Assembly: GCA_052426225.1 (NCBI GenBank)
Contig: JBNJNM010000014.1
Span: forward strand, 62,001 to 126,000
Origin: Zancudomyces culisetae HAW-14-8
Lineage: Eukaryota; Fungi; Kickxellomycota
DNA length: 64,000 nucleotides
Reading direction: 5' to 3'
Shown here: positions 1-64,000 of the stretch, one piece after another
How positions within the stretch are numbered: position 1 is the first letter of the stretch
How the letters are laid out: each line of letters opens with the position of its first letter
Notes under the pieces: model-generated
Told to the model about the DNA's origin: nothing
Database searches by the model: none
Seen by the model: the letters and a program-made list of their open reading frames with translations, nothing else
Made by a program: the position numbers and the translations under genes

Positions 1-628
1 GGAATTGGAATTGGGCACAATGCAAAATTTGTGCAGTTGTAAAGAAAAAAAAATTCAGTGCAATTAACCTTGTCTACACAAGGACAATTTTTGCAATAGG
101 GAAAATTTTGTTCTTTGCTTTATCTTTTAATATTAAAGAGCATTAATTAGAGTATTATTAAATGAAATCATTGTAAAAGTAACACGAGTCCATTTTTTTG
201 TCAATTCGCTTTGTAACAATACGTTGGGTACCAACGGAAAACAATAAATATTTGAAAACAACTTGGCTATTAAAGTAATATTAGCACTTGAATCTTAAGC
301 ATAACATAGCAAACCGACTCTTTATTTTTTATTTTTTATTTTTTTTTAGTTGAACAAATCATTCCCAAAGATTTCAAATTAGGACGAGGAACAGGAAAAA
401 AGATAAAGTGGAAAATTAGAGTGTAAAAAAAAGGAGGCATATTGTACACATACATCAGTATCGATACTAGTATTCATTATCGACTAAAGGACGTTAGAAA
501 CAAGGTATATATAAAAAAAAGTGGGGGCATGGGGAGCAAAAGTTGCAAACTAGAAGAAAGAAAGATAAAGATAAAGAATCAACAAGAAATATAGAAATAG
601 AACAACAAGACAAGAAAATAGATAAATA

Positions 629-2358
629 ATGTCAAGTCAACAACAGAAACAAAAAAAAACACAAGAAATGTACGAAGGCAGGCTAGAGCTTTTTGTAATA
701 CAGGGCAAGGGGATGCCTACAAGCGATCGGTTCTCGAAAAAAAACACATTTGTCGAGCTGGTTATAGGAAGCGTGATGAAACGGACGCTGACATCAAACA
801 AGGGTGGCAATGCACCGCGGTGGAATGATCGGATTACGTTTAAAATCGCAGGAGTTGGGAAAGCTTCGATGCTTGTGAGGATTATGGAGGTTGGAAAGAT
901 TGGAGGGGATGGGATTTGTTCGGGAATCGTTGATTTGCGAAAAGTGTTTGAAATGGAAGAATATGATGGTAAGGAGAATCTATTCACTTTTTTCCTTTAC
1001 TTTTCTTTCTGTTTGTTTTTCTGTGTTGGAAACTATATTAAAGTGGATTTTTTTTTTAAATTTTGTATTGTAAATGTGTACATGTAGCTTGGATTCCACT
1101 TAGCAAGAAGGATAGCCCGGCAGGTTCAGTTTATATAGAATTTACATTTACACCAAAGGTAATTGATTGAAAACAACAGACTCTACTACTACTACTACTA
1201 CTACTAGTATTAATAATAATGGTGATAAAAAGGCTGATAAATAAATAAAACTTGAAATGTAAATAGGGAGGTAGAAAAAGACCGAGTATAGTTCAACAAC
1301 TCAAAGACCTGACGATTGTGCCAACTACTGAACCTACACCACTACTGGAAAGTAGGAGTCAAGTAATGACAGGCGCTTCTGCACCACCACCACCACCGCC
1401 ATCACAGTTACAGTTACAATTGCAGCCGCAAACACAAGCACAGATACAAACACAATCTCAACCTTTACAACCATCTACACGACCGTTTTTACGGCGACCA
1501 TTACCACCACAATTACAACAACAACAGTACGAACAACAACAGTACGAACAACAACAGTATGAACAACAACAGTATGAACAGTTACATCAACAGCAACGAC
1601 AACAAGAATTACAGATGGCTACGGGAGAACCAGTAGAGTATTATTCCGACTATGTAGAGTATGCCGAGTATGCAGATGGAATGCAGTTTTATGACGAAGC
1701 ATCATCCACACTACACTACGACGATCAAGTATACAATGTGTATTCGTCAGCCAGCACTATAAAACCACTGCCCCAGAAACCTGGTGGTACATACCAATAC
1801 CAATACCAACAACAACAACAACAACAACAACCTCAACAACAACCTCAACAATCCCAACATCAATACCAACATCAACACCAACATCAATACCAAAATCAAC
1901 ATCAACTTCAACATCAACTTCAACATCAACCAGAATATGAAGCTACAAGTTATCAGCTTGATTCCGAGCTGCACTACGACCCAGAATCCTTTGATTACAC
2001 CTACGAAAACTACCCACACTCGCCTGATGCCACGTATACTGACATGTATGCGCCTCCCGAGCAATCGCGTGTTTATCCGTACAACTCGCTGCGTGGTATG
2101 CCAGCCTACCACAAACTGCTACCGCCTGTTCCTCCCATTTCCGCACCTCCACAACGGCCTCTACCGCCGCCACCAGGTGCGTATCCATCCGACTTGTATT
2201 ACGATCTGCCTACCCAGCCGCCTATTGATCCTTTCCGCTGCTACGATGTAAACACTCAGCCTTCTGCTCCTCCACTGCTCTACAATCCGGATGAACATTC
2301 GAATTCTCCCAATTCTTCTACTTTTTCCCACTATCAACACCAACACACTTCATTTTAG
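629..2358 (+). CDS. C2-domain protein with Gln/Tyr/Pro-rich tail, Fic1/Inn1-like; 3 exons join(629..968,1088..1158,1267..2358), ~500 aa
   Basis: The N-terminal C2 pattern (GRLELFVIQGKGMP...TSNKGGNAPRWNDRITF) is completed in frame across GTAAGG..TAG and GTAATT..TAG introns by AWIPLSKKDSPAGSVYIEFTFTPK. Exon 3 is in frame with ORF 1318..2358, which has PxxP motifs (RRPLPP, RPLPPPP) as in Inn1/Fic1. Confidence 0.8.
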
Positions 2359-2646
2359 AGTCCTTTTTGTGTTTTTATTTCTCCCAAAATATATTTATTC
2401 ATTCTCTTATTATTTATACATTATTTCTCTATACCCTTGGTCTTAACCCCTCCTCAAAATTCTACATAGTTCATAACCCCCCCCCCCCCCACTTGGTAAA
2501 TTACTCTTCCTCCAAACAATGTAAATCAAAACAAACCCACCAAAAAAAGTTTAAAAAAAAAACAGGGGGTCTAACAAACAAACGTGAAAAAAAAATATAC
2601 TCCTTCCCCCCATCCCAGCCAACTTCATCATAAACCCAACACAAAT

Positions 2647-3228
2647 TTAGTTTGACGAATTACGGAGCTTGGACAGCCGTTCCTCTAGCGCATCTTCATT
2701 TGCAAATTTCTGTTTAGGAACAGAGGCATTCAGCAGCTCGTTGTTGACTTCCAGTCCCGCCTCATCCGCAACCTTCTGCAGCAACAAATCCACTTCATCT
2801 TGGGGTGTGCCTAGGGCCGTTGCTCCCTTGATGCTGCTTTCCATATATCCGGTTTGTACATCGAGATCTTCAATCCGCTCCTCAAAACGGTCCATAATCT
2901 GCGACATTTTTTCCAAGTTCATGGTTTCCATCGCCCGCTCCATTCCCTTTACGACAACGCCCATCGATGCGGTCAATTTGCCCATTGTGTTGGCTGTCTG
3001 CAAGCGACTTGCCATTGCCTCGACGCGGCTCGAAAACTGTAGCAAATCGATTGCCTCGCGTTTTTTGCGGATTGCATTCTCGGCGTAGATCCGGGCGGAT
3101 TCTCGATTGCCCTTTTGCATGCTAGTTTTGAGTTTCTGCAGCTCCTTTTTTTCTTCCTTTTCGGCTTTTCTGGATTGTTTTTGTAGGAGTTTGGCCTGGA
3201 ATTTGATGTTGAATATACTATTGTCCAT
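2647..3228 (-). CDS. DID2: ESCRT-III associated protein Did2/CHMP1/Vps46
   Basis: Snf7-family helical protein with ARIYAENAIRKK, MDRFE..EDLDVQTGYME, TPQDEVDLLLQKVADEAGLE and C-terminal MIM1-like LEERLSKLR. Confidence 0.93.
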   Translation of the reverse strand: MDNSIFNIKFQAKLLQKQSRKAEKEEKKELQKLKTSMQKGNRESARIYAENAIRKKREAIDLLQFSSRVEAMASRLQTANTMGKLTASMGVVVKGMERAMETMNLEKMSQIMDRFEERIEDLDVQTGYMESSIKGATALGTPQDEVDLLLQKVADEAGLEVNNELLNASVPKQKFANEDALEERLSKLRNSSN

Positions 3229-5578
3229 TTTTCTTTCTATTCGAGTCGTTTGTTTTGTTAATGTAAAATGATTTTGGTTGTTGCGAGTATTGTTAGTATT
3301 ATTATTATAATTTGGGTTGTAAAATAGTACTGTACAATATTAATTTTTTATTTTCATATATTAAAATTTGCGAGTTTTGTAACCTAAAAATCCTTCCACC
3401 AAGTCATTACTTTTTTTTTTTTGGCCACATTTTATAAACACGTAGCTCTTTTTTTAGTTTTTTAGCTTTTTAACTTTTCAGTTTTTTAGCTTTTCATGTG
3501 TGGAGAAATTAGTGAAATGAACCAAAAACTTCAAAAAAAAAACAACAAATTACCTAATATATTTTTTAATACCTCAAAAAAAAACGGTCTTGGCGTTTGG
3601 GTTCCTCCCTCTCTCACTGTTTCCCTCTCCCCACCCCCCCAAAAAAAAGTATGGCTCAGACCAGAAACTCGATAACAAAAAAATGCAATGTAAATAAAAA
3701 GGTATGAGTATTACCAGTATAGTTTTTCTTATTTATTTAACACACCACAGCTTCATTTGTAAATATAGACATTCTCAATCTGGGGTTCTGGGGACTACAA
3801 CGCTGGTCTAAAAGACAACTGTTAGCAGCCCCATCTTGACTCTTTTTCTTTCTTTTTCTTTCTTTCTTTCAAGGTATTTTTATATTACAATCTACAAATC
3901 TTTGAGGATTATTGTAAACTCGACACATAATAGATAGTGCCTCGATGAGCAAGTTTTGGAATCTGAACAGTGAAAATAGTGATGTATATACACTCTCCTC
4001 TATATTGCTGGTTAATACGAAATTTTCTCCGTATGATATCTTGTGCCATTACTTTTCATGCTTTTTATTATACTACAAAAAACAGGAATAAAAAAATAAA
4101 GAACTGTCTTGCGCTCAGTCAGGACCCATAATATTGGGTTCAATCACTGAGCTGGTCACTGTTATTATCTTTTGCTTTTTTTTTTTTGGCAAACTTGAGA
4201 GGTCGGCATTCTGACTTTGTAATGTTGGTTATTACTCACCCGCCTATATTATTTATACACACACAAACTTTCAATTTCCAAGTTTTGTGGTTTTTTGAAT
4301 AATAAAAGTCGTCTCAGTTCAAAACTACTTATACATTCAATTAGAAAAGAGCATAATAATGTTGGTTATAAAGCAGTATGGTACAAAACTGATAATTCTT
4401 ACACCACCATACTCTAGGCTAAGGAGTGAGGAAAAAAAAAAGAGCATAAACAGCTTGTTGATAGTGATTTATTACCGCCTCTCCCCTCCCTCCGCTCTCT
4501 GGTTTGTCTACAACCCCAGCTGCATGTACATTTGCGTTACTACATTATCAATTGGGGAGAGGTGGGAGAGGGGCATATCACAAAAAAGTACACGACAAAT
4601 TCTCACTCACTCTTATTTTATTCACATTTTCTATCCTTATTTCTGAGGTTCTTTTATATTGCCTTAACACTTCACGTCTAAACCACAAACATAACATAAA
4701 ATACAAATTTTCCAAGACGAAAAAGTTGGTTGAAACCGGAGTACACCGAGAAATAGAAAATAAATGTTCCAGTATCAACACACTATGCTCACCAATGTTT
4801 GATAGTAGTCGCATATATATTATTCCTCCTCTTCTACTTTTACTATTTGATTTATGGTATGGACCCAAAAAACGTTAAAATATGATCTACTTTTTAATTA
4901 TTATTATGGCAAACTCTATTTTGTCGAATCCAAAATATTTAGTGCAACTACCAAGTATCGAATAAGTATTCTTTTTTCTCCCCAGTGATATTGAATAAGT
5001 GGTGTTAACTTTCAAGATGACATGCGCAATACCCAACATAAGGAAATACTAGACGACTAACAAAGAGTGACAGAATATATAATTTTTTCGAATATAAATA
5101 TGTATGTGGGTTTGTGAAGGCAAACCCATGTATTATTTGGATGATCGAACGAAGATGTAAAACCGTAAAAAAATCTACCTACTCGTAAATTGTTAGTATA
5201 TCATGGGAATTTTAACCTATCCAATAACTTTTCATTCACGATGGTAACATCATCTAAACAACACTCATATCCACCCATAGCGTTGCTGGTTTAAAATAGC
5301 AACACTTTTGAGTATCATAAGAACAATAAATATTATTAATACAATCACATTACTAAGTTGGACTTGTTTCCAACAAAGTGAAATAGTAAAAAATACCTGA
5401 CAGAAAATTCTTTTTCTTAAAGAATACTTGTACAACTCGATATTAATGATTATGCTAGATAGATATCAAAATAAGATAACGTATCATTATAGAAGCTCTA
5501 CAATAACTACTAACAAATAACCAATATAATAATAACAAAAGTAGACACAATATCATCAGGGAAATAAAATACATTATA

Positions 5579-6614
5579 ATAAACAAGGGGTCGCAAGTAC
5601 ACAACAACATATTGGAATGTATTGGATAGACACCACTGGTAAAGCTAGATCGCTTTGCAAAATCTGAAGGATTGGAATGCGACCTTTATGTCAGCTGTGA
5701 GTATTTTAACCCGGATGGATCAATCAAGGATTGAGTTGCATTGCGCATATTAACCGAAGTCAAAAGAAAAGTAATTCTGAAGTCAGGAATCAGCATTCTA
5801 ATAGAACCAGCCTCGTGAAATACTGAGGTAGGACTAGCACTAATTTAAGTTCTAGGGTATATCGATGGATAAACACATTATCCAAAAGGATGAAACTTGA
5901 AAAAGCCAGCACACTGAAGGCATTGGGTGCCAAAATAATTACAACACCAAATGATGCACCAGAGTCGCATATGAGTGTTGCAAATCGACTAAGTAAAAAA
6001 ATCAAAGACTCGGTAATCCTTAGCCAATAAGATAGCTCCAAAAAACCCACTGGCAAACTACAAAACCACAGCCGTAGAAATTCTAGATGCCTTGGATGTT
6101 GGAAAGGATGGTGGCAGCAACAAGATACACATGTTTGTTGCGGGTACAGGTACAGATGCGCGTAGAACAGTTTTAGGCGCTGGTTGTAGAGTCAAGGAGC
6201 AGTGTCCAGGTTGTTTTATGATTGGTGCTGGCGCAGAAGAGGTCTTTTATAGCAACTCCAGATAATACTGATTCGACAATACTCAAACTATTTTTGGTTA
6301 AAGGAATTGGAAAAAATTCCATTACCAGAACAATGGATCACAACATTGTTGATACGTGGGTAAAATATAGTAATAAAGATAAATTCCCTATGGTGAGCAA
6401 ATTGATACGCGAGGAGAAAGTTCTGTGTGGTGGCTCATCAGGAGCAGCAATGCATGCAGCCGTCAAAACAGTTAGAGCAAAGGGGTTGGGTGCAGGCAAG
6501 AAATGTGTGGTGATGCTGCCAGGTTCAATAAAAAATTATATGAGCAAGTTTTTGGATGAAAAGTGGTTGCTTAATAGCAAAATTACAGAGAAGATTCCAT
6601 TTTTTGAGCGCTAG
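5579..6614 (+). pseudogene. CYS4: Cystathionine beta-synthase pseudogene (catalytic domain only)
   Basis: Reads INKGSQVHNNILECIG*TPLVKLDRFAKSEGLECDLYVSCEYFNPDGSIKD*VAL...EPAS*NT..., continuing through frameshifts to LCGGSSGAAMHAAV...KNYMSKFLDEKW. Collinear with the intact gene at 38199..39984, with several stops and no ATG. Confidence 0.9.
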
Positions 6615-7435
6615 GCAGCTATTTTGGTTTTTTTCTGTCATTAAAAAGGGTAGTATGTATCAGTGGTAGCAGAAAATCGAGAGAAGGGTGTAGGAAAAAG
6701 TATTAAATTGTGAGGAGTGGATGTATCTAGGTGTGTTGAACAGGTTTTATAGTTTATGATTTATCGGAAAGTGTTTAGTTTATATTTATAGATAATACCC
6801 AATAAACATATTAGCAAATACATATGGTGAATAAAATGGTAAAAAGCGGCACGGATTGTATCAAGCGGATAGAGATATACTTGGCTACGACAAGACTAGA
6901 TTTTGATTTCTACAAGTTGTAAACGAATCTGTGTTATGTGTTATTGGGGCATAAAGTAAGTGATGAAATCGTCAGCAATGAACCCATAGTAATGACACTT
7001 GAATTTGATCCGGAAATAAGCATCTCATCCAGCTTTCTTCTGGGTCTGGAATCCCTAGAAGGGTGGATTGGAATTGGTTAGAGAAATGTTAAATATAATC
7101 ACTTTTTTAATCATTAGCAAATTCATCTAGAAACTCACAAAAAAGCATGGATCATTGGACTGGAGTTGGGCCAATTGTTCTAGTCTGATGTTTAATTCCA
7201 ATGAGTATCCAATAATATCAAGATTTTTTGTTGATTTTTTCAAATTACGCAGCAAATTGCCACTTAAACCCAAGTTTAGGAATTGAATAAAAAGATCAAA
7301 AACCAGGAAAAAAAACAGTATAAAACCAACAAGATCTGTTATTCGGAGCTTCTTCAATTTGGCCGCATTACATTAATACATTAACGGATACATCAGATCA
7401 GAAGGTAGGAATAAGAATATCCAACTTCCGGCACA

Positions 7436-10400
7436 ATGAATAACAATGGTAGCGACGTTTTCAACAAACTTCCGGCACATATCCTATCAACTATATTCAC
7501 ACTCGCACTAAACCCCCAGCTATCACTACTAAACAAAAATATGTACTACGCCTCGCAACAAGTGAACACTATTAGCAAGTACATTATTGAATACGTTTTA
7601 CTAGACACAGAATATGGCCACCAATGGGCGTTGGAAATTATTCTCAAGAAATACGCTAGAATAGGTATGAATGAGACCGTTGGAATGCTGATTTTGAGAA
7701 AAATGAAAAAAATGAACTACAAAACGATTCTAGAGCTGGCTCTAAAACATAAGTGGAAGAACATACTAAATGAATCGCTAAAAATGTACATGGTCATTGA
7801 TCGGAAGACTTCAACGGTTGTATACATGAACACCTTATCTATAAACAATAAAGAATGTTTGGATATTGATACAAATGATCTGTTTTCAGATTTAGACAGA
7901 CGTCTAATAGATCTTACTGATATCAAAATTTCTGACTCCCTTTATATCAGGCCATCATTAGCCACAGTAAGAAGATCATTATTAATTATATCAAAATTAT
8001 TCCACGATACCAGAGCAAATATGGCTATCGAGGCATTGATTGATGCCTGTAACGCAAGGATTGAGATTCCTCCTGAAATATGTGGCGCTTTTGACAGAGA
8101 AATTAGGTTTGTTGATAGCAAACATATGATATATTATCTGTTGATATGTGCATATAAATGCTGCGAATCGAACAATTTTAAACAACTAAAGCGGATTTTA
8201 GATTTAAAAATAAACACAACTCTTTCTATTGAGGAGATGGAATTGCTTAGATATACAAAATTATTTTCAATTGATAAAACCTTCTTTAGTTTTATCAAGA
8301 ACGGTGAATATAAGTCCAAAATGGAATTGTGGATCTATATGCTTTGTTCATGCTATTCAATTGAACAGGATAAAAAAGAGTTGATAAAATTCCTTGAGGA
8401 TAACTACCCAGATATTACATATACACAACTCCTGTTTGATGCAGCAATACTTAACAATAGTGAGAGTTTGGTAAAGAAGTATTTCTGTAAAGTAGAACCA
8501 AACTCAGGAGATATCAGAAAAATAACAGAAATGATGTACAGAAGTGATAGTCTCGATCTTTTAAAATTTCTTTTAAGCAACAGTGATAAATTGAAGAATG
8601 ATTTGAATGAAAATGCATTGCTGATGGCTATAAAACATTACAACTACGAATTGGTGCAAGAAATTTGCAGTAAGTACCCAAATGCCATGAGTGTTTCCTG
8701 TTTAGAGAATGCAGTGGGAAGTGGAGATGTCAGAGTTGCTAAAATACTTTTCGCATCTGGGGTGGATCTATTCTCGCCAGAATTCAGGGGAATCAGCATG
8801 TCTATAGAAAGAAAAAATATAGATATGCTGCGACTATTATTGGAAAGTGGTGCTTCCTTAGGACCAACGGCTCAAAGTAGTATTGAAAGGCTGTGTAGTA
8901 TCAAAAATTATGAAATAGCAGAACGACTATTAGAGCTCTTTGATAAAGGTACAGGTGAAAGTAAAGGTAAAGATAAAGGTAAAGGTAAAGGCAAAGGCAA
9001 AGGTAAAGGTAAAGGCAAAGGCAAAGGTAAAGGTAAAGGCAAAGGCAAAGGTAAAGGTGGGGTTAAATCCAAAACTTCAGAAAGCATTGTCAAGGTTAGA
9101 AAGAGGCTGAGGTTTAGTAAAACAATGCTATGTCTCACTGAAGTTTGTCAACCTTATGTGCGACTTTCTACCTACCGTAATGACACGTTTGCGAGTGTAC
9201 TCCAACAATTGGATCGATACGAAGAAATAACGGTGCTTTTCAATTCAATGAGGAAAAATACGACCGACTATTTTTATTCGTATTGCAAAGTTTTTTTTGC
9301 TTATAGTCGTATGAACTACGCCGAGAGAGCTTGTTATGATAAATTGCTTGATATTGCTCGCTATATTGTTGAAAATGATCTTCATAGTACATTCGAAAAT
9401 ATTCAATATGATCAAGCCGACGGGTACGGATATGAGAACGATATTGAGCTGTTGAATGATAGACATTATGAGCTAGTAAAATCAGAGTTGGTAAACCGAA
9501 ATTTTGAAATACTGAAACTATTGATAGAATATGGACTGGATGTTAATTCGCACAATAATTTGATCTTGAAAACAGCATACAAGGCGGGTGATATTAGTTG
9601 GATAGATTACTTTATCAGTAAAGGTGCAAGGCTTAATGGTGGGTCGGATGGGTTTGAAGAGGCATGCAAATCATATACAACTGAAGTATTAAAGCATTGG
9701 ATAAGGAATGGTGGCGTGATACCCAAGAATCCAGGTTATCCTTGTATTAACATGGCATGTTTACTGGGTGACTTTAATATGATTAAATTATTGATAGAGG
9801 GTGGAGTTGATTTGAGTAACCCAGAACGGAATGGAACCAGGATTGCATGTAGACTGGGTCTCAAAACGACACTTGAATATCTCTTGGATAATATCGCTGT
9901 AGTGGGTGATATTTGTAGGTATCAATTAGAATATGCGTGTATTAGTAGAAATGTTCGACTAGTAAAGATGATTCTAGAGTATTATGATGGTTTGGGAGTA
10001 TTGGAAAAAAGGGAAAACATAAATACGAAGGATGGAGGAGAGCTACAATCCGATTTGTTTGTGAGTAATGAAAACACTGTGTATATCGAAGAATACGAGG
10101 TTACAAAAACCTTGCTTGAAAGGGGTGAGCCTATTTTGAACAGCGATTTGTATTATGGGATAAAGGCGGCAGTTGCAACAGCCAATATTGAAATACTGAA
10201 AGTATTGCTAGCCTACAAGATCGATAGCAGTGGTTATTCAGAAATAATAGAATTTGATGTCCAATTGGGAAATACTGAGGTGGTAAGCCTGCTTTTAGAG
10301 CACGGATTCAGTGTCAAAGACAACCTTAATATCATAGAAATAGCACCTCAAACAAAGAATGATAATGTTGTCAGATTACTATTGCAACATGGTGCAAAAA

Positions 10401-10954
10401 TACAGGGATATTCACAACTTTTATTAGATTGTTTTAATTTAGACGATATTGAAGCACTACAGCTATTGTTAAACTGCTCTGCGCTTTACGACACTTCGTT
10501 GTTAATCCAAACCGCTTTAATGAAAAATAAGACCGAAGCGACTAGGGTGATTCTGAAAGATATTCATACTCTTAAAGGTAACAGATTTGATTTAGTCTAC
10601 CTCGCCTGTAGAAAAAACAATGTGGATATTCTAAAACTGTTGTTTGAAAAGGGAGCAGAGGTAAAAAAAGGACAAAAGAGTGGGGCGATTCAGGCTTGTA
10701 GAAACAATAATTTGGAAATGTTAAAGCTTCTACTTGAAAAGAATCCAAAATTGCTACTAAAAAGAGATTACGGGCTAAAAGAAGCATGCAATCATAAAAA
10801 CATAGAAATGATCAAGCTGCTGATTAATCATGGTGGTGATGCAAGTTCGCACATTGTGTCGATCATGAATATTGGTAACGAACTAGGTTATACCGATTTG
10901 GGTGAGCTTTGTGAATATAATGCGAGGAAGTTTAAAAAAACAAAGAGGTCATAG
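7436..10954 (+). CDS. Large ankyrin-repeat protein with N-terminal F-box-like motif, 1172 aa
   Basis: Long intact ORF with many ankyrin-type units (e.g. ACRKNNVDILKLLFEKGAEV, ACLLGDFNMIKLLIEGGVDL). The N-terminus FNKLPAHILSTIF resembles the F-box LPxEILxxIF start. Confidence 0.85.
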   Translation: MNNNGSDVFNKLPAHILSTIFTLALNPQLSLLNKNMYYASQQVNTISKYIIEYVLLDTEYGHQWALEIILKKYARIGMNETVGMLILRKMKKMNYKTILELALKHKWKNILNESLKMYMVIDRKTSTVVYMNTLSINNKECLDIDTNDLFSDLDRRLIDLTDIKISDSLYIRPSLATVRRSLLIISKLFHDTRANMAIEALIDACNARIEIPPEICGAFDREIRFVDSKHMIYYLLICAYKCCESNNFKQLKRILDLKINTTLSIEEMELLRYTKLFSIDKTFFSFIKNGEYKSKMELWIYMLCSCYSIEQDKKELIKFLEDNYPDITYTQLLFDAAILNNSESLVKKYFCKVEPNSGDIRKITEMMYRSDSLDLLKFLLSNSDKLKNDLNENALLMAIKHYNYELVQEICSKYPNAMSVSCLENAVGSGDVRVAKILFASGVDLFSPEFRGISMSIERKNIDMLRLLLESGASLGPTAQSSIERLCSIKNYEIAERLLELFDKGTGESKGKDKGKGKGKGKGKGKGKGKGKGKGKGKGKGGVKSKTSESIVKVRKRLRFSKTMLCLTEVCQPYVRLSTYRNDTFASVLQQLDRYEEITVLFNSMRKNTTDYFYSYCKVFFAYSRMNYAERACYDKLLDIARYIVENDLHSTFENIQYDQADGYGYENDIELLNDRHYELVKSELVNRNFEILKLLIEYGLDVNSHNNLILKTAYKAGDISWIDYFISKGARLNGGSDGFEEACKSYTTEVLKHWIRNGGVIPKNPGYPCINMACLLGDFNMIKLLIEGGVDLSNPERNGTRIACRLGLKTTLEYLLDNIAVVGDICRYQLEYACISRNVRLVKMILEYYDGLGVLEKRENINTKDGGELQSDLFVSNENTVYIEEYEVTKTLLERGEPILNSDLYYGIKAAVATANIEILKVLLAYKIDSSGYSEIIEFDVQLGNTEVVSLLLEHGFSVKDNLNIIEIAPQTKNDNVVRLLLQHGAKIQGYSQLLLDCFNLDDIEALQLLLNCSALYDTSLLIQTALMKNKTEATRVILKDIHTLKGNRFDLVYLACRKNNVDILKLLFEKGAEVKKGQKSGAIQACRNNNLEMLKLLLEKNPKLLLKRDYGLKEACNHKNIEMIKLLINHGGDASSHIVSIMNIGNELGYTDLGELCEYNARKFKKTKRS
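8963..9058 (+). repeat. In-frame hexanucleotide repeat (AAAGGY)n encoding (KG)n
   Basis: About 16 copies of AAAGGT/AAAGGC (one AAAGAT) inside the ankyrin ORF. Confidence 0.95.
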
Positions 10955-12663
10955 TTGTGTAGAATACCGAGTTTCTATTAAAAATTGAGTTTATAATACA
11001 ATTTTATTTGGATCGAGTGTAACAAAGAATATGAATCCGATGGAGAGTATGGCTTAACTCACCGATAATATGTTTAGCTGAATAGAATGATACCCCGTTC
11101 ATTTCCTGCTCATACCAAGACCAAAAGATGATGAAAAATCAAAAGAATTTAAAGAACATTAGTTATACTTGGTTTAAACTCATTTTCAGTTTAACCGCCA
11201 ACCTTCATTGAGTTGTACTAGTCGGTAAAAATGAGTTTATATGAACACTTTTAATTAAAAGTAAAGTATAACAGTCCGATTATTTCACAGTATAAATTTG
11301 AGATATAACCAAAATATTAAGGGCAAATTTAAACTAACCCTGTCCTGCAACAACAAAATCAAAAACACAAGTTGAACATTTCTATAATTATTGTTCTTTT
11401 TTACTTTAAACATTTTAATATAACGAGTTCAAGAATCAAGTAGTACATCTTTTTGTAGACATATTCTGCGAGTAAATGACATTTTTATACGGCTTTTGTC
11501 GTTCTAGATGGTATTGGGTTCGGTTATTTTATTCCAGTGAGTCTACTTGCTCATATTTTTATTATATTGAAAAAGGTTGTTAAGATTGGAGAGATTTAGT
11601 TGTATGCAATGATTTTACAAATTGAGTTTTCTGTAGTGTGTATTCACTCTAGCTCTGAACTTACTCTTTCACTTTTTTTATTTTCTTGTGTGTCTGTGGT
11701 AGTAGAATATCGTAACATTTATCCAACACTTGAATAATTAGTAAATATTCGGTAATTAATGATAATTATCCGTTTATGCTTGCTCAATAATGAATAGTTT
11801 GAGTTTTATATATAGTATATATTTAAAGATTATTGGGTTTCTGGATTTTTTACCCAGATCCAATGAAAATATCAGAATACCCTTGTTCAATAGATTTTAA
11901 CTCACACATTCGTATTTGTCATATGTAGTAGTAAGTTCCGTTCTTTTTACAAATAGTGTTTAATGTAACTTTCAAACCGTTTGACCTTTCTAGTTCTTTT
12001 CTATGACTCTGCAGTCCGAAACTTGAAATCTTGAATTTTTCTGTCTTTGACTTCCTAATTGTCAAAAATACAATTGGAAAATATCCGCTTAATCTGTTTG
12101 TTTTTCCTTGGAGGTTTGCTAATATTGCTATACCAATTAATTATATTTTTATTACAAAAACACTTTATTATATTAATAAAATAACTATGCTAATTATGTA
12201 ATCGGAAAAGCATCAAGCAACTGGTAAATTACTCCGAAATAAAAATATTTGAGGAGTTTTCGCCTAGCAAAATTCTCTTTGTCCAATAGAATGGTAAGCG
12301 TAGGTATAATACACTTTTTAATAATAACCCGGGTGATCTAGTCAGTTTATTTATCCAAATGGTATCTTACGTTATCCGGATTAATTAATTAAAAAATACT
12401 GATAGTATATATATCAGACCATTATTCCAGCGTGTAATAGCTTGTATTCGTAAATTCAACCAACTTGAGGGATACTAAATAGACCACTTTGTTAATCATA
12501 GCTATAGAAAATAAAAATAAACTTTTCTTTAATTAGATAGTGTCTTCCGAAAAGATAGTAGTTATGTGATGTCTAATTTTAGTTGTCGTCTCATTGTGCA
12601 GCTATTTTTAGTATTAGTATATTAAACCATCTTGCAGTTTCTGGATTATACTTTACACCAAAA

Positions 12664-12670
12664 TATATAA
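12664..12670 (+). promoter_or_regulatory. Probable TATA box of the secreted protein gene at 12778
   Basis: TATATAA 114 bp upstream of the ATG; similar spacing at the other secreted genes. Confidence 0.45.
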
Positions 12671-12777
12671 AAAGAAAGGGTTTCCTTGGATATTTAGTCT
12701 CATTATTCTAATATCATTTAGTGTTTCGTTCATTAAAATACACTTTAAACACATTTAAAAATAATTTGCATATCAAC

Positions 12778-13233
12778 ATGGTCAATCTTTTGGTAACAAG
12801 TGCATTCTTACTAGCCTCGGGACTTGCAGCTGGTGCAACCATTCCAAGCATCCAGGTATCCAACACCAATGGATCTACTGAAAATCAAGCCAACCTCTAT
12901 AAACGGCACAGTGGAGGCTGGGGAGGAGGTAGAGGTGGGAGCGGGGGTAGAGGTGGGGGTGGACCCACCATGAATATTCAAATGTACATGACGAGCTACT
13001 ATAGAGATCAAATAAACTCAGTAGTAATACAACCAAATTGTTGTTACAATTTGCCAAATATTGATTCAAGCATTCTTGATGGCGGCAGTCAAGGTGCTGG
13101 TGTAATCACATTTTGCACTGGAAATAACTGCGGGGGGAATTGTGTAAGCAGTTCAAGACAAAACTGGTTATACCCTGGAAATATGCAGTATGACCTTGGA
13201 GGTCGGGCAAACTCAGTATACTGGTCTTTGTAG
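12778..13233 (+). CDS. Small secreted Cys-containing prepro-protein (signal, KR site, Gly linker, putative beta/gamma-crystallin-like domain), 151 aa
   Basis: CAACATG start at 12778; signal MVNLLVTSAFLLASGLAAGA; LYKR Kex2-type site; Gly-rich linker; C-terminal domain aligns with the 29052..29606 product. Confidence 0.85.
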   Translation: MVNLLVTSAFLLASGLAAGATIPSIQVSNTNGSTENQANLYKRHSGGWGGGRGGSGGRGGGGPTMNIQMYMTSYYRDQINSVVIQPNCCYNLPNIDSSILDGGSQGAGVITFCTGNNCGGNCVSSSRQNWLYPGNMQYDLGGRANSVYWSL

Positions 13234-14880
13234 TGAGAAAATATCACGTTTTCTTAAGATAATCGGTTTGATACTCACTTGTCCCAAACCGCTAGTTTTG
13301 ATGATTTTTACACAACATCGGATCTATAAACGGTTTTATATGGATATTTGATATTTTGTTGCTAACGTTTTCAAATATTTATATTAGCTAGTGATATTGT
13401 TGTTGGATTAAGATTCAATTTATTTTATTGTTAGAGTTTTCAAACGAGAAAATAAATAATATAAATTATAAAAACGTGTCAATATGAGCTTGCAACGATT
13501 GTTATAAATAATAGTCTGCAATAGTACATTGAGTAACTTTATACTTAGCACCTTTGTATGCATTTTTATATACATTGGTGTTATTCAGTATAAGACTAAT
13601 TTAAAAAAATATTAGCTCAGATTTTATTGTATCTAATGTGAAAAAACATCCACTTTGTTTGCAAATGTCAACTTATTTTAGTCTCATTTAAATGGTACCT
13701 AAGTAATGTTTGATTGATTCGATAAGTTCTATAGTAGAAAAGTTTGTGACAGAGCCGGTTTTCATTGCATAATATCTTTGATTTGAACACCATTTATTTG
13801 ATTTTAGGATATATTTGTACCTTGTAATTATAAATATCTAGGGGTAATATTCAAAGTTAGCTCTAATGCAGATGAAATCTGAGTGAAGTGAGTTGTACAA
13901 ACCTACTTTTACTAAACAGCGGATATAATGTACGGATTTAGTAATACGTGCACTAATCCAAATTTTTTAGAATACAAGCAAGATGATTAAAGGAGTAAAA
14001 AACTACTGAATTAAAGTAGCTAGCACAGAGTGAGATTTTAGATCATAACATGGAAATTTAGAAAAACCAAATAATCCATATTCGGCCCAAGTTCTATCAT
14101 TTTAAATGCCCTAAACAGCATTTACTATACCAAGCTACAAACATGGTACAATTTTAGATTGTTGAACTAGATCTTATCTTACTATTTCATCTCAATTGCG
14201 GTTGATATTTGGAGAACAGCAATATCGGAGTTTTGACTATCATTCTATGTGTCAAAAAACTAAAATAATCGACACATCTACACTGGTTTAGTATATTGTA
14301 CTTTTGATAGTACAATTCTTTGTTTTTGCACAAAATAATCGGCAATTTGTTTTTTGATTCAGCCAGCATACCGCTACTAGTATATTTTTATGTCAGTATT
14401 TTTTGAAATTTTGCTATTTTGGAAATAGTTCATGTACGTAAATCATGTTAGCCGAATTAGTGCAATTAAAATTATGGGCACAAATGAAAATTACGCAACT
14501 GTTCAAAGTACTTTATATTCTTTTCATGTTGTATCCAGAATATAATAATCTATAACTTAAAGCTGCTTTTACTTGGATCAAATACAGAAAAAACCATTTA
14601 AAGCATCTCAAGTCTAGTGTCGTGTGTATCCCATTGTAGATCGGGATTCAACAATTATAAATAAATATATTATTTACTACATAAAAAATCTACTAAAAAT
14701 ATAACAAAGTCAATCCAGAAATTACATTAATAACAGAAAAATCATAGAATAAAATACTATTAAAAAATATATTTTCAAGTAAATCAGTCTTTGAACATAA
14801 AACAATAAGAAATAAAAATAAGGATGTAAAAACAAAACCACAGGCAAGAATACAGTAAAACAAGAATGGAACATAGGTCA

Positions 14881-15069
14881 ATTAAATATAGCTATTATTA
14901 GTTTTATTGAAATAGTTATGTATAAACAAATGAAGACTCAATGAAGATTCCTAAGCTCTTTTAATAGTTTTAAGAAGAAAAGAACAAAAAGTTAATTAAA
15001 TAGTAATTAGGAAATAAAATCCAGGTTTATGATACATAACAAGTTTATTTGGAATAGTGCTACGGCTAG
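14881..15069 (+). repeat. Diverged ~190-bp direct repeat, copy 1 (upstream region of the 82-aa ORF)
   Basis: Shares blocks ATTAAATATAGCTATT, AGACTCA, GATTC..AGCTCTTT, AAGAAAAGAA and AAGTTTATTTGGAATAGTG.TACGGCTAG, in the same order, with 19685..19868. Confidence 0.85.
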
Positions 15070-15125
15070 TTAAAGAATATTTAGTGTTTAAATAAATACA
15101 AAGACTATAAAATCTCAAACTCAAC

Positions 15126-15374
15126 ATGTCAGGCTTCATGAATAAACTCAAAAAAGCATCGATCCAGACCGCTAAAACTCAGGGCCGATACTCATCTGAT
15201 AGTAATCATTTGGGAGCAACTTCTATAGAAGTCGATCCTGAAGAATTACGCGACTCCTTAGCGGATATCATGGAACATAAGTTTTTACAAATGAAGAACC
15301 CGAAAAAGAACGAGATGTCACCCAACCTCATTCGACGCTTGGCTAAATTAAAAAACAGTATATTTGTCATCTAA
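15126..15374 (+). CDS. Small orphan protein, 82 aa
   Basis: CAACATG context, ORF kept open in both arms, and a clear diverged paralogue at 19869..20093 (shared QGRYSS motif). Confidence 0.6.
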   Translation: MSGFMNKLKKASIQTAKTQGRYSSDSNHLGATSIEVDPEELRDSLADIMEHKFLQMKNPKKNEMSPNLIRRLAKLKNSIFVI

Positions 15375-17214
15375 TCAACAAGTTTTATTTCAAATGTTGG
15401 CTAATAATTATTCTTTTATTGAATGACTCCCCTAAACAAGTACGTAACTTAAACTGTAGAAGGTGGTAAACCTGAATTTAACAAACATGTGATCTTACAA
15501 GAATAGGAACCACTATCATGATTTTGTTTTTAGATACAAAAATTAAATTAACCTTTATACTTACTCTTATAATTTATAATACTATGAGCGGACCCATCTT
15601 CATATCTTGCAACGAGAGTTATGAATGATGATCCATGCAAGGTATTAAATGTTGAATCAATGGATTTAATCATTTTCTAAATATAAGACAGAGTTACAGT
15701 AAACCCTAGGCTAAATTACATCATACCCAGTGGGGAATAATCAAGCGCAGAGCTTTTAGGATCGTTACTGTAAATTCAATTTTGTATTCTCATTTGAATG
15801 CGAGGTAGTGACAGAATCGTTAAAAATTTGAAGAGTTTGGAAATGAGTTATAGCAAAAAGAATAATAATTTTATCAATGATAATAGTACAGATACTCACA
15901 CAACTTTGACTCATACTCACATTTGTCACCAGAAGCATTATACTACTTTATTTATGCTGCTACTTTTATTGACAATGATACGGTTTCTGTTCCCAGTTTT
16001 AAAATATTTGCTATTTCTTAGTGAACTTTTAGACAATTAATTTTGTCTAACTTTAAAATAATATTATTTTATTTGGGATGAGAATTATGAGCCTTGTCTA
16101 CAACGAATCCAAATGACTGTAACGGGAAAATTCAGTCTTATCCACAATAACAAACAAAAATAGCGGTGGGGAAAAACGATAAATGATATACAATCTTCCC
16201 TAAAAATTTTCTTCGATATCTAAGGCTTTGCGGCTGTTAAAAAATACCGCATAATAGTACTATTTTGGGAACACGTAAACTCGTGATTTCTATTGTTATT
16301 CAATTCAAAATTACATTTTAATCATTTTGTGAGATTCACCAGACCAAAATAATAGCAATTTTTATGGAATATGTGTGACTTCATTTTTGTTAGTTCGGGG
16401 GATATTTAATGTGAAGCAATCGACAATCATCAATTATTGTTAAATCTGGACCTGCACTATGTTGATTATGCAACTTGGTCCGTATTTTGAATAAATGTGT
16501 ATAACTACCATAATCAAAATACAAGTATAATCATGTGTAATTTTTCTCTAGTATAGAAAAAGTAACACATAAATAAAAGATTGAATCAAATGACATTAAA
16601 GTTCATTAAAAACACACTCGTATGGAACCCCTTATGGACAAAAAATTAAAAATTATACTCCTTAAATCTCAGTTCACTTATCATTAAACGTCCAAACTTG
16701 ATTATCATCAAGTTGTAAGCTTAGTTGTACAAATCAGTGATTGTCAACTCAGCTGTTGCTTTTGTGCATTTTTGAATCAGATAGAATATATTATGTGTGA
16801 TTAAGACATTAAAAAACAAATAGACGGTTTCGTACCAGATCTCAAGGTGGAAATTTAATCCCACTAAGCTGTTAACATAATACAGCATGATAATCTAGAG
16901 AAACAAACGTCTACATATATACAAGTAATACTATTGTGAGTGATACGTAACTTTTATTCTGATCATGAGGAAACTAAATAGAGTTATAGACACTGCATCT
17001 TTCTAGTTTTAAAACGGTTAATCATAAAGGATGTAGTACCTGAATGCGATATTTAAAAAAAAAGTATAAATACCCGCATCTCCAGCTCCTCGTTGATAGT
17101 AAAAACACCTACATCTGCTTTATAAAGCTAAAAAGAGTGTAACACAGTCTATTATTGTATTCTTAACCTTTGTACAAACAAATTTAACGAGTATAATACA
17201 AAAAACTAAAGAAA

Positions 17215-17973
17215 ATGACAGCGCTTAAGTTGAAAATCGGAAGGCTGGTAATGACCACACTGCTTTACACTGCTTGTGCAAACAGTGTGCATCCAATGGG
17301 TATGGTGAGCGAGGCTCATAACTCTGGTATGCCACTCAAAAAACGTGGATATTCCAGATATAACGACTACAGTGATTTTGATTACAGAAACTATGATTAC
17401 GGCTTTCAGATGCGGCCATCATATGCCGAAAATACAAACTATGGAAACTGGGACAGAGCGGAATATGACATGTATACACCAGTGAGATCACCACTAGCCC
17501 ACATAAAATTTGGTGCCACAACAATTGGTGGTGTAGGTGTAGATGGATACAGATATGGTCACAGAGATCATGGAGGAGATAGTGATAGAGATAGTTACAG
17601 AGACAATTACAGAGATATTGAAAGGTATTATAGAGGAGACGGTTACAGAGATAATGGAAGAGATTATTACAGAGATAATGAAAGAGATGATTACAGAGAT
17701 CATGGAAGAGATAGCTACAGAGACTATGGAAGAGGTGATTACAGGGATGATGGAGAAGATGGTTACAGAGATCATGGAAGAGGTGATTACAGGGATGATC
17801 GAAGGAGCAGTTATAGGGATAATAGAAGAGATGAATACAGAGACAATAGAAGAGATGAATACAGAGACAATAGAAGAGATGAATACAGAGATGATCGAAG
17901 AGTAGGTGGCGACTATCATTTTGCAATGGGCAGACCAAATTACCCAAATCCATTGATGCGTTCGAATGACTAA
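17215..17973 (+). CDS. Secreted Tyr/Arg/Asp/Gly-rich repeat protein, 252 aa
   Basis: AAAATG start, TATAAATA 150 bp upstream, signal-like N-terminus, KKR site, then ~8-aa repeats YRD(H/N/D)(G/R)R(D/G)(D/E) encoded by 24-bp units. Confidence 0.8.
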   Translation: MTALKLKIGRLVMTTLLYTACANSVHPMGMVSEAHNSGMPLKKRGYSRYNDYSDFDYRNYDYGFQMRPSYAENTNYGNWDRAEYDMYTPVRSPLAHIKFGATTIGGVGVDGYRYGHRDHGGDSDRDSYRDNYRDIERYYRGDGYRDNGRDYYRDNERDDYRDHGRDSYRDYGRGDYRDDGEDGYRDHGRGDYRDDRRSSYRDNRRDEYRDNRRDEYRDNRRDEYRDDRRVGGDYHFAMGRPNYPNPLMRSND

Positions 17974-18567
17974 GCCATACATAGATTATTCTTGGTGCTG
18001 TACCAACATATAAAATGGTGTTATTTGTACACGTTTCATTTTGCGCAAACAATCAAAAAATAATTGATTCCGATAATCAGCTTTCGTACTCCTGATTTTT
18101 CTGGTTTCTCAATACCCCATCTGCTACATTTTCTCATTCATCGATTGGGAGTACGTATATTCTCCAAAACCACCATACACTAAAGCTATGTGTCATATCA
18201 TGTACTTCAGCTATTTCAAACTCGAAACTCTCTGAATGTTTTAACAATACACAATGCTGTTCTAACCCATCATGAAACACTCACAATCTGTATTTTGTAA
18301 ATAAGAATATTTTATTTTATTTCTGATTTTTGTTTTGAATTGGATCCGTTTTACGAGCAAATGTTGCTAACACCCTTGTGTTTTTGATCTCTCGACGTTA
18401 GGACTTTTTTCAAAGTATACCGTTTACTAGCGTCGTTTTGTGTAAGGATTAAATATATTTTGTACTATTTGTTTTGTTGAATTGTTTACTAGGTTTAAAC
18501 CATCAATCACCATTGACGACCACTGGCACTCCAAGACAGTTTAATGCAGTCTAAAGTTAACTCAAAT

Positions 18568-18852
18568 TCAAGGCAGGGGATCATTCTGTTGATCTGAGGA
18601 GGTAGTAGATGTGAATCCATCTATTTTCACAACATCTGGGATTTCAATTCAAGAATTTTAGTTGGCCCGGTTATTGTAAATGTGCTTAAGTCTATTTTGA
18701 TGACAGGTACTTTAAAATTTGAGATTATAGTACCAGAAACATCCATATCATCAGCTGTAAAGCCTGGAATTGTTTTAGTTTGATCTGCGGCTTTTCTGCG
18801 GAATAGCCTTGCTGCTTCTCTTTTGTGGGGCTTTTCAACTTGCGAATTTCAT
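18568..18852 (-). pseudogene. Probable relic of a secreted-protein gene (arm B copy 58193..58478 on +)
   Basis: AAAAATG AAA TTC GCA AGT TGA with TATAAAA ~130 bp upstream. It is followed in another frame by 93 open codons in arm B (HKREAARLFRRKAANQTKTIPGFT...KIPDVVKIDGFT), frameshifted by 1 bp in arm A. Confidence 0.35.
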
Positions 18853-19684
18853 TTTTTCCTTTATCTTTAGCCGATAATAAAGAGTTTATGAATGCAAAGG
18901 ATAAATATCTGTTAAATTCGTTTATCTTTATTATTGTTTTTCTGAACTATTACTAAAATGGGAATATGGTGTGGGTTTTTATAAATGTGTATTTTTCTTG
19001 AGTATGTTTTTTTTTCATCTCATTAAATTCTCTTATATAGAGCTTTTGGAACTATAACTCACTATACATAACTTATTTACATTACTTTCAGGTGGGCTTT
19101 TATTGTTTTTTGCTATTTGATACTCGGCATCAGTAACCCAAATCGATATGTTACCTCTTGGTATAATTTTTTTGATTCTTTTTAAAGAACTATCAACTAT
19201 ATTTCTCAGCTATTTTTTTAATGCTATAGCAGTTTAATCGTAATTAAATAGACACTTTCGGTTTTATAAAGAGCTTTTTTTCAAGCTTTTTACTTATTTT
19301 GCATATATCTACACATAACTGCTTAACTGAGTACTCACACTAAAACAATGGTTTGTTTTGATTTATTTTGTCGTGTGTACCTGGTTGTTGTGCGGAACAT
19401 AAAGTAATTAATTAATAATTTATTACTATAATATCAATCTAGAGCTCAATTTGAACACAACATTAATAACAGATTCAATTATAAAGTTTTATCAAAAATT
19501 ATATCATAAAAACTAGAATAATGAGTAATAAAATAAAAAAGATAAGATTTATTAATTAGTATATTAATTGTTTAATATAAAAACTGAATTGAAATGGACT
19601 AAAGGAAATGAACTTTGGAAGAAGGAATGAAATTTCAGAGTCGCAAGTTAAGAATATAGTAAAACTATAATACCACATGCATTG

Positions 19685-19868
19685 ATTAAATATAGCTATT
19701 GTTAGATTGTTTAAATAGAATTATTAAAAATTAAGGCAGACTCATAAAAGGATTCTTTAGCTCTTTAAATAGCATTAATAAGAAAAGAAATAAGATAGAT
19801 AAAGAATAATTGTAAACAAAGTTTAACTTTGAAATGTTTAAGTTTATTTGGAATAGTGATACGGCTAG
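19685..19868 (+). repeat. Diverged ~190-bp direct repeat, copy 2 (orphaned upstream region of the inverted paralogue)
   Basis: Collinear similarity to 14881..15069, ending at TACGGCTAG. Confidence 0.85.
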
Positions 19869-20093
19869 CTAATTTTCGGACGCGACCAGACGGTTCACGC
19901 TCCTTAGTCGGTTTCCCGTAGTTAGAAACTCTTGCTGAACTATATCTCCTAGTTAAGCCAATGGGTCATGTGACGGCTCAAGTTCAATATCTATCGAAGA
20001 CACACCTGAACAGTCACTTTTAGAAGAATAACGACCCTGACCCTTAAACCTTTGGATAATAGCTGAGCGGAGTTGATTAATAAGACCTGGCAT
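19869..20093 (-). pseudogene. Inverted, disrupted paralogue of the 82-aa orphan
   Basis: ATG at 20093 gives MPGLINQLRSAIIQRFKGQGRYSSKSDCSGVSSIDIELEPSHDPLA*LGDIVQQEFL, matching MSGFMNKLKKASIQTAKTQGRYSSDSNHLGATSIEVDPEELRDSLADIMEHKFL. Confidence 0.8.
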
Positions 20094-20768
20094 TGTGATT
20101 TTAGTAATTCAAAACTGTCCTTAGCACTATTTTTTAACTTAATTATTAAATAAAAATTATTTCTAACAAACTCCTTGTTCAATCTTATTTATTTTCTAGT
20201 CTTTTTGTATATTCCAAAACTACAAAAAGAGTAGCTGAGACTTCTAATGATATCTCTTCTGCCTTTAAATATGTTAATTACTACTGTTAAAACTATTGTA
20301 AAACTTGTCTAATTAACATTTATTATACCCGTTATCGTTTCATACTCGACCTTATCGTCATACTCATATTCTGTCGTATTTTCCATAATCGATTAAATTC
20401 TTTTACTGTTCTTATTTCAATTTGTAATTTTTCTCTTTAATTTTTGATCTGAATATTTCCTTCAATACGTGATCGAATATTTGAACCGTACTTTTGATTG
20501 TTAATATACTAAATAAAATAAATTTTTTTTGAATATCATAGTTTCCCAAGTAAATGCATTAATTGGGTCTTTTACCCAAAGCACACGACAGAGAAAGCTT
20601 GGAATTGAATCCTCAAAGGGAAATAACGAAGAATTGAACGCTAGTTCAGCGAGAAAGGGTGGTCGCGTTAAGTAGTGTTCAATGAGTAAAGCCAAGTTTT
20701 TAGTCCGGAAAGAGTTAATAAACTAAAGTGATAAATGAAGGATACTATGTTCAACTTTTAATAGATAT

Positions 20769-21630
20769 ATGAAAAAATATGAACAAGCGAAACATAATCG
20801 CGAGCTAAAAAAGCAAGGGGTTCCAGTTAGTTCTGTTTCACAGCTTAGAAAACATATGAGAGCAGCCACAAATACAGAAAAGGTACACAACGTAACTGAA
20901 ATGATAAAGAAAATCCGAAAGAAAAAGGTAGTCAAAACTGAAGACGGATTATTAGAGATAGGTTTGAGTATTTCCAGTTTGCAAGAGTTGTGTGTTAGAG
21001 TAATCAGAAAACATATAAAAGTTTTCACTTCGTTTGGAGATATCTCCTCAGAGGCCAATAACAAAGCGTGTAGGATTATTAATGAATATAGGCCTTTGGA
21101 TAAAAACACACTTCAGCTCTTTTTAACACCAACGTTGGATCAAAAAACAGAACTCGTGTTGTATGAATGTCCAAATATAAATATGAATAATTATTGCAAT
21201 TTTTTTGTTCTGTTGATGGAAAACCAATCAAGCGGGTTTTCACTAATTCATTTGGATTTGGGTGGAGTTTACGATCTTGGTGACAATGCTTTAATTTTCA
21301 TTCTCAGACATTCTGGCTCTACTCTACAGCACTTGAGTCTACACTCATAAGACCAATTCTGATCAAAAAATGACCGTCTTGCCTTTTCTGGTACTATTAT
21401 TTTCAATATATATAAGGATAATAATAGCAATAAAGATAAAGATAGCACAGGTACAAACACCTCTCAATTTACAACGCATTCGACAGTTACTCTTTCGACA
21501 TGCAAAACCCTACATACACTAAAAATTTAATTTTTAAGGTTTATTGATGACCCTATCATCTCCACTCTTCTCTTTAATCATCCCGGCTTATCTACGATAT
21601 ATGTGAATGGGAAACCCGAAGTTCACCTCA
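20769..21630 (+). pseudogene. RAD7: RAD7/Rhp7-like leucine-rich-repeat NER gene remnant
   Basis: SLQELCVRVIRKHI..FTSFGDIS....KACRII...R.L...TLQLFL.P....ELVLYEC is the Rad7 family pattern. Most central LRRs are missing and there is a stop at 21350. Further LRR-like remnants with stops follow (LHTLKI*FLRFIDDPIISTLL). Remnants probably extend upstream of 20769. Confidence 0.7.
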
Positions 21631-23072
21631 CCAGCTTCCGCGTGATCATAATTCTAAGTTATTGGCTGCGAATCTTATGCACTTTGGTTAAGATTTATTA
21701 TTCTTCGCATTAGCTCGGCCATATGTTTATTCGCGCTATACCATATTTGGTGAATTTGTAAAACTTTTCTTTTGTTCATTTAATGTACGTACTACTTATA
21801 TCAAAATCTATAAGCACTATTTTGTTCTCTGGAGAAACTTCCGTAAAAACCTCGCAAACTTATCTACTGTGGGAATACCAGTATTTATGGATATCTCGGT
21901 GGGTTCAAATTAATAACCAGTTGTCACGGACTTTAAACACCGGAAGAAATGTCAAAATTATTTTTTGTATTAGACTGGTAGATTATGTAATTATTTATAA
22001 GCCATGTAAAAAATTCCCCACTATTGAAAAAAGACCATTTAGTTGGGGTTTTTTTTTGAGTCAAGTCAAATGACTTATCTAGCGGATTATTGGATCAACG
22101 AGCCTTGCATCAAATGTGTTTTAATATTAACACCGATTTATCAGTCAGGGTCTACACATAGCAATGGATTTAGAATTAAAAAAGACCACCTACTCTGTTT
22201 CAAATATATTTGTTAATATTGCAAATAGTTTATTACAACGACACTTAGTAAAGCGTTGCGGACAATAAAATAATGTGCAGATTCTATATTGTGTAACAAA
22301 TATTATATATAGCCCCATCCAAAAGCTCCAAATATGTTTAAAATACCAAATATTAGCAATGTACTATTAATAAATGTAAAAACGAGGCTGTACCCAAGTG
22401 TAATTGAAAATAGTCTTGAATAAAATAAGCAGTAGTTGTCATGTTTACAAATAATTGTGGCTATTTAGTTTAACGACTGATAGCAAAATCTGTTTACCAA
22501 AAGACCAGATTGTGCCACCAACATTAAGGATTGACAGGAAAAGTGAATAGGACTTTGTTCCTGGTTAGATATCGCAAATTTTTCCAGGTAGATGTGCGTA
22601 AATATCAATTACTTTAAACTGTTGTATAATATTCATTTTTGAAGTTATATCAATATAATGCTAATTGAAACCAGAACAGCCAAATGTGAACATTAAATTG
22701 GATAAATCTTAATCCATCTATATACACGCAAAAAGAGTTGCAGTACAGCCTCCCACTTTACTATCTTGATACCTCTTTTTATATTTCGAATCAACTTAAG
22801 GGATAATGTATCTGTGTATTCACTATTATAATAGGTTTTTTTATTGTCCAGTTTATTAGCAAAATCTATCGAACTTAACACCCCCTTCCCTCCCCCCAAA
22901 AAATATTAAATTTTAATAGCTGTTTTTACTATAAATCTAAAAATAGAAAACATGAAGGATGTCGGAAGTAGAAATTAATATTTATGAATATTGACATGTT
23001 GTATCATAATATAATGAGCATAAAGCGGTTTTAATGTCAAAAATATAGATCAAAATAAGATGTGACAAAATG

Positions 23073-23080
23073 TATATAAG
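23073..23080 (+). promoter_or_regulatory. Probable TATA box of the 493-aa secreted gene
   Basis: TATATAAG 122 bp upstream of ATG 23195. Confidence 0.45.
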
Positions 23081-23194
23081 TCAACACTATCTACCAAGTT
23101 CCACATTTATAATTACAACTATACTTTATAGTCATCAGTACACATATCTACAAACAAGAGCATTTATACACTTCAAAAAAGGCATTCGAGAAAA

Positions 23195-24676
23195 ATGAGA
23201 CCAAACGCATATGCAGCATTATTTCCGTTGGTTTTGGCTAACTTCATTTTACCAATAGTAGGAGCACCCACTTCAATTGACACTGGGAGTTTTCACTGTT
23301 CTGGGTTTATCAGTAAAATTGACATTGTACAAGGGTCTGGAAATAGTCCAGTTATCAGCTATGGTTGGGATAGAGCTATTGATATTTCTTGCCCATCACA
23401 AGATTACATTGTTTCATTTGATGCTGATCAAACTTCTGATATATATTTTGCAATCAGTGCGGAAAAAGCTTTGAGTACTAGTAGAGGTGTGATTGAAGGT
23501 GTATTTGGTGTAAACAATGGATCATGGTATATTGGGACTTCAAAATATACATTGCTGATGGGCATCAATTCAGGAGCAGCAAATACACAAAAATTATATG
23601 TTCAGGTTAATAGCTCAGGTATCAGCATTGGATTTGTAGGAAACAATACACCAATCTTGACATTGCCAACACGTGATTACAGTGTCAGCACATTTATAAA
23701 CTCATCAAGTACATGGCTTGCGTTTGGAGCCGAGAAGGATTCAACAAAGATCCAAAACATTGAATATAAATGTAATGATTCTAACTGTAAACATTCATCT
23801 TCTACTACATCAGCCAAACCAACCACATCACTTTGCCCAACCACATCAACTAAACCAACTAAACCAACTAAACCAACTAAACCAACTAAACCAACTAAAT
23901 CAACTACTTCAACCACTTCAACCACCTCAACCACTTCAATCAAGCCAACTACTTCAACTACTTCAACTACTTCAACCACCTCAACCACTTCAATCAAGCC
24001 AACTACTTCAACTACTTCAATCAAGCCAACTACTTCAACCACCTCAATCAAGCCAACCACCTCAACTACTTCAATCAAGCCAACCACCTCAACCACCTCA
24101 ATCAAGCCAACCACCTCAACTACTTCAACAAAACCAACCACTTCAACCACCTCAACTACTTCAACCACTTCAACCAAACCAACAACTTCAACCTCTTCAA
24201 TCTGTGACTCCACTTCTGTGGGTCCTGACATTTGTTTATACTCCACTAACAAGAACAAAGATTATGACTTCAAGCAAGCCCTTACTATTCCGTGTGATAC
24301 AAACGACTTTGAGTTCACTGCTAGTGTCTCAGCCACCTCTGACTTCTTTGTTGCTCTCATGGACAGCAGCGGGTATTATAGCTCTAACGGTGTATTAGAA
24401 GCACAATTTGGTTTGTCATCTGGTACCAGTTCCATCAGAAAAGGTAAATACGCCTTAGTCAAGCGCAACAGCGTTCATACAAGAGCCAATTTACAAGACA
24501 TCAAGATTGTTAGCAAAAATTCTCAACTCCAAATCTTCATCAACAGTTTGCTCAAAGTTACACATAGCTTATCTACCTTTAACATGACATCATTGGCTAT
24601 GGCGCCATTCAAAGGCACAGCTTCTGTTTTCAAACCCACTTTCTTTTGCGAGAGAAATTCCCACTGCAAATACTAA
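23195..24676 (+). CDS. Secreted protein with two homologous beta-rich domains separated by a Ser/Thr/Pro mucin-like linker, 493 aa
   Basis: Signal peptide [24 protein letters not shown]. Internal homology: AIDISCPSQDY...TSDIYFAI...GVIEGVFG...KYTL vs [11 protein letters not shown]...TSDFFVAL...GVLEAQFG...KYAL. TKP/TTS/IKP repeats between them. Confidence 0.88.
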   Translation: MRPNAYAALFPLVLANFILPIVGAPTSIDTGSFHCSGFISKIDIVQGSGNSPVISYGWDRAIDISCPSQDYIVSFDADQTSDIYFAISAEKALSTSRGVIEGVFGVNNGSWYIGTSKYTLLMGINSGAANTQKLYVQVNSSGISIGFVGNNTPILTLPTRDYSVSTFINSSSTWLAFGAEKDSTKIQNIEYKCNDSNCKHSSSTTSAKPTTSLCPTTSTKPTKPTKPTKPTKPTKSTTSTTSTTSTTSIKPTTSTTSTTSTTSTTSIKPTTSTTSIKPTTSTTSIKPTTSTTSIKPTTSTTSIKPTTSTTSTKPTTSTTSTTSTTSTKPTTSTSSICDSTSVGPDICLYSTNKNKDYDFKQALTIPCDTNDFEFTASVSATSDFFVALMDSSGYYSSNGVLEAQFGLSSGTSSIRKGKYALVKRNSVHTRANLQDIKIVSKNSQLQIFINSLLKVTHSLSTFNMTSLAMAPFKGTASVFKPTFFCERNSHCKY

Positions 24677-26291
24677 AATATATTTTTAAATCTTTTTATT
24701 ATTTGGTTAGCTTTTAAAAAGGGAATAATAATAAATTTTAGTAAACAAATCAATTAACTTTCTAATAAAGCATATTTGTTTAGTGGTATTTAAAGAAATA
24801 CACCAATCTTTAGAGCAACAAATAATTCATGGTTATGAGAAATGCCGAAATATAGCTGTCAGTGGTATACTACAGTAACGATGCATTCAGCATTTCAAAT
24901 CCAAATCTCAAAACCATTAAAATAAATGAGACTTCATGAGATGGACAATTGAATCTATCTCTTAAATAAGTGTCACAAAATCTGATACTCTACCAGGAAA
25001 AAAGAAATTGCCAAACATTTTATGTTTAGTCAAGCTGCGAACAATGAGATTGTTAGATAGAGTCTGTCAGGCGAGGGTTATTATCTGTATCAATCTTGAG
25101 TATAAAGTATCACTGAAACAACGCCCGGTGGGTAAGGAGTTGCTAGAGAGACAGAGGAGAATTGGTTAGGTTGATATTACATAGAATTGTTTTGTTGTAA
25201 TTTTATTGGGTGCTTATTTATTGGGTCTTATGAACAAAAAAAACACCAAGAAATAATAATTGGGCAAAGTTTACTAGATTGCAGTGGATATGTCAAAAAT
25301 GGCAAAAATGTAATTTCGGGGTTTATAAATCTAAATAGCTTTTTCTTTTAACTAAAACGATTTTCGAACATGGTGAGTTTCGCAGAAAAATCATGGGTAA
25401 ACTCCTGGAGGCAAGAGTTAAACCTTAAACTTTCTGGAATTATTCGGGATACAAACGCCACTTGTGCTAGAGCGGTAGTTTCCACATGCAGGTTTCTCAA
25501 CAAAGCCTTTTTCACTTTGTTACCTAGCTATGAAAGGCAGTAAGTGCAGCCCCACTCCACCTGAACCAATATTTTTCAGGTACCGGGTATCCCAGGGAGT
25601 CGGAATGAAGGTGAGACAAACTTGGTTTAAATGATTGTTTTTTTTACAAACTTTTTGGTATCTAGACAAATATTGCTTGATCAGAAAAGCAATATTTTGT
25701 AAATATACAATAAAATATATAATTGCATTGTGGTTTACAAGCCCCGAAACTCGTATGTAAGCGAATTTACAGTAGCTGCATTGTACTTGTAGTGCTAGAT
25801 CAATTTTTTTCTTTAAATAATGACAATATTTGTTCTCAGTTTTATTCTTTTTTCTGGAATGCTTGTTATCACTTTATTTTACTCATTAACTTTTACAATA
25901 TTCTCACCTTCTACACGAGTTATGCCTCAATTGTGATTTGTCAAATATGTATGTATTCTGCCCCTAGTACGAACAGGTATTTTACAGTTATGTTTAGAAA
26001 TATTAAAAACGATGGCTAGTCGTTATTCAGAAAAATCAAAACGTTCTACATTTTATTACCGCAATAACTCGCCAAGATGGTATTGTAGATTATAAAAAAT
26101 CCCAACCTGAAATCATTCAAACTCAACCCCTTTACAACAACAGTTTAATCCAAATAGAAATAGCTGTAACCATACTTTGTATCTTGATATTCTACAATGC
26201 AGAAAAAAAACTATATAAGAGCTATGATTTTCTTTCACAGTTTATCATACACATCTAACCCTCGCATTAAAAACTACTCGAAAAAACCAAA

Positions 26292-26771
26292 ACTGAACTA
26301 TTAACCCCTTCCCTAGCTGTATTAACACTTTGAGCTGGAACCACCATTGCAAGCCGTAGCGGTGGCCATGAAGACCGCCACGGAGACGGTTGCAAAGGAT
26401 ATAAATACTGAAAAAACGAAAGCTGGTATGATTATTCAGCCGCGTACACAGTGGCAGTATCAGTTGCAGTTTGTGTCGTCAGAGCTGTTGGCACTACTTA
26501 TGAAGTCGGAGCTGGAGCCGTTGCAACAGAATATGCTAGTGGAGCTGTTGGTACTGCATACAAAGCTAGGACCATTGGTAGAGTAGGGGTTGTTGGTGTA
26601 GAAACATATCCACCATACTATTTATCGTTCAATGACTTCTACTTTGATAGATTTGGTAGAAGACACCGAGTATAGCACAAAGGAGAACATCACAAAGATG
26701 ATGGAAGCGGTGGAAGTTGTGGAAGCGGAGGAAGTTATGGTGGTAGCATTTACCTTATCAATGTTGTTTAA
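26292..26771 (+). pseudogene. Pseudogene of a secreted Gly/Ala/Tyr/His-rich protein
   Basis: One frame reads ELLTPSLAVLTL*AGTTIASRSGGHEDRHGDGCKGYKY*KNESWYDY...GAGAVATEYASGAVGTAY...RRHRV*HKGEHHKDDGSGGSCGSGGSYGG. It has a signal-like start without ATG, three in-frame stops and TATATAAG at 26212. Confidence 0.65.
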
Positions 26772-29051
26772 ACTACAATTAATGGTTTTTGCTTTTTTCC
26801 AATCATACGATTGCTTTTTCTTCAAATGTACGAATAAATTCGCACTAATATTAAATATAAGCACTACGAGTTAAAGTGTTATGTATAGGTATTTCGTTTA
26901 GTTGGTTTTTCTACAGCATTTTGTCAACTGTTATAAACTGCACTTCCATCTAAAAAAAATATAGTATTTTTTTTGCTCTGGCCGTTTTAAATGTATTAAT
27001 CTTGAATGTGGTGAGCAAAGTATACAATTTACTGTTCAAAACTATCAACCCGTATCTGTATTACGTAACGAGTAGCCATTACTATCAAATAGCGAGAGTA
27101 AGATATGAGAGTATTATTGATGTGAAAATGTCTATAGACGTATTTGATATTAGTTATTAATCCACTTTTTTCAACCTGTTCCTAAAATAGTTGACTGAAT
27201 CCGTTAATCCATTAATTCAGATATTCATATATATGAGTTGAGTCGTAATAAACATAATTTTGAATAAGGCAAATACTACAATTTTTGTGTAGTTGTCATA
27301 TCTTTTGCATAATGGGTGTGGTGCAGGTTGTTGTAAACTATCTCAATTGTATAGGTGTGATTCTTGTGTATGCTTTATTTTATGAACCTAAAAAAGTATG
27401 TTTATATTGATGTTCTCACGAGCTGATTTATATATTTAAACGTTTCTATCGAGCAGGTGCACTTGACCTCGAAAAAGTTAGATGAATTAACTAAATACAG
27501 AAACCTGGAAAAGTTAGTAGCAGAAAATCTCGATAGTTCAGTTCGAACAGCTACGCATCAATCTCAAAATAACCATATTGGCGTCAAATCAAGAGTATAC
27601 TGTTGTGTGTTGGAGTATAGATACTAGTACTGTTTTTACTTGGTCAAGTTAACTATTTACTGATCAATGTTGCCCAAGTAAATATTTTGGATACTAAAAT
27701 ATGTTTAGCTGGGTAAAGTTAAAACAGTATTGTTATGCAAACACTCAAATACAATTATGTCGTATCTAATTACTGTTCAACCTAGTTCAAAAAATGAAAA
27801 AAAAAACAACAGAAAACATGAGACATCGGTTTGTATACAGTTTTTGAATCTGTCTATCTAGTTTTACCAACCTAGTATTGCCATAGTAAGATGGTTAAAA
27901 AAACGAGTAATCAGTTAAAAATGTTATTAGAAACATAAAGTATTACTCAAATAATTGTATCTGGGTAGGCGAAATTATTGTTAATATTTAATATTGAAAT
28001 AAAAATAAAACTTTCATTAATACTTAAGTTTGCTTGATGCATCCAAACAACTGATACATTCAAAGCTCTTTTATACAGGGTATTGACATCAACATTTCTA
28101 ACATTGTAAAACGAGATCGTGTGATTGTAATTATTGTACGCATTGTCGATCTGGTTAGAATTTTGGACACAAAATTCTATCTTGTATACGGTTTCTCGCA
28201 CAGATCAAGTTAAATCCAAAATCCTTATTTTTTTGTTGCCTGTATTAATCTGGAATTGGAACTTGAATATCAAATATTCTACATGTAAACTCGGTTAGTC
28301 GTAATTAATAAATTGAAACTATTAAATAGTCGGTGATAGGTTCATACAGTGATGCGAGCCCATCAAAACTTATGTTATTTGTATCTGCCTACAAATTTAA
28401 CAAATCAAGTAAAAACCAATAACACCCTTAACACCAACATAGTAATTTACCCTGATTCTCCACCCCACCCCACCCCTTCAAAATGCTCAAAGAATAACTT
28501 CTTGTCTTTGCTAAATCCATCTACTGTGCTTCTTCTAACCATTATCTCTTATCAAGGAGTGGCACCTCAGAAGCTGGGTATCTATGAGTACCAGCTCAAC
28601 AGCGGTCAACTACTTACCCGTATGGTCAAGACTCGATACTAATTCTCATCTAATTTTGACCTGTTTATTAAAGATGTGAGCACAAGTATTCTTGCTGGAT
28701 GTGTTTACTCCTTGTGTGGATAAATTCGGTCCATCCAAGGCTTAACCATCAAACCTTGTTTCTATGATATTTACACTAACTGTGGAACTGAATCTATCAC
28801 AGGTCTATTCTAAATATTATCTAAAAAGTATCAGCTCAAACAGTTTTTTCTAGCTATTTAATATTGAATAGATAGTATATTCGCTTTGCTTTACTTTGTG
28901 CTTTTATTAAATATATTGTGGTCACAATTGGTTGTTAAAATGATTTTATTATAAAATTGCCTCTTCATCTTTTTTAAAAGAATGAAAGTTGAAATAAAAA
29001 TCTATGCAGTTAATGTGCTATTTAATAGGATGAAAATCTAAAACCTAGAAA

Positions 29052-29606
29052 TTAGGTTCTCTTAACCTTGAGCCAAGCGTATGAAACTGCATTTCCTCCA
29101 AGAACATCAGCTACATTGGCGATGGTTTTGGACGATGATCTACGAACCACTTGGCATTTTCCAGTACAATCCTTTGCTGCACAGACCACAATAACACCCT
29201 TTCCTGGCTTGGTCAATCCACTCTTCTTTCCGAGCTTGATTGATGCAAATTCATCGGTGTTGTAGCACTTTCCGCGTCTGACGCTGCGCTTGCTGATTTT
29301 TTGACCAAAGTTGGCAGTCTTGTACAATCTAACACTTGTTCTCTTGGCCTTGCGTCCACCACTGACACGACCACCCATATCATTGAATTCACAACCAGAC
29401 ATATCGTTATTGTACTCATAATCAGCTAGGTAGTTGTCGTATTCAGAATCAGCTAGGTCGTTGTTGTATTCGGAATCGGCAAGATCGTTGTTGTATTCGG
29501 AATCTGCAAGACCATTGTTGTATTCCTTTTGAGTACTGTTGAGGTTCAATGCACTGGTCAAGGCTGAACCGAAAAGCAAGGCGCTGACTAAAGTTGGCTT
29601 GAACAT
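29052..29606 (-). CDS. Secreted prepro-protein: acidic 9-aa repeats, RKAKR site, cationic 4-Cys domain, 184 aa
   Basis: Signal MFKPTLVSALLFGSALTSA; LADSEYNND repeats; basic processing site; mature domain homologous to the 12778..13233 product; TATATAAG on the minus strand at 29731..29738. Confidence 0.9.
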   Translation of the reverse strand: MFKPTLVSALLFGSALTSALNLNSTQKEYNNGLADSEYNNDLADSEYNNDLADSEYDNYLADYEYNNDMSGCEFNDMGGRVSGGRKAKRTSVRLYKTANFGQKISKRSVRRGKCYNTDEFASIKLGKKSGLTKPGKGVIVVCAAKDCTGKCQVVRRSSSKTIANVADVLGGNAVSYAWLKVKRT

Positions 29607-31201
29607 TTTGACTATTTGTGGTTTCTGTTGGTTTCTGTTGGTTTGGTTTGTTTTGTTTTTGATCTATTTGCTTTATTTCCTGTCGAAATGATGTTGTGTT
29701 TTATTTAAATTATGTGGGAAAAACCCTACTCTTATATACTTTTGAGGGAGTTGAGCTAGTTATACTATTCACATTGTTAATACACTAATACACAAGATAA
29801 TGTGAATACCACTCAATAGCCTGTATAAGCTGTAATATGCTCGCAAATTATTTGTTGAACAGGCTCTTGTATATCAGTATTGTGATCTAGAATAGTATCA
29901 ATAACACATAGGTATCTTGGAATACACCTATTTCTTGCAATTATATTGTATTCTCAAATATATTCATAAATCTAGCTTATTTGAATAAACCCGCCTTTAA
30001 ATTCTAGCAATTGTACATCTTTGTTGCTATGTGGGCAATTAAAAGTCACACTACTCTAGACTTGGCTCTTATTTGAAGCTGGTTTAGTTGAATAGATCGG
30101 CGCTTATCAGTTTTGTTTCTTGGAGAGACATCAGCTGAATTATCACTGGTAGTAAATAAAAAATAAAAAATAGAGAAACAATAACAGTATTTATAGTGTA
30201 AGTAGTGGTTGTAGAAGATAATAATTGTAATTCCATTTGCCAGAGTTGTATATTCATTTTCTTGTAACTATTATATTGGAACAGCGAATTTGTAGATCAA
30301 GGAATATATTAATTTTGAAATCGACAACAGTCTCGCCAATTAATGCTATTTTTTTAAAAAAAAAGCTACTGGTTTATAATACGATCAACTAAAAGAACCA
30401 AGAACACTTTTGATAATGAGAGGGATCTAGTATTTTGGTGATCAAATTCGTTAAACTTGATTGCTGCCTTAGTTTCAAAAGTTTGGGTATATCGTTGAAA
30501 CTTAATAACTATTTTAAGGAAAAAAAAGTCAAAATGGAGATTAGAGTAGGTCGAGATTTGGGCACGTTTCTAAAATACAGCTGATAAGTATGGAGTCCTT
30601 AGGTATACAGAGTGAAGTTGGTTAGATAGGTATTATTTTCACTTTTACTGCTATTTAGTTGAAAAGGGTACATTATGAAATAGCATCATTTTCATACTAA
30701 ATTTACGTGTAGCCTTGAGTTAAACATTGAAATTGGTCAGGGGGAGTGTATAATTATTTAAAATCTTCATATAGCTTTTCTCAAAATGACTTTGGTAATG
30801 AGTGTATCTAGCTAGTTTCGTCTTGACGTTGCAATGTATTTTTATTCAATGGGTAAAAAAAAGTGTTTATATTGCGTCTTCAGTGGTTTTATCTCGGTAA
30901 ATTTATGATCACATTAAGCGTAATTTCCCGGTTTATATATTTACATACCAATGCTTGAACTTTTATAATATCTTCATAAACACATATTAGGTTAAAGCGT
31001 ATGTTCAGAACAATGGCAAGTGAAATGAGTCGATTTTTGAATATCAAGGTGGTACCTGTGGTGACACGCTGTCTTGTTTAGGGTATACTTTTGTATCTAG
31101 TCTGCAAGTGCTGGTATATAAGTCAAATTATATGCATCAAAGTTATCCCATGAGGTCTAAGAAATTGATGTTATTTTCTGTATATTTACCCACTTTTCTG
31201 C

Positions 31202-31245
31202 TTTTCCGGTTAATAATTTTCCGGTTAATATTTTTCCGGTTAATA
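31202..31245 (+). repeat. 15-bp tandem motif TTTTCCGGTTAATAW x3 upstream of MGM101
   Basis: Three near-perfect copies plus two degenerate TTTCGGT copies to ~31275, about 200 bp before the ATG. Confidence 0.8.
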
Positions 31246-31403
31246 TTTTATTTCGGTCAATATTATATTTCGGTTTTGGTTATTGTAAAAAGTTCAGCCA
31301 AGAAAATATAAAAAAAATTGATTATGAAATCTCTTGCAAATAAATAATAACTGTATATATAACAATCACAACCCATTTTGTGGAAATACTGAAAAAGAAA
31401 AGA

Positions 31404-32674
31404 ATGTTTGGACCAGTTAGAGTAAGTTTGGGATATAATAAAGATTTATCGTTGCAAATTCTTAGTGCTTGTGTATAATATAGTTTAGTGTGGCGAAAAG
31501 CGGAGCAAGGTTTGCTAATTTAAATTTCGGAGCCGTAGCCAAGATTCCAGCAGGTGTCTCCAGGCTAGCGTATTCTACAGGTACCTCTACAACCTCATCA
31601 AGTTCTACTGTGGTAAAAGCTCAGGATAAGACAAAATCTGCCAAAACTGGTAAGTAAATACCACAACTTTACTTTTTCCTGATTTGTAAAAGGATTCCAA
31701 AGTTGGAATGGTTAAATTTTAACCATTTACAATGTGTTTCCTTTTCTTTAAACAAAAAAGGTTGGAAGACTAGTAGAAACAAACACCTGATGTTACCACC
31801 ACACTCTCTTACATACACGAATAAAATATAGACAAGGTAGAAAATGTAGAAAAGGGCGAATTCAATTTTAAGCCTTCAGAAGTAAGCTCATTGAAAAACT
31901 CTGCTGGAACTACGGTCAAGGAAGACTGGTCAGAGGACTACCATGGTGTGTCTACACAGTCCTTTGACCAAAGAGTCATTGATATACTGATGGCACCGTT
32001 AGAGAACCAAGATGTTGAAATCAAACCAGGTATGTGTGTTTTTATTTATTTACAATATATGGTTTATTTTTAGTCAAACAATTTACTCTTGTCTGATTGC
32101 TAATTCAAACTCGCTTCACCTCACCTCACTTCTCACACTTTATCCCTCTGTTGAAAATAATACATTTATAGATGGTCTATTGTACTTGCCAGAAATAAAA
32201 TACAGAAGGGTTTTGAACAGAGCATTTGGACCAGGAGGTAAGAAACAAAAGAAATAATTAAAATCTGCATATTGACAAGTATTTAAACGACTGAAACGAG
32301 AAGATGTCTTTGATTTTTTTTTTGTAGGATGGGGATTGATTCCACGCGGACCATACTCAACAAACGACAGGGTCTTATCGCGCGAGTACGCGTTGTTGTG
32401 CCACGGCCGGTTTATTTCACAGGCGCGTGGAGAGCAGGATTATTTTGAGGAGTCGGGGATTCCTACAGCTACTGAGGGGGTTAAATCTAATGCACTGATG
32501 CGGTGCTGCAAGGATTTGGGCATTGCATCGGAGTTGTGGGATCCAGGATTTATCCAAAAGTTTAAGAGTGAGCATTGTGTTGCGGAGTGGGTTACCCATG
32601 TAACCAAGGGCCAAAAGAAGTTGGTTTGGAGAAGAAAGGATCGTAGTTTTGAGTATCCATGGGTAAAGAAATAG
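31404..32674 (+). CDS. MGM101: Mitochondrial genome maintenance protein Mgm101; join(31404..31421,31484..31649,31832..32029,32172..32237,32328..32674)
   Basis: Spliced product contains DWSEDYHG...[36 protein letters not shown]...[29 protein letters not shown]. It has an Arg/Ser/Ala-rich presequence and four in-frame GT-AG introns. Confidence 0.95.
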
Positions 32675-35081
32675 ATTGGTAAACCTTTTGTGCTGTTTTT
32701 TCCCCCTTTTATTAATACTCTGCTTTGTTTTGTTTTACCATGGTACGAATGTTTGTATTTTGAGATTGAATATCGGAATAAATATATAAAGACAACTGAA
32801 AAAAAAAACAGTAGAAACCAACTCGAGTTAAACAATTTATATAATTCTTACTTGGAAAATTAAGGTGTGATATATGCTTATGATGCTTCAAGCGTTTAAA
32901 ATATTTTATAAACTAAACCAATCTATAAATATTGCTTGAATTCTGTAATTATATTTATAGATAATGAAATGTTTCATTTATTTTTAGATGTTGGATAAAT
33001 TATCAAGGTGAAAATATTACAATGTGTAGAATTATCAAACTTTTCAACGGGTTAGATATATATAAAGAACCAAGCGTTGAGCTATATACAGAAAATGGGT
33101 TTGTATTTATATCATTATTTTCAGGTAAAGTATCGAGTTTGTGCTAAAATACGTTTTTTATTTTAGATTGAGGAAACTAGGCTAAACAATGACAATGTCA
33201 ATTACACTTGGTAATTAAAAAAACGATATTGAAAAATAAAAGTAAACAATGCTGGCAATTGATCAACAAGAGTGTGTGGAAAGCGATGTATGATGATTCA
33301 AGACAACAGTATTTGATTATTCCAAGTACCTTGCAGGTACATTGCGATGCACTGTAAAATAAAAGAAAAACAACGTTCTTTTTTTTCCGTATTAAATAAT
33401 GTGAATAATCTATATATTGAAATTAATAATAATAATAATAAAAAGTAAATAAAATGGCAAAGGGAGGGGAGAGTTGAGAAAAAAACGGATGTATTTTGGC
33501 CCAATAATAAATTATGAGTTTGATTTTTTAGACTTTTAAGAAATAGAATGCTTGATAAAAACTATGTTTTACTTATTTAAAAATTCATTCGAGATAGTCT
33601 ATTTAGCGTTAATTTTCATTTAGTTTAATTTAGTTTAATTAATCTTGATTTGATAACCAAGAAAAAAAGAGAGAATTAATACAAAATGAAATACTGGGAA
33701 AAAGAGTTGAGAGTGAAAGTTAAAGGAGGTTGAAACTGGTATGTAAAGATATTGATGACGAGAGTTTATACTTGGAAGAAGAGATAAAAGAAAAAGAGTA
33801 GTGTATTTTTTTGTATGGTTTCGTTTGATTTTGGAATGAGAGATAATGTTTACCACCATGGAGGATTGAAATAATGAGATTGGTTACCACAAAAAAGGGA
33901 AGATGGAGAATGGAAGATGTGGGGGGGGGGGGGAGAGTGAGGGTAAGGGTGAGGGTAAGGATCCATGAAATTGATGATTGTTTTCAGAATGATTTTAGTG
34001 GGTTGTAAATAAAGATCATGGTTATTTTATTTATTTAAAGAGAGGTGAATGTGCGTGGAATGTGTGTGGATGTGTGTAAAGAATGGGTGAATGAGTGAAT
34101 GAGTGAGGGTGTATGTGTTCTGAGGATATGGAAGGGGTTGGAATTATATTACAAGAATTAAAGGAATAAACAAAACCGGACTTGAAATAAAAACATCAAC
34201 AACAACAAAAAATTAAACCAAGACGAGTAAATTACCAAAACAAAAATTTACTAGCAATGTACAATTATAACATTATTGTTGTATAATTATAATTATTACT
34301 AATAACTAGTGCTTTTAGGGTTATATATTTCCATTACATTAAAAAAAAATTCTAAATGGTAAATAAAAAAAAATAATTTACAAGACAAAATAAAGCAGTC
34401 AGGTTATTGGACAACATGGGTAAAAACAAATAAAAGCAAAAATAAATTGGAGCTTCAAAATAGCAATGCTTTCCATTGTTATTATTGATTTCAAGCTTAT
34501 ATAATTCTGAATTCTCTGCAAAAAAAAAAATAAAAAAAAATTTCTGTAAATTATATATCTGAGAAATAAAAAAGTAAATAAATAAATGGGTATTGTGTTT
34601 GAATAGGATGAAAAGAATAGTATAAAAGATACCATACATGAATAAATAAATGTATATTTACGCTTAAAAACCTGTCTAGAGAGAATAAAAGGTGCTATAT
34701 ATAGTTGGGAAGGTAAAAGTGAGAGATACTTGAAACAAAGCAGAATAGACTTTGAAACGAAAATAATATTGAAAAAAACCGACAAAAAGAAAAAGAAAAT
34801 AACGTGAAATTTCAACAACAACAACAACAACAACAATAACAATAACAGCTGCAATTGAATTTATTCTATAAAGGTGAGAAGAAAGGGATATTAACGATAG
34901 AGGAAATACACAAGGTTGAATATATAAATAGATTTGGAAAAGAAAACAAAAATAATAGTAAACGCTGAGATATACCAAAAACGAAACAATATCATATATA
35001 AGTATAAATATACAGGGGAAAGAAAAGACAATAGACGCATGTAAAATAAATTAAATTAAAAGAAAACAAAAGAAGAAAAAA

Positions 35082-36737
35082 ATGTCTGCAAGTGTAATGG
35101 AAAAGGATAGTCGTATAAACAAGGAAAAAAAGAGTAGCAGTAGTAATAGTAGTAGTAATAGTAGAGAAAGGGGTGGAGTTGGAAGTGGTGGTGGGAGTGG
35201 GGGAGGAGGTGGAGGTGGAGGGAATACATTAGCGGCAAGTTTAAAGACGTTTTTTACAAGAAGATTAAGGTATTCACAGTCGATTCCCAACTTGTGGGCC
35301 GAAAAAGAGAAGGAAAAGGAAAAGGAAAAAGAGAGAGAAAGGGAAGATAGAATGAAGCGAAAGAGTAATGAAAGTAGAATATTAGAGGAAAAAGCCAAGG
35401 AAGAAGCCAAGGCAAAGACAAGGGAAAAAGAAATGAAAAAACGAATAACGCAACATGCAAGTAGTTTTGAGTTGGGGGGTAAAAAGGAGAAGAAATGGAA
35501 AGTGATGGAAGGAGGGAAGTTTGGGAGTAAGCGTATTAAAGGATTTAGTTTGGAAAGTACAAAGGAGGAAGAAGTAGAAGAGGAAGCAGAAGCAAAAGCA
35601 GAGGCAGAAGGAGAAAAAGAAAAAGAAAAAGAAAAAGAAAAGCTAGGAATGAATATAGGAAGGGGAGTAGAAGTGGGGATGATGAAAGGAATTAAAGAGG
35701 TAGAAAGAAGTGAAAAAGTAGAAGCGTGGATAGTAGGTGAGGATGGGGAAATGGGAAAAAAGGAAAGTAAGAGTAAAGGGAGGAGTAAAAGAGGAAGAAA
35801 GAATAGCGAGTATAAGGTGATGGTAGAGACGGGGGGAGGTAGGAAGTGGTATGTGTATCGGACAATGGAGGATTTCCGGGTATTTTATAGCAAGGTTAAG
35901 GAGCAGTATCCCGAGGTAAATATAGGAGGATTTCCACAAAAGACGGGAGGGCTTGGGGGGTTGGGAATAGGAGGGGGGATAGGAGGGGGAAGCAGTTCCA
36001 AGATAGAGAAAAAGATGAATGAGATGTTGAAGAGGATGTTGGGAGAGGAGGAAATCAAGACAAGTTATTTGGTGCGCAGATTTTTGGCAATACAAGATGG
36101 GGAGAACAATAGAAGAGTGTCAAGATTTATTACTAGCAATATTGATGACAATAATAGCAATAGTAACAATATTTACATTGATATTGATATGAACATGAAT
36201 AGTAGTAGTGTAGAAATGAATAACATGAATAGTAGTGAAGAGATAAAGACATTGGTAGATGGTAAATCCAAAGAATATATTAGACAATTACAGCAAGAAG
36301 AAGGAGGAGGAGGAGGAGGAGAAGGAGGAGAAGGAGAAGGAGAAGGAGACAGAAAAGGAGAAGCAAAGGAAGAAGGAGGAGGAGAAAAGGAGGAAATGGA
36401 AATGAATCTAGATTTAAATTTAGAATTGGGGATGGGGTTAGGATTAGAACTGGGAAAGGGATTGGAACGAATCAAGAGGTTATATTCAGCAACGGAGAAC
36501 GTAGAAAAGGCAGCAGAGGTGGAGCAAGAATTGGGGATCCAGTTAGGAGTAGAGATGGAAACGGTGTTTCTGGACACTAGTGAGCAGTCACGACGAGCAG
36601 TAGAGCGCAAGATGAGTAGGAAGCGAGAGGGGAGGAGAAGAGAGAGTACGACGACTCCATGTAAACGACGACGGGTTGTGGGAGTACAGGCGATGAGGAA
36701 ACGGTTTGGATTCCGACGAGAAGTACAAGTAGTTGGA

Positions 36738-36768
<31 letters not shown>

Positions 36769-38117
36769 AACAACAGCAACAGCAACAGGATTATTCAAGT
36801 GATACGGCAGACGAGGTAGAGACAGATTTGGAGTTGTTGGCGCGACGTAAACACAAAGTCAGTATAGACGATTTCCATTTGCTGAGTATTATAGGAAAGG
36901 GATCGTATGGACAAGTAATGTTGGCACGGCACAAGGACACAGCGCGGGTATATGCAATCAAGGTGATGTCGAAGGCCAAGCTGATCAAGACGGGCGATGT
37001 GCGGCGGGTGATGGCGGAGCGACATGTGTTGCGGCAGGTTGTGCACCATCCGTTTCTGGTGGGGCTGGAGTATGCGTTCCAGACGCCCGAGAAGTTGTAT
37101 TTGTGTTTGGATTATGTGAATGGAGGCGAGTTGTTTTTCCATTTGCAGAACGAGACGCGGTTTTCTGAGAACCGAGCGCGGTTTTATGTTGCTGAGCTGA
37201 CTAGTGCGTTGGGGTATTTGCACGGGTTGGGCATTATCTATCGCGACCTCAAGCCGGAGAACTGCTTGCTGGATGCGAATGGCCACATCAAGATAGTTGA
37301 TTTTGGGTTGGCCAAGATTCTGATTGATAGCAAGGGTCCTGACGATGCTCGCACTTCGACATTTTGTGGCACGCCTGAGTACCTAGCACCCGAGGTTCTG
37401 CAGCGTCGTGCGTATGGCAAGGAGGTTGACTGGTACTGTCTGGGTGCATTGTTGTACGAGATGATTGTTGGGCTGCCACCGTTTTATTCGTCAAAGACGT
37501 CGGAGATGTACCGGCGGATTCTGACGGAGCCGTTGTTGTTTCCGAAATCGAATGCGAGTCCGTTGACGATAGATTTTATATTGCGGTTGATGGACCGCGA
37601 TCCGACGCGGCGGCTTGGGTATGGGTTGTTTGGGACGGAGTCGGTGAAGGCGCATTTGTTTTTCTATGGGATTGACTGGGCCAAGGTGTACAATATGGAG
37701 TATTTGCCTCCGTTTGTTCCTCCCCACGGGTCGATTTTTGATCTGTCGAATATTGCACCCGAGTTCCGCAACCTGCCGATTCCCGACTCGATTTTGAATG
37801 ATGGGAAGTCGCCCTTGTTGTTGGCTATTGAGTACCAATCCAACCATTCCCACCAATCACATCAACAATCCTTTGTACAACAACAACATCAACATTTACC
37901 TGTTGCGAATAAATTCCCTGATTTAATCTCCAAGAATTTCATGTTGGATCATTTGTTTAATCCAAACAAACTGAATAATTCTCTGGCCAAGGCTTTACTT
38001 ACAAATTCGTATAACTCTTTAAACAACAACAACAATAATAATAATGATAATAATAATAATCCTACTATAGACGATACTACAAATGCCTTTAGAGGTTTTT
38101 CTTTTGATTCTGTTTAG
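35082..38117 (+). CDS. PX-domain AGC Ser/Thr kinase, SGK/Ypk family (SGK3-like architecture), 1011 aa
   Basis: Kinase motifs IGKGSYG, AIK, YRDLKPEN, DFG, TSTFCGTPEYLAPE and hydrophobic motif FRGFSF. PX-like segment YKVMV...WYVYRTMEDFRVFYSKVKEQYP...FPQK...LVRRFL. Confidence 0.9.
36738..36788 (+). repeat. CAG/CAA polyglutamine tract (Q17) in the kinase
   Basis: 17 consecutive CAG/CAA codons. Confidence 0.9.
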
Positions 38118-38198
38118 TTTTATTTCTTTATTTATTCAATTATTTATTTATTAATTATATAAATATAAATATAAATAAAATAAAATATAAATTAAAAA

Positions 38199-39984
38199 CT
38201 AATTCTTTTGGTTTCTCATTGCAAAAGTTATAATATCCATTGCTGTCAATATATGTATTGGCCTAAACGCTACGCGTTCACTATCTACCGCAACACGTTC
38301 CGTCACTATAGCAGCTGAATGTCGCTCGAAAAAGTCTTCCAATGACGATAGTGGAGTATCCAAATCAATTTCTCGATACTTGTTACCACCCATTGCTGTT
38401 GCTCCTCCACTTCCACTTCCTCTTCCTGCTGTTGTTGTTGCAGCTCCTCCTGTGTGTGTATTGCTATTGTTGGCTCTTGTGTTGAATTTAAACATTACTT
38501 CTGATACTGGTGCTGATGGCGATGAAACTCGTCCTGATGTCACATAACTAACTATGTTTCCCAACGTCACAAATCCTTTCAAACTACTGTCGCCATGTGA
38601 TATCACTGGAACCATATCAAATCCTTCACTCACCATCAATTGACTCGCCTCGCCTATACTCGTCGTATCACTCACCACTGATGCCTGTTGCAAATTCAAG
38701 TCTCGCACTGTTGCGCCTTCCAATGAATATATCCGGCTACGTGTTGTCTGTCTCCCCGCATCTCCTCCTGTACCTGTCGATTTGCCTTGTCCTTGTCCTT
38801 GTCCTTGTCCTTCACTTTGCACTGGTTCTTGTGTCTTTAATACTGGCAGTTTATCCACAATCTTGTTTTTAACAAGCCATTGATCATCCAAAAACTTGCT
38901 CATGTAATTCTTTATTGAATCTGGCAATATCACAACACACGTCTTGCCTGCTCCCAACCCTTTCGCCTTGATTGCCTCTACTGCCGCATACATTGCTGCT
39001 CCCGACGACCCTCCACACAACAATCCTTCCTCGCGTATCAACTTGCGCGCCATCAAAAACGAAGCTGTATCATTCGTCTTGACCCACATATCAATCACAT
39101 CATGGTCCAGTGTCTTGGGCACAAAATCGTATCCTATTCCCTCCACCAAATACGGCTTGATTTGCGTCAAGTCAATGTTTTGTGGTGTTGCCAGAATCGA
39201 CCCCACTGGATCTGCTCCCACCACCACACACTCTGGGTTGTGCTCCTTGATCTTCCGTGCCGCTCCCGTTATCGTCCCTCCTGTTCCCGCCCCCGCCACA
39301 AACATATCTACCTTCTTATTTCTATCCCCTGCCCCAATCGCCTCCACTATCTCTGCTCCCGTATGTTCATAGTGCGCTATTGGATTGTACGGGTTGTCGT
39401 ACTGGTTCAGAATCACCGAATCCTTAATCTCCCGGTTCAACCGCAACGCCACTCCGATATGTGACTCGGGTGCGTCCCACGCCGCCTCCGTTGGTGTTCT
39501 GATGATTTCTGCTCCCAGCGCCTTGAGCGTATTCACTTTTTCAAGACTCATCTTTTCTGGCATCGTGATTATACATCTATACCCCCGCAACACCGCTCCC
39601 AACGCCAATCCTATCCCCGTATTACCCGATGTCGGTTCTATCAGCGTACTAATCCCTGGCTTCAAAACCCCGCTCTTTTCCGCCTCATCTATCATTTTCA
39701 GTGCTATTCTGTCCTTTACCGAACCTCCTGGATTGAAATACTCGCACTTGCCGTATAGCTCGCATTCCAGTCCTTGCGATCTTGCAAACCGGTCTAGTCT
39801 TACCAGTGGCGTCTGCCCGATGCATTCCAATACATCATTGTATACTCTTGATCCTTTGTTCCTATTTTTCAAGTTTTATACATTAATGTATTACTTTGCT
39901 AATATACTAAATACCCTTTCTCCTCTTCTAAATTGCTCGAAATGTTTTTTATTTTTATATTTATTTTCTAGTAAACTCTTACAT
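38199..39984 (-). CDS. CYS4: Cystathionine beta-synthase; complement(join(38199..39861,39983..39984))
   Basis: PLP motifs KCEYFNPGGSVKDR, EPTSGNTG, GAGTGGT and EGIG, plus C-terminal CBS-pair domain. No N-terminal heme domain. The ATG is formed by splicing AT|GTAAGA...AATAG|G. Confidence 0.95.
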
Positions 39985-40970
39985 TATTACACTGATACTT
40001 TTTTTTTGCCTTTATACTTTTAGCGTCTTACTTTTTTTTTAATTTATTGAAATCTTTACTTTTTCCAAAAATACGATAATTCTACCACACTTGGTTGTAT
40101 ATATATATATATATGTTATTAAGGTATTATTTTTACAGTCCTACTCTTTCCCAATATTTTTAGCTTGGTCTTTGCTTTGTATGGTATGTTGGTTGTGGGT
40201 GGACTTTATTTTATTTTTTTATTATTTCTTTTTATTTTATTTTTTTTGGCGGTGTTTCAGATTATGCAACTTGAAAATTAAATGCTTATTTTGTTTATTA
40301 TATTTTCCTAATTATATGCTTATTTTGGCTAATTACTTTGCTTATTTCTTGGTTGCTTTTTTTTATTTTTTTTATTTTTTTAATTTTGGGCTCATATTTT
40401 AATTGTTTATACATTATTTGAATTGCAAATGGAATGTTTTTTTCCACCACACCACACGACACCACAACTTGCCTCAACTCAACTCACATCCTTTCAACTA
40501 GGATATTACGTGACTTTATCAATTGATAATACCCCCATCCCCCCCCCTACCAAAATACTTGCTCAAATAAACGGAAAATCCAAATTGTTATTAGTAATAA
40601 AAAGCGGCAAATATATTCAAAACTCCTATTTCATTTTTGCACCTTAATCTACCAATAAAACTACCATTATATACGGATGAGATGATTTAATTATAATATT
40701 GCTAATATATAATATAAAAGTTTATTAGTGTCAAGAGTAAAGCATGGGTGTACATCAATCCTTAACAACCATCCCAATTTTTATTTTTTATTTTTTATTC
40801 ATTGTTATTTATTTGTATATTCTTTCCAAAACTAGCATAAAATAAAATAAAATAGAAAAGAACAAGGACAAGAGGTAATGTTGGCCAGTTCAAGACCTAC
40901 CCTTTATTAGCTCAAGTATATTGAAGGGATATACTCACAACCAATCCAAGCTCGCACCATTATTACCATT

Positions 40971-41011
<41 letters not shown>

Positions 41012-41076
41012 CTCCTCCTATTTTTCCTCTATTTTTCTTCTTCCTCACCTTTTCCCCCACCCCAAATATCCTATCT

Positions 41077-41664
41077 TTATTGATTTCCAGGACAAGCATA
41101 CAAGTCCAAGTTGCAAGTTGCACAATTCGACGACTTGTGAATCAAGTAGTAGTCGAGACAAGAAATGTGGAACACATCGCCACATGGTATTGAGCGGATT
41201 GGTGCGTTCTGTGGAACTTGGTTACCACACAACCTACAAGTCACTTCATGTTTCACCGCTTCTCTTTTATCTGTACTTCCGTATCCACTTCCACTTCCAC
41301 TCCCACTTGCATTACCATTACCATTACCATTCCAGACAATAACTGAAAACTTTTCCACCTCGTGTGGTGACTTGAACTTTGTCGGCGTATATTTTGGCAA
41401 CCCCTCCGTATTTTCATCCGAATACTGAGGTTGTTGCGGCTCCAACGCTGCAAACTTAGTGTTACTGGGTCGGTCGGGTATAAAGGTCCCTGGAGCTTGC
41501 TGTTCCTCCAAAAACATTCGCTCCTCCTCGATTATACGTTGTCGGTTATGCCTTGCCCGCACAATTCCAACCACAATACTCAGTATAATAGCACAAACAA
41601 AAAAGATATTAAATATCATGTTTATAGTATCATAACCGATATTAATACCTTTTGCTAAATACAT
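41077..41664 (-). CDS. Single-pass membrane protein with C-terminal RING-H2-like finger, 195 aa
   Basis: Hydrophobic IFNIFFVCAIILSIVVGIV followed by basic residues, LPKY motif, and CRLC...CGDVFHISC...CATC. Confidence 0.8.
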   Translation of the reverse strand: MYLAKGINIGYDTINMIFNIFFVCAIILSIVVGIVRARHNRQRIIEEERMFLEEQQAPGTFIPDRPSNTKFAALEPQQPQYSDENTEGLPKYTPTKFKSPHEVEKFSVIVWNGNGNGNASGSGSGSGYGSTDKREAVKHEVTCRLCGNQVPQNAPIRSIPCGDVFHISCLDYYLIHKSSNCATCNLDLYACPGNQ

Positions 41665-42560
41665 GATCAGTGTTCTGTTTCTTTTCTTTTTTTTTCCTTT
41701 TTTATTGGGTGGGTGGGTTCCTTTTAAAAAATCTGTATTTATAACTACTTAGCCTAATTATGTGTATATTTAATTTTATAAGGATATTGTTTCATTTTTA
41801 CAAAGTTTGGGATTATCGTTTCCTTTTCCCCTTTTTATATACAATCTACTATATTCATTTCATTTCATTTCACTTCACACCATTCCAAAAAAAAATTTAA
41901 TTTAGATGGGAAAAATCAGCAAGAAGTATAGATTTCATCTAGTTTTATATGGTAAAGTCAAGGCAGGTTTTATTCTAATACGTTAAAAACTTGCGATGAT
42001 TTATATTTATTCCATTTTTTTTTATTATTCAGGCACATGACAATCTGCACAGTCAAAAAAAAAAAGAGCCTAAATAAATGTGTAGTGATATTCCCACTAT
42101 CTCTACAAACAATGCTGCCAAGAACAACTTGGTCCAATTGACTTGGTGTTGCCAATCTCGTCTGTTAAATAAAATAAAAAAGTAAGTATTATATACAGTT
42201 CTTTTTTTTGGAAAGTTTCACCGAAAACTTGGGTGTATATGTATATACATGTTTATTTGTATTTCAACATTTTTTTTTATTGTTTTTTTTTTATACATTC
42301 ATCAAGCCTTTTTGAATTAGAATAACAAACGACAACTATCCATACATGTATTTGATACTACCAACATCCTAGTAACATCTCAACCTCGGGTTAAGGGTAC
42401 AATTGGTGAGTGGGGGGGGGGGGGGGTTTAACGGGCTTAAGGGTTTGAGGGTTGAAATAGACTATTTATTATGAATCATCAAATATAATTCCGAGTTGTT
42501 TAAAGTTGCGTAATTTCGACATTAAAGGTTATTCTATTAACTAAAAATACTAGTAGGAGC

Positions 42561-43637
42561 CTAAAATATTAGTACCAAAAGTGATAATACAAGCAATATC
42601 AGAGGCGATCTTATGGGTTGTAAGATATCTGGAGTAGTTGTAATAGGAGCTGTATGCCCATGAGCCTCCATATTGGAAATTGCAGAGTAGTTGGGTACAG
42701 GCTTTGGACTTGGATCCAATAGGTACGACTCTTCGAGCCCTGTAACATTTACAATCCAGTCGATGTAATTGTACACGTTCGTGAAATAATTCGTTGTTGT
42801 TCTTCTTCCAAATGTAGCGCCTGCATAACCAGCATCACCGCCAGAGATGCCAATTGCACTCGCTACACCAACGAGGAGACTAGCTCCATCGTTTACATAC
42901 GTCAATGGATTGCCAGCATCGCCAAGTGACAAGCTTTTACCTCCTTTTGCCAGTGCACAAACAACGTTATCGTTGTTGTCTCGCCAGTTCATATTTCCTT
43001 CTTTACAAATACTGGAAGAGGAGGGCGATAGAGACACTTTATTCAGAGTGGAAGATCCTGCTGTCACCAGTCCCGGCGAGGCAGCACCCCAACCTGCTGT
43101 AACCAAATCCATACCATCTGTCGTATTTCCACTGTATATTGCTATCGGAGTAAAGATATTCTTTGGTACCGGAACGTACAACTCGAGAAGTGCAATGTCG
43201 TTTATTAGCGTCTTTGCGGAAAATCCAGGATGTATATATATTTCCTTTAATATAAAAAATGCGGATGAAGGATAATCATCTGTTTCGCCGCCAAAGGAGA
43301 GAATAGCTTCGCGTGAAGATACCGGTTTGGTAGCATTCTGGGTTAGCAAACAACTAGCCGCAGTTATTACCGTTTTTTCCGAAATAAGCGAAGCTCCGCA
43401 TAGTCTGAGATTAGAGCCTGTGTATACCAACATACTTCCTACATAGGGAAAATGTTGTACTTTGCTTTTTTTTCTACTGATCGACCTTACATTTCTCTGA
43501 AGGTTAACCGCCCGATTTCTCGATATACCAACATTTGTACCTATGTTGGCAACCGGACCGGCACACACCAAAGCACAGTACAAAAGGAAGAGCACTGCGG
43601 TAATGGCTTCGAAAAAGGAAAATTTGTTCGTATTCAT
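42561..43637 (-). CDS. Trypsin-family (S1A) serine protease homologue, catalytically inactive, probable GPI anchor, 358 aa
   Basis: ATG at 43637 precedes a signal peptide. Motifs CGASLIS...ITAASC, NDIALLEL, TAGWG, GDAGNPL and YIDWI; hydrophobic C-terminus LILLVLSLLVLIF. Confidence 0.88.
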   Translation of the reverse strand: MNTNKFSFFEAITAVLFLLYCALVCAGPVANIGTNVGISRNRAVNLQRNVRSISRKKSKVQHFPYVGSMLVYTGSNLRLCGASLISEKTVITAASCLLTQNATKPVSSREAILSFGGETDDYPSSAFFILKEIYIHPGFSAKTLINDIALLELYVPVPKNIFTPIAIYSGNTTDGMDLVTAGWGAASPGLVTAGSSTLNKVSLSPSSSSICKEGNMNWRDNNDNVVCALAKGGKSLSLGDAGNPLTYVNDGASLLVGVASAIGISGGDAGYAGATFGRRTTTNYFTNVYNYIDWIVNVTGLEESYLLDPSPKPVPNYSAISNMEAHGHTAPITTTPDILQPIRSPLILLVLSLLVLIF

Positions 43638-46600
43638 TGTTCGTGCGAGGATTATATTACGTCTTTGTTGCCTATTAGAGATTAACAATATTTAATGAAT
43701 CAGGGGAAAGTGAACCAGGGTTCGAAGGATTATCTAGTGCCCGTCGCATTTAATTATCGCCCCTAGCAAAACAGAATGTATAGTATTTATAGTGGAAAAA
43801 TTTGTAGAGTAAAAAGGAGGAAATAAAAAATTGCTAGTTGATATTGATATTGGTATTGATGGATATAAACCTTATTCATCAGTTACTTTTTTTTTTTTTT
43901 TTTTTCATCAATTGAAAGAATAGCTCAGTAAAAAATTATTTGCTCTAAAAAAAAAAAACTCTCTCTCCATTTGAGATCTTTTTTCTATTTTTTTCTATTT
44001 TTTTTTTTTTTGCTTGAATATGGCAATAACAATAAATCACTTGAGTTTAGTGAATGTAAATACCAGTCTCGGAAATCATTGGTTCCTCTATCAACGCAGT
44101 TTTTAATACTATGTAAATTTTACTTAATCCTGTCAAATCCGCTCACCAATAACCTCTAAATAAATTCACAGCATGTGACGATTTGAATGTACATTAAAAA
44201 AAAAAAATGGGTACCAGACTTCAATAACCAACTACTAAATCTCCTAGTGGTCATTATATCTTTTTTTTTCTTTTACAATACTTGCCAAACCATAAAAAAA
44301 AAAAATTTTTTTTTGTTGCTGTATTATTGGATAAAATGCTGATGAACTCCAAGGTTATGCGAGATGTTGTATTACATAAAGCATTGCAACATGGGATTAG
44401 AATTTCCAGATAAGAGCATGATTCTGTGATAAGTAGCTGATATTGATGGACGTTGTATGGTCAGGAATACAAGTAGACATTGTCCCATCTTTTGTATTTT
44501 GTAATGATGAATGTGTTCAATTAGTAATATACAGAAAAACTACAGAAAAACAAGATGTTTGCGTGCTCCCCTCCCCATCTCTTGTGATAGCTTTGTACTC
44601 AAACGTTTTCCTTTCATTAAAGAATACATAGAATTTCTAACCTATTGCACTCCTCTTGATGGATCATAGGACTCCCCAAAAAAAACCTCTAATTTGTTGT
44701 TGTAACTATTCCTAGATGCAGATATCCTCATACTAATATCACTTCCACCAAAGACAGCTTTCCACACAAAATAAACTGGCATTTATGCTGTGGTTTAATA
44801 AACAGGATAAATCGGTTTATATCTGCCTGCTTAATGCATCAAAAAGATAAGCCCGAAAGTACCTATGAATCAACTTTGACATATAAACACCGAAAAAAAA
44901 CGATACTAGTAACTACAAAAAAACTTTTGTTGTAGTAGTGCGAATTCACGTTAATGACACAATAAAACCCTAGGAATCACTACATTAGAGACGGTTGAGT
45001 ACTTGGATGCTAGCCTTGTAGCCGTACCAGACAGATAAAATTTATCAACCCCTGTAATATTTACACGCGCTCATGCATGTACGAGATATGTTGGTGTGGT
45101 ATCTGCTTCAGACGTGTTGTTGAAAAATGAAGAGGCACCGTCAACTTACAGTAACTAAACTCATATCACCTATCACGTCTTTGATGAATATCGCATCACG
45201 AGTTGCAACGTTCTCCAATAGTTGTATCGCCCCACAGTATATATATTTAAAAAACAAGAAACAAAACCCCTGGCTTTTAATATGTGGAAAGTTCCTTTTT
45301 TTGTGCTGATTAAAACCCACTTGAGTACAGTTCTTGTATTTTTCTGATAAACTTGCTTTCCACATCACCAAATGTATATATAGCAAAAATTTAAACTACC
45401 AAGCTTTGTTGATACATGTAGGAAATAGATGACTAAAAATAAATAAATCAGTGATTCAACCACAGCCCTCAGTAGTGAATGTCAGATAAGCCAAGTCACA
45501 CTTTACAATTTGAATTTGAATTTAAATGTACACTAATGTTTATGTTTACGCTTTTAGAACCATAGGAAAAATACTCAAGCGAAAAGTTTAAGGACAAAAT
45601 ATTCCGAAATATATTCGTTTCTGATCCAGTACGCTCGCTTTAAGTGCAATCTTTAATATACAAAACCTTGATAGTATCATAATATGGCATATTTAAAACC
45701 ATTTACAGAAGCTAGATTAAAATGTCAATTGTCGGGATTAGTTGCCCGTTTAAGCTCTAACCCTCTTATGATATTGGTATCACAAAATCACCAATATACA
45801 AAAACTCATCTCATGTTCTATTCAAGTGATACTGTTTCAAACACCATCCAGATAGCTAAACCATATATGGTTATTCGGAAATAATACACATATATGCTGG
45901 GTGTTCGGTTGTTTCTCAAATACAAAAGTTTGTTCAAACCAGACTCTTAAAATGATAACCTTGGTAATTTAACCTAGGAGTCTAAAAGTTATTCACACAA
46001 CTATACGCCCGGGTCCTTTTGTTAAACTCTAAAAAATATAACTTGAAAATGAGCTTGAAATACTTACTTAATAGCTTGTAGCTAAAAACCGACTGTTGTC
46101 AGAGCAAAACCTTCTAAAACTTACCAAAAAGCAGAGATGACTTGCTAGGGTATTATTTTTTTTTGCTGAGGGTGTTATACCAAGCTGATAACAATACACT
46201 ATTACTAGGATATTCAACCTATTTAGTTTGTCAAAAAAGCTATATCAACACAAAAAGACCAAAAAAAAAAGATATACAGCTATCCAAGTACATGGGAATT
46301 TGTGAAAATGGTCGGTAAACGTATTGTGAATGTTGTAAAGAAACATGTAAGTGAGTAAAAGCGATAAAAAAAATTCTGCTTGATGAATTATTAATAAATA
46401 AAAATCTAACCAACCTCACTCTGTATACCTAAGGACTTCATACTTATCAGCTGTATGTTAGAAATGTGCCCAAATCTCGACCTACTCTAATTTCCATTTT
46501 GACTTTTTTTCCTTAAAATCATTATTAAGTTTCAACGATATACCCAAACTTTTGAAACTAAGGCAGCAATCAAGTTTAACGAATTTGATCACCAAAATAC

Positions 46601-47413
46601 TAGATCCTTCTTACTATCAAAAGTGTTTTTGGTTCTTTTAGTTGATCGTATTATAAACCAGTAGCTTTTTTTTAAAAAAAATAGCATGAATTGGCGAGAC
46701 TGTTGTCGATTTCAAAATTAATATATTTCTTGATCTACAAATTAGCTGTTCCATTAAATAGCTACAACAGAATGGATACAACTCTGGCAAATGGAATTAC
46801 AATTATTATCTTCTACAACCACTACTTACACTATAAATACTGTTTTTGTTTCTCTGTTTTTTATTTACTACCAGTGATAATTCAGCTGATGTCTCTCCAA
46901 AAAACAAAACTGATAAGCGCCGATCTATTCAACTAAACCAGCTTCAAGTAAGAGCCAAGTCTAGAGTATTGATACTTTTAATTGCCCACATAGCAACAAA
47001 GATGTACAATTGCTAGAATTTAAAGGCGGGTTTATTCAAATAAGCTAGATTTATGAATATATTTGAGAATACAATATAATTGCAAGAAATAGGTGTATTC
47101 CAAGATACCTATGTGCTATTGATACTATTCTAGACCACAATACTGATATACAAGAGCCTGTTCAACAAATAATTTGCGAGTATATTACAGCTTATACAGG
47201 CTATTGAGTGGTATTCACATTATCTTGTGTATTAGTGTATTAACAATGTGAATAGTAAAACTAGCTCAACTCCCTCAAAAGTATATAAGAGTAGGGTTTT
47301 TACCACATAATTTAAATAAAACACAACATCATTTCGACAGGAAATAAAGCAAATAGATCAAAAACAAAACAAACCAAACCAACAGAAACCAACAGAAACC
47401 ACAAATAGTCAAA

Positions 47414-47995
47414 ATGTTCAAGCCAACTTTAGTCAGCGCCTTGCTTTTCGGTTCAGCCTTGACTAGTGCATTGAACCTCAACAGTACTCAAAAGGAATAC
47501 AACAATGGTCTTGCAGATTCCGAATACAACAACGATCTTGCTAATGCTGAATACAACAACGATCTTGCAGATTCCGAATACAACAACGACCTAGCTGATT
47601 CTGAGTACGACAACTACCTAGCTGATTATGAGTACAATAACGATATGTCTGGTTGTGAATTCAATGATATGCGTGGTCGTGTCAGTGGTGGACGCAAGGC
47701 CAAGAGAACAAGTGTTAGATTGTACAAGACTGCTAACTTTGGCCAAAAAATCAGCAAGCGCAGCGTCAGACGCGGAAAGTGCTACAACACCGATGAATTT
47801 GCATCAATCAAGCTCGGAAAGAAGAGTGGATTGACCAAGCCAGGAAAGGGTGTTATTGTGGTCTGTGCAGCAAAGGATTGTACTGGAAAATGCCAAGTGG
47901 TCCGTAGATCATCATCCAAGACCATTGCCAATGTAGCTGATGTTCTTGGAGGAAACGCAGTTTCATTTGCCTGGCTCAAGGTCAAGAGAACCTAA
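47414..47995 (+). CDS. Arm B copy of the acidic-repeat/cationic-domain prepro-protein, 193 aa
   Basis: Near-identical to 29052..29606, with one extra 9-aa repeat (LANAEYNND), G>R and Y>F changes; TATATAAG at 47282. Confidence 0.9.
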   Translation: MFKPTLVSALLFGSALTSALNLNSTQKEYNNGLADSEYNNDLANAEYNNDLADSEYNNDLADSEYDNYLADYEYNNDMSGCEFNDMRGRVSGGRKAKRTSVRLYKTANFGQKISKRSVRRGKCYNTDEFASIKLGKKSGLTKPGKGVIVVCAAKDCTGKCQVVRRSSSKTIANVADVLGGNAVSFAWLKVKRT

Positions 47996-50270
47996 TTTCT
48001 AGGTTTTAGATTTTCATCCTATTAAATAGCACATTAACTGCATAGATTTTTATTTCTACTTTCATTCTTTTAAAAAACATGAAGAGGTAATTTAAAATAA
48101 AAACATTTTAATAATCAACTGTGATCAGTATATATTCGAAAAGAGCTCAAAGTAAAGCAAAGCGAATATACATCCATTGAAAGAAAAATAGCTAGAAAAA
48201 ACTGTTTGAGCTGATACTTTTTAGATATTATTTAGAATAGACCTGTGATAGATTCAGTTCCACAGTTAATGTAAATATCATAGAAACAAGGTTTGATGGT
48301 TAAGCCTTGGATGGACCGAATTTATCCACACAAGGAATAAACAAATCCAGCAAGAATACTTGTGCTCACATCTTTAATAAACAGGTCAAAATTAGATGAG
48401 AATTAGTATCGAGTCTTGACCATACGGGTAGGTAGTTGACCGCTGTTGAGCTGGTACTCATAGATACCCAGCTTCTGAGGTGCTACTCCTTGATAAGAGA
48501 TAATGGTTAGAAGAAGCACAGTAGATGGATTTAGCAAAGACAAGAAGTTATTCTTTGAGCATTTTGAAGGGAGGTGGGGTGGAGAACCGGGGTAAATTAT
48601 TATGTTGGTGTTAAGGGTGTTATTGGTTTTTACTTGATTTGTTAAATTTGTAGGCAGATACAAATAACATAAGCTTTGATGGGCTCGCATCACTGTATGA
48701 ACCTATCACCGACTATTTAATAGTTTCAATTTATTAATTACGACTAACCAAATTTACTGTAAAGTATTTGATATTCAAGTTCCAATTCCAGATTAATACA
48801 GGCAACAAAAAAATAAGGATTTTGGATTTAACTTGATCTGTGCGAGAAACCGTATACAAGATAGAATTTTGGACACAAAATTCTAACCAGATCGACAATG
48901 CGTACAATAATTACAATCACACGATCTCGTTTTACAATGTTAGAAATATTGATGTCAATACCCTGTATAAAAGAGCTTTGAATGTATCAGTTGTTTGGAT
49001 GCATCAAGCAAACTTAAGTATTAATGAAAGTTTTATTTTTATTTCAATATTAAATATTAACAACAATTTCGCCTACCCAGATACAATTATTTGAGTAATA
49101 CTTTATGTTTCTAATAACATTTTTAACTGATTACTCGTTTTTTTAACCATCTTACTATGGCAATACTAGGTTGGTAAAACTAGATAGACAGATTCAAAAA
49201 CTGTATACAAACCGATGTCTCATGTTTTCTGTTGTTTTTTTTTTCATTTTTTGAACTAGGTTGAACAGTAATTAGATACGACATAATTGTATTTGAGTGT
49301 TTGCATAACAATAGCAGTTTTAACTTTACCCAGCTAAACATATTTTAGTATCCAAAATATTTACTTGGGCAACATTGATCAGTAAATAGTTAACTTGACC
49401 AAGTAAAAACAGTACTAGTATCTATACTCCAACACACAACAGTATACTCTTGATTTGACGCCAATATGGTTATTTTGAGATTGATGCGTAGCTGTTCGAA
49501 CTGAACTATCGAGATTTTCTGCTACTAACTTTTTCAGGTTTCTGTATTTAGTTAATTCATCTAACTTTTTCGAGGTCAAGTGCACTTGCTCGATAGAAAC
49601 GTTTAAATATATAAATCAGCTCGTGAGAACATCAATATAAACATACTTTTTTAGGTTTATAAAATAAAGCATACACAAGAATCACACCTATACAAGTGAA
49701 ATAGTTTACAACAACCTGCACCACACCCATTATGCAAAAGATATGACAACTACACAAAAATTGTAGTATTTGCCTTATTCAAAATTATGTTTATTACGAC
49801 TCAACTCATATATATGAATATCTGAATTAATGGATTAATGGATTCAGTCAACTATTTTAGGAACAGGTTGAAAAAAGTGGATTAATAACTAATATCAAAT
49901 ACGTCTATAGACATTTTCACATCAATAATACTCACATATCTTACTCTCGCTATTTGATAGTAATGGCTACTCGTTACGTAATACAGATACGGGTTGATAG
50001 TTTTGAATAGTAAAGTGTATACTTTGCTCACCACATTCAAGATTAATACATTTAAAACGGCCAGAGCAAAAAAAATACTATATTATTTTTAGATGGAAGT
50101 GCAGTTTATAACAGTTGACAAAACGCTGTAGAAAAACCAACTAAACGAAATACCTATACATAACACTTTAACTCGTAGTGCTTATATTTAATATTGGTGC
50201 GAATTTATTCGTACATTTGAAGAAAAAGCAATCATATGATTGGAAAAAAGCAAAAACCATTAATTGTAGT

Positions 50271-50750
50271 TTAAACGACATTGATAAGGTAAATGCTACC
50301 ACCATAACTTCCACCACTTTCTCCGCTTCCACCACTTCCATCATCTTTGTGATGTTCTCCTTTGTGCTATACTCGGTATCTTCTACCAAATCTATCAAAG
50401 CAAAAGTCATTGAACGATAAATAGTATGGTGGATATGTTTCTACACCAACAACCCCTACTCTACCAATGGTCCTAGCTTTGTATGCAGTACCAACAGCTC
50501 CACTAGCATATTCTGTTGCAACGGCTCCAGCTCCGACTTCATAAGCAGTGCCAACAGCTCTGACGACACAAACTGCAACTGATACTGCCACTGTGTATGC
50601 GACTGGATAATCATACCAGCTTTCGTTTCTTCAGTATTTATGTCTTTCGCGACTGTCTCCGTGGCGGTCTCCATGACCACCGTTACGGCTTGCAATGGCG
50701 GTTCCAGCTCAAAGTGTTAATACAGCTAGGGAAGGGGTTAATAGTTCAGT
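50271..50750 (-). pseudogene. Arm B copy of the Gly/Tyr/His-rich secreted pseudogene
   Basis: Reverse complement of 26292..26771 with the same three stops. Confidence 0.6.
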
Positions 50751-52369
50751 TTTGGTTTTTTCGAGTAGTTTTTAATGCGAGGGTTAGATGTGTATGATAA
50801 ACTGTGAAAGAAAATCATAGCTCTTATATAGTTTTTTTTCTGCATTGTAGAATATCAAGATACAAAGTATGGTTACAGCTATTTCTATTTGGATTAAACT
50901 GTTGTTGTAAAGGGGTTGAGTTTGAATGATTTCAGGTTGGGATTTTTTATAATCTACAATACCATCTTGGCGAGTTATTGCGGTAATAAAATGTAGAACG
51001 TTTTGATTTTCCTGAATAACGACTAGCCATCGTTTTTAATATTTCTAAACATAACTGTAAAATACCTGTTCGTACTAGGGGCAGAATACATACATATTTG
51101 ACAAATCACAATTGAGGCATAACTCGTGTAGAAGGTGAGAATATTGTAAAAGTAAGTTAATGAGTAAAATAAAGTGATAACAAGCATTCCAGAAAAAAGA
51201 ATAAAACTGAGGACAAATATTGTCATTATTTAAAGAAAAAAATTGATCTAGCACTACAAGTACAATGCAGCTACTGTAAATTCGCTTACATACGAGTTTC
51301 GGGGCTTGTAAACCACAATGCAATTATATATTTTATTGTATATTTACAAAATATTGCTTTTCTGATCAAGCAATATTTGTCTAGATACCAAAAAGTTTGT
51401 AAAAAAAACAATCATTTAAACCAAGTTTGTCTCACCTTCATTCCGACTCCCTGGGATACCCGGTACCTGAAAAATATTGGTTCAGGTGGAGTGGGGCTGC
51501 ACTTACTGCCTTTCATAGCTAGGTAACAAAGTGAAAAAGGCTTTGTTCAGAAACCTGCATGTGGAAACTACCGCTCTAGCACAAGTGGCGTTTGTATCCC
51601 GAATAATTCCAGAAAGTTTAAGGTTTAACTCTTGCCTCCAGGAGTTTACCCATGATTTTTCTGCGAAACTCACCATGTTCGAAAATCGTTTTAGTTAAAT
51701 GAAAAAGCTATTTAGATTTATAAACCCCGAAATTACATTTTTGCCATTTTTGACATATCCACTGCAATCTAGTAAACTTTGCCCAATTATTATTTCTTGG
51801 TGTTTTTTTTGTTCATAAGACCCAATAAATAAGCACCCAATAAAATTACAACAAAACAATTCTATGTAATATCAACCTAACCAATTCTCCTCTGTCTCTC
51901 TAGCAACTCCTTACCCACCGGGCGTTGTTTCAGTGATACTTTATACTCAAGATTGATACAGATAATAATCCTCGCCTGACATACTCTATCTAACAATCTC
52001 ATTGTTCGCAGCTTGACTAAACATAAAATGTTTGGCAATTTCTTTTTTCCTGGTAGAGTATCAGATTTTGTGACACTTATTTAAGAGATAGATTCAATTG
52101 TCCATCTCATGAAGTCTCATTTATTTTAATGGTTTTGAGATTTGGATTTGAAATGCTGAATGCATCGTTACTGTAGTATACCACTGACAGCTATATTTTG
52201 GCATTTCTCATAACCATGAATTATTTGTTGCTCTAAAGATTGGTGTATTTCTTTAAATACCACTAAATAAATATGCTTTATTAGAAAGTTAATTGATTTG
52301 TTTACTAAAATTTATTATTATTCCCTTTTTAAAAGCTAACCAAATAATAAAAAGGTTTAAAAATATATT

Positions 52370-53851
52370 TTAGTATTTGCAGTGGGAATTTCTCTCGCAA
52401 AAGAAAGTGGGTTTGAAAACAGATGCTGTGCCTTTGAATGGTGCCATAGCCAATGATGTCATGTTAAAGGTAGATAAGTTATGTGTAACTTTGAGCAAAC
52501 TGTTGATGAAGATTTGGAGTTGAGAATTTTTGCTAACAATCTTGATGTCTTGTAAATTGGCTCTTGTATGAACGCTGTTGCGCTTGACTAAGGCGTATTT
52601 ACCTTTTCTGATGGAACTGGTACCAGATGACAAACCAAATTGTGCTTCTAATACACCGTTAGAGCTATAATACCCGCTGCTGTCCATGAGAGCAACAAAG
52701 AAGTCAGAGGTGGCTGAGACACTAGCAGTGAACTCAAAGTCGTTTGTATCACACGGAATAGTAAGGGCTTGCTTGAAGTCATAATCTTTGTTCTTGTTAG
52801 TGGAGTATAAACAAATGTCAGGACCCACAGAAGTGGAGTCACAGATTGAAGAGGTTGAAGTAGTTGGCTTGATTGAGGTGGTTGAGGTAGTTGATTTGGT
52901 TGAAGTGGTTGGTTTTGTTGAAGTAGTTGAGGTGGTTGGCTTGATTGAAGTAGTTGAGGTGGTTGGCTTGATTGAGGTGGTTGAGGTGGTTGGCTTGGTT
53001 AAAGTGGTTGAGGTAGTTGGCTTGATTGAAGTAGTTGAAGTAGTTGGCTTGATTGAAGTGGTTGAAGTAGTTGGCTTGATTGAGGTGGTTGAAGTGGTTG
53101 AAGTAGTTGGTTTAGTTGGTTTAGTTGGTTTAGTTGGTTTAGTTGGTTTAGTTGGTTTAGTTGGTTTAGTTGGTTTAGTTGGTTTAGTTGGTTTAGTTGA
53201 TGTGGTTGGGCAAAGTGATGTGGTTGGTTTGGCTGATGTAGTAGAAGATGAATGTTTACAGTTAGAATCATTACATTTATATTCAATGTTTTGGATTTTT
53301 GTTGAATCCTTCTCGGCTCCAAACGCAAGCCATGTACTTGATGAGTTTATAAATGTGCTGACACTGTAATCACGTGTTGGCAATGTCAAGATTGGTGTAT
53401 TGTTTCCTACAAATCCAATGCTGATACCTGAGCTATTAACCTGAACATATAATTTTTGTGTATTTGCTGCTCCTGAAGTGATGCCCATCAGCAATGTATA
53501 TTTTGAAGTCCCAATATACCATGATCCATTGTTTACACCAAATACACCTTCAATCACACCTATACTAGTACTCAAAGCTTTTTCCGCACTGATTGCAAAA
53601 TATATATCAGAAGTTTGATCAGCATCAAATGAAACAATGTAATCTTGTGATGGGCAAGAAACATCAATAGCTCTATCCCAACCATAGCTGATAACTGGAC
53701 TATTTCCAGACCCTTGTACAATGTCAATTTTACTGATAAACCCAGAACAGTGAAAACTCCCAGTGTCAATTGAAGTGGGTGCTCCTACTATTGGTAAAAT
53801 GAAGTTAGCCAAAACCAACGGAAATAATGCTGCATATGCGTTTGGTCTCAT
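52370..53851 (-). CDS. Arm B copy of the two-domain mucin-like secreted protein, 493 aa
   Basis: Four substitutions in the globular domains and a rearranged repeat linker relative to 23195..24676. Confidence 0.88.
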
Positions 53852-55415
53852 TTTTCTCGAATGCCTTTTTTGAAGTGTATAAATGCTCTTGTTTGTAGAT
53901 ATGTGTACTGATGACTATAAAGTATAGTTGTAATTATAAATGTGGAACTTGGTAGATAGTGTTGACTTATATACATTTTGTCACATCTTATTTTGATCTA
54001 TATTTTTGACATTAAAACCGCTTTATGCTCATTATATTATGATACAACATGTCAATATTCATAAATATTAATTTCTACTTCCGACATCCTTCATGTTTTC
54101 TATTTTTAGATTTATAGTAAAAACAGCTATTAAAATTTAATATTTTTTGGGGGGAGGGAAGGGGGTGTTAAGTTCGATAGATTTTGCTAATAAACTGGAC
54201 AATAAAAAAACCTATTATAATAGTGAATACACAGATAGATTATCCCTTAAATTGATTCGAAATATGAAAAGAGGTATCAAGATAGTAAAGTGGGGGGCTG
54301 TACTGCAACTCTTTTTGCGTGTATATAGATGGATTAAGATTTATCCAATTTAATGTTCACATTTGGCTGTTCTGGTTTCAATTAGCATTATATTGATATA
54401 ACTTCAAAAATGAATATTATACAACAGTTTAAAGTAATTGATATTTACGCACATCTACCTGGAAAAATTTGCGATATCTAACCAGGAACAAAGTCCTATT
54501 CACTTTTCCTGTCAATCCTTAATGTTGGTGGCACAATCTGGTCTTTTGGTAAACAGATTTTGCTATCAGTCGTTAAACTAAATAGCCACAATTATTTGTA
54601 AACATGACAACTACTGCTTATTTTATTCAAGACTATTTTCAATTACACTTGGGTACAGCCTCGTTTTTACATTTATTAATAGTACATTGCTAATATTTGG
54701 TATTTTAAACATATTTGGAGCTTTTGGATGGGGCTATATATAATATTTGTTACACAATATAGAATCTGCACATTATTTTATTGTCCGCAACGCTTTACTA
54801 AGTGTCGTTGTAATAAACTATTTGCAATATTAACAAATATGTTTGAAACAGAGTAGGTGGTCTTTTTTAATTCTAAATCCATTGCTATGTGTAGACCCTG
54901 ACTGATAAATCAGTGTTAATATTAAAACACATTTGATGCAAGGCTCGTTGATCCAATAATCCGCTAGATAAGTCATTTGACTTGACTCAAAAAAAAACCC
55001 CAACTAAATGGTCTTTTTTCAATAGTGGGGAATTTTTTACATGGCTTATAAATAATTACATAATCTACCAGTCTAATACAAAAAATAATTTTGACATTTC
55101 TTCCGGTGTTTAAAGTCCGTGACAACTGGTTATTAATTTGAACCCACCGAGATATCCATAAATACTGGTATTCCCACAGTAGATAAGTTTGCGAGGTTTT
55201 TACGGAAGTTTCTCCAGAGAACAAAATAGTGCTTATAGATTTTGATATAAGTAGTACGTACATTAAATGAACAAAAGAAAAGTTTTACAAATTCGCCAAA
55301 TATGGTATAGCGCGAATAAACATATGGCCGAGCTAATGCGAAGAATAATAAATCTTAACCAAAGTGCATAAGATTCGCAGCCAATAACTTAGAATTATGA
55401 TCACGCGGAAGCTGG

Positions 55416-56277
55416 TGAGGTGACCTTCGGGTTTCCCATTCACATATATCGTAGATAAGCCGGGATGATTAAAGAGAAGAGTGGAGATGATAGGGTCATC
55501 AATAAACCTTAAAAATTAAATTTTTAGTGTATGTAGGGTTTTGCATGTCGAAAGAGTAACTGTCGAATGCGTTGTAAATTGAGAAGTGTTTGTACCTGTG
55601 CTATCTTTATCTTTATTGCTATTATTATCCTTATATATATTGAAAATAATAGTACCAGAAAAGGCAAGGCGGTCATTTCTTGATCAGAATTGGTCTTATG
55701 AGTGTAGACTCAAGTGCTGTAGAGTAGAGCCAGAATGTCTGAGAATGAAAATTAAAGCATTGTCACCAAGATCGTAAACTCCACCCAAATCCAAATGAAT
55801 TAGTGAAAACCCGCTTGATTGGTTTTCCATCAACAGAACAAAAAAATTGCAATAATTATTCATATTTATATTTGGACATTCATACAACACGAGTTCTGTT
55901 TTTTGATCCAACGTTGGTGTTAAAAAGAGCTGAAGTGTGTTTTTATCCAAAGGTCTATATTCATTAATAATCCTACACGCTTTGTTAATGGCCTCTGAGG
56001 AGACATCTCCAAATGAAGTGAAATCTTTTATATGTTTTCTGATTACTCTAACACACAACTCTTGCAAACTGGAAATACTCAAACCTATCTCTAATAATCC
56101 GTCTTCAGTTTTGACTACCTTTTTCTTTCGGATTGTCTTTATCATTCCAGTTACGTTGTTTATCTTTGCTGTATTTGTGGCTGCTCTCATATGTTTTCTA
56201 AGCTGTGAAACATAAATAACTGGAACCCCTTGCTTTTTTAGCTCGCGATTATGTTTCGCTTGTTCATACTTTTTCAT
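55416..56277 (-). pseudogene. RAD7: Arm B copy of RAD7-like remnant
   Basis: Reverse complement of 20769..21630 with the same truncation; ten amino-acid differences in the 193-aa ORF. Confidence 0.7.
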
Positions 56278-56951
56278 ATATCTATTAAAAGTTGAACATA
56301 GTATGCTTCCTTTATCACTTTAGTTTATTAACTCTTTCCGGACTAAAAACTTGGCTTTACTCATTGAACACTACTTAACGCGACCACCCTTTCTCGCTGA
56401 ACTAGCGTTTGATTCTTCGTTATTTCCCTTTGAGGATTCAATTCCAAGCTTTCTCTGTCGTGTGCTTTGGGTAAAAGACCTAATTAATGCATTTACTTGG
56501 GAAACTATGATATTCAAAAAAAATTGTTTTATTTAATATATTAACAATCAAAAGTACGCTTCAAATATTCGATCACGTATTGAAGGAAATATTCAGATCA
56601 AAAATTAAAGAGAAAAATTACAAATTGAAATAAGAACTGTAAAAGAATTTAATCGATTATGGAAAATACGACAGAATATGAGTATGACGATAAGGTCGAG
56701 TATGAAACGATAACGGGTATAATAAATGTTAATTAGACAAGTTTTACAATAGTTTTAACAGTAGCAATTAACATATTTAAAGGCAGAAGAAATATAATTA
56801 GAAGTCTCAGCTACTCTTTTTGTAGTTTTGGAATATACAAAAAGACTAGAAAATAAATATGATTGTACAAGGAGTATGTTAGAAATAATTTCTATTTAAT
56901 AATTAAGTTAAAGAATAGTGCTAAGGACAGTTTTGAATTACTAAAATCACA

Positions 56952-57176
56952 ATGCCAGGTCTTATTAATCAACTCCGCTCAGCTATTATCCAAAGGTTTA
57001 AGGGTCAGTGTCGTTATTCTTCTAAAAGTGACTGTTCAGGTGTGTCTTCGATAGATATTGAACTTGAGCCGTCACATGACCCATTGGCTTAACTAGGAGA
57101 TATAGTTCAGCAAGAGTTTCTAACTACGGGAAACCGACTAAGGAGCGTGAACCGTCTGGTCGCGTCCGAAAATTAG
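56952..57176 (+). pseudogene. Arm B copy of the inverted paralogue of the 82-aa orphan
   Basis: ATG CCA GGT CTT at 56952, same premature TAA; QGR changed to QCR. Confidence 0.75.
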
Positions 57177-59072
57177 CTAGCCGTATCACTATTCCAAATA
57201 AACTTAAACATTTCAAAGTTAAACTTTGTTTACAATTATTCTTTATCTATCTTATTTCTTTTCTTATTAATGCTATTTAAAGAGCTAAAGAATCCTTTTA
57301 TGAGTCTGCCTTAATTTTTAATAATTCTATTTAAACAATCTAACAATAGCTATATTTAATCAATGCATGTGGTGTTATAGTTTTACTATATTCTTAACTT
57401 GCGACTCTGAAATTTCATTCCTTCTTTCATAGTTCATTTCCTTTAGTCTGCTACAATTCAGTTTTTATATTAAACAATTAATATACTAATTAATAAATCT
57501 TATCTTTTTTATTTTATTACTCATTATTCTAGTTTTATGATATAATTTTTGATAAAACTTTAAAATTGAATCTGTTATTAACGTTGTGTTCAAATTGAGC
57601 TCTAGATTGATATTATAGTAATAAATTATTAATTAATTACTTTATGTTCCGCACAACAACCAGGTACACACGACAAAATAAATCAAAACAAACCATTGTT
57701 TTAGTGTGAGTACTCAGTTAAGCAGTTATGTGTAGATATATGCAAAATAAGTAAAAAACTTGAAAAAAAGCTCTTTATAAAACCGAAAGTGTCTATTTAA
57801 TTACGATTAAACTGCTATAGCATTAAAAAAATAGCTGAGAAATATAGTTGATAGTTCTTTAAAAAGAATCAAAAAAATTATACCAAGAGGTAACATATCG
57901 ATTTGGGTTACTGATGCCGAGTATCAAATAGCAAAAAACAATAAAAGTCCATCCGAAAGTAATGTAAATAAGTTATCTATAGTGTGAGTTATAGTTCCAA
58001 AAGCTCTATATAAGAGAATTTAATGAGATGAAAAAAAACATACTCAAGAAAAATACACATTTATAAAAACCCACACCATATTCCCATTTTAGTAATAGTT
58101 CAGAAAAACAATAATAAAGATAAACGAATTTAACAGATATTTATCCTTTGCATTCATAAACTCTTTATTATCGGCTAAAGATAAAGGAAAAAATGAAATT
58201 CGCAAGTTGAAAAGCCCCACAAAAGAGAAGCAGCAAGGCTATTCCGCAGAAAAGCCGCAAATCAAACTAAAACAATCCCAGGCTTTACAGCTGATGACAC
58301 GGATGTTTCTGGTACTATAATCTCAAATTTTAAAGTATCTGTCATCAAAATAGACTTAAGCACATTTACAATAACCGGGCCAACTACAATTCTTGAATTG
58401 AAAATCCCAGATGTTGTGAAAATAGATGGATTCACATCTACTACCTCCTCAGATCAACAGAATGATCCCCTGCCTTGAATTTGAGTTAACTTTAGACTGC
58501 ATTAAACTGTCTTGGAGTGCCAGTGGTCGTCAATGGTGATTGATGGTTTAAACCTAGTAAACAATTCAACAAAACAAATAGTACAAAATATATTTAATCC
58601 TTACACAAAACGACGCTAGTAAACGGTGTACTTTGAAAAAAGTCCTAACGTCGAGAGATCAAAAACACAAGGGTGTTAGCAACATTTGCTCGTAAAACGG
58701 ATCCAATTCAAAACAAAAATCAGAAATAAAATAAAATATTCTTATTTACAAAATACAGATTGTGAGTGTTTCATGATGGGTTAGAACAGCATTGTGTATT
58801 GTTAAAACATTCAGAGAGTTTCGAGTTTGAAATAGCTGAAGTACATGATATGACACATAGCTTTAGTGTATGGTGGTTTTGGAGAATATACGTACTCCCA
58901 ATCGATGAATGAGAAAATGTAGCAGATGGGGTATTGAGAAACCAGAAAAATCAGGAGTACGAAAGCTGATTATCGGAATCAATTATTTTTTGATTGTTTG
59001 CGCAAAATGAAACGTGTACAAATAACACCATTTTATATGTTGGTACAGCACCAAGAATAATCTATGTATGGC

Positions 59073-59831
59073 TTAGTCATTCGAACGCATCAATGGATTT
59101 GGGTAATTTGGTCTGCCCATTGCAAAATGATAGTCGCCACCTACTCTTCGATCATCTCTGTATTCATCTCTTCTATTGTCTCTGTATTCATCTCTTCTAT
59201 TGTCTCTGTATTCATCTCTTCTATTATCCCTATAACTGCTCCTTCGATCATCCCTGTAATTACCTCTTCCATGATCTCTGTAACCATCTTCTCCATCATC
59301 CCTGTAATCACCTCTTCCATAGTCTCTGTAGCTATCTCTTCCATGATCTCTGTAATCATCTCTTTCATTATCTCTGTAATAATCTCTTCCATTATCTCTG
59401 TAACCGTCTCCTCTATAATACCTTTCAATATCTCTGTAATTGTCTCTGTAACTATCTCTATCACTATCTCTTTCATGATCTCTGTGACCATATCTGTATC
59501 CATCTACACCTACACCACCAATTGCTGTGGCAGCAAATTTTATGTGGGCTAGTGGTGATCTCACTGGTGTATACATGTCATATTCCGCTCTGTCCCAGTT
59601 TCCATAGTTTGTATTTTCGGCATATGATGGCCGCATCTGAAAGCCGTAATCATAGTTTCTGTAATCAAAATCACTGTAGTCGTTATATCTGGAATATCCA
59701 CGTTTTTTGAGTGGCATACCAGAGTTATGAGCCTCGCTCACTATACCAATTGGTTGCATACTGTTTGCACAAGCAGTGTAAAGCAGTGTGGTCATTACCA
59801 GCCTTCCGATTGTCAACTTAAGCGCTGTCAT
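59073..59831 (-). CDS. Arm B copy of the Tyr/Arg/Asp-rich secreted repeat protein, 252 aa
   Basis: Same length as 17215..17973 with a few substitutions. Confidence 0.8.
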   Translation of the reverse strand: MTALKLTIGRLVMTTLLYTACANSMQPIGIVSEAHNSGMPLKKRGYSRYNDYSDFDYRNYDYGFQMRPSYAENTNYGNWDRAEYDMYTPVRSPLAHIKFAATAIGGVGVDGYRYGHRDHERDSDRDSYRDNYRDIERYYRGDGYRDNGRDYYRDNERDDYRDHGRDSYRDYGRGDYRDDGEDGYRDHGRGNYRDDRRSSYRDNRRDEYRDNRRDEYRDNRRDEYRDDRRVGGDYHFAMGRPNYPNPLMRSND

Positions 59832-61666
59832 TTTCTTTAGTTTTTTGTATTATACTCGTTAAATTTGTTTGTACAAAGGTTAAGAATACAATAATAGACT
59901 GTGTTACACTCTTTTTAGCTTTATAAAGCAGGTGTAGGTGTTTTTACTATCAACGAGGAGCTGGAGATGCGGGTATTTATACTTTTTTTTAAATATCGCA
60001 TTCAGGTACTACATCCTTTATGATTAACCGTTTTAAAACTAGTAAGATGCAGTGTCTATAACTCTATTTAGTTTCCTCATGATCAGAATAAAATTTACGT
60101 ATTACTCACAATAGTATTACTTGTATATACGTAGACGTTTATTTCTCTAGATTATTATGCTGTATTATGTTAACAGCTTAGTGGGATTAAGTTTCCACCT
60201 TGAGATCTAGTAAAAAACCGTCTATTTGTTTTTTAATGTCTTAATCACACATAATATATTCTATCTGATTCAAAAATGCACAAAAGCAACAGCTGAGTTG
60301 ACAATCACTGATTTGTACAACTAAGCCTATAACTTGATGATAAGTGAACTGAGATTTAAGGAGTATAATTTTTTATTTTTTGTCCATAAGGGGTTCCATA
60401 CGAGTGTGTTTATAATTAACTTTAATGTCATTTGATTCAATCTTTTATTTATGTGTTACTTATATTTTACTTATATTTTACTTTTTTCAAACTAGAGAAA
60501 AATTACACAAGATACACTTGTATTTTGATTATCGTAGTTATGCACATTTATTCAAAATACGGACCAAGTTGCATAATCAACATAGTGCAGGTCCAGATTT
60601 AACAATAATTGATGATTGTCGATTGCTTCACATTAAATCTCCCCCGAACTAACAAAAATGAAGTCATACATATTCCATAAAAATTGCTATTATTTTGGTC
60701 TGGTGAATCTCACAAAATGTATTTAAACTAATTTTGAATTGAATAACAATAGAAATCACGAGTTTACGTGTTCCCAAAATAGTACTATTATGCGGTATTT
60801 GTTAACAGCCGCAAAGCCTTAGATATCGAAGAAAATGTTTAGGGAAGGTTGTATATCATTTATCGTTTTTCCCCACCGCTGTTTTTGTTTGTTATTGTGG
60901 ATAAGACTGAATTTTCCTGTTACAGTCATTTGGATTCGTTGTAGACAAGGCTCATAATTCTCATCCCATATAAAATAATATTATTTTAAAGTTAGACAAA
61001 ATTAATTGTCTAAAAGTTCACTAAGAAATAGCAAATATTTTAAAACTGGGAACAGAAACCGTATCATTGTCAATAAAAGCAGTAGCATAAAAAAGGAGTA
61101 TAATGCTTCTGGTGACAAATGTGAGTATGAGTCAAAGTTGTGTGAGTATCTGTACTATTATCACTGATAAAACTATCATTCTTTTTGCTATAACTCATTT
61201 CCAAACTCTTCAAATTTTTAACGACTCTGTCACTACCTCGCATTCAAATGAGAATACAAAATTGAATTTACAGTAACGATCCTAAAAGCTCTGCGCTTGA
61301 TTATTCCCCACTGGGTATGATGTAATTTAGCCTAGGGTTTACTGTAACTCTGTCTTATATTTAGAAAATGATTAAATCCATTGATTCAACATTTAATACC
61401 TTGCATGGATCATCATTCATAACTCTCGTTGCAAGATATGAAGATGGGTCCGCTCATAGTATTATAAATTATAAGAGTAAGTATAAAGGTTAATTTGGTT
61501 TTTGTATCTAAAAACAAAATCATGATAGTGGTTCCTATTCTTGTAGTATCACATGTTTGTTAAATTCAGGTTTACCACCTTCTACAGTTTAAGTTACGTA
61601 CTTGTTTAGGGGAGTCATTCAATAAAAGAATAATTATTAGCCAACATTTGAAATAAAACTTGTTGA

Positions 61667-61915
61667 TTAGATGACAAATATACTGTTTTTTAATTTAGCC
61701 AAGCGTCGAATGAGGTTGGGTGACATCTCGTTCTTTTTCGGGTTCTTCATTTGTAAAAACTTATGTTCCATGATATCCGCTAAGGAGTCGCGTAATTCTT
61801 CAGGATCGACTTCTATAGAAGTTGCTCCCAAATGATTACTATCAGATGAGTATCGGCCCTGATTTTTAGCGGTCTGAATCAATGCTGTTTTGAGTTTATT
61901 CATGAAGCCTGACAT
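61667..61915 (-). CDS. Arm B copy of the 82-aa orphan
   Basis: Three amino-acid differences from 15126..15374; ORF intact. Confidence 0.6.
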   Translation of the reverse strand: MSGFMNKLKTALIQTAKNQGRYSSDSNHLGATSIEVDPEELRDSLADIMEHKFLQMKNPKKNEMSPNLIRRLAKLKNSIFVI

Positions 61916-63808
61916 GTTGAGTTTGAGATTTTAATAGTCTTTGTATTTATTTAAACACTAAATATTCTTTAACTAGTCGTAGCACTATTCCAAATAAACT
62001 TGTTATGTATCATAAACCTGGATTTTATTTCCTAATTACTATTTAATTAACTTTTTGTTCTTTTCTTGTTAAAACTATTAAAAGAGCTAAGGAATCTTCA
62101 TTGAGTCTTCATTTGTTTATACATAACTATTTCAATAAAACTAATAATAGCTATATTTAATTGACCTATGTTCCATTCTTGTTTTACTGTGTTCTTGCCT
62201 GTGGTTTTGTTTTTACATCCTTATTTTTATTTCTTATTGTTTTATGTTCAAAGACTGATTTACTTGAAAATAATCTTTTTTAATAGTATTTTATTCTATG
62301 ATTTTTCTGTTATTAAAGTAATTTCTGGATTGACTTTGTTATATTTTTAGTAGATTTTTTATGTAGTAAATAATATATTTATTTATAATTGTTGAATCCC
62401 GATCTACAATGGGATACACACGACACTAGACTTGAAATGCTTTAAATGGTTTTTTCTGTATTTGATCCAAGTAAAAGCAGCTTTAAGTTATAGATTATTA
62501 TATTCTGGATACAACATGAAAAGAATATTAAGTACTTTGAACAGTTGCGTAATTTTCATTTGTGCCTATAATTTTAATTGCACTAATTCGGCTAACATGA
62601 TTTACGTACATGAACTATTTCCAAAATAGCAAAATTTCAAAAAATACTGACATAAAAATATACTAGTAGCGGTATGCTGGCTGAATCAAAAAACAAATTG
62701 CCGATTATTTTGTGCAAAAACAAAGAATTGTACTATCAAAAGTACAATATACTAAACCAGTGTAGATGTGTCGATTATTTTAATTTTTTGACACATAGAA
62801 TGATAGTCAAAACTCCGATATTGCTGTTCTCCAAATATCAACCGCAATTGAGATGAAATAGTAAGATAAGATCTAGTTCAACAATCTAAAATTGTACCAT
62901 GTTTGTAGCTTGGTATAGTAAATGCTGTTTAGGGCATTTAAAATGATAGAACTTGGGCCGAATATGAATTATTTGGTTTTTCTAAATTTCCATGTTATGA
63001 TCTAAAATCTCACTCTGTGCTAGCTACTTTAATTCAGTAGTTTTTTACTCCTTTAATCATCTTGTTTGTATTCTAAAAAATTTGGATTAGTGCACATATT
63101 ACTAAATCCGTACATTATATCCGCTGTTTAGTAAAAGTAGGTTTGTACAACTCACTTCACTCAGATTTCATCTGCATTAGAGCTAACTTTGAATATTACC
63201 CTTAGATATTTATAATTACAAGGTACAAATATATCCTAAAATCAAATAAATGGTGTTCAAATCAACGATATTATGCAATGAAAACCGGCTCTGTCACAAA
63301 CTTTTCTACTATAGAACTTATTGAATCAATCAAACATTACTTAGGTACCATTTAAATGAGACTAAAATAAGTTGACATTTGCAAACAAAGTGGATGTTTT
63401 TTCACATTAGATACAATAAAATCTGAGCTAATATTTTTTAAATTAGTCTTATACTGAATAACACCAATGTATATAAAAATGCATACAAAGGTGCTAAGTA
63501 TAAAGTTACTCGATGTACTATTGCAGACTATTATTTATAAAAATCGTTGCAAGCTCATATTTACACGTTTTTATAATTTATATTATTTATTTTCTCGTTT
63601 GAAAACTCTAACAATAAAATAAATTGAATCTTAATCCAACAACAATATCACTAGCTAATATAAATATTTGAAAACGTTAGCAACAAAATATCAAATATCC
63701 ATATAAAACCGTTTATAGATCCGATGTTGTGTAAAAATCATCAAAACTAGCGGTTTGGGACAAGTGAGTATCAAACCGATTATCTTAAGAAAACGTGATA
63801 TTTTCTCA

Positions 63809-64000
63809 CTACAAAGACCAGTATACTGAGTTTGCCCGACCTCCAAGGTCATACTGCATATTTCCAGGGTATAACCAGTTTTGTCTTGAACTGCTTACAC
63901 AATTCCCCCCGCAGTTATTTCCAGTGCAAAATGTGATTACACCAGCACCTTGACTGCCGCCATCAAGAACGCTTGAATCAATATTTGGCAAATTGTAACA
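63809..64000 (-). CDS. 3' part of arm B copy of the 151-aa secreted Cys protein (5' end outside window)
   Basis: Encodes CYNLPNIDSSVLDGG...GGRANSVYWSL, one I>V change versus 12778..13233. Confidence 0.85.
   Translation of the reverse strand, partial: CYNLPNIDSSVLDGGSQGAGVITFCTGNNCGGNCVSSSRQNWLYPGNMQYDLGGRANSVYWSL

Follow-up and report, generated by a model that had tools for sequence, protein, structure and literature searches.

A probable palindromic segmental duplication of species-specific gene modules on contig 14 of Zancudomyces culisetae

Long inverted duplications are known from several kinds of chromosome. The ampliconic palindromes P1-P8 of the human Y chromosome, reportedly described by Rozen and Skaletsky in 2003, resemble the locus considered here in having long inverted arms, a unique spacer, multi-copy lineage-specific genes, and evidence of non-reciprocal exchange among copies. 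For these Y-chromosome palindromes, maintenance by conversion between the arms has been proposed. In the subtelomeres of fungi and protists, blocks of multigene families propagate through segmental duplication and ectopic conversion. Plastid inverted repeats are said to expand by double-strand-break repair or gene conversion (an account attributed to Goulding and colleagues, 1996), and offer an analogy for the possible origin of the present locus, in that an existing short inverted repeat could be extended outward by copying the neighbour of the other copy. In Candida albicans, long inverted repeats underlie rearrangements and copy-number variation (Todd et al. 2019, cited in Todd & Selmecki 2020, PMC7371428). 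To the extent covered there, these repeats share with the present locus a fungal chromosome, a long gene-containing inverted structure, and the potential to act as substrates for rearrangement and copy-number change; the Z. culisetae palindrome, in contrast, is fixed in one haploid-type assembly, and no rearrangement product is observed.

The locus lies on contig 14 (C14, 637 kb) of Z. culisetae HAW-14-8, a mosquito-gut fungus. The window, that is, the whole stretch of 64,000 nucleotides analysed, corresponds to C14:62001-126000, and positions are counted within it unless the contig is named. The original prediction had paired 13042-30627 with 46404-64000, and this pairing is recovered as inverted blocks of 95-99% complementarity that follow one another colinearly; its sharp inner boundary at 30627/46404 is upheld by base-level alignment. 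The inverted repeat is therefore real; its predicted arm length of 17.6 kb falls short of the true 25.8 kb, and the predicted outer limit at 13042 is the mirror of the window end. The self-comparison with flanking contig that the prediction had called for (self-megablast of 256 kb of contig 14, with a MAFFT alignment of the arms) places the outer ends at C14:66811 and 134228. The left arm covers 4811..30627 (C14:66811-92627; 25,817 bp), the spacer 30628..46403 (15,776 bp), and the right arm 46404-72228 (C14:108404-134228; 25,825 bp), which continues past the window end at 64000. The whole palindrome measures 67.4 kb and lies 66-134 kb from the left end of the contig.

Arm against arm, megablast returns a single alignment of 25,890 columns at 97.66%. 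In the MAFFT alignment 25,267 of 25,913 columns are identical, with 497 mismatches (1.93%) and 32 indels, which amounts to 97.5% identity including gaps. An inverted match of such length and identity cannot arise by chance. As predicted, the differences are scattered SNPs, small indels, and repeat-number changes, such as a 27-bp unit in the gene for a protein of 184 or 193 aa and indels of 22 and 24 bp. Transitions and transversions (333/164) are symmetric between the arms, so there is no RIP-like bias. The outer ends are as sharp as the inner ones, the outermost 500 bp being somewhat more diverged than the rest, and the flanking sequence is unlike on the two sides, with a left flank that, where tested, is single-copy in the genome. 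No second copy of the spacer was found in the 256 kb of contig 14 compared with itself, and its first (left) 2.4 kb, the part searched genome-wide, has no other match in the genome. Long inverted arms of high identity and a non-duplicated spacer between them are two of the features of a palindrome of the Y-chromosome type.

In agreement with the predicted lack of a transposase, neither the arms nor the spacer contain an ORF from a transposable element. The boundaries are less featureless than had been supposed: the inner end of each arm is a dispersed 2.1-kb module (28564..30627 in the left arm), and 8 bp separate the right outer junction from another inverted duplication, the first 350 bp of which resemble the termini of DIRS-like elements. 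This fragment, outside the right outer end, and a 170-bp relic in each arm (27698-27867) are the only traces of transposable elements. A transposon-bounded (composite) duplication was rejected because such elements or their termini are not present at both ends. The palindrome carries no machinery of its own, and it is a known kind of genome structure that calls for no new mechanism. More partial copies of it occur on contig 14, one of them interrupted by a retroelement.

The spacer holds conserved genes, as had been proposed for a palindrome-like amplicon with a unique center. Pfam searches identify MGM101, a multi-exon gene for mitochondrial genome maintenance (31891..32674, + strand; Mgm101p E 4e-50 on the one exon 32336-32674), a PX-domain AGC-type protein kinase (35082..38117, +; Pkinase 2.6e-67, PX 1.3e-5), a cystathionine beta-synthase (38199..39695, -; PALP and CBS domains), a RING-finger membrane protein (41077..41664, -; zf-RING_2 E 2.5e-5, at 24.9 bits under the curated cut-off of 27.3), and a secreted trypsin-like protein (42561..43637, -; Trypsin 9e-23). 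The top full-length matches of the cystathionine beta-synthase are from Smittium (55%) and Coemansia (52%), and the trypsin-like protein has a 43% paralogue at C14:240781-241710 (tblastn). The single-copy left flank carries a Snf7-family gene (2647..3228, -; Pfam Snf7).

Each arm is itself pieced together from modules that belong to species-specific families. As in subtelomeric blocks, the cargo families (4-Cys proteins, a two-gene cassette, and ankyrin genes) occur on many contigs, mostly 17-80 kb from contig ends, in modular and mosaic copies; here, however, the block forms one large palindrome around housekeeping genes. No telomere repeat was found at the left end of contig 14, so a subtelomeric position is not proven. 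The expected doubling of a species-specific gene cluster holds, and most of its genes encode signal-peptide-like N-termini.

Part of the cargo belongs to two families with four invariant cysteines in common. The first is represented by a pre-pro protein of 151 aa, of secreted type, whose C-terminal domain has 4 Cys (12778..13233, +; right-arm copy 63809-64264, -, past the window end); this family counts at least 68 loci across the genome, most of them 17-60 kb away from a contig end. The second is a 184-aa pre-pro protein (29052..29606, -), whose right-arm copy (47414-47995, +) has 193 aa owing to one additional repeat. It carries a signal peptide, 9-aa repeats of acidic character, and a KR site; the mature domain is cationic, contains 4 Cys, and is almost invariant across eight copies in the genome. 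Its AlphaFold model reaches a pLDDT of 70-80 over residues 89-180, and all of the top 50 Foldseek hits in the PDB are beta-gamma-crystallin domains (probability up to 1.00, E 6e-3 to 0.1, TM by target up to 0.64); the Pfam profile of the Crystall family gives no match even at E up to 1. With moderate confidence, both proteins may thus be placed in the beta-gamma-crystallin superfamily, at the level of the fold only. A profile search with the 184-aa protein found only 28 representatives among 1.84 billion, and the ten that were looked up comprise eight from Z. culisetae, one on a contig of strain COL-18-3, and one from Smittium mucronatum.

The 184-aa gene is contained in the 2.1-kb module at the inner arm ends. 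Further copies of this module are found at C14:11314-13406 and 193581-195655 (92-94%) and on C8, C15, C13, C6, and C11 (82-85%). The left- and right-arm copies and copies 3 and 4, all on contig 14, share the same terminal base, and in copies 3 and 4 a repeat-protein module is fused straight to the 2.1-kb module, without the 10-kb cassette. Between the arms the module is twice as diverged as the remainder (3.6% vs 1.78%), an excess that speaks for a modular origin but could equally reflect conversion by copies 3 and 4 or weaker homogenization near the arm edge.

The remaining cargo is more heterogeneous. Both arms contain a decayed, frame-shifted fragment of a cystathionine beta-synthase (5747..6605, +; mirrored at C14:133254-132435), which matches residues 1-286 of the spacer protein at 33-59% identity in several frames (tblastn) and at 70% in DNA. 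Next comes an ankyrin-repeat protein gene of 1172 aa (7436..10954, +; Pfam Ank families). The original prediction had correctly assigned the conserved genes to the spacer and had placed this gene in the left flank, although it belongs to the arm. The left copy is intact, whereas the right one is split into ORFs of 685 and 400 aa by a 1-bp deletion opposite position 9482 that involves no change in homopolymer length. Protein searches recover only Z. culisetae paralogues (41-53% identity), and dozens of DNA matches at 65-70% are present in the genome. A Tyr-Arg-Asp repeat protein of 252 aa (17215..17973, +; right-arm copy 59073-59831, -) has an N-terminus that resembles a signal peptide and no Pfam match; there are four close copies of it, all on contig 14, and about eight distant ones. 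The two-gene cassette, present at no fewer than ten loci, begins with a gene whose main exon encodes 193 aa (20769..21350, +; right-arm copy 55696-56277, -); it is homologous to a 302-aa gene of COL-18-3 and has an 80% DNA match at L041:1544-2581. Finally, a 493-aa secreted-type protein (23195..24676, +; right-arm copy 52370-53851, -), with one Z. culisetae protein (51%) as its sole close homologue, contains two homologous beta-sandwich domains, which share 28% identity (E 2e-10) and are connected through a linker of Thr/Ser/Pro/Lys repeats. Its AlphaFold model (pLDDT 69, pTM 0.71) yields 351 Foldseek hits at E of 1e-3 or below, with galectin and ConA-like lectin folds on top; the best one, the galectin-8 N-domain, has an E of 1.6e-5, yet a TM of only 0.47-0.5 and an rmsd of about 6 A. 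The lectin-like fold of the two domains is a tentative prediction. The earlier label of "effector" is a guess, the predicted folds being beta-gamma-crystallin-like and lectin-like.

The distribution of differences between the copies points to exchange among them. Differences between the arms are over-dispersed (variance/mean 5.4), and identical tracts of at least 300 bp number 12, against 1.0 expected. In the region present in three copies the sister relationship changes tract by tract (runs test p<1e-4). When COL-18-3 (C) is added to the left arm (L), the right arm (R), and the third copy (T), incompatible 2|2 splits appear in clusters (LT|RC 16, LC|RT 8, LR|TC 5), and in a 1-kb tract at 10966-12007 the L-R distance exceeds both L-C and R-C. 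In the regions with four copies, about one third of the L/R differences are common to copies 3 or 4, in short runs. Read from these alignments, the patterns demonstrate tract-wise ectopic gene conversion among the copies. Exchange is most evident in a tract shared by the left arm and the third copy, and events from arm to arm are inseparable from exchange with third copies. Because conversion acts by tracts, the arm divergence is patchy and provides no clean clock.

Strain COL-18-3 is represented by an independent Illumina assembly (GCA_001969505.1), whose relevant contigs were found by means of the Snf7 protein as an anchor. The exact protein is present on two contigs, both of which cross the left outer junction colinearly, and the match of the right arm to these contigs ends exactly at C14:134228. 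The two COL-18-3 versions of the left flank and arm edge agree completely over 6.5 kb, beyond which they differ by 1-2.6%. Divergence between the strains is 1.2% in the flank and 1.7-2.2% in the arm, so that the 1.9% between the arms is about equal to it. Site patterns are nearly star-like (LR|C 56-60, LC|R 41-50, RC|L 36-48; over 6.1 kb, 60, 41, and 48, respectively), and a duplication close to the split of the strains would likewise give a star-like pattern. COL-18-3 has a single annotated copy of the 151-aa gene, and its contig leaves the arm at position 15467; these sequence data suggest that the palindrome may be absent or different in that strain.

The similarity between arm and strain divergence, the star-like patterns, and a runs test of L-only against R-only sites over the same 6.1 kb that is not significant (p = 0.12) would all fit a simple young inverted duplication, altered by independent mutations alone and datable by its divergence. 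This account is nevertheless rather improbable, as it explains neither the strong over-dispersion nor the tract-to-tract changes in the tree of L, R, and the third copy, the presence of all three incompatible splits with COL-18-3, the tract in which L and R are further from each other than from C, or the paralogue-shared variants in short runs. An unlikely but somewhat better candidate is an amplicon under selection for dosage or integrity, in which conversion between the arms keeps two good islands of secreted-protein genes, as the prediction that the locus "maintains two copies" implied. Of the six pairs of cargo ORFs, five have no broken member, exchange among copies does take place, and the 184-aa gene (pS 0.10, pN 0.006), with a mature domain invariant genome-wide, is strongly constrained; judging from these substitutions, it is the only arm gene for which purifying selection is clear. 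Against such maintenance, coding and non-coding sequence diverge equally (1.97% vs 1.91%), which does not support selection to keep both copies. Moreover, the right-arm ankyrin gene is frameshifted, both that gene and the 193-aa exon have a pN/pS close to 1 between the arms, and the 151- and 252-aa genes together show 15 non-synonymous and no synonymous differences (five of them in the 151-aa gene). COL-18-3 does not demonstrably share the palindrome. The arms, at 97.5-98% identity, are also 2% apart, whereas conversion-maintained palindromes such as those of the Y chromosome are reportedly at least 99.9% identical; the broken arm gene, the equal divergence of coding and non-coding sequence, and the amount of demonstrable exchange with third copies outside the palindrome further separate this locus from them.

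A fold-back chimera yields identical arms and no spacer. Such a chimera, or haplotypes or nuclear variants joined head-to-head by the assembler or by FinisherSC, is a very unlikely source of the structure. In its favor stand the post-processing of the assembly with FinisherSC, the two COL-18-3 versions of the left flank and arm edge, which indicate that allelic-like or duplicated variants exist in the species, and the single COL-18-3 copy found of an interior arm gene. The structure, however, has a spacer of 15.8 kb, and its arms are told apart by 497 substitutions and by 32 indels, among them a frameshifting one and a 27-bp repeat unit; a fold-back chimera would not look like this. A haplotype misjoin would require two false joins and duplicated flanks, yet only one copy exists of the left flank and of that part of the spacer which was searched. 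The arms end abruptly on both sides, next to differing neighbors, giving four distinct junctions, and two contigs of the Illumina assembly made independently from COL-18-3 run colinearly across the left outer one. The statistics of the assembly fit those of the PacBio-HiFi assembly of HAW-14-8 made with hifiasm and then FinisherSC (PMC12611240). HiFi reads readily separate copies that are 2% diverged, the assembly, at 27.2 Mb, comes close to the 26.2 Mb estimated from k-mers, and the additional partial copies on contig 14, among them the one interrupted by a retroelement, attest to widespread real duplication in this region. Long inverted homologies are able to invert the DNA between them, and another reading has the arms serve as a programmed flip-flop cassette that inverts the spacer to switch expression. 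This is extremely improbable: Pfam reveals no recombinase or integrase among the ORFs of at least 150 aa in the arms, spacer, and left flank, the other ORFs of at least 100 aa do not cluster with the retroelement ORFs of contig 14, and each arm, with 25.8 kb of ordinary genes, is unlike a short recombination site. The housekeeping genes of the spacer are complete and have flanks of their own, so that turning the spacer around would leave them wired as before, and a second orientation of the spacer was not observed.

The locus is thus probably a genuine palindromic segmental duplication, in which a patchwork of modules was copied and later modified by mutation and ectopic conversion. A single 25.8-kb patchwork would have been placed, as an inverted copy, beyond the 15.8 kb of housekeeping genes, most likely through copying during replication or repair (break-induced replication or template switching). 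Priming may have occurred where the dispersed 2.1-kb module with the 184-aa gene was already present as an older copy in inverted orientation, and copying would have ended through the junction beside the retroelement-terminal fragment. Compared with the plastid inverted repeat, this putative event would concern a nuclear chromosome and a 23.7-kb extension in one step. Point mutations, small indels, and changes in repeat number have since accumulated in the arms, together with tract-wise ectopic conversion, including at least one clear case with a third copy 45 kb away. For the fungus, the outcome is that six or more cargo genes are doubled, one copy of which is already broken, and that two inverted homologies of 25.8 kb could invert the housekeeping genes lying between them.

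A repeat search of the window revealed 16 colinear inverted blocks, 95-99% complementary, which pair positions 13042-30627 with 46404-64000. This chain of blocks agrees with the inverted pairing of the original prediction, made from the sequence alone, but the outer limit of 13042 given there is the mirror of the window edge. Self-comparison including flanking sequence, run on the first 256 kb of the 637,497-bp contig JBNJNM010000014.1 (C14; the genome comprises 27.09 Mb in 25 contigs), located the true outer ends at C14:66811 and 134228. The left and right arms extend over C14:66811-92627 and 134228-108404 (window 4811-30627 and 46404-72228) and enclose a spacer of 15,776 bp, single-copy within these 256 kb and, for its first 2.4 kb, within the genome; the full palindrome measures 67.4 kb. 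Both the inner and the outer boundaries are sharp, and the arm alignment supports the inner boundary first proposed (30627/46404). This global alignment has 25,913 columns, with 25,267 identities, 497 mismatches (1.93%), and 32 indels. The mismatches comprise 333 transitions and 164 transversions; the transitions are symmetric and hence show no RIP-like bias, so RIP-type mutation was ruled out as the source of the differences between the arms.

Such a structure could be suspected to arise from the assembly itself. The genome of strain HAW-14-8 was assembled from PacBio HiFi reads with hifiasm and FinisherSC into 27.2 Mb and 26 contigs, the largest of more than 5.2 Mb, with a k-mer estimate of 26.2 Mb (PMC12611240). 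An artefact is improbable, given that the sequencing technology separates sequences with 2% divergence, and the arms differ at about 1 base in 50, by indels of up to 27 bp, and by a frameshift. Moreover, the four junctions are distinct, the flanks and the spacer are unduplicated, and the same contig holds more partial copies, one of them interrupted by a retroelement. Outside this assembly, two contigs from COL-18-3, the second sequenced strain of Zancudomyces culisetae (Illumina assembly GCA_001969505.1), are colinear across the left outer junction, and the match to the right arm ends exactly at C14:134228. The internal evidence argues for a real palindrome.

The left flank occurs once in the genome. 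From the outside inwards, each arm contains a decayed, frame-shifted cystathionine beta-synthase fragment (window 5747-6605, mirrored at C14:133254-132435), an ankyrin-repeat gene of 1172 aa whose family counts dozens of members, a gene for a 151-aa pre-pro protein with a 4-Cys domain (window 12778-13233), a gene for a 252-aa Tyr-Arg-Asp repeat protein (window 17215-17973), a two-gene cassette found at 10 loci or more and consisting of a 302-aa-type gene and the gene of a 493-aa protein, and a 2.1-kb module with a 184-aa pre-pro 4-Cys gene. The spacer encodes MGM101 (identified from a single exon), a PX-kinase, cystathionine beta-synthase, a RING protein, and a trypsin-like protein. Conserved genes had been placed in both the spacer and the left flank; this holds for the spacer. 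The flank carries a C2-domain gene and a Snf7 gene, and the ankyrin gene lies inside the arm. The reported lack of a transposase was confirmed, as neither arms nor spacer hold any transposable-element ORF; retroelement nests on the contig lie outside them, at C14:22-26, 143-147, 156-185, and 225-229 kb. Scans of the window for tRNAs and Rfam families found nothing, and an exact-sequence look-up of 19 window proteins matched only the Snf7 flank gene. The intact cystathionine beta-synthase gene, near the spacer centre, has its best full-length matches in Smittium (55%) and Coemansia (52%). The fragment in both arms, which covers residues 1-286 at 33-59% identity, is a remnant of a much older duplication.

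Among the cargo of the arms, the 4-Cys family counts at least 68 loci in the genome, mostly 17-60 kb from contig ends, and a profile search of 1.84 billion representatives returned only 28 relatives; among the 10 examined by name, eight are assigned to Z. culisetae, one lies on a COL-18-3 contig, and one belongs to Smittium mucronatum. Eight genome copies of the 184-aa subfamily have a nearly invariant mature domain, although the DNA beside them agrees at only 82-85%; this points to a species-restricted small secreted-type protein under unusually strong constraint. The protein (window 29052-29606 and 47414-47995) has a cationic mature domain and a propeptide in which an acidic 9-aa repeat varies in number, giving lengths of 175-193 aa. 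Its AlphaFold model has a pLDDT of 70-80 over residues 89-180, and the 50 best PDB structure matches are all beta-gamma-crystallin domains. The 493-aa protein consists of two homologous domains, predicted as galectin/ConA-like beta-sandwiches with modest TM. A Thr/Ser/Pro/Lys repeat links the two, and most differences between the two arm copies of the gene fall within it. Searches with this protein and the ankyrin protein found Z. culisetae paralogues (41-53%) as sole homologues and led to no COL-18-3 contig orthologous to the inner junctions or to the right outer one. As a guess, the cargo could act at the interface between fungus and gut, in the manner of a lectin or of an antimicrobial-like peptide. 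On many contigs (C7, C8, C9, C11, C12, C13, C21, C23, and C14 at its right end), members of the 4-Cys family, the two-gene cassette, and relatives of the 184-aa gene lie at similar distances, about 17-80 kb, from the contig start or end, a placement that suggests a common chromosome-end architecture.

The original prediction also proposed that the palindrome maintains two copies of its genes, a claim to which the divergence between the arms lends no support: it is equal in coding (1.97%) and non-coding (1.91%) sequence, and the right-arm ankyrin copy is split into ORFs of 685 and 400 aa by a 1-bp deletion that is not a homopolymer-length change. The ankyrin gene and a 193-aa exon show a pN/pS of about 0.7-0.9, and the 184-aa gene a pS of 0.10 with a pN of 0.006. 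The 151-aa and 252-aa genes together carry 15 non-synonymous and no synonymous differences, where about three synonymous ones would be expected under neutrality (one-sided p of about 0.03, with an uncertain alignment in the repeat region), which hints, if weakly, at diversifying or relaxed selection.

Differences between the arms are strongly clustered (variance/mean of 5.4 in 250-bp bins), and 12 identical tracts of at least 300 bp are observed where 1.0 would be expected. Window 9785-12060 is present in a third copy, located at C14:21200-21872 and 26723-28327. The arms agree against the third copy at 9788-10406 (22 sites), the right arm agrees with it against the left at 10750-10901 (six sites), and the left arm agrees with it against the right at 10966-12007 (29 sites), so that the closest relative changes by tract (runs test, p<1e-4). 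Once the COL-18-3 contig is added, three incompatible and clustered splits appear: left arm with third copy (16 sites), left arm with COL-18-3 (eight), and left with right arm (five). In the 1-kb tract 10966-12007 the arms differ from each other at about 30 sites and from COL-18-3 at about 20 each, a pattern that is impossible for a clock-like tree and is consistent with the left arm having been converted by the third copy, which is older. In regions present in four copies, about one-third of the differences between the arms are common to one of the two further contig-14 copies of the inner module, in short runs. Tract switching, incompatible splits, and short shared runs thus show ectopic exchange among the copies; pure arm-to-arm conversion is plausible.

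The COL-18-3 contigs match contig 14 colinearly at 97-98%. Divergence between the strains is 1.18% in the single-copy flank and 1.7-2.2% in the arm, and over the stretches compared the two arms of HAW-14-8 differ by 1.45-2.0%. Site patterns are nearly star-like (56-60 sites uniting the arms, 41-50 the left arm and COL-18-3, 36-48 the right arm and COL-18-3). From these patterns and the similar divergences, the duplication would therefore be of about the same age as the split of the two sequenced strains. In COL-18-3 the 151-aa gene is annotated in one copy only. Its contig LSSK01001440.1 matches both arms equally (98.1-98.2%), departs at window 15467, and continues (positions 6144-6241) into sequence like C14:149803-149894; either the two strains differ in structure at this point, or the contig end is repeat-induced. 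The left flank and arm edge (C14:55.7-71.1 kb) lie on two contigs, LSSK01000460.1 and LSSK01001077.1, identical over 6.5 kb (C14 ~55.7-62.2 kb) and from there to the arm diverging by 1-2.6%, with indels in addition; this flank, single-copy in HAW-14-8, is either duplicated or heterozygous in COL-18-3. The COL-18-3 contig of protein P0134 was rejected as the palindrome locus, being only a distant paralogue (70-75%).

The arm ends differ in nature. A dispersed module makes up the inner 2.1 kb of each arm, with further copies at C14:11314-13406 and 193581-195655 (92-94%) and on five other contigs (82-85%), and the homology of both arms and both other contig-14 copies stops at the identical base. 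The left outer end is not a repeat within its own genome. Only 8 bp separate the right outer end from another inverted duplication (C14:134236-142118 versus 240564-232679, 98.7%), whose first 350 bp show 70-72% similarity to DIRS-like retroelement termini. These retroelements have a reverse transcriptase, an RNase-H-type domain, a Dam-like methyltransferase, and 210-bp inverted ends. This second duplication measures 7.9 kb, with copies about 90 kb apart, and holds a secreted-type gene of 252 aa together with a 155-aa ORF; adjoining its distal copy is a paralogue (43%) of the spacer trypsin-like gene. Elsewhere on the contig, a 4.85-kb DIRS-type retroelement with 210-bp inverted ends (C14:21873-26722) interrupts a third copy, 96-98% identical, of the 3' region of the ankyrin gene. 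Its 518-aa ORF encodes the same three domains, and the overlapping 1250-aa ORF has no Pfam match. A direct duplication of 8.4 kb (C14:209356-217853 versus 242918-251466, 95-96.6%) carries a 494-aa gene and an ankyrin gene, intact with 1255 aa in one copy and in three ORFs in the other.

As for its origin, the right-hand side of the spacer probably already had a copy of the 2.1-kb module, older and in inverted orientation. Following a break, copying would have been primed inside the module and extended outward over 23.7 kb of the left-hand block, and the copied stretch would have been rejoined beside the retroelement fragment. This proposed model would explain why the module end is shared, why the inner 2.1 kb looks older, and why the outer end is unique on the left and compound on the right. 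The two-fold higher divergence of the module (74/2051, 3.6%, versus 423/23,713, 1.78%, in the rest) could instead come from conversion by the two other contig-14 copies, or from an edge effect. An older and larger palindrome, considered for the mirror placing of those copies (C14:11.3-16.5 and 190.5-195.7 kb), was rejected, as the outer flanks share no other inverted homology.

Taken together, the sequence comparisons favour a palindrome that is real, larger than reported, and ordinary in kind; as a mechanism it is nothing categorically new. It has the architecture of the large palindromic segmental duplications of sex-chromosome amplicons, is alike in kind to the long inverted repeats of Candida albicans (PMC7371428), and shares with subtelomeric gene families a modular, mosaic behaviour. 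In contrast, the arms of palindromes maintained by conversion are far more alike than those found here. Because palindrome regions are mosaic, divergence provides no date for them. None of the papers searched mentions nuclear palindromes in Harpellales.

It is conceivable, if quite unlikely, that Z. culisetae systematically builds and keeps large gene-bearing palindromes which, in a probably clonal gut symbiont, serve as exchange platforms that protect and diversify secreted gut-interaction genes via conversion with dispersed paralogues, and whose spacers might flip within a culture. The near-complete genome of this early-diverging insect-gut fungus holds very large gene-bearing inverted duplications, which short-read drafts are unable to resolve, the COL-18-3 contigs breaking within the arms. 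For annotation and comparison in Harpellales, a practical point is that copy number appears to vary between strains. The palindrome is tied to families that are species-specific, for the most part secreted, and concentrated near chromosome ends, including a large one of small proteins with a predicted beta-gamma-crystallin fold and an unusually strictly conserved mature domain, and these families would be candidates for a role at the fungus-gut interface.

Follow-up and report, generated by a model that had tools for sequence, protein, structure and literature searches.

The beta/gamma-crystallin superfamily (lens, Ciona and Geodia crystallins, Protein S, spherulin 3a and the AIM1 domains) is characterized by a domain of ~85-90 aa with two Greek keys, and in microbial crystallins the motif N/D-N/D-x-x-S/T-S, which binds Ca2+, precedes the conserved Ser. 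Small, secreted, disulfide-bonded and mostly basic proteins made of a single crystallin-fold domain are represented by the killer toxin HM-1/WmKT of Williopsis (Hansenula) mrakii (PDB 1wkt; PF09207), by Streptomyces SKLP and by the plant protein MiAMP1. WmKT possesses ten Cys forming five disulfides and is released from a precursor by cleavage at a Lys-Arg site; to our knowledge, the known killer toxins of crystallin fold are single genes whose products have five disulfides. Another secreted single crystallin-fold domain, in this case from an animal symbiont/parasite, is IPSE/alpha-1 of Schistosoma mansoni (PDB 4el6), for which dimerisation, IgE binding and nuclear localisation are known; like the gamma-crystallin-like effectors of fungal plant pathogens, it is presumed to target its host. 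HM-1 inhibits beta-1,3-glucan synthase (PMC2801674), and in ascomycetes families of gamma-crystallin-like effectors have been recognised by structure prediction and not by sequence (PMC9447291, PMC13525658).

In this work we analyzed a stretch of 64,000 nucleotides (hereinafter the window) from Zancudomyces culisetae, a commensal of the mosquito-larva gut belonging to the Harpellales. We consider it probable that the products of two of its genes, A and B, have diverged within one large family of small proteins, restricted to Harpellales, that combine a beta/gamma-crystallin fold with predicted secretion. The features concerned are the following:

12778..13233, + strand: gene A, ORF for a 151-aa prepro-protein (family match E 2e-31)
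12964..13230, + strand: domain of A, 89 aa, predicted single beta/gamma-crystallin domain
29052..29606, - strand: gene B, ORF for a 184-aa prepro-protein
29055..29339, - strand: domain of mature B, 95 aa following KR, 4 Cys, predicted beta/gamma-crystallin domain
47414..47995, + strand: gene B', inverted-repeat copy of B, 193 aa
63809..64000, - strand: gene A', copy of A in the inverted repeat, truncated at the window edge
4811..30627, no strand: left arm of the 25.9-kb inverted repeat, carrying A and B
46404..64000 in the window (to 72228 in window coordinates), no strand: right arm, carrying B' and A'

A preliminary description of this DNA had reported four copies of an unannotated family, with A and B each doubled by an inverted repeat. 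The doubling was recovered by blastn on the window plus 10 kb beyond it as one 25,890-nt alignment with 97.7% identity, the right arm extending 8.2 kb past the window. Three of the four copies (A, B and B') are whole, whereas A' runs over the edge and is complete in the genome at C14:125812-126264, where it is 97% identical to A. The prepro architecture that had been proposed is also found in both proteins, which have a hydrophobic N-terminus and a dibasic site before the domain. A comprises a signal-like N-terminus (about aa 1-20), a pro-segment ended by LYKR (aa 40-43), a Gly/Arg-rich linker (aa 44-62) and the predicted crystallin-fold domain (aa 63-151, limits taken from the family profile), whose five Cys are the four of the family plus an extra one adjoining C27. 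B comprises a signal-like N-terminus, an acidic propeptide of 9-aa repeats (27-nt repeats), of which B' has one unit more, the site RKAKR (aa 85-89) and a cationic mature domain (aa 90-184) with the basic KVKRT tail of the B type at its C-terminus. After KR, one mature protein is near neutral (A, pI 7.8) and the other very basic (B, pI 10.4, net charge +17), as had been anticipated.

The two proteins share 30% identity over 101 aa (BLASTP, E 2e-9), the common part being the ~90-aa C-terminal domain; with E values of 1e-25 to 1e-31 for the two ORFs against the family profile in a six-frame search of the genome, their likeness is far above chance. The two gap-free blocks noticed earlier, Y-x-T-x2-[YF]-x3-I-x9-CYN-x5-S and G-x-GVI-x2-C-x4-C-x-G-x-C-x4-R-x7-N-x4-LGG-x-A-x-S-x2-W, can be read residue for residue in both translations.

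The same six-frame search revealed that the "four-copy" family actually counts at least 150 copies in the 27-Mb genome; about 145 of the 150 matches lack internal stops and about 5 have them. The unique ORFs extracted for the family number 97, and the non-redundant set comprises 54 members. Public gene models of some members exist as "hypothetical protein", so that the family is to be regarded as uncharacterised and not as unannotated. Its copies are enriched near contig ends, 92 of 150 (61%) lying within 100 kb of one versus the 10% expected (p 3e-52); TTAGGG arrays occur at a contig end, and many copies sit in duplicated blocks. Most domains are basic (median pI 9.15, 80% above 8, mean net charge +6.3), and the acidic ones, among them that of A (pI 4.6), represent 11% of the family.

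Between paralogues, the domain has a median dN/dS of 0.23 and the prepro part one of 0.25. The domains of B and B' differ by 1 nonsynonymous and 10 synonymous changes (dN 0.004, dS 0.166), while the 5 nonsynonymous and 0 synonymous changes between A and A' are not significant. On these substitution patterns, the paralogues are judged to be under purifying selection and to be real genes. Relatives were detectable in other Harpellales only, namely in Smittium and Furculomyces, with homologues retained in three other species; here hhalign gave 98.5% probability, and in the phylogenetic tree a single branch (97/95 support) separates all the Z. culisetae domains from the others.

The hairpin signature was counted in the 97 Z. 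culisetae domains and in 17 domains from other Harpellales, and reads [FY]-x4-[FY]-x-G...S in motif 1 and [C/F/Y]-x4-C-x-G...S in motif 2, with exact spacing in both. In motif 1, columns 8 and 13 are aromatic in 93/97 and 68/97 Z. culisetae domains, respectively (17/17 and 16/17 in the other Harpellales), the Gly is kept in just 19/97 (9/17), and Ser35 in 83/97 (17/17). Motif 2 has C, F or Y at position 1 (column 51) in 97/97 (16/17), Cys instead of an aromatic residue at position 6 (C56; 96/97 and 17/17), G58 in 92/97 (16/17) and S84 in 95/97 (17/17). A conserved Ser is present near the end of each motif, and the whole is, on sequence grounds, a recognisable, though modified, crystallin signature. 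As for the cysteines, C27 and C56 occur in essentially all the 114 domains; C51 and C60 occur together in 94 and are jointly missing from 18, with one exception, and F or Y replaces the absent C51 in 17 of the 18. Because the Cys covary across domains, two disulfides, C27-C56 and C51-C60, can be predicted. Four Cys were counted in 39 of the 54 non-redundant domains, and four Cys, two Gly, two Ser and one Trp are kept across copies that are just 20-30% identical.

No Pfam match was retrieved for A, B or the 54 family domains, Crystall, Crystall_2 and Crystall_3 included; the same three families gave no match among the 15 Harpellales relatives, nor did a sequence search of the PDB match the family. 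The family profile, run against 1.8 billion proteins, did match a metagenomic protein (E 2e-4) whose matched region carries Pfam Crystall_3, Inhibitor_I36 and Crystall, which represents an indirect sequence bridge to crystallins; the hhalign probability between the family and this protein was weak (9.7%, against a single sequence). PF09207 (Yeast-kill-tox) had no significant match in the window proteins or in the 54 family domains; one Smittium relative out of 15 gave a sub-threshold match (E 0.037, 15 bits vs a cut-off of 23). The canonical Ca2+ motif is absent from the family: at five and four residues ahead of the conserved Ser stand T/L/I and P in motif 1 (columns 30-31) and G and G in motif 2 (columns 79-80).

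AlphaFold2 predicted the A domain with pLDDT 97 and pTM 0.86, and the B domain, also confident, with block pLDDT 90-96 except for one loop at 77-79, residues 1-84 of the B model being of low confidence. The best 50 Foldseek matches of the A domain are all crystallins (E about 0.01, TM 0.55-0.67), and the best VIA-align matches, 21 for A (Z 8.3-5.9) and 20 for B (Z 7.4-5.3), all belong to the crystallin superfamily. For both domains the alignments fall on the same beta/gamma-crystallin chains and on the same stretches of them (e.g., 1bd7_B residues 87-171/172, Z 8.3 to A and 7.4 to B); the matches cover the whole domain, and the strand order of the models fits two Greek keys in a two-sheet sandwich. 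The crystallin fold that had been guessed from the hairpins is thus supported by confident models of both mature domains, with WmKT, MiAMP1 and SKLP among the matches; the structural outcome named in the preliminary description as a refutation, models other than two-Greek-key sandwiches or domains that do not superpose, did not occur. A structural Z of 7-8 is middling on VIA-align's own calibration, and the argument for the fold is built on the consistency of the hit lists together with the sequence signature, and not on Z alone.

With the signal peptide judged by hydropathy only, a strongly hydrophobic N-terminal window was found in 44 of the 54 non-redundant members (81%), and a dibasic pair lying between -8 and +3 relative to the beginning of the domain in 27 (50%). 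Kexin processing appears plausible, given the dibasic sites and the single kexin gene of the genome (G000:C15:1061245-1061517, 746-aa ORF with Peptidase_S8, 4e-46, and P_proprotein, 3e-19). However, it is not family-wide, since half of the non-redundant members have no domain-adjacent dibasic pair, A has its KR 19 residues ahead of the domain, and a propeptide is missing from most of the relatives in Smittium and Furculomyces.

How does this family compare with the systems mentioned above? The beta/gamma-crystallins are the best structural matches of A (Z 8.3-7.0, 75-82 of 89 residues aligned) and share with the family the single domain of two Greek keys, the hairpin spacing (positions 1, 6 and 8) and the distal Ser in both motifs. 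Unlike them, the family always has Cys at position 6 of motif 2 and usually at position 1, has neither a Pfam Crystall match nor a Ca2+-binding motif, poorly keeps the motif-1 Gly in Z. culisetae, and consists of proteins predicted to be secreted, with a pro-segment. The group of WmKT, SKLP and MiAMP1 is similar to the family as predicted here in size, secretion, disulfides and mostly basic character, the last shared with WmKT by B and by 80% of the members, not by A. Their Z values to A and B are 7.0 and 5.3 (MiAMP1), 5.9 and 4.8 (WmKT) and 5.1 and 3.2 (SKLP), so that the likeness to WmKT is weaker than that to lens and microbial crystallins; in addition, the family has 4 Cys versus the 10 of WmKT and about 150 copies versus one gene, without a significant sequence match. 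IPSE/alpha-1 (Z 7.4 and 6.4) has no sequence relation to the family. Finally, compared by description only, the gamma-crystallin-like effectors of Magnaporthe oryzae (cluster 14), Cladosporium fulvum (Ecp4/7/29/30) and Zymoseptoria (cluster G.03) are also sequence-divergent, lineage-specific, small, secreted and crystallin-like; the organism studied here is instead an insect-gut commensal of the Zoopagomycota and not a plant pathogen, and its family is about an order of magnitude larger, is enriched near contig ends and has its own Cys pattern and, in many members, a dibasic pro-segment.

On the whole, we propose that the family proteins enter the secretory pathway via their N-terminal signal peptide, that in many members the single kexin removes the variable pro-segment at the dibasic site, and that the mature part, a single beta/gamma-crystallin domain of ~89 aa with two Greek keys, might be released into the mosquito-larva hindgut as a compact module. 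The disulfides C27-C56 and C51-C60 would stabilise it, the latter taking the place of an aromatic residue of the canonical hairpin, and amplification near chromosome ends might provide dosage and diversity. The most likely role appears to be the binding of extracellular targets. As to which targets, we slightly prefer competing gut microbes, with an action of killer-toxin-like or antimicrobial kind, to the host, even though antimicrobial activity of the members is in itself only a tentative proposal, and a family with ~150 copies close to chromosome ends resembles an effector or contingency family more than it does the killer toxins. Going further, it is conceivable, if rather doubtful, that this commensal keeps a fast-duplicating arsenal of ~150 killer-toxin-like cationic proteins of crystallin fold near its chromosome ends, with which it would combat or shape the microbiota of the larval gut and, possibly, pathogens present in the same gut. 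If this idea was correct, the arsenal would amount to a eukaryotic counterpart of a bacteriocin repertoire, its Greek-key scaffold having a disulfide in place of one hallmark aromatic residue of the hairpin.

The secreted proteins might alternatively act on the mosquito larva, for instance by affecting the epithelium or cuticle of the hindgut, immunity or attachment. Large, diverse and lineage-specific families near contig ends are typical of host-interaction genes, and the Z. culisetae family has these features; the presence of IPSE/alpha-1 among the structural matches and the basic tail of the very basic B type point in the same direction, as does the enrichment of crystallin-like folds among predicted effectors of ascomycete pathogens (PMC9447291, PMC13525658). 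However, Harpellales are commensals attached to a cuticle-lined hindgut that reportedly have fewer secreted and PHI-like genes than pathogens (PMC5954228), and a pairwise dN/dS of about 0.23 speaks against pervasive diversifying selection, so that we regard host action as possible, with considerable reserve.

A structural or stress function in the wall, spore or holdfast of the fungus itself, modelled on the Ca2+-binding Protein S of Myxococcus, spherulin 3a of Physarum and the Abundant Perithecial Protein of Neurospora, is another reading: these proteins occur among the structural matches (Z about 7 for 1nps and 1prs, 7.5 for 1hdf and 7.1 for 5z6e), high copy number could serve bulk production, and one member, of 313 aa in all, has a 222-aa extension N-terminal to the domain. 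We deem it unlikely, given that the canonical Ca2+ motif is absent and that the majority of the members consist of one short domain, in which no anchor signal was noted. Even less likely appears the idea that these proteins are protease inhibitors of the SMPI/Inhibitor_I36 type shielding the fungus from proteases, in which the gut is rich: the metagenomic bridge protein does carry Inhibitor_I36, and clusters of protein-language-model look-alikes carry PF03995 (scores 0.82-0.86, leads only), but Pfam found no PF03995 match in any member, SMPI does not appear in the 50 best structural matches and no conserved reactive-site loop was identified. Lastly, that these are non-functional ORFs in decay, mere passengers of the repeated DNA close to chromosome ends, as the duplicated blocks, the few matches with internal stops and the changes between A and A' might suggest, is scarcely credible and largely refuted by the intact reading frames of most matches, the residues kept at low identity, the dN/dS values (B and B' included) and the homologues in three other species.

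Secreted crystallin-like fungal proteins have already been described (PMC9447291, PMC13525658), and what is new here is the sequence family. Probably among the largest of a Harpellales gut fungus and so far recorded as scattered "hypothetical proteins", it now has a predicted fold and a functional hypothesis, and with it the range of secreted crystallin-like proteins, so far that of plant-pathogenic ascomycetes and yeast killer toxins, comes to include an early-diverging commensal of the insect gut. It also offers a clean natural variant of the crystallin signature, the position-1 aromatic residue of motif 2 ([C/F/Y]-x4-C-x-G) being swapped for a Cys that covaries with its partner. Should the members turn out to be antimicrobial or host-active, they would matter for the ecology of the mosquito gut and would offer compact binding scaffolds stabilised by disulfides; if merely structural, the outcome would be a routine family annotation.

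Two open reading frames of the window, called A and B here, are present as the preliminary description had them, and the C-terminal part that they were said to share is indeed common to both (30% identity over 101 aa, E 2e-9), the two proposed motif blocks matching the A and B translations residue for residue. Both genes lie within the arms of a long inverted repeat, the limits of which were resolved with 10 kb of genome sequence added beyond the window.

Genes A and B, their copies and the inverted repeat (window coordinates)
12778-13233, + strand: ORF A, 151 aa
29052-29606, - strand: ORF B, 184 aa
47414-47995: B', the copy of B, with one propeptide repeat more than B
63809 to past the window edge: A', the copy of A, complete in the genome at G000:C14:125812-126264 and 97% identical
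4811-30627 and 46404-72228: inverted-repeat arms, 25.9 kb, 97.7% identity
30628-46403: inverted-repeat spacer, 15.8 kb

Of the four copies claimed for the window, A, B and B' are thus complete in it, whereas A' runs past its edge. The arms also double an ankyrin-repeat gene (7436-10954) and several further secreted-looking ORFs; a Tyr-Arg-Asp repeat protein gene (17215-17973), the gene for a 493-aa protein with a long Thr/Ser/Pro-rich repeat (23195-24676) and, in the spacer, that for a trypsin-domain protein (42561-43688) likewise have secreted-looking products.

Our in silico results show that A and B belong to a family of Harpellales-specific small proteins, with a crystallin fold according to the structural models, whose copy number is massively raised near the contig ends of the mosquito-gut fungus Z. 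culisetae. Six-frame searches of the genome (27.1 Mb in 25 contigs, G+C about 33%) gave 146 matches with A as a query, 149 with B and at least 150 with a profile of the domain (the best 150 of 197 candidates), and nearly all of them lie in open frames of 130-200 aa devoid of internal stops. From 100 loci we took 97 unique ORFs, ATG to stop, which were reduced to an alignment (A1) of 54 domains with less than 80% identity; its invariant or nearly invariant columns are C27, G46, C51, C56, G58, C60, S84 and W87.

The crystallin fold put forward in the preliminary description is supported by the predicted structures. The AlphaFold2 model of the A domain, built on alignment A1, is all-beta (mean pLDDT 97, pTM 0.86), and the best 50 Foldseek rows against the PDB are all beta/gamma-crystallins, with TM 0.55-0.67 and a modest E of about 0.01. 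An independent VIA-align search against 48,161 chains returned the crystallin superfamily in all of the first 21 positions (Z 8.3-5.9, a score that at 7-8 is by itself middling according to the tool's own warning), with 75-82 of the 89 residues aligned; among these 21 are Ciona and Geodia crystallins, spherulin 3a, Protein S, IPSE/alpha-1, MiAMP1 (Z 7.0) and the Williopsis killer toxin (WmKT, Z 5.9), with SKLP further down at Z 5.1. In the full-length B model, residues 1-84 (the prepro part) are of low confidence and the domain reaches pLDDT 90-96, one loop being at 77-79; its match list is the same as that of A (Z 7.4-5.3). The two models align to identical residues of identical chains, which is indirect evidence that the A and B domains would superpose. 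Our confidence in the fold comes from the uniformity of the match list, the coverage of the whole domain and the presence of the sequence signature.

This signature can be read column by column. The 1-6-8 spacing and the distal Ser of the crystallin folded hairpin recur in the family, in a signature that is altered but can still be recognised: its second motif carries Cys at position 6 and usually also at position 1.

Crystallin signature in 97 Z. culisetae domains and 17 other Harpellales domains (counts in that order)
Motif 1, position 1: aromatic in column 8, 93/97 and 17/17
Motif 1, position 6: aromatic in column 13, 68/97 and 16/17
Motif 1, position 8: Gly in column 15, 19/97 and 9/17
Motif 1, distal Ser: column 35, 83/97 and 17/17
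Motif 2, position 1: C, F or Y in column 51, 97/97 and 16/17
Motif 2, position 6: Cys in column 56, 96/97 and 17/17
Motif 2, position 8: Gly in column 58, 92/97 and 16/17
Motif 2, distal Ser: column 84, 95/97 and 17/17

The family lacks the motif with which microbial crystallins bind calcium. C27 and C56 occur in essentially all 114 domains, and C51 and C60 come and go together (both present in 94, both absent in 18, one exception), the canonical aromatic residue, F or Y, occupying column 51 in 17 of the 18 domains lacking C51. This covariation predicts the disulfides C27-C56 and C51-C60.

At the level of the primary sequence the family stands apart. No significant family came out of Pfam scans of A, B, B', 54 family domains and 15 relatives from the Harpellales, and a profile search of the PDB sequences gave chance-level matches only (the best, at E 0.03, being an antibody heavy chain). 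Public proteins that equal or nearly equal members of the family bear the name "hypothetical protein AX774_g... [Zancudomyces culisetae]". A word-indexed protein search with a full-length profile returned Z. culisetae proteins only; to reach the relatives in Smittium and Furculomyces it took an exhaustive profile search, which covered 1.84 billion representatives and gave 52 proteins at E <=1e-3. Those strong matches whose origin we checked come from Z. culisetae, apart from one Smittium mucronatum protein (P0006, E 1e-39); every small protein with E between 1e-7 and 1e-3 belongs to Smittium culicis or Furculomyces boomerangus. P0006 (OLY84601.1, 296 aa) carries the domain three times in tandem (residues 30-110, 118-199 and 207-288); the other Harpellales relatives seen have one domain each, in most of them placed directly after a signal-like N-terminus and with a more canonical signature. 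The hhalign comparison between the Z. culisetae profile and the Smittium/Furculomyces relatives gave a 98.5% probability (E 1.7e-15). In a rough, midpoint-rooted maximum-likelihood tree of 89 columns, one branch parts all 54 domains of Z. culisetae from the other 17 (UFBoot 97, SH-aLRT 95), and A and B fall in separate well-supported clades; this topology is consistent with an expansion within the Zancudomyces lineage.

Beyond the Harpellales, a 615-aa metagenomic protein (P0045, JGI/IMG) was matched at E 2e-4 in regions that carry Pfam Crystall_3, Inhibitor_I36 and Crystall. Since its repeats have Cys at the equivalents of C27 and C56, as in the Harpellales family, the two may form a wider disulfide-bearing crystallin subclass; as a sequence bridge to the Pfam crystallins, P0045 is suggestive only, because hhalign of the family against this single sequence was weak (probability 9.7%). 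Yeast-kill-tox is matched, below the threshold, by one Smittium culicis relative (E 0.037), and the language-model look-alikes, which are leads only, include Crystall and Inhibitor_I36 clusters (0.81-0.86). We discarded the long multi-stretch matches (P0033, P0044, P0050, P0053 and others), in which either no domain or an unrelated one was found, as noise due to composition or richness in Cys.

As for the prepro layout, both A and B begin with a hydrophobic segment; in A, a Gly/Arg-rich linker comes after LYKR (aa 40-43), and in B, four or five acidic 9-aa repeats (27-nt repeats in the DNA) precede RKAKR (aa 85-89). The proposed difference between a near-neutral and a very basic product was borne out by calculation, as the pI after KR would be 7.8 for A versus 10.4, with a net charge of +17, for B. 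A strongly hydrophobic N-terminal window was found in 44 of the 54 non-redundant members and a dibasic pair, often within a run such as RRRR, from -8 to +3 of the domain start in 27 of them; moreover, the genome has exactly one gene combining Peptidase_S8 and P_proprotein. On these three features, processing by kexin is a plausible step for A and B and for roughly half of the family, rather than a family-wide rule. The region around A and B looks like a secretome island. The domains are mostly basic (median pI 9.15, above 8 in 80% and below 7 in 11%; mean net charge +6.3). A family-wide charge balance between acidic propeptide and basic domain was unsupported (Spearman -0.15, p 0.27).

Judged from their coding sequences, the family members are real genes under purifying selection. 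Over 169 paralogue pairs with at least 60% identity, the domain had a median dN/dS of 0.23 and the prepro part one of 0.25, values that are a description and not a test because the pairs are not independent; the domain ratio exceeded 1 in none of the 169 pairs, giving no sign of pervasive positive selection. The B and B' domains differ by one nonsynonymous and 10 synonymous changes, and A and A' by five and none, too few to interpret.

Regarding their location, 92 of the 150 copies listed are no more than 100 kb away from a contig end, versus 10% of the sequence (binomial p 3e-52). Long TTAGGG arrays mark some of these ends, if not more, as true telomeres: one array takes up the terminal 1.4 kb of contig C6 (G000:C6:2921265-2922669), and the pattern has about 2,400 matches per strand genome-wide versus 8 and 2 for the control. 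No telomere repeat was found in the first 300 bases of contig C14. At G000:C8:24560-72583 three members recur with an exact 17,064-bp period (24560/41624/58688, 33579/50643 and 38216/55280), a periodicity whose pattern is that of a tandem segmental duplication close to the contig end. B-type genes are spread over at least 10 loci (L021:660-3087 and L022-L031), many of them inside contigs, as units of gene plus flanks of about 2.3 kb with 80-94% identity; a transposon carrier is unsupported, because terminal inverted repeats are missing from the unit.

Concerning function, we infer that the family is secreted, in many members matured by kexin, stabilized by two disulfides and endowed with an extracellular binding role. 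An antimicrobial or killer-toxin-like action, to which the positive charge and the prepro layout point, is possible though short of probable. About equally likely is that the members are host-acting effectors, as their copy number, diversity and location would favour. They seem unlikely to be wall, spore or holdfast structural proteins, and very unlikely to be protease inhibitors.

Secreted gamma-crystallin-like families are already known in plant-pathogenic ascomycetes, where they are termed widespread (PMC9447291, PMC13525658), and so is the crystallin kinship of the killer toxin, dated to 1996 (Antuch et al., as cited in PMC2801674). No mention of a comparable family in Harpellales was found in the literature searched; the novelty here lies in a new sequence family whose signature is modified, whose ecological setting is new and whose copy number is unusual.

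One member departs from the common architecture: it is 313 aa long with a 222-aa N-terminal extension (L055:884-1822, - strand, in the G000:C6:1594889 region), has a twin on contig C10, and its crystallin domain carries the C27-C56 pair only.
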